Assembly: GCA_023231475.1 (NCBI GenBank) | Contig: JALJEE010002501.1 | Coordinates: forward strand, 1 to 32,274 | DNA from: Seison nebaliae | Taxonomy: Eukaryota | Length of the DNA: 32,274 nt | Direction of reading: 5' to 3' | In this document: positions 1-32,274 of the stretch, one piece after another | Layout of the letters: every line of letters begins with the position of its first letter | How positions within the stretch are numbered: position 1 is the first letter of the stretch | Program-made: the position numbers and the translations under genes | The notes under the pieces: generated by a model | Seen by the model: the letters and a program-made list of their open reading frames with translations, nothing else | Told to the model about the DNA's origin: nothing | The model's database searches: none

Positions 1-655
1 TAACGATTGAATTGGATATACAGATCGGACGGTACGAGTTGACACATGAGGGATCTTTAGGAGCACCTTTAAATACTGGTATCACTAAGAACGTCAACAT
101 TGATTTAGATACAATTCCGTCAAGAATAATTCGATTTATCTAGTTCAAAATAATTCAGATATTTTACCTGTTTTTACTAACAATTGTAAGAACGACATTA
201 AATTCTTCTCTTCTATTTCGAATTCCGTTTTTTCGAATGAATCGATCGGGTACAATGGTATTTGTGAACCGTATTTTTTGTTTAGTTCATTCCAAATCCA
301 CTTCTCTTCGAATGTCAGTTCGTCAATGAGAATGGGTTCTTCCGTCGGACATTTTCTTAAATTTTCAATGATATTTCTTTGTTATTCTATCTGCCCTTCC
401 ATCAAATTTATTCTTGCTAATAACGTTGATAATTGCTGTTGGGAATTTCCGTTATTATTGTTTGATTCATCGTGGTCGCCATGTTGTGAGGGGCTAGCAG
501 AAGCGTCACGTTGGTTCATGAAGATACAGATGTTTAACATCGAAGTCAGGAAAGATTTTATTAATGTTGCTATTTTATTATAAAAAGAAGCGAGGAAAAA
601 GCTAAAGATTTATAAAAAACTGATTTATTCGTTTTACTCGTTACACTTGGCACAT
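1..655 (-). mobile_element. Non-LTR (LINE-like) reverse transcriptase-related sequence, truncated by the window edge; spliced gene or decayed element
   Basis: Minus strand 139..1 translates INRIILDGIVSKSMLTFLVIPVFKGAPKDPSCVNSYRPICISNSIV, the IP.xK...YRPI motif at the start of non-LTR RT domains. It is preceded by a candidate mini-intron (181..140 GTTAGT..TAG, or 177..140 GTAAAA..TAG). A possible ATG lies at 655 with intron 644..602. There is one in-frame TAA near 386, and no endonuclease domain is visible upstream. Confidence 0.7.
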
Positions 656-717
656 GGCTTCTTAACTTTCTTAAACTATAAACTTTAATGCAACTTAATA
701 AATAGTTTATAGTTGTT

Positions 718-1582
718 ATGACAATGAAGAAAAAACTGAAGAAAAAACAAAAAATTTTTCGACCGTATCAACCACCAGATTTTTTAGATGTTAAACAATT
801 ACGAGCTGAATTGCCAGAATATCGTATTGGAGATCAAGTTAGAATTTCAATTTGTTTTCGACATGTTACATTTATTTTATACGTAAGTTAGTTAATCAAT
901 TGAAAAAATTTCCGATAAATCACCGAGATGTAGACGAAGAAACAAGAGTACATACTTCCTTTCTCAACCGATTTACGTCTGAAGAACTGAAGGATATCAA
1001 ATATGTCTTCGATATGTTCTCTAAGGAATTTACAAAGTTTTTTTTGTTTTCTCCAACAAAGAATTCAATAGTTATTGCCAGCGAATTGACAGGACCGGAA
1101 CTTCATTTAGCACTTCAAGTTTTCAACATCAAATTATCGATCGAAAAATGTGATCAAACTGTATATCGATATATTATGGAAGAAATGGAAGATGGTCAGG
1201 GAGAGAAGGAGAAGAACAAAGTTCGATCATTCGATTTCGAGTGTTTTCTCAGCATTCTCATGGAAATGCAAGAAATGTCTGTGAACGATTTTCATGATGA
1301 TATTATTTCCGTGTTCAATCAAATGCTATCATGTTACTAATTCTTCTTCCCAATTTTCACCTGAATTTTCAACCAGTTGTTAATGATAAATCGATATCGA
1401 AGAAGGATTATTTGCAAGTTGAAGACTTTTCTGAAATGATGGCAGATCTGAATATTCCTATCTCCAAAAGGCGTTTGGAAGAAATGTTTCGATATGCCAA
1501 CAGCAAAGGAAATGGGAAATTGACTCGAGATGAATTTATTGACTGTATGAATTCCACAGACTTATATTATCAACACTTATAA
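718..1582 (+). CDS. EF-hand (centrin/calmodulin-like) protein, spliced
   Basis: ATG 718; introns 838..887 (GTTAGA..AAG) and 1333..1376 (GTTACT..CAG) join the ORFs in frame. EF-hand-like segments are FDMFSK..ELTGPEL, FDFECFLSIL and MFRYANSKGNGKLTRDEFIDCM. Confidence 0.8.
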
Positions 1583-1934
1583 CAAGGAATCTTAATGAAG
1601 AAATATCTTCATTGAAAAATAAAGAACAACATTTGCATTTCTGTTTGTTTATGCCTATCAGTTTTTCCTTCTTCAAATAGATTGAAATAAAAAAATGGAA
1701 ATTAAAAGTTGAAGTTATGAGTCTAATATTATTTCGTTGTAGAATAAAAAGAATAAAATGAAGATTATTGGTCAAAAGAAACTATGTCTAATTTATTGAA
1801 ATGAAATTTTTAAGAAGTTTTCTTGTCAAATATTTCCATTTATTGTGCCAAAATAGATTGGATTATTATGAGAAAAAATATTTTTAAATATTTAGCCTGA
1901 AAGAATTTGAAAGTTGAAATAATAATCATCAAAT

Positions 1935-3672
1935 ATGAATTTGTATCAGACAGTTGAGAATCCGATTCTATTGTTGGGTGCTGGTGGATTAGGATGTCAA
2001 GTATTGAACAGTTTGGTTATTCCTTCTTTTATTTCTCCATTTATATTGTTTATGTCGTATAGGCGTCTTTACAATGTCGTAATATTCATGTGATTGATAT
2101 GGATACTATTGAGATAACGAATTTGAATCGACAATTTTTATTTGAGTTCATTTTTTCCACATCAATTTACCTGACGTTTTAGTGAGGAAGATATTGGAGA
2201 ATCTAAAGCAGTAATTTGTGCTAAAAAAATCCACGAAAGTTTTCCTAAATGTCAAATAACTCCGTTAGTTTCCTAAATTCATAACGATTGTTCATTCGAT
2301 TTCAGACATTTTAAACAAATTGAAGAATTTTCAAGAGAATTTTATAAAAGTTTTCTTTCTCAAATATTCTCTTTTCCAATGATTGCTAAAGTGATCTCTT
2401 AGAGTTCGATGTTGTTATTTGTGGTTTGGATTCGGTCTCCGCTAGAAGATGGATCAATTCTACATTGGTATCTAATTTCTGTTATCCTATTATTCAATTA
2501 GATTTACAAACAGATATCTCTAGTTGAATATGATGATAATAAGGCTGTAATCAAATCGTCAATCATACCATTGATTGATGGTGGAACTGAGGCATATGAT
2601 GGAAATGTACGAGTGATTATTCCAACAATAACGGCCTGTATCGAATGCTCTTTAGATCTCTTTCCCTCAAAAGTTCACTTTCATTTAATCAATTTTAATT
2701 AAATTAAAATTTTGTAGAAAACTTTTCCATTGTGTACAATAGCTAATCGTCCAAGAAATGCGGAACATTGTATTGAATATGTCAAATTAATTTTATGGAA
2801 TAAAGAACAACCATTTGGCAGTTGATTCTCTTCTCATTATTTATCTTCCTTCAACATTTAATGAAGATATAGAATTAGATATTGATGACGTCGATCATTT
2901 GGAATGGATTGAAAATGAAGCGAGAAAACGAGCGGAATCATTTCATATAAAAGGAGTCAATTCTCATTTGACAAAAACAGTTTTAAGAAATATTTTACCT
3001 GCCATCGCTACAACAAATTCGTTTATTGCGAATGTGTGTGCTATCGAATGTTATAAATTATTAAAAAAGTTATTTTATATTTCTTTTCCAAATGAAAATT
3101 TGATGAATGGAAAAAGAATGGATAATATCGATAATTGGCTCCAAATCAATAACGTCGATCAATTTTATTTATACGTATGGAAATATGACAAAGAAGTTTG
3201 TCATAATCAGATTTGAAATAATTTCCTTTTTAGGATGATTGTTTGGTTTGTGGTGAACAAATTTCTTATATGAACGCTGACCTCCATTGGACATTACAAG
3301 AATTGATCGATCACATGAAAACTAATGACAAATTGTTTCCAAATTTTTCTTATATCTATTCTTCATTTTACTTTATTTTTTATCTATCGCTAAAGAAATT
3401 TATCAGATCCAAGTCTAACAACGAAAACGACAAGAAAAGATGTAGAAAATTCCCATCAGACTCTATACATGAAACGACCGATTTTTCTCCGTCGTGCAAC
3501 CGAAGCCAATTTGTCGAAAACATTAAATCGTTTTTCGATTATTTTCTATTCATCTAATTTCCTTCTTTGTACGATAGAATTAAAAGTGACGGAGGATAAC
3601 ATCTTATATATTACTGATGATTCGATATCTGGAACGTTACAATTACAATTGAAATTTAACTGTTTTGATTAA
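1935..3672 (+). CDS. UBA3: NEDD8-activating enzyme E1 catalytic subunit, 12 exons
   Basis: Motifs [54 protein letters not shown], catalytic [27 protein letters not shown] and NLSKTL. Introns 2016-2062, 2146-2182, 2264-2305, 2350-2402, 2468-2513, 2673-2717, 2821-2866, 3069-3116, 3196-3233, 3335-3395 and 3530-3577 give one continuous frame. Confidence 0.95.
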
Positions 3673-3824
3673 TGTTATTCTCATAAGAATTATATCAAAT
3701 TCGAAAGATTAAAATTTACAGATTTAAAAATAAATAATTAATTTTCTGAAATTTTATTCGAAAATATCATTTCTTCATAAAATCTTCGAAACAATAAATT
3801 TAATAGTTATTAACATTCCCCAAT

Positions 3825-4632
3825 TTAAGTAGCTGGGGCTGGTTGTTCTGCTCGTAATTCCGTCTTGATTTCAGGCTTCGTCTCTGGCTTCGGTTCGATA
3901 ATTTGTACATTATCTGGAAGAGCTTCTTTCGGCCCTGATCGTCCATTAGTATCATGTTTCAACATAATTTTCACTTTAATTCCAATTACTCCTTGTCTCA
4001 AGAGAACATGACGAACAGCTTCGTCGATGTAACTTCGAGTTGAGTTACCTGAATGTATCATAAGACCTTCACCAAATTTCGTCGATTTAGCACGTTGTCC
4101 TCTCAACTTTCCACTTACAATAATTTCGCATCCTTGAGCTCCTGATTCCATGATGTATCGTAGAACACCATAACATGCACGTCGGACAGCTAATCCTCCA
4201 AGTAATTTGTATCTTAAAGATTCAGCTTGTGTTGCTGCACATAACCCACGAATTGCCAATTTGGCAGCATACAACTAATAATAATAAATCGAATAAAAAT
4301 ATTTTCGAAAACAATTGTAAACTTGTAATTTGCCATCTGGAAAATTAAATCTTTGTTGAACTAATGCAGTTAATTCTTTAATTCGATGTCCTTGTTCTCC
4401 TAGAACGGCTTGAGTTCTCGTTGCTCGAATGATGATTTCAGTAACTGTTGGCGTTTGTCGCACTTCCAAATTGGAATAACCATCTTCGGCCAATTCACGT
4501 GCGAAGAACTCTCCTAATTCAGCTCGCAGCAAACCATATTGAACGGCCTGAAATAGAATGGAAAAACGATATTCCGATTCTTAAAAACAGAAAGATACAA
4601 ACAGCTTTTTTCACGGAAATCTTCTTGTCCAT
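3825..4632 (-). CDS. RPS3: 40S ribosomal protein S3 (uS3), 3 exons
   Basis: Motifs [49 protein letters not shown] and [13 protein letters not shown] 4632; introns 4602..4548 (GTTTGT..CAG) and 4322..4275 (GTTTAC..TAG). Confidence 0.98.
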
Positions 4633-5024
4633 GTTGATTGAAAATTGAGATGTTGTTGTAAATTATTTCAAATTTTAAATTTACAAAACTATCTTTTTCC
4701 ATGTAATAAAGTGAAAAATATAAATTCATTTAGATGTTTATTCTTCATTTAAATATTCAGCTTCTCCGAAAAATTGGTAAATATTTGAAAGAACACAAAA
4801 ATTGAAGAATTTTCAATATATTAAATTGAAAGGATTGTTTTGGTTTTTGCGAATAAATTTTTCTGAATTCTAATGTTGCACAACTTGCCATCTTTATTGA
4901 AGGGGGAAAATATGGAATAAATAATTTAAAATGTGGTTGAAAGTAAGAATGAAATTTGTGAGGAGGAGATGAGTATCTTACAAAATGAGAATTATATGAA
5001 ATATTTTGATCTATTAAAATTGAT

Positions 5025-7124
5025 TTATTGATCAACAAGTGACAAAGACAAAATTTTCTTTAAAGTTTCATCTTCTTCACTTTCGATTTTCATCTTCTCC
5101 TTCTCATGAGTCTCCAAACTAAGTTTGATTGCTTCTTGTAAATCCGTGTCAACATCATTCGACACTTGAGTGATAGTCTGCACAAATTCTGGCTCTAATT
5201 TGAGACTTTCCTCGATCGCTTTTTGCATTTCATTCTGAAATTTTGGAAGAGATAAATTATTTGTATCATTCAACATTTCTTTCAATGTCAATTTTTCTGA
5301 ATATAAATTGTCACCCAAATCATCTAATATTCAAATAAAATTTTCTCTTCACACAAATGAATAATAACCATGAAGTTCTTCTTCAAAATCTAATTCTTCT
5401 TCAATATCTTCTTGAACATTAAATGCTTTGAACAAGTTTTCAATATGTTCCATTTCACTATCTTTCACTACATACGACGAATCAATTTCAAACACTTCAT
5501 CCGATATTTCACAGACCTCCTAAATAGAGAAGATAAATTAATTTTTCTTATAAACATTTTGTTAATGAAACCTTTTCCTTATTATAGTTTACGTATTGTG
5601 CGGCGGTGCGAGATGAATTGACATTTTCAAAAGAGAATTTTATTTTAATGATTTTATACAATGGAACTTCTAATAAAGATAAATGATTAGATTTATGAAT
5701 AAAAGTGAAAACTAACCAATTTTTAATGGAAATCCATGAGGCAATTTCTCTTCGATGAAATCACATAACTTCTTCACATAAGTATTGGTATGAGATAAGA
5801 GATGGAGAATGGGAAGAATATGTTTCTCAAATTTCAATGGATAATCATTATACAACCAAAGATTAGTGCGAACACTAAACGATTTGGAAGATTGATCTAA
5901 CGATTTCGTGGTGAAACCATTCTTCCCTTTCGATAATGCATCGAAATATTCGGTTTGATTTAGACCGTCAATTTTATCCGGTTTCTCTACTTCTTCCTTC
6001 TCCTCTTCCTCTTCTCCATTGTTGTTTGTCGTTTTCTCAATATGTTGTATATACTTCTCGTCATCGAACAATTTCATTTTGTCTTCATTCTCCAAATTCA
6101 TATTCGTCTTCAATTTATTTAATTCTAATTTCTCTTCTGATGTACATCCTAATGAATTGAACATAGTTGATGCTTGTGCTGCAAAATTCTTATGTTGCTT
6201 CTTCCAAAATTCTTTTCTCTCATTCGACAAATGAGACATGATGGAACGATGAATAATTGTACAATTATTGGCCGTATATACTTCACAATCGAAGTCGTCG
6301 ACCACTTCAGATCGGTCGACTCTCCAGCCATAGAATCCGGATTTGCATCTTTGGAATTGGATAGACTCCGTATCGAGATATGTCGTCGTCATTGGAGTAG
6401 TTAAACGGAAGAGAATATTGGCATCACTTATCGCAAATTTACCAAATAAATTCTCAGTATTCTCCTTCTCATTCTCTTCCATCTTTTCTGTCGATCGACT
6501 ATCGGGCGATGATTGATCTGTCGTCATTCGAATCCGATGTTCTGTCAATTGTTTCTTTTCATGATTAACCGTTTTGATGAGAATATCATTTTCTTCTACT
6601 GTCACATAAATGGAATTGAGACCACGTTGCCAAACGCCATTCTCATTGCCACATAACGTCCAATCGATTCGAACTTTTCTACCTTTCTTATAAATTTTAT
6701 AACAATCATTCGGACAATATTTTGATATGAATGGCAACCAAGAACTAAATTCCATTTTCATTTCCACATAATAATCAGCTGCTTGTTCCAAATGATTAAC
6801 TAATTTAGGAAATTCATTTTCTATCGATAACATTCTCTGATAATCTCGCCATTGATGAATGAGTCGAATCATTTCTCGATTTTTTGACATAACTGCAGCT
6901 TGTACACATGACCAGCCGAAACCGTCACAAGTTTTCGCATTCGCTCCATTATTCAATAAATCTCTCGCACATTCCATTCGAGCTAATCGTGCAGCTATGT
7001 GTAACGGAGTGCGACCAAATCGGTCCTCTTCATTCACCAGTTGTGGAAAACGATTAATATAAGTAGAGAGAGTCGCTGGTTTATCATCCCAAACTAATCG
7101 GTGGAATGTTTCAGGTGCCGGCAT
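5025..7124 (-). CDS. ANKRD13: Ankyrin repeat domain-containing protein 13 (ANK + GPCR-chaperone domain + UIMs), 4 exons
   Basis: Ankyrin GRTPLHIAA; family motifs DYYVEMKMEFSSWLP..CPNDCYKIYKKG..VRID.TL and LPHGFPLKIEVPLY; C-terminal UIMs EMQKAIEESL, DLQEAIKLSL and TLKKILSLSL. Introns 5716..5670, 5571..5520 and 5368..5324. Confidence 0.92.
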
Positions 7125-7692
7125 ATTAGTTCGGGAATTATATTTACGTATTCTCACTACTATTCTCTAACTGTTTTTTGTGATAAATAAGATTTATGTA
7201 AAATTAGATAAGTCGAAAGCTTTCGATTCGATTTACTTACTTCAAACAACCCACCAACTAATCGACAATAATTCCACAGTATCGAAAGAGCAAAAACAAT
7301 CTATTCAGTTATTAATATATCCGATTATTTATATAACTTAATTGATGGTGTTGTGATTGATAAAATGAATTTACCACATAGATACTGACCAGAAATATAT
7401 AAAGGAGAGAAGTAAAATCGAAAAACGAAAAAAAATTGTAAAAATTGTCATAAAAAAAAAGGAAAATTTATTTTCTTTTGTTAAGTCAAAAATGAATGAA
7501 TATAATGTTATTGAATTTTCTATTAGTTAAGTGTTTCGCATGCAGATAAGTAGGAAGATAAAATAATCTGCTTATCATCCATCAAAAATAGTCATACTTT
7601 ATGATCAACTGAAAGAAGAAGAGTCATTTGGAAATTTTGATTAAAAATTAGATCAATTAAAATTCAGTTCAATTTCAATTAGAAAGCGAACA

Positions 7693-9690
7693 ATGACGAA
7701 ACATATTTCAACTAATCCTTACTCGTCATATACTAATGGTTCAGTCGTTGATAACGTATCTTATGTGGAAGCTACAGAGAGAGGTGATTTTGCATGCAGC
7801 AAATCAGAAGATGCTCTTCGACGATTTACTTCGGGTGGATCTTCGGTGGAGTTTCATGATCATAATATTCATGACACCGTTGCTAGTGAGCTACATGACC
7901 TTGTTTACTCCGAAGCCGATCCTTTATGTTTAGAGCAGACCATAAAAAAGATCGTTCAAAGGAAACAGGTGTTGATAGTCGACGATTCTTATTCGAAATT
8001 TGATACTACTTGTTTTGATTTTCATTCAAATTCTTCAAAACTTACTTTCTATATAGTTATAAGCAATGAAACTCTAAAATTATTGAAAACGAAACTTTAT
8101 GAGAAATTAATTTCCGAATTAATTAAAGGTCGATGTAATAGAGAACAGATCTTATCGAAACGTTCAGTCAGAAAGCGTATCGAAACAATTGTCGACGATC
8201 ATTATGGTCAATTGTGCAGTCGTTAGTTGTTGAGAATAAGAAAAAATGTCTTTATTATTTAAGATCCATGTATTGATAAGGAACATATGAAAGAATTAAA
8301 TATGCAATGCGCTGCCGATTTCTTAAATCTTGCTAAGAAGAATGGAGCTGCTTTACTTATACAGAAGAATTGGAGGAAACATTTAGTTCAATTTCTTCTA
8401 TACAAAAATTTCTCGATAATAAACTTCTGATAATTTAGATTTCAAAATGGTACCGGAATATGAAGAAGGCTTCAATTCGAATTCAAGCATGGTGGCGAGG
8501 TATTATGGTTAGGAATCATGATAAATTTTAAATATGAGACAAAGAATCATTTGTTAGATAAGACATCATATGGTGATTCTGCTAGATATTGGCAATGAAG
8601 CTATTGGTTAACGATTTGACTTATTTTGAAAAAGATTAATGAATTAAATTTTAGAGAATGATGTTTCATTAACTCAAAATTTACAGGAATTTCAAAAGAA
8701 TAATTTTCTTACCGATACACGTCTTGTACATACAACTCGAAAAGGAACCGTTACTTTATACCATATCCATTTAGTGACATTAGCATCGGTGAGTCAATTA
8801 TTAAGAGATCCATTACTAGGTGCCAAAACTGCTGATGATGCTAAAGGAAAAGTTTTAATTTTTATGAAAATTTGAGTAAAACATATGTCATTAGATATGT
8901 TTTCGAGCACCACATATTCCTAAAAAAATCATGGAAACTTTATTTGATTTCATGTATGGATATCGAGTAAATATAAATCTTTTGTGGTTGGAGGATTATT
9001 TGAGTGCTGCTAGAGATATCGGTTTTAAAGAACTGGAAAACATTTGTTGTGACTTATTACAGGTCAATCATTTTTCTAAATTATTATCCTTCAGCAAATT
9101 AATCATGTTATTAGGAGAATGCAGCCGAAAGAGCATTTGTTGAGGAGAGGACGAAGGTAGTCCAATGCACTGATTTGCCCCCATTAGACACTTATGATAT
9201 GTTGACAGCAATAGCGAATGAAGGATTAATGAATTTTTCGAAATTCTCATCTAAATTTCGAGATCTTACACCTCGCGATGTACGTCGATTATTAGCGTCT
9301 GATGAATTAACTGTAAAGTTATTGAAATTCTTATTAAGAAGAAACTAATTTAAATCATTCCAATTTAGAGATGAATTTGAAGTGTTCCGTGCAGCTAATC
9401 GATGGTATTCTTATGATTTTAAGACGCGTGAATTACATATTCCTGATGTATTCATGTCGATCAGATGGCGTAACTTGCCACCTTGGGAGATAAGGAAGTG
9501 TGTTCACCAATTACCGGTTATGATGAAGAATAGACGATTGGCGTATGTGATTACTGAAGCTCATTGGTATTCATTCTATAAACATTATGAGGTGTTCCAC
9601 CCACAACTCAGATTAGTTGCTGATCCACAACGTCACGGAATGCAAGAACAGGAAGATGATGGAAGATGTGTCGAGAAATGTATTTTATAG
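7693..9690 (+). CDS. IQ-motif + BTB + BACK domain protein without Kelch repeats, about 9 exons
   Basis: The spliced frame gives IQ motifs AALLIQKNWRKHL and ASIRIQAWWRGIMIR, a BTB domain (NFLTDTRL..YHIHLVTLASVSQLLR..METLFDFMYG..YLSAARDIGFKELENICC) and a BACK domain (FRDLTPRDVRRLLASDELTVKDEFEVFRAANRW). Introns 8012-8056, 8222-8263, 8386-8438, 8508-8557, 8607-8654, 8852-8894, 9063-9114 and 9318-9368. The start codon is uncertain. Confidence 0.85.
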
Positions 9691-9932
9691 AAACGACCTA
9701 ATTAATTGCAGAGATTGTTCTCCTCCTTCGTGTTAAACATCAGATTTCTTCTTTAATGAATGATTATCGAAATAAATTGATTTCATGTTATTATGATTTG
9801 CCATTTTAAACAATCTATATATCAGATAATTGGAAAATCAAAATTTTCTCATTCCAATCCATTCGAATTTTCTCAGAAATTATTTCAATAACTCAAATCA
9901 CAGTAACAGTAAAATATTCGTCTTTCCCAAAC

Positions 9933-10178
9933 ATGATACTGAAAATTATAGTACTTTTTTGTATTATCCAAATTGTTACGGTTAACGCACAAACTTTCCA
10001 TTATACATCTGGATGGGGAGGCAAACGGGCGTACTGGAATACAGATGGCAGGAAACTATCATCGGATTTGAGAACATTATGCGCTTTATGGAAGCAATTT
10101 GTCTTCATATCAGATATGGCGCCATTGTGGAATGAGAAAACGGTTCGTTCAGTTGCACGTATATGTAAGAAAATTTGA
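9933..10178 (+). CDS. Corazonin/GnRH/AKH-family neuropeptide precursor; predicted mature peptide pQTFHYTSGWG-amide
   Basis: A 19-aa signal peptide ending VNA is followed directly by QTFHYTSGWG-G-KR (amidation Gly plus dibasic site). The QTFxYxxGW pattern matches corazonin (pQTFQYSRGWTNamide). Confidence 0.92.
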   Translation: MILKIIVLFCIIQIVTVNAQTFHYTSGWGGKRAYWNTDGRKLSSDLRTLCALWKQFVFISDMAPLWNEKTVRSVARICKKI

Positions 10179-13100
10179 AGAAACTATTATGATGTTAACG
10201 AATTTATATCTTTATATTTTTTTCATTTTCAAATTAACAAATATTTAATAACATAACAATTTATTTTTCCATCAACTTGGATCACATCAAGATTATCTAT
10301 TAAAATTAATTGTTCTCTTCATTTTCTTCTTTTCTTTCTTGTTGGCGAAAATAAAAGAAACAAATGTTTGTTGTTGACTGACAATACACGGAATAGAATG
10401 ATTAATATCATCATTGCGAACATAGTACAGTTGATGTGCAATGATGCCAGAAAATTTAAAAGAAAAACATAAAAAAACGACAACAAAAATATTATTAAAA
10501 TAAAACAAGTATATAATAATAATATTTCATGAAAATGTTGGTAAGTATTAGACGATATTACGAAACTTATTCCACTTGGTAACATTCGACTCTTGAAGAG
10601 TTTATTAATGATTAATTAAAGCTTAAAGAATAGCGGACGTTAGGTTGATATGTGCGGCAACTACCAGCAAAATGGTAAAGTTATATAACTTGAGTATGCA
10701 TAAGTAATTTAGGTTAGGACATAATGATTCAATAAATTTATTTATTGTGATATTTAAGTGAGTGTTTAAGATGTTCATGAAGTATTTCCTTTCCTTTTTC
10801 CTTTGACAAAATTTTTATAAAAATATCGAAAAGAAAATTTTTAGTAAAATCGATATATCTATTTTGTGGAGTGGTGGACGACATTGGTCGATGAAGAAAG
10901 TGAAGTAATGTCACGAACATTCATAGATGGATGTAATTAGAAAATATTTCAAATTCTATAAATTCATTAATGGATCGATAAACATTAAAGGTTGTGATGA
11001 AGTCGAATATGAGATTGATATTTGTTTAATATTGGCACGTTCTTCTGGCATATGTCATAAAGGTCTTCCTTAATTAAAGTGAAATAGGAAATTTGGGTTG
11101 ATAGGTAAGAGGAATCTTTAGTAAGTCATTCCCATTAATTTCTTTCTACCTTTCTCCATTGCCAGTCGTCTAATTGATGGATCAACGGATGAACATTAAT
11201 TAGACAATTTGGCGTAGGACGTTGGAAACATTCGCGAAATATTATCAAATTATTGGAAAGGAACATTTATCCTCAACATTTTAGTAGGTATTATTTTATT
11301 TTATTGACAAAGATAGGAGAAGTAGGGAGGAAAAATTGGTGAACATATATTTATGATGATGGTCGGTTATATTATTTATAGGAGGGGAAGATATAGAAAG
11401 AAAGATGGAAGAAAGGAAAAAAATGAATATTCTCCAGAAAGCATTTCTTAATAGCAGATATTATCTTAAAATGAAACAATTCACTGTCGACATCGGACGC
11501 AGTGCACAGATAAAAAATGATCTCTCTTGTGAGTGATTTCCGCTCATCATAATTGTAAGCGAATTCATCATTAAATGGCTCCGATATTTTACATAAAGAA
11601 CAACGTCAGTCAAATGGCGAATAATAATGCCACTACCTTCTCCTTCATTGATAATGACAATATTTGTATTATGCTCAATATCATGCAGTTAAATACTCGA
11701 AGGAATTATTCGACTTGCCACCATCAGACCTTGTTCCTCCAAAGGACTACTATGCGACTTAATACCTTTTGCCAAAAGTAGAATCCGCATAATTTTCGTA
11801 TTTTCAAGTTCATTCATCATTTCTTCTAATCAATATGGTAGTGCCATTTCTACCTATAAATCTAAGTCAATTTTTTGCTTTGGTATCTTTTCAGTTAATT
11901 TTGTAATTAAAGATGCATACTTCTAATTGGTAATCCAAGTTATTGTAGTAATTCCTCATTCTGTTACGTTCCCGGTTGTTTTCAATTTTCAATTTTGACA
12001 AAAAATTTCATTCGGTATTAATTTCCCATTAACAATTTTTGTAGTATTTCAGTAATATTCCATTTTTGTCGAGTAAAAGGAAACCTGAAGGACATATAAA
12101 AAATCGATTAGACAAAAGGAAATCTTTTAAGATTGATAAGGTGAAGATGAAATGTAATATAATTCATATATGTAATTTACGCCATTACCCGTAATCAGAT
12201 TAAATTAAAACATCCGAAGTTGATGGTGTTATCGAAGAATATCGAATATATTTAGATTAGAAGTAAGTCTAATTAGGAAAGAAGCAGATAAATTAATTTT
12301 AATAACATCGACGTCGCAAAAGATGTATAAACAACTGTTTTGCTTATACACAAGATTGAGCGTGCACTTCGTTTTTTTCATTATGATATGGAAAGATTCC
12401 ATCACTCATTCATCCTAAATCATTCCAATTTGTATAAAAGGATATGAAGTAACTGTAAAAGATGTGGACATAAGAATTATATACTATGATTGTATTTATG
12501 CATGATTGCATTATACGAATATATCTTTCCATGCTAATCTATGCAGATATATAGTTCAATTATATATTAGTAAATTTAGAAGAAATAAATAATTCGATTG
12601 ATATCAACAATAATTCGGAATGAAAGATTTGGAAAAGAATAACTAATTCTCTCAACAATATCTCCTTCGTCTGAACTTCATGTAGATAATGATTGAAATA
12701 ATTGAATCGATTTACAATATTGTACACGGGAAATTATTGAAAGAAACTCTTCAGAAAATTTATTATATCAAAACAAATTGTTTTGTTAACAATTATTAGA
12801 AGTGATTAATAAGACCAATAAGATGTTTTTTCGACGAAGAAAGAAAGCCAATCAAGTCGTTGAGCAATTCCGTACTTTACCGTCATGTGATGATTAGAAG
12901 CGATTTTATGGAGCAATTCCATTTATTCATTCCATCTTTCTTCTCACAAAAGCAAAAAAATTCAAATAAAGAATTTTTTGAAAATTTTCCATGACGTATG
13001 TTTGTTGATGAGTTCGGGTTGTCATTACGTAAAAGTGACGTTGTAATTTCAAAAATCATTTTACACTCAACTATTTACGAATCGAACTCTTCTCATTTCA

Positions 13101-15609
13101 TGCCGAGTTATGTTATTGCTTTTCCAATGACATCATTCTACAGAATGCGAAAATGAGTAGTTGAAATTTCGACTCAGAAGAAATCGTATCAGTTCATGAT
13201 CAATGTCCATTTTGTGTGAACATAAATTATTTATGGATCCTTTTCATCTTAATCCTTCAATGGAGAATGTATATGATGTGAAAATTTATAAATATTGATA
13301 GTCGATATTGTATTAGTATGACCAGAGATATGTTATTCAAGTCGCAGATATCTTATATCCATGTGCATAGCGGAAAATTTCTTCATCCACTTTAATGAGA
13401 GACAGATGAAATTCTAATAATTATTTCTTCTCCAATTCATTCTCATGTACATATGTATTCCCATCGACTACTATTGTGATTAATAGAGAACCAACAGGTT
13501 TTACGTAATCCTTTAAACAAATAATATATTTTTAGTATTTTATGTGAAGACTATTAAAATGGAAGATAACCTTCTCGTTCTACCGTTATGCAATGAAATC
13601 GAAGATAAGACAAAAGGTGGAGATTGCGCATGAAATAATTTTGAGAGATACAAATTATTTGGAAGAATAATTCCTAACAGATTCCAACTTTCATCAATTT
13701 CGTATCTACGTCCAAAACAAAAAAAATTGTTATTTCTCTCTAATTTTCTCCAGTTTGAATTACGAGTGTCTGATCGATGTCGATCATATTACGTCGTATT
13801 TTGTTGTTCGTCTAAATTCCTCACTCGTTTAATAAATCTTTGTTTAGATTGAATCCAAATATTTATGTATAATATCAGAAGAAAGAAAATAAACTAAATC
13901 ATTTTCCGATCGGATTCTAATAAATTCTTGTGATGAGTACCCCTAAATTTTTTCCTGAAATTTTACAATTATGTCATATGTCTGTAAACGGATAGAAGAT
14001 AATTGTTAATTTAGAATAATAGTGTTGAATTAATCTTACCATTCTTTTCCATTCTATTCATATCTCGACATTGGTTGTCAACTAACTAGCTAAAACTTAT
14101 TCCAAGGTTCTATTCATCTGTATAGACATGTCCACTTTATTTATACAAACAAATACTGATATTATTAGAAAGATAGGATCGATTATGTAAGAATGAAGCA
14201 AACGGTCAGAAAATGAGTCGATATAATTCTACTATATCCCTTAGTGAATATTTACACTCTTAATTAAGTTTAGGCTATTACTGTCAATAACAAAATGGAA
14301 TACTGTCCTCAACACTAAAGTTAATAAAAAGAATTCTTAATAACTATAATCATTCATTTATTGCAGCCAATTTATCGCTCCCACGAAATTGTCATGTACA
14401 TGATGATAGACGTATTTAATTTATTTATAAATAGAACATATCTCCATTTTTTATTAAAAGATTGATGGTATTAATTTACACTCTAACTCCGAATTCCAGG
14501 TGAAAATCTTAAATTTTTCTATTCTCCTCGTATAACCATCAATATGGAATTGAGGCGAGTATTGAGGAGAGTCTAACAAAAATTTACCTTTTCATTCGTC
14601 TGTCCGAAATGATTGAAACATAAAAAATCAATTAATCTTCATGAAGATTCGCAATTATTTCGTATCATCACAATAACGGCATCCTACCCACAAACTGTTC
14701 AATTTATCTATTGAAATTTATGGGAAATTCTTTTTTTCTTTTTCATTTAAAAGATTCGGTCAATTACTTTAAAAAATTGCTTGAAGTCTTCTTGGACATT
14801 ATAACGAATTCCGTGTCTTCTTTTCTAATTAATGTTCATCTTATTTCCCAAATTGGATTTATGGAATTAGTAGGTGGAGAATTGATAATTTATTATATAA
14901 TAAATATCTGTAACAGAATGAACATAATAATAAGTTGGTTGGAAGGTGAGTGATGTGTTTTATTGGAGAATGATGATGATGTAAAAGAAGAGGTAAGGAA
15001 GCAATTAGATGTGGGAAAATGGAGAGATGAAAAAAATAATGTTATATATTTCTCTAAACTAAAGGGGCTGACTGACTTACTGACAGTTAGTCGGTTATTT
15101 ATTTGCAGAATGTTCCGTCACTTCCCATAATCAAACGTATAAATTAAAGAACGAGGTCCAAAGAATCATTGGAATGAACATTATAGTTCATTACCTAATC
15201 AACATAGGACATTAAGTAGTAAGTCGCAATTAATTAGGTTTGTGCACATCTGGTGCATATTCTCTTAATTAGTTGCTACATAAATTATTTCCTTGCATTT
15301 TAGTAAGACTCTTATTAGTACGTCGTTTTTTTCACTTCCTATTCTATGCTACCTCATAATGAGATTCTACTTCAATTAAATTATTTTCTTATACTTTCAG
15401 TTTGAAAGAATATTTTATTTATTTATCATTAATTTTCTCCTTTATTTTTTCTTAGAATCATGTTCAATTTCTATTTAAAACTTTTGATATTTTCAAACAA
15501 ATGAACACTGAAACAAATTCTTCTCCATAATTGGATTAGATCAATTTAAATTCCTGAGCACAATTTCTATTCATTCAAGGGACATAATATTATCTGGAGA
15601 GGAAGGAAA

Positions 15610-15741
15610 ATGCCTTTCATTCTATCAGTGTCAATCTTCTTGTTTCTCCAAAAGATGCTCACTGCAATTTCAATAAGTGAACTGAATATGTTCTCCGAAA
15701 CGACAGAGATGGCAAACTTCTCGGAACAAATTAATGAAAAG
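15610..15741 (+). CDS. Probable first coding exon (signal peptide) of the downstream GPCR
   Basis: ATG-initiated MPFILSVSIFLFLQKMLTAISISELNMFSETTEMANFSEQINEK has a hydrophobic N-terminus and an NFS sequon. It ends AAG|GTTAGA in phase 0, matching the phase-0 acceptor at 20619. Confidence 0.55.
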
Positions 15742-15858
15742 GTTAGAGAACTTATACTTTATCTTCAAATTATTTAAACGGTAGAACATCAGTTCAAATA
15801 TTTAAAGGCGAAGATATCTTCATATCAAAAATTAACCGCTTAAAACAACTTTCTAACA

Positions 15859-15890
15859 TAATAATATAATATATATATATATATATAATA
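15859..15890. repeat. (AT)n microsatellite with imperfect left flank
   Basis: taataatataatatatatatatatatata read directly from the sequence. Confidence 0.8.
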
Positions 15891-18800
15891 AGACGGTCTT
15901 GCATAATATTCCTGACGTTAAACGAGATCTGATTATTTTATGAACGAATCTTAATCAGAAGTCAGTTACTTCCTAATTTAATAGATGTGATAATTACGAG
16001 TAAATAAAATATTTCGTCGATCTTATGACATTCGATATTATCTCTGGTCGTCTTCCCACCAGATAGAACAATCTTATTTGGATAAGTAGTTATCCACGTA
16101 ATTTATGCAGTAGTTATGTTTCATTAAGTAATAGGAAATGGAAATTAATAATTTTCTGGCGGTAACAAATAAAGTTTATTATTTTCGTTTATTAGTTAGA
16201 ATTTCCGTCGATTTATCTGATTTTCATAAGGAACTAACGGAAATAGAGTCGATAATAAAGAGAAAAAAGTTTAATGTCTATTTAGTATGGATATTCATCC
16301 ACAATAAAACATTATCTAACAATTATCAGGTAATAAAGTTAAAAGAAACAAAAATGTAGACTTAAGTCTACTAGAAGTTTAAAAAAAAAGAATTTAGTTT
16401 TAATAATATAGTTTAATATTTACATTGATATAATACATAATAATAATATTACATACCTAATATACATTGACCACTTTCAATCTTTATAGTTTCTCATTCA
16501 CTTTATTATCGTCATTACGCATCTAGTGGTATTGTGAATTGCTTGCTAATCCAACATGTATATTAATATATTAGTATCAACTATTATTTAGTATATTACT
16601 CATTCCTTATGATAAAAAAATGAAATTTATTTATAACTTTAAATTTTAAAAAAATATATAATGCAAAATCTTTTTAACCTGGAATCTAGATGATGAACTA
16701 CATTTTATAGTTGAAATTCGAACGATTTGCGTGGGATCCAGAAAAGTGGATTTATGACGATATATGTTGAAAATAGATGGTTTATTGTATTGTAGATAAT
16801 GTATTTGATTTGTCACATAATTTAATGTCAGATATCATTTTATAAACTAAAAAGCTTTCGAATATTATGTAATTATTGACGGAAATAAAGATAAATATCA
16901 TAGAGTTGCATCTAATTTATTTACCTGATAAATATGCTATGCATGTCACGAAGAACAAGAATAAAAGTTTTACTTATCAAGTATAATCGGAGCTCTGTTT
17001 TGTTATTTTTGACAATTAACATCATTCTTTTTAAGAAAATATTTTGGAAAATAATATTCGAAGGAAAACATCAATTCACATTATCAAGTGGTCCGTTAGT
17101 GATACATAGGTTTTATCTTGTTTTATCGAACAATATATCATTTCTGGTTGTTAAAATTCGATTAGCATATTGATTCTATAGATAAAGAATAAATAGAAAC
17201 GATGCACATTATAGGTATGAAATAACGAAATTAAATTTCATAGCAAACATTGTGGATTCGGTTGCAACGAATTTGTTTTTTACGTTAATTATGCTCTCTA
17301 CTCTTTTGAAGATTTTAATCTACAATGAGATAATGGAGATATAGAAATTGACAGAAGGCCTTAGTGGTAAATATTATTAACAAAACGAACTTACAATTGT
17401 TAGAAATCATTTCAGATTTCTTCAATTTTTGCTTCTTCTTTCAAATATAACTTTCTTATCATAAAGAAAAAGTAAAATACATTTATGCAAACAATTTTTT
17501 TATGTGACGCGTCATGTTATCAAGATTAATGCAAAATTTTTTTTTCTCCGAATTTGAGAATAAGATCTAACATAGCAATTATCTGCTTAAAAGATTATTG
17601 CAAATAAAAACACCATTACTTTTTAGTTCCGCTCTATAGATATTATAATGTGATTTCTATTTTGCATCCTCTTTTCTGTCGGCAAATTACCGGAATTCAC
17701 TTTGGGAAATCATAAAATACTTTCCGCCATTTCTCTTCTTTCTTAGCGCTGAAATCTCTTTTTAGGAAAACTTTTTTAATTTTTTCCCTTATTCGTTTTG
17801 GAAACATTGAAAATAGTTTTTAACGATTTAACTTTAAATCAAAATCTTATTATATGTTTCAAAGTATATGAGGTAAATATATATAAAGTATATTAACATC
17901 AGCCGAACTTTAAAATTGTGCCCAAATGCGGATAGTCATAGAAATATTGTTAGGCTTTTTTTATTATTCACTTCACTCACTACTGGTTCACAATTTTTAA
18001 TAAGTTTTGAAATTAATTCAAGTTAATTAGTATTTTCTTTGTTTTTATAAAAAAAGCAACGAAACAAGAAGTAAATGAATGAATATTTTAAAAAGTATAA
18101 TAAGGAAATATTAGGATAAATTATACTGAACAAAATTCATTTGATTAATGGGAAACGTTCCCTTGTGACTTATATTAAATCTCTTAGGTTTATATATTAA
18201 TCCTTCGCAAATAACTATAAAGCACTTTCTCGAATTTGCTTATTATTCTATTTTTGTAATGATAATCTATAATAATAAACTAGGATTTATGTAGATCAGA
18301 AAATTAATTATTAGGGAAATTGAATTTTTTTTAAGAATTAGAGTAGCTCTTAAATTGATTGAATAGAAAATATTATTGATATTTATTGCCAAAAAACAAC
18401 TCAGCGCTTTTTTTCTTGCATTGCAAGAATCGATTCTTAATAAATTTTAAGAATGGAGAAATTTGTTAAACATTTGATGTACTATTAATTTTCTTCAGCG
18501 AAAGAAACCATTTTTCATAACTTTTTATCGATAAAAATGTATTATAATTTGTAATTATGGATATTATGTTTTTTGATTGATTGCCAACGCATCTTAAGAT
18601 GTAGTTGAGCATTATTGAGTTAAATGATACTTTCCAATATGCCCTATCACTCAACATTAAATTAAACATCAAGTTCTCATTTGAAACATCTGGTAACTGT
18701 TGATGTGTGTGGGGAGAGAAAAGAAGAATTATTTCATAGAGCATTTGAATAATGTTCAGATGGTATAAAGAGATGTAAAGGATGATGGATTTGATGAATA

Positions 18801-20619
18801 TCATAAGAATAAAATTTGAAATTATTCGTCCGATCAATAACTTATCAATCATTTTGCACTGTTTAATCTTACTGTGAATTTCATTCACAATCAATATGCT
18901 TTATCTATTTCGTATGCATCTCTAATCTGATATTCCTTCCATCATAGGTCAATGAACATAAGACACCGAATTAAATAACTTGCTGTAAAAAAATCTAAAA
19001 AAAATATAATTTACGGACATTAATTTTCTTTTCAATCATAAATTATTTAAACATTCCCTCATTCTATCGAATTTTACATTAATTTTCAATTCATTTAAAG
19101 TAAAATTAACTCTTAAAATTTACCGCTCGTCTGTTTCAAGTTCAAAATTTTGTGCGGTTCTCTCGTCTCATAAATGATGTACAAATTGAGAATGAAACAC
19201 AGAGTATATTGGTCAAGATAAATGATATAGATCTGTGTAGTCCTTGATGAGATGGGAATTAAGAAAATCATTCTAACGGAATATAAGTGGAATCTACGAC
19301 GTTGAATTCTTTCACCTTTTACGGAGGGAAAATAGATGAAATTATCATGGAAATTTATGCAATAGTTAATAAAGACGAATGTCATCCATCAATAGTGTCG
19401 ATAAAAATATTTCATTATTATTTTACCCATCCGGCCACCTAACCATTTTTCAACTTCACTCTATTTTTATTCCAATTGTTCATAGTTGTAGGTGTAGATT
19501 TGTGGATGGAACGCCGATATGTAATGCGAGAAAAATAGAAGATATTTAAGACAAAATAAATAAATTTTATGAAGAAGATATATAGGAGAATTAGAAGAGT
19601 ATTCACAATTCGGCAGAGTAGAAAAGAAATAAAAAGCAAAAGAAGACGGTTCATTTTTCTCGGGTCATTGATAGAATTCTGTCAATATTTCTTCCCAACT
19701 TATTCTATTTGAATATCCCTATAATTACTTATCATAAATATTGGGTTTTTTGATCAAACCTATTTCTCAAGAGAGGCTGTTTTCAAAGAAAATACTTTTT
19801 GTCAATAGTAAATGATAGAGATCAGACTGCAAATTCTGTAATATGTGCATTCTCTTGTAAATTTCCTCCTTAGACTAAGTAGCTCCTTCCGATAATTTAA
19901 ATATGTGTTATTTCTCTTCGAATACCCATTCTCGTGAATAAACTAAGCTTTACATAATAATAATAATTGTCCACATTCCTCTAATCTTTCCTGGTGTATA
20001 GACCTTTCCTGGGAGTACTCCGAACCATTTAAAGGGAAATAAAAATAAAACTACTCAGACTTTCCGTCAATAAGAGGTTTAATTCTGTCAACTGAAAACA
20101 CATCATCTACGTAACGTAGAATATCGATCGGGAGATGATAGATAGGGGGATTATTATGATTAAAATTAGAAAAGAAAAATACGAATTATTGAATGTTTTA
20201 CAACTTTTTCCAAAATAATACTACTTTTAAGTCGAGGAAACGAGCTAATTATACATGAAGGAATTGAAACAAGGAGAATTGTAAGTAGTTTCATAAGTAG
20301 TTTCGTGCTAAAAGAGAAAGATTGATTGACATTAAGAAATAATGATGTAGGCGAATTGGTATCCGATGATTAAGTAAAAGGAGAAAAACTGGAGATTTGT
20401 CTAAAAGGAAATTGTTAGATTTCTTAATTTCATATAATATGGAAGTATCATGAATGTTTGTTGGCACTCATCATATTGGTACTAATATGGAAAGTAGAAT
20501 ATTTTATCATCTAATTTCTTTTTGTTGAATATCTAAAAGAAATTAACAATATTATTCTGATATTACATTCGCAAATTTTATCTATCTTCATCATCTTCTT
20601 CTTTTTATTTTGCGTCCAG

Positions 20620-23052
20620 GGAGAAAATCAAAAATTATCATCATTTTGGTATAAGTACGATAATTATCCAATAAATTATCAATACTCGCTCAATAAAGAA
20701 GATTCAACAAGAACGCTAGATCACAATTTAGCGCTTTCACCTAATGACAACAGTTATGAAGATTTATTTGACGTAGATAGCGAACAATACGATGACATGG
20801 ATTCCCATAATATTTGTGATTATCTCTACAAAGTATCAAGGGAAATCCAAAGAGATAATACTCGCAGCATTTTCATAGCAATCTTCTCTATGATCAGTGT
20901 ATTTGGAATGTGTGGAAACCTGTTGGTCATATCGGCAGTCATCCGAAATAAGAAATTGCGATCAATGCACAATATGTTTATTGTCAATTTAGCATTCTCC
21001 GATTTCCTCCTTTGCTCATTTACGGCTCCACTTACGGTTTATCGATATGTGGAAACTGGGAATTGGTGTTTCGGTTTATTCCTCTGCAAATTAATTCCAA
21101 CTCTCCAAATCATGAACATGTTCACCAGTACATTCTCTATCACTGCTATCGCCATCGACCGATATCATTTAATTGCCTTCACTCAACATCGACGTAATAT
21201 CAGAGTAATTGGATATTTGGGTATTTTCGCCGTCTGGATATTGTCCACTTGTATTGCAATACCAGAATTCCAGCATCATATAATAACAGAAATTGAATTG
21301 AAAAAAATTATCGATGGGAAAGACTGTAAAAATGTGAAGCCATTGAAGACTTGTATGGAAATTCCAGATATTCAATTTAAGAAAGCTTATACGATTACCT
21401 TAATCGTTTTACAATATGTGGCGCCAGTACTTTTGGTAACCATTTGCTACACGTTATTAAGCAGAAGATTAAAAAGACGAATTGTTTTGAGACAACGACC
21501 TCTCGATACATCGTTTGCTAAACCGATTACCCAAATTGATAATAATGATAATGATAAAATTAGTAGTCATAAACAGAGTAATAATCTGGAGAATAATAAT
21601 AATTCTAGTAATAATATAAAAGAAAAAGAAATAGCTAGGAAAAGTATATTATCCACTCATTCGATTTGTTACAAAGATCAAAAACATTCAAACGATTTCA
21701 GTTCGGAATGTTCCGATACATCGAATGGGAAAAACAAAAATATAATTGACGACGTTAAAAGTTATCAGAATTCTTCCAATAATGATGGTATGATAAAAAC
21801 TCCATTATCTAATCAAATTCATGAGAATAATAAGAAGAAATTATTCTCTTATTATATGGCAATGAGTAGTATTGATTGTTCGAGTGCAGATGATGATTAT
21901 ATTTTAAAATCACCGAAATATCCATATTCTGGTCATTTACGAGCCTCAACTTCTCATCGAGATCTTTTAGATTCGACAACGACCGCTACCGCCGTCGTGA
22001 ATTATCATAGTGAAGGCAATATAGCAGTTAGATTACGTTCGTCATCATTCTCGTGTAATCAACGTTCAATAGAAACGGATAATAAACTGTTAACTAATAA
22101 ACCGAATAAAAAGAAAAGTATTAATCAAGCAACTCGAAACAGTTTCCACAAGATGAAGAAAACGAATAATAATGTTGATGCTAATGATTTCGTTTCATAT
22201 ACATTCGACGCAATATCTGGTTTGAATACATCGGCATCCGCTACTCCATCTCCATCATCGTCGGTCTTATCTCTCAATAAATCTCTACTAAATTATTCGA
22301 AAAATAACAATCATAACGATAATGAGATTGGAAATAATATTGACAAATGTAGTTTACATCAAATAGTAGAATGTTCGAAAATGGATAATAATAATAATAA
22401 TCATTTTTTCGGTAGTCACAGTTATAATACGAGTCGGAATATTTCTACTCGAACAATTCCTCGGAAATTGACGATGAGTTTAACTGTTAAATTTAATTCT
22501 GTGAAGAAATTTCGTCTTGTGAGTCTTATGAATCGAACGAGAGAGACAAAGAAGCAATCTTTGGAGAAAATTAGACAGAAACGAATGAGAAGATTATTGA
22601 CTGCACTTGCTTTAGTTTGTGCACTTTCATGGCTTCCATACCATTTTTATATAATAATTGGTGATTTCTTTTATGCGAAACTTTATTCGGTTAATGGTGG
22701 TCTATCTATTAATTTAATAGCTTGTTCATCCGCTGTCATGAATCCAATACTTTACGGAATTCTCAATGAGAATTTTCGCAAAGAATTCCATAGTATTCTT
22801 AATGTTTTCTTCCATCTTTTTCATCATTGTCGTAATAAAAGGAAAACTACTAACGCATCTAATAACAATAACAACACTATTCACCATAAAACTAGCAATC
22901 CATTCCGCTCAACACTCTTTAGTAATAATCCGATAAGTCATAATGGTAATAATGTCAATAATAATCCGAACAATTTAGATACAAAATCAACACATTTCCA
23001 ATTATTACTAACAACAGCAACTGATCCACTAATAGCAACATCTCAAATTTAA
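20620..23052 (+). CDS. Rhodopsin-class neuropeptide GPCR, NPF/NPY-receptor-like (main exon)
   Basis: Motifs GNLLVI, NMFIVNLAFSDFLLC..PLT, STFSITAIAIDRY, LSWLPY and SSAVMNPILYGILNENFRKEF. The frame is open for 59 codons upstream of Met 20797, back to a pyrimidine tract and CAG acceptor ending at 20619. Confidence 0.93.
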   Translation, partial: GENQKLSSFWYKYDNYPINYQYSLNKEDSTRTLDHNLALSPNDNSYEDLFDVDSEQYDDMDSHNICDYLYKVSREIQRDNTRSIFIAIFSMISVFGMCGNLLVISAVIRNKKLRSMHNMFIVNLAFSDFLLCSFTAPLTVYRYVETGNWCFGLFLCKLIPTLQIMNMFTSTFSITAIAIDRYHLIAFTQHRRNIRVIGYLGIFAVWILSTCIAIPEFQHHIITEIELKKIIDGKDCKNVKPLKTCMEIPDIQFKKAYTITLIVLQYVAPVLLVTICYTLLSRRLKRRIVLRQRPLDTSFAKPITQIDNNDNDKISSHKQSNNLENNNNSSNNIKEKEIARKSILSTHSICYKDQKHSNDFSSECSDTSNGKNKNIIDDVKSYQNSSNNDGMIKTPLSNQIHENNKKKLFSYYMAMSSIDCSSADDDYILKSPKYPYSGHLRASTSHRDLLDSTTTATAVVNYHSEGNIAVRLRSSSFSCNQRSIETDNKLLTNKPNKKKSINQATRNSFHKMKKTNNNVDANDFVSYTFDAISGLNTSASATPSPSSSVLSLNKSLLNYSKNNNHNDNEIGNNIDKCSLHQIVECSKMDNNNNNHFFGSHSYNTSRNISTRTIPRKLTMSLTVKFNSVKKFRLVSLMNRTRETKKQSLEKIRQKRMRRLLTALALVCALSWLPYHFYIIIGDFFYAKLYSVNGGLSINLIACSSAVMNPILYGILNENFRKEFHSILNVFFHLFHHCRNKRKTTNASNNNNNTIHHKTSNPFRSTLFSNNPISHNGNNVNNNPNNLDTKSTHFQLLLTTATDPLIATSQI

Positions 23053-23495
23053 TTTTGAATAATAAATCAATTTCTGTTAATATTTTATTTATAGACAATT
23101 CTTGTTAATTGAAAATAAAGAAGAATCTTCCTTCTTATTCTTTCCCTAAAATAATCGGACAAAAAATGGAAATTTTTTCAATAAAAAACTGATTCTTTCT
23201 TTTCGAAATAAATAAGTCACGAACTACTTTAATCATTCATGATAGTTGTAGTAATTATCAAAAAAAAGAAAGAAAATGTTAAAAAAACATAAAATATATA
23301 GTTCTATCTCTATTTTTCTTCTGGAATAACCAGAACGATGGAATCGAACAAAATTTACAATATATAAAAAACATCGGAAAATTTTTTGAATTCGTTTTAG
23401 AGATTGAGATGGAGATTAATCCAAAAAATTTCTATAAAATTCAGAGATCTTTCTAAAAATCGGTGTTCCTTAATGAAACTGTTTTGAGATGAATT

Positions 23496-25075
23496 TCAGA
23501 AGGTTTCAGCTCCCAAAAATTGACGAGTAGCTTCATATGTTCCATAACTGATGCTGACTGCTGGTGCAACTTTGAGGAAATTGGGAACCATACCACGATA
23601 CAATCCACGTAATCCATATACACGATATATTTCACGAAGTATATTAACTGCTTGAGAGTTAATTCTTCGTTTTCTTTCGAAAGAATTCGTTGAGTTCATT
23701 AATAATCTCCCATAATTAATAGGTTGTTTCCAAAGGAATGAAGAATTGTATGGACGAATATCTGCTTGCATTCGAGTTCGAATTAAAGATAAAGGATAAG
23801 AGATCAACATTCCCGCTGTCGTACTACATATCCCACAAGTGAATAGAATTGGCATTGGTAATTGTTCATCTCTCGACATCGACAATGCTTTATAAGCAGA
23901 TTTCTTCAATGTTTCATAGACAGCCAGATCCGTACCGGCATAAGGAAGTATTCCCATAATATTAGGAATATATCCTTTATAGAAAGCAAGGAAATTCTCT
24001 TTCAAATATATTTGTTTAGCACAATCGAACATGCCTTTGAAGTCACCAGTTCTGCTTAATGCTAATCGCGTTTTTACTACCTAACAAATGAATTGATTTA
24101 TTTGTAAATAAAAAAAATTATTTTAAATAAACTTCTAAAGGATAGATGATTGATTGGGAACATGCACCAGCAAATGACCCACAAATAAATCGTTCATACA
24201 TTTTTATATCTTTCAAATTCTTATCAGCACAAATAATTCGTTTAAACTAAAAATGAATATTAATAAATGATTTTGAGGAAAAAGAAATGAGATATAACTT
24301 GATCATAAAACATAAATTTCATTGCCGTTTCTGGTGCAACTTTGATGACGTTTATACCGTTTCCTCTCCACAATGATGAGTATCCTCCTTCGTTGACGAG
24401 GTAACGAAATCCTCCGACGATGCTGATTCGTTCACGATTTCCCACTGCTTGCATAACTAATTTCAATCGATCGAGAGGTGCAGTAGATGTTCGTGAAAGT
24501 GCTCCAGCAACAGCTCCCGCAGCCAAATGTTTCCACCAATCACCCCCAACAATTTCGGGTGTCGTCGAATAAGACGAGCAATTTCTCCAAAAATCAATAA
24601 TATCAGAAATATCATTGACAGGAACAAGGAGAAAATGTTGTCGCCATTCATCTCGATCGATGTGTAAAGTTCCATCTTTATCAACACGTTTAATTAATTG
24701 ATTAACTTCCACGTCATTGACATTGAATCCGATTCTTTCAAAGAAACTCTTCAATTCATTTTCATCAATTTTTCCATCTTCATTCTGATCGATTGTATGG
24801 AAAACCAGATCTAATGTTTTGTGACGTTCAATAGCATATGCGAAAAATTCAGAAAATGTCAATTCGTGAGATTTGGAAAGAAGATTTCCAGATTTAACGA
24901 ACAATTCGGCATGATGTCTCTTACCGGGAAGACTAAGTGTATCATAAGCCGTCAAAATATCATTCACATCGATTTTTCCATCTTTATCGAAATCGAGACT
25001 TTCGAATATTCGACGAATGACTTGTTTATCTTCACTGTACAACGGCAATACTTCTCTCTCATGTTGATGCATCAC
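23496..25075 (-). CDS. SLC25A25: Calcium-binding mitochondrial ATP-Mg/Pi carrier (SCaMC, SLC25A23/24/25 family), 3 exons
   Basis: EF hands DFDKDGKID, DQNEDGKID and DKDGTLHID; carrier motifs WWKHLAAGAVAGALSRTSTAPLDRLK, YPLEVVKTRL and YPLSLIRTRMQ. Introns 24298..24247 and 24132..24081. The symbol denotes the family, not one-to-one orthology. Confidence 0.93.
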
Positions 25076-25492
25076 CAGTTAATGAAAGAAATGATGACGA
25101 TGACATTTGTCATTGGACGAATAATTTTCGATTTGAATCAAATTTCAAATTCGCAGAAAGGAAGAATAGATTATTGATAAAAGAAAGGGATTCTTTTCTT
25201 TAATGAAACAAAAAGAGATAATGAAAATTTATAAAATAAAATTTTATTGACGAATTAATGGAAATGTTGCGTAAATAGCGATTTTGCAGTTGGCAGAAAC
25301 AAATGATGGTTTTCAACGTTACATTATCCTTTGAATAATAATAATCATTAATATTTGGAAATTTGAAAAATGTGTCAAGAATAAATCTCATCATTTCAAT
25401 TCTTTCATATTTAAATTGTTAGTTCAATTCATTCAGATACATGTGACATATTATATTCAATCGAATATTTAAAAATATCTTTGTTGGAAATT

Positions 25493-28145
25493 ATGAGACG
25501 AAAGAAACAGAACATTTTGAAGGAGAATGATCGAATTCAGAAAAAGATATTACCGAAGAAGGAGAATCCTTTCGATCAGAAAATTATGAAAGTGAAAAAG
25601 AATATTCTCAATCAGAATAAAGGGAAATATTTAACGGGAAAACGAATCGTCAATCGTCTTGATCAACAAGATAAACGGAAGAAATTATTATTGAATGACA
25701 TGAAGAAAGAAACGAAGCAAAATCAATTAATCGATAAAAGATACGCAGAAAAGAATCAGAAAATGAATTTGGAGGAGAAGATGTTGGGAAGATTGAAAGT
25801 GGAGAGAATGCGTCAAATTGAAGAGGAAGAGAAGAAAATGGAGAATTTGGAGAAGAAAAATGACTTTAATTTTCTCAAAAATCTCAATGATCAAAATGAT
25901 GATATTGATGATGGAATCAATTTGAATGAGGAAGAAGACGAAAGAGAAAGTTTATTTATGAGAAACAATTTCTTTGTTTCCACTGATGATGGTGATGATG
26001 GTGAAGAAAAACGTCAATCTCGTGAAGAATGGTTACAAGAGATGATGATGGAATCGAAAAAAGAGAAATTAGATAAGAAAAAGGAAGCGGAAAAAATAGC
26101 TGAAACAATAAAAGATTTGAACGAGAAATGGAAAGAAATTACAACAATTCCCAATGTAGTTATTCCGAGAAAGATGAATATGGATGGAATTGATAATCCT
26201 GATGATTATGATAAGAATTATGTATTATTAGGTGTCGATCCATCGACTCATTCGGGAACATCGAAATCATTAAACGATAATGAATTGGCATTAGAAAAGT
26301 TTCATGAATTGAATCGATTGGAAAATGAGAGAATGTTAAAGAATAAGAGAAGGAAGGAACCGAAATCTCTGGAAGATCTCTCATCCGATTACGATAAGTA
26401 TGTGGATGTGAAGAAAAAGATATCGAAGAAAGATTTAAAGAAAATGAGATATGAATCAGATATCGTCAATTGTCAATATGAAGAATTGGAAGAGAATGAC
26501 GAAGAAGTGATTGATGAAACTAATTTAATAGATGAAGAAGAAATTTTAAAAAGAAGAAATTTGAAGAATTCAGAAGAAGATGATCAATTATATGAAGGCA
26601 ATTTGAAAGAAACTCTAAAAGAATCAAAACTTCTTCCATTTGTCATCCATCTGCCACGAACTGAAAATCAATTGAATATTTTATTAAAAATGTTCCCGAA
26701 TGAACATTCAGTAATTTATGACCGTCTCATTAATTCCAATCATCCACGTCTCTCTGAGAAGAATAAAGATGAATTAAAAATATTCATGTCTGACGTCTTC
26801 TTTCCATTCTTTTTCAATTGTTCCAAATATTTAGAAACGAAAAAATCAATAAATTGTGCTTATCTGATGTTATTCCGTTTATCGAGAATGTTCCCAGAAA
26901 CATCGAGTAAATTATTCATTCATCAATTCCGTCAATTACATTACGAAATATTTGGTCGAAGTAAAACGAATTCGGGTAATATTCAATCGACACATTTACT
27001 TCGAATGATCGTTCCGATTGAACAATCAACAAATGTCACAAACGAATATCAGCAAGATGTTACAATTCGATCATTGATCAATGAAGAATTTGAATTGAAT
27101 ACAGAATTGATCAATAAAAAAATTATAAAGAATTCAAAAAACATCTTTCTTATTTTCAGAACCGTCACAACTGTCTTTCCCATAATGGCTCGACGGCATT
27201 TGATCGTTTATCCATTTATCTTATTCTATATTTCTCTTATGGAAATATTGGATCAGTTTGTGGAAAAGAATGATGATTCTTTAATCGTCGCCATTAAATT
27301 TATTCATCTTTTCATTCATCATTATTTATCAAGTACCAAATGGTATGTTCCCGAATTAATAACTTTGACATTGGCATCACTTCGAAAAATGGATGATGAT
27401 CGTTTAAAAACTCATTATTTTCATTTTAATGTTTTAATGAAAGATTTATTGAGATTGAATGAAATTTATTTAAATATTGGGAATGCTAGTCAAGAAATCA
27501 CTTGGGCATCAACTGGCACTTCATGGAAACCGGCAATGTTGAACGTTTTACATCCTCATTATAAGACTATTCAGTCCATCATCCAATTGTTATCGACGGA
27601 AGATAATTTGACAAAAGAGAAATATTCAGATTTAGTTACATCAATTTGTACTTAAATAATAAAAACTATAAAATTTTTTAATTTATTTCAGAAAGAAAAT
27701 TGTGAGAAGTGGCTGAAATTCTACGATGTCCAACAAAAAGAAATTTGTCGAACTAAATTGAAACTGAAAACAAAGAGTTTGTACGAACAAAAATCGCTAA
27801 TTTTATTCGAACCAAAACTCGATAGAAAGTTTCAATACTTCTCTTCTCAATTCTGTTCCATAAAGTATTTTTAGGAAAAATCGATTTGATGGTCAAAAAC
27901 GATTGACGAAAGAAGAAGAAATGAAGGAGAAATTGGAGAATATGAAGAACTTGAAGAATTCTTTGAAGAAGGAAAAGAAATCAGCCGCAAGAGAACTTCG
28001 TCGTGATATGCAAGTTGTGGCTGGAGAGAAGATGAAGGCAATGATGGAATCGGATGCTAAACGGAAGAGAAAATTGAAAGAGATTCATGGACAATTGGCA
28101 ACTCAAGAGGGCGACTTCCGTCGCATAAAAAGACGTGCTAAATAA
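25493..28145 (+). CDS. NOP14: Nucleolar protein 14 (SSU processome), 3 exons
   Basis: Motifs NPFD, IDKRYAE..EEKML.R, MESKKEK, LPFVI, NHPRLSEKNK, VPELI, FEPKL, LKKEKKSAARELRRD and LATQEG. Introns 27635..27691 and 27829..27874. Confidence 0.92.
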
Positions 28146-28258
28146 ATATTTAACTCTTTATATTTCAATTTTTCATTTCCTTCAAATTGTTTTGGAAAAT
28201 ATATAAAAAATTTTGATGAATTTTTAAAATTATATTATTTGTAAAATAAAAATGAAAA

Positions 28259-29458
28259 TTAGATGAAAAATTCTGAAGATTTTGTTAAGAATCGAATGAA
28301 TAAAATGAGTTCGGTAATTAAGAGAATGAGAATGAAATAAATAGATTTTGAGATTGAAAGAAGAATAATGAAATGGAAAGAAATATAATAAAGAACAGAA
28401 GAATAAGTGAAAAAGAAATTGAATTGATTAATTACTTGGATCATTTGAGAATAGAGAAAAAATAATTTATTTTCATCTAAATGATCGAAGAGAAATTTAG
28501 AGAAAGTTAAATGAGTATAAGAGATTTGAGATGGTATAAGGAAACAATTTGAAATTATTTCATTCACTTTCAATATCCTCAAATAAATTATTAAACTGAT
28601 TAGAAATAACGAATGTTGAAGTGGTTTCAATTCATTAATTGAACGTCTTAAAAATCGTGCTAATCGATGCATACTAGTTGTTGGGTATGAAAATAATTTA
28701 CTGATAATTTTCTGGTAAAGAAATCGATGAAGTGGTGACTGAAATCGTTTCTTATCAATTGGCAATGTGTGTATAAATGAAATGAAAGAAAGGAGAAGCG
28801 ACAGAATCAATTTGTTTGACAAGAATGATAATTCTGGAGGAAAATTCTGCTTCATAATTTCGAAAATGTTATAACTCAATTTCATCTCATTATTTTCAAT
28901 GAGAAATTTATTTTCATTCTTTTGAGACGGAATATATCGATAAATCGAATCGATATTATTTCCTTCTCCTTCATTCAAATGATTGACATTCAGCAAATAA
29001 CGATCATTCAATAATTGCATGTAACGATTATGAGAATCGTCGTGATCCAATTCTGATAATAATAATTTCTCTTTCTTCTCAACAAATTTCCATAACAAAT
29101 CATAATGATAATGAGATTTATTGAGTTCTTGCAAAATCTTATAATTGTTATGAAGAGTAGTAAAATAATATTGAATGTTTTCTTTGAAATGACGTTCCTT
29201 TTCATAATTATAAAGGATTAACGGACACAAAGGAATATTGGAATAATCAATTTGCACGAGAATATGTTTATATTCAATCTCTTTCTCCAAATGATAATGG
29301 ATACTATCCACATACAAATGGTTGATTAAATCATATTGCTTGTTATAGACACAGCGAAACTCTTCCAATCTATCCACCAACAACAACAACGTTAAAAGAC
29401 ATCCGATTACTGTCAATATTGGAAGATAATTCAAAAAAATTTTTTTATACTTCTTCAT
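28259..29458 (-). CDS. Unrecognised 399-aa predicted membrane protein (intronless ORF)
   Basis: A 1.2-kb ATG-initiated ORF is unlikely by chance in DNA this AT-rich. It has an N-terminal hydrophobic helix and several hydrophobic segments in the C-terminal half. Confidence 0.7.
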   Translation of the reverse strand: MKKYKKIFLNYLPILTVIGCLLTLLLLVDRLEEFRCVYNKQYDLINHLYVDSIHYHLEKEIEYKHILVQIDYSNIPLCPLILYNYEKERHFKENIQYYFTTLHNNYKILQELNKSHYHYDLLWKFVEKKEKLLLSELDHDDSHNRYMQLLNDRYLLNVNHLNEGEGNNIDSIYRYIPSQKNENKFLIENNEMKLSYNIFEIMKQNFPPELSFLSNKLILSLLLSFISFIHTLPIDKKRFQSPLHRFLYQKIISKLFSYPTTSMHRLARFLRRSINELKPLQHSLFLISLIIYLRILKVNEIISNCFLIPSQISYTHLTFSKFLFDHLDENKLFFLYSQMIQVINQFNFFFTYSSVLYYISFHFIILLSISKSIYFILILLITELILFIRFLTKSSEFFI

Positions 29459-29558
29459 TTAATTTTCCTTACAATCTCAGTTAAGCTTAATTTGATAATC
29501 CAAAAATTCATGAAAACAGAAAATTATTTATTTATTTCAACATAAAAAATTCTACAAT

Positions 29559-29759
29559 ATTTGTATCTTCCAATTCACTGTACAAACCTCATGACTTCTC
29601 AACGGACCACTCAACAAATACGATGATAACGGGAACCCGATCCCCCCGATTCGTGTGGGCAACGGTGTACTGTCGTTACGCCTTCTTCGTTTGCTGTGAG
29701 CTGCCGGGTATAAAAAATGTTTAATATAAATAGAACGCACTTCGGGAACCATTAGAAGA
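29559..29759 (-). ncRNA. Structured H/ACA-like RNA (~200-nt branched hairpin ending in an ACA box)
   Basis: GC-rich island. The closing stem TCTTCTAAT/ATTGGAAGA is followed by T-ACA-AAT. Inner stems are CTCACAGCAAACGA/TCGTATTTGTTGAG, GGCGTAACG/CGTTGCC and GGGGA/TTCCC. The G-U wobble pairs form only on the minus strand. Confidence 0.55.
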
Positions 29760-29914
29760 AATAGAAATAAATTCATTGTTATTTAAAGTCGAATCGAAAA
29801 TTATTTTGAAAATAAGATTCATAAATAAGTAAATAATATTTGTCAATAAAAATTAAATTTTGAGGATACTTAAAAATGATTGAAGGAGTATTTATAAATC
29901 AGTACACCATGATA

Positions 29915-30205
29915 TTTTGTTAAGAGGAGAAATGAAATAGATGAAAATTTCTTAAATTTCTCATATAAATACTAATGATATTTCTCATAAGCATATCGGA
30001 ACCTGCCAATGCCAAAGAGGACGAGTTGGCAGATCCCTACTACGACTAAGAGAAATTCACAGATCACTGTCCATACATTTTTTTTTAGTATGATCCATAC
30101 TATGAGGAAGGTAACCAATACCTTTGTGGAGCATAGACCTCATATTTGAGAAACCATTTACTTTCACCTAGCTATCCTTATTGAGGTTCGTCCAGCATGC
30201 TCCAT
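29915..30205 (-). ncRNA. Structured RNA region with H/ACA-like hairpin(s)
   Basis: A 12-bp stem GGGATCTGCCAA/TTGGCAGGTTCC (2 G-U) sits inside TTTCTCTTA/TATGAGAAA, followed by ATATCA (ANANNA) and a later ACA at 29920-29918. Further stems are TGGAGCATG/TATGCTCCA, TATGAGG/CCTCATA and AAGGTA/TACCTT. Confidence 0.45.
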
Positions 30206-30530
30206 GTTATCGTCTTGGAACAATTCCCCTTATTAAATCCTTTAATCTAGAAATAAAAATAAATAATCTTTAAAATTTGCATTAAATCATAACATCATTA
30301 ACATCATTTAAAATATTTATGAATTATGAATATTGAATTAAATTATCGAAAATATGAGACATTTAAATATCATAAATAATAATAAGTAATTAGAAACTAA
30401 CGACTTTTCCATAGCATTTTTTGTATTTTTTGCACGACCAGAGATGTTCGAACTAACATCACGTACCTTAAAATAAAAAGAAAATTAAAAGATGAAGAAA
30501 AGGAATTTCATCAAGATTATTCGACAAGTA

Positions 30531-30604
30531 GAAATCAGCTAAATAAACAGCTCCTCCTGATAATTATTCGGTAGAACGAAAGTTTTAGTCGTCATCATAG
30601 AAGC
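30531..30604 (-). ncRNA. SNORD59: Box C/D snoRNA, SNORD59/snR54-like (18S Am1031 human / Am974 yeast equivalent)
   Basis: Box C ATGATGA (30598-30592); guide AACTTTCGTTCT complementary to conserved 18S AGAACGAAAGTT; D' CCGA; box D CTGA (30538-30535). It is intronic, ~68 nt upstream of the acceptor. Confidence 0.88.
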
Positions 30605-30742
30605 AGATTGAGAAGAGAAAAGATAGAAACTAACGCTCTTGACGAACATTTCTTTTGAGAAATAATCTGAAACCTAAATTAGAAATTAGATATTAGTTGA
30701 ATATGATAATATATATATATTAATCGAAAATGATGAGTAAAA

Positions 30743-30846
30743 ACAGATTTCAGAAGTGATAGCTATTTTGAGTACATGAACTCAATGAAATGAGTTTAAT
30801 ACAAGAGGTGTCAGATCTCTTATATGCTATTTCATCATTCATCTAC
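30743..30846 (-). ncRNA. Box C/D snoRNA, target not recognised
   Basis: Box C ATGATGA (30838-30832), D' CTGA (30814-30811), box D CTGA (30753-30750), terminal stem TAGAT/ATCTG and internal hairpin AACTCA/TGAGTT. It is intronic, ~76 nt upstream of the acceptor. Confidence 0.75.
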
Positions 30847-31629
30847 TAAACATAGAAGATATATAAAAAATAACTAACATTTCTTTCAAAAAACTACATC
30901 AGAAATTCAGTGGAATTTATCGGTTAATTTCGAATTCCTGAAATTGAAAGTAAAAATAAGATTATCATTATGAATCAGATAGATATAAGTATAGATCAGA
31001 TTATAAGATATAATGAATATATGTTGGAATATCTATCGTCAACGTTCTTTCATAAAGGAAGAACAGATCACATAAACATTCAATCGGATAATCTAGCGAA
31101 ACTACTAGCATTAGATAGATCATTGTAATGTATCTTCTAACGACTCTAAATTAGTTCGCATACGAATAGGAATAATCATTAACTTTATAATAGCCTGGCA
31201 CAGAACCACGAGAGACTGACTTGGCAAGAAAAACCTCAGAGACCACGAACCAAAAGATTTGTATCTTTAAAGATACACAATTTTCCTAAACGAATTTAGA
31301 AAGTAATTTAACTTTAAACTAAAAAGTTTTAAAGTTAACTGAATGACAATTGTAAAGAAATGGTCATAGAATATCGTGGAAAAATGAGTTTCATGGATAA
31401 GATAGAAAAATTATGGTCTTATAATTACTTACTCTTTATTTTGACACTTTTTAGTCATTTGAAATTCTAATTGGAAGCTTATGACGTATTGAAATACGTA
31501 ATATTATTTTCTAAAGTTTTAAAAAAATTAGGATAAAATCCAATTAGGACTTTTCGACATAAACAATTTATACAAAACGGTATTTTAGAACAAAAATTAT
31601 TTCACTTCCTATTATTCATATTAAATTAA

Positions 31630-32274
31630 TATGAAAATGAACCATATTATATTGTTACAAATTTGGGTCGTTAGTGTACCTTTTGTATAAAATTTAATAT
31701 TTTATTACAATTTGTATATTTTTTAGATGAGGAAGTCCAAACTTTGCATTATGCAATTGAAGGAGAAACCTGTTATAAAAGTTAAATAACTAATTTTAGG
31801 ACGGTTGGAAACGAACCACAATTATTCAATCATATTCGTAATGTTGGATGCATTTCGGACAATAATTTCCGAAATTCAGAAAGTAATTCTTTTCAAGTTA
31901 AGAATTCCATAATTTAAATGTTTTTAAAATTATTCTGTTTATTTTTTAGTTGACTCACTTCACTAATTCTAGAAAATTCTTGGAATCTTATTCTTGAAAT
32001 TTTATCAGGATATTTATGGACCATCTCTCAACATTTTTCAATGAAAATTAGCCAATGAATTGTATGGAGGCCTTTTCCAATCAATCCAATGTTACCAATT
32101 GAAAATTAATATTTTCACTATTTTGTATTATAGAGAAATTGAAAGATTCATCATTTCAACTGATTGTCCAATATTTCAATGATGTTTTAACTGGTAATCT
32201 CGACTACAGTGACATAAGAGTATTCTCGATCAGTCCAATCTATAAAGGACACGGTAAGGACACTTCGGAAGTAA
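31630..32274 (+). pseudogene. Second non-LTR-type RT-related sequence, apparently intron-containing with in-frame stops; truncated by the window edge
   Basis: 32136..32274 translates KLKDSSFQLIVQYFNDVLTGNLDYSDIRVFSISPIYKGHGKDTSEV, which aligns with the left-end RT just before its YRPI motif. Candidate introns 31670-31726, 31897-31949 and 32091-32135 (all GTT..AG) keep one frame, with stops at 31783, 31995 and 32049. Confidence 0.55.

What the first reader, a model, noticed from the sequence alone, without database searches (positions are those of the whole stretch)
718..31183. Shifted 5' splice-site consensus: GTT (strong form GTTAGT) instead of GTRAG
Seen: of 30 introns placed by reading frame and protein similarity in seven genes, 28 begin GTT. 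The exceptions are GTATCT at 2468 and GTCAAT at 9063, and none begins GTAAG/GTGAG. Positions +4 to +6 are degenerate in the 37-61-nt introns, while three longer snoRNA-host introns use GTTAGTT and the putative 4.9-kb GPCR intron uses GTTAGA. Known: animal U2-type donors have mostly A/G at +3, read by the U1 5' end ACUUAC. Inference: this lineage may have a U1 with ACUAAC, or altered U1C/LUC7/U6 recognition, that is a rewired major spliceosome in an animal.
Basis: partly seen in the sequence, partly recalled or inferred. Interest (0 to 1): 0.88.

Follow-up and report, generated by a model that had tools for sequence, protein, structure and literature searches.

The report
Rotifer introns that start with GTT
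In this stretch of DNA from Seison nebaliae, a tiny marine relative of rotifers, almost every intron starts with GTT instead of the usual animal GTA or GTG, likely because its splicing machinery reads intron starts with a changed partner base, as some amoebae do.

Summary
Confirmed. NCBI labels four window proteins as Seison nebaliae. The 23 introns that rebuild the four GenBank proteins exactly give 21 GTT. In 20 of 31 only one GT donor keeps the frame, and all 20 are GTT. Background T does not explain it (P ≤ 2e-6). A, G and C are all scarce at +3, and the residual G sits at +5, not +6. So +3U is selected in the normal register, best fitting an adenosine partner such as a U1 with ACUAAC. That mechanism is untested: no genome, U1, U6 or RNA junctions were available. 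The closest precedent is Entamoeba GUUUGU with a co-evolved U1, but most atypical-donor lineages keep a canonical U1. My ten paper searches showed no animal case. The scan noted GTT donors before, in protist DNA only. New variant of a known kind.

The parts
718..1582 (+). EF-hand protein gene; introns 838-887 (GTTAGA), 1037-1081 (GTTTTT, in-frame, unproven), 1333-1376 (GTTACT)
   Evidence: frame; Pfam EF-hand in last exon; no annotated protein retrieved
1935..3672 (+). UBA3 gene; 11 introns: 2016-2062, 2146-2182, 2264-2305, 2350-2402, 2468-2513, 2673-2717, 2821-2866, 3069-3116, 3196-3233, 3335-3395, 3530-3577; 10 start GTT
   Evidence: spliced product identical to P0121; aligns to human UBA3 at E 1e-113
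2468..2513 (+). exception: donor TTG|GTATCT (G at -1); no U12 branch motif
   Evidence: junction aligns without a gap to human UBA3
3825..4632 (-). RPS3 gene; introns 4602-4548 (GTTTGT) and 4322-4275 (GTTTAC)
   Evidence: identical to P0001; both junctions align without gaps to the 10 of 11 homologues that cover them
5025..7124 (-). ANKRD13 gene; introns 5716-5670 (GTTAGT), 5571-5520 (GTTTCA), 5368-5324 (GTTATT)
   Evidence: frame; Pfam ANKRD13_C
7693..9690 (+). IQ-BTB-BACK gene; introns 8012-8056, 8222-8263, 8386-8438, 8508-8557, 8607-8654, 8852-8894, 9063-9114, 9318-9368; 7 of 8 start GTT
   Evidence: identical to P0122; Pfam
9063..9114 (+). exception: donor CAG|GTCAAT, with a full exonic CAG
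15742..20619 (+). putative 4,878-nt intron AAG|GTTAGA ... CCAG joining an 18-codon exon to a rhodopsin-family GPCR exon; unverified, not counted among the 31
   Evidence: in-frame join; Pfam 7tm_1
23496..25072 (-). EF-hand mitochondrial carrier (SLC25A23/24/25-like) gene; introns 24298-24247 (GTTATA) and 24132-24081 (GTTTAT)
   Evidence: identical to P0123; alignment
25493..28145 (+). NOP14 gene; introns 27635-27691 (GTTACA) and 27829-27874 (GTTTCA)
   Evidence: frame-forced; Pfam Nop14
30247..31183 (-). probable non-coding snoRNA host: candidate introns 31183-30938 (GTTAAT), 30878-30674, 30634-30467, 30401-30247 (all three GTTAGTT); a fourth GTTAGTT at 30457; not counted among the 31
   Evidence: sub-threshold C/D snoRNA matches at 30842-30747 and 30604-30550

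Best explanation
In this Seison nebaliae window 29 of 31 coding-gene introns start GTT, likely because an otherwise ordinary major spliceosome uses a U1 snRNA whose base opposite intron position +3 has become A (predicted 5'-ACUAAC-3'). Shown: the donors, their normal register (residual G at +5), and scarcity of A, G and C at +3. Inferred: the shift holds genome-wide (about 0.9); U at +3 is read by an adenosine partner; that partner is U1 position 6 rather than U6 or a protein. In this model the very short introns are found by intron definition with only a GUU(A) core helix. Longer introns would need the full GUUAGU(U) match, and the two non-GTT donors would survive through a G at -1.
For: 29/31 GTT; 20/20 among frame-forced donors. 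+3 carries 0.8 bit, +5 0.2 bit, the other positions 0.06 or less. +5G is 7/31 against 7.4% background (P 0.007); +6G is 2/31, not enriched. At +3, A is 1/31 (P 6e-5) and C is 1 of 30 pyrimidines against 5-10 expected (P 1e-4 to 0.03). That pattern suits an A partner better than canonical U1 (would favour A/G) or unchanged U6 G44 (would accept C). The strong form GTTAGT is the exact complement of ACUAAC, and GTTAGTT is enriched without using annotation. A canonical U1 gives only the two GU pairs as a contiguous helix in 23 of 31 donors; the variant gives at least three in all 31 (partly circular). Precedent: Entamoeba U1 ACAAAC and Mastigamoeba ACGUAC (bioRxiv 10.1101/2022.06.08.495308).
Against: No Seison U1 was seen. 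Most lineages with atypical donors keep a canonical U1 (227 Saccharomycotina genomes, PMC10581693; Giardia, Thecamonas, Mamiellales), and Fritillaria's two U1 versions have identical 5' ends (PMC13326754). Even with the variant, mean pairing is only 5.4 of 9 and +4 splits A 14 / T 13, so U1 pairing stays weak. In the duplex-energy comparison the variant still ranks a decoy above the real donor at UBA3 3196 (1 of 7 pairs), and canonical U1 already ranks 4 of 7 correctly. Exons do not avoid GTT: it is the commonest Val codon, 78 GTT against 42 GTA. One 32-kb window, no RNA junctions.
Confidence: 0.45

Rival explanations
1. U1 is canonical, weakened or lost, and +3U is chosen at the hand-over to U6: either U6 G44 pairs with U as a wobble, or the ACAGAGA box has changed at that base, perhaps with divergence of SNRNP27K or METTL16.
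For: +3 lies opposite U6 G44, and A or G there interact only weakly (PMC11732430 passage). Roy and Bowser note that GUUUGU pairs better with U6 ACAGA. A changed U6 box exists in C. merolae. Exonic -1G is only 8/31, so U1-type pairing is weak overall.
Against: An unchanged G44 should accept C at +3, but C is 1 of 30. The positions U6 pairs with most (+4 to +6) are the degenerate ones: 13/31 match two or more of AGT against 73% in C. elegans.
Confidence: 0.2
2. Both snRNAs are canonical and a diverged protein (U1C, LUC7, TIA-1/Nam8 or a Prp8-side pocket) reads or stabilises U at +3, with a tolerated pseudouridine-U mismatch as in yeast at +4 (yeast detail recalled).
For: +4 shifts in yeasts arise without snRNA change and track protein loss. 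Entamoeba U1C is highly diverged. Fritillaria changed U2AF and snRNA methylation.
Against: Needs a new base-specific contact that excludes A, which canonical U1 pairing should favour. No Seison splicing protein was examined.
Confidence: 0.2
3. The pattern is an artefact of gene prediction or of an unrepresentative window; true junctions use other donors.
For: No RNA junctions for these introns; the method behind the GenBank models is unknown; five GTT donors have non-GTT frame-keeping alternatives and four introns are open in frame.
Against: 20 donors are forced by frame and all are GTT; homology fixes four more; both strands and all seven genes agree; GTTAGTT is enriched without annotation.
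Confidence: 0.06
4. A canonical U1 binds one base out of step (shifted or bulged register), so the donor signal is moved by +1.
For: Proposed in this scan's earlier notes for protist GTT classes; GTT is what a +1 shift gives.
Against: A shift predicts G at +6: seen 2/31 (P 0.68). G is enriched at +5 instead, 7/31.
Confidence: 0.04
5. Selection beyond GT has relaxed and +3 simply follows the T-rich intron composition.
For: Introns are 45% T; positions +4, +6, +7 and +8 are near background.
Against: +3 is 94% T (95% CI 79-99%) while its neighbours are 32-55% T; P ≤ 2e-6.
Confidence: 0.04
6. The introns are copies of an introner transposon with a GTT end.
For: Narrow length range of 37-61 nt.
Against: Intron interiors are no more alike than shuffles (best score 27 against 29 ± 2.5). 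The RPS3 introns after codons 10 and 85 match human positions as I recall them (not checked by a call).
Confidence: 0.01

Closest known systems
Entamoeba GUUUGU(U) donors with co-evolved U1 (AACAAAC); Mastigamoeba GUGCGC with U1 ACGUAC (Roy and Bowser, bioRxiv 10.1101/2022.06.08.495308)
   Same: U at +3 in nearly all donors of a U2-type system; normal register.
   Different: Entamoeba is intron-poor and strict (97-98.5% GUUUGN). This animal window is intron-dense (31 introns in 7 genes), strict only at +3, with A/T at +4 and G at +5 in 7/31. Its U1 is unknown.
+4A to +4U switches in Saccharomycotina linked to loss of METTL16 and SNRNP27K (PMC10581693)
   Same: Lineage-wide change of one intronic donor position.
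   Different: That change is at +4 in intron-poor yeasts with unchanged U1 and U6. Here +3 changes and +4 is split 14 A / 13 T.
Non-canonical introns of the tunicate Fritillaria borealis (PMC13326754)
   Same: An animal whose major spliceosome has changed its splice-site preferences.
   Different: There the terminal dinucleotides change, through U2AF paralogues and snRNA m6A. Here GT-AG is kept and only +3 is recoded.
Standard animal U2-type donors (AG|GURAG; C. elegans 58% A at +3, PMC6140464)
   Same: GT-AG ends, residual +5G, short A/T-rich introns.
   Different: Purine at +3 in 1 of 31 donors; the exonic AG is also weak (-2A 15/31, -1G 8/31).

Membership tests
U2-type (major) spliceosomal introns | GT...AG ends that restore a conserved reading frame | tested here: met
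   for the 21 introns of UBA3, RPS3 and BTB a GT-AG placement reproduces the annotated protein
U2-type (major) spliceosomal introns | purine at +3 (GURAG consensus) | tested here: not met
   1 of 31
U2-type (major) spliceosomal introns | splicing shown in RNA and dependence on U1/U2/U6 | not testable with these tools
   no RNA junctions or snRNA genes obtained
Entamoeba-type donor/U1 co-evolution | near-universal U at +3 | tested here: met
   29 of 31; window only
Entamoeba-type donor/U1 co-evolution | strict GUUUG with low intron density | tested here: not met
   +4T 13/31, +5G 7/31; 31 introns in 7 genes
Entamoeba-type donor/U1 co-evolution | U1 5' arm changed to complement the donor | not testable with these tools
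   no genome; none in window; metagenome scan gave no U1
METTL16/SNRNP27K-loss +4U type | preference for U at +4 | tested here: inconclusive
   14 A / 13 T, near background
METTL16/SNRNP27K-loss +4U type | loss of METTL16 or SNRNP27K | not tested
Shifted-register 5' splice sites | consensus moved by +1 (G at +6) | tested here: not met
   +6G 2/31, +5G 7/31
U12-type introns (for the 2468 exception) | RTATCC donor and CCTTAAC branch site | tested here: not met
   donor GTATCTAA; no branch motif within 2 mismatches (motifs from PMC3033335)
Introner elements | introns form a repeat family | tested here: not met

The most novel reading that the evidence does not exclude
Seison nebaliae is an intron-rich animal that has recoded the third base of nearly all its 5' splice sites from purine to U, with a matching base change in the U1 (or U6) snRNA recognition arm: donor-snRNA co-evolution across a whole animal genome, so far reported only in amoebae.
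Probability: 0.5. Interest if true: 0.85.

Novelty: new variant of a known kind. Interest (0 to 1): 0.67.

Why it matters
The U1 recognition arm and the purine at donor +3 are treated as near-fixed in animals. Co-evolution of donors and snRNA has been argued to need prior intron loss (the 'coevolution' model in Roy and Bowser). An intron-dense animal that switched +3 across its genes would test that model directly, and would show which component (U1, U6 or a protein) sets +3. The test is cheap: one snRNA search and one logo. Practically, gene finders trained on other animals will mis-model this lineage.

Tried and rejected
Whole-genome and RNA-read tests were not available, so there is no genome-wide logo and no junction reads. 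Rfam on the whole window at E 0.1 gave 0 hits; a narrower scan gave only sub-threshold C/D matches. No U1 5' motif in the window beyond chance. A metagenome scan for a U1-like pattern with A opposite +3 gave 42 loci. None looked like U1 by eye, and 33 of the 42 (identical repeats dropped) had no Rfam hit; this says nothing about Seison. Exonic avoidance of GTT was tested and not found. A conserved branch-point position was not evident: 14 of 31 introns have a TRAY motif 8-35 nt from the end, at scattered positions. A small minus-strand ORF at 519-145 was tried as a hold-out gene. Its first candidate intron (424-377) starts GTTATT, but the model is unsupported and the second candidate is not needed, so both were dropped from all final counts (one search prints 31/33 with them, 29/31 without). 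One search used mis-set coordinates and is superseded. Shifted register, introner origin and U12 status of the 2468 intron were rejected.
Full report
Source. No whole genome is held for the window. The last RPS3 exon matched NCBI protein SNEBB_005905 of Seison nebaliae on a contig of 32,274 bases. UBA3, the IQ-BTB-BACK protein and the carrier gave SNEBB_005904, _005907 and _005909. Seisonidea belong to the rotifer-acanthocephalan clade; the species has a compact genome of about 46 Mb and 32-34% GC (PMC8351084, passages).

Observation. An exhaustive spliced alignment of three GenBank proteins to the window gave one path each: RPS3 2 introns, UBA3 11, BTB 8. Adding the carrier (identical to P0123) and frame-based models for the EF-hand, ANKRD13 and NOP14 genes gives 31 introns of 37-61 nt in seven genes, all CDSs open. 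29 of 31 start GTT; GTATCT (2468) and GTCAAT (9063) are the exceptions; none starts GTRAG. In the four annotated genes alone it is 21 of 23.

Is it circular? For each intron I listed every GT-AG pair within 45 nt that keeps the protein open. In 20 of 31 only one donor position works, and all 20 are GTT; none is forced to a non-GTT donor (P 1e-7 to 5e-6). Two of the 20 (3530, 8012) are also open if retained. Four more GTT donors (2016, 3069, 3196, 4602) have non-GTT alternatives that would delete 4-7 residues from, or rewrite, stretches aligned closely to human UBA3 or to RPS3 homologues; I judged this by eye. Five remain open to a non-GTT reading. Counting all five against the claim, 24/31 is still above background (P 2e-5 to 0.006). 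Without annotation, GTTAGTT occurs 11 times against 3.4 expected, six of them at proposed donors, while GTRAGT is at chance. The first part (1 of 400) of a published transcript-to-genome table shows intron-sized gaps of about 42-92 nt on other contigs of this species, so introns of this size are spliced. It gives no bases, and RNA support for these particular junctions remains open.

Shape of the signal. Information against intron background: +3 0.8 bit, +4 0.06, +5 0.2, +6 0.05. +5G is modestly enriched (7/31, P 0.007) and +6G is not, which argues for the normal register. Exonic -1G is 8/31; both non-GTT donors have it (P about 0.05 on the 33-intron set). A at +3 is rarer than chance and so is C. 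Intron interiors are not a repeat family. The longer candidates use the fuller form (GTTAGTT three times in the probable snoRNA host, GTTAGA in the putative GPCR intron). Their boundaries are not frame-fixed, a fourth host intron starts GTTAAT, and only two of the three GTTAGTT introns hold snoRNA-like matches.

Mechanism. Relaxed selection cannot exclude A in an A/T-rich genome, so something likely prefers U. Intron +3 faces U1 position 6 first (derived from the U1 register) and U6 G44 later. Canonical U1 would favour A/G and unchanged G44 would accept C; both are scarce. An adenosine partner fits best, and U1 ACUAAC is the simplest version, with precedent in Entamoeba and Mastigamoeba. Against this, most lineages with odd donors keep canonical U1, pairing stays weak even with the variant, the energy comparison of real and decoy donors is mixed, and exons do not avoid GTT. 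I put U1 change at 0.45, U6-level read-out at 0.2, protein read-out at 0.2, and artefact, shifted register, drift or introner together at 0.15. No snRNA or splicing protein of Seison was seen: none in the window and none in a metagenome scan.

What is known. Ten paper searches were run, on GTT/GTTAGT/GUUUGU donors, Seison, rotifers, Acanthocephala, Pomphorhynchus and U1 compensation. Their listings showed no report of dominant +3U donors in any animal. The library is incomplete, logos in figures cannot be read, and I obtained no donor data for other rotifers, so the trait could be shared or already visible in unpublished logos. What I saw of each paper: Roy and Bowser preprint, abstract, introduction, parts 1-2 of 3 of the results and one discussion section (its supplements are closed); PMC13326754, abstract and part 1 of 2 of the discussion; PMC8351084, passages, a word search of both supplements (no hits) and part 1 of supplement 2; PMC10581693, PMC11732430, PMC6140464, PMC1557818, PMC3033335, PMC3464624 and PMC10639083, passages; PMC10599564, passages and the supplement list; PMC10125929 and PMC11347168, passages and supplement rows. 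Earlier notes of this scan report GTT donors in protist DNA (Bonamia, a foraminifer-like protist and others). They gave the shifted-register lead, which I tested here and rejected for this window. No note concerned Seison or an animal with this trait.

Verdict. It works like the Entamoeba donor shift but is not a member of that type on strictness or intron density, and the defining U1 change is untested. New variant of a known kind; interest 0.67.

Noticed in passing
window 9933-10178 (+): Intronless 81-aa secreted-type precursor: hydrophobic leader, then QTFHYTSGWG-GKR. It looks like a GnRH/AKH/corazonin-family amidated neuropeptide (family resemblance recalled; no Pfam hit).
   Followed up: partly
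window 31250-29980 (-): Probable non-coding snoRNA host transcript: two introns with C/D boxes and guide-like matches to SNORD59 and snoR1 below threshold. 29980-30246 folds into long hairpins (z -2.66) without a convincing Rfam match.
   Followed up: partly
window 31261-31276: Perfect 16-bp palindrome just upstream of the putative host transcript; possibly a promoter element (seen).
   Followed up: no
window 2264-2305 and 2468-2513 (+): Human and mouse UBA3 each carry a minor (U12) intron (supplement rows of PMC11347168). I could not map which one. From recalled human exon sizes it would be the position of 2264-2305, which here starts GTTAGT, suggesting a minor-to-major conversion; the GTATCT exception at 2468 could instead be the relic.
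   Followed up: partly
window 4118(-), 7886(+), 8789(+), 24924(-), 27702(+), 883(+): Canonical-looking GTRAG sites sit unused in sense exons (five, against one exonic GTTAG). A perfect GTAAGT at 883 has no frame-keeping acceptor closer than 110 nt.
   Followed up: partly
window 20620-23052 (+): Rhodopsin-family GPCR with a very long Asn/Ser-rich insertion of several hundred residues before the last helices.
   Followed up: no
window 28259-29458 (-): Intronless 399-codon ORF with an N-terminal hydrophobic stretch and no Pfam hit; a short GC-richer ORF at 29552-29782 lies upstream.
   Followed up: no
window 519-145 (-): Possible small two-exon gene with an intron 424-377 starting GTTATT; unsupported by homology.
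   Followed up: partly
window 23496-25072 (-): The Ca-binding mitochondrial carrier has a roughly 21-residue insertion in the third repeat and an 11-residue deletion before the carrier domain, relative to eight homologues.
   Followed up: no
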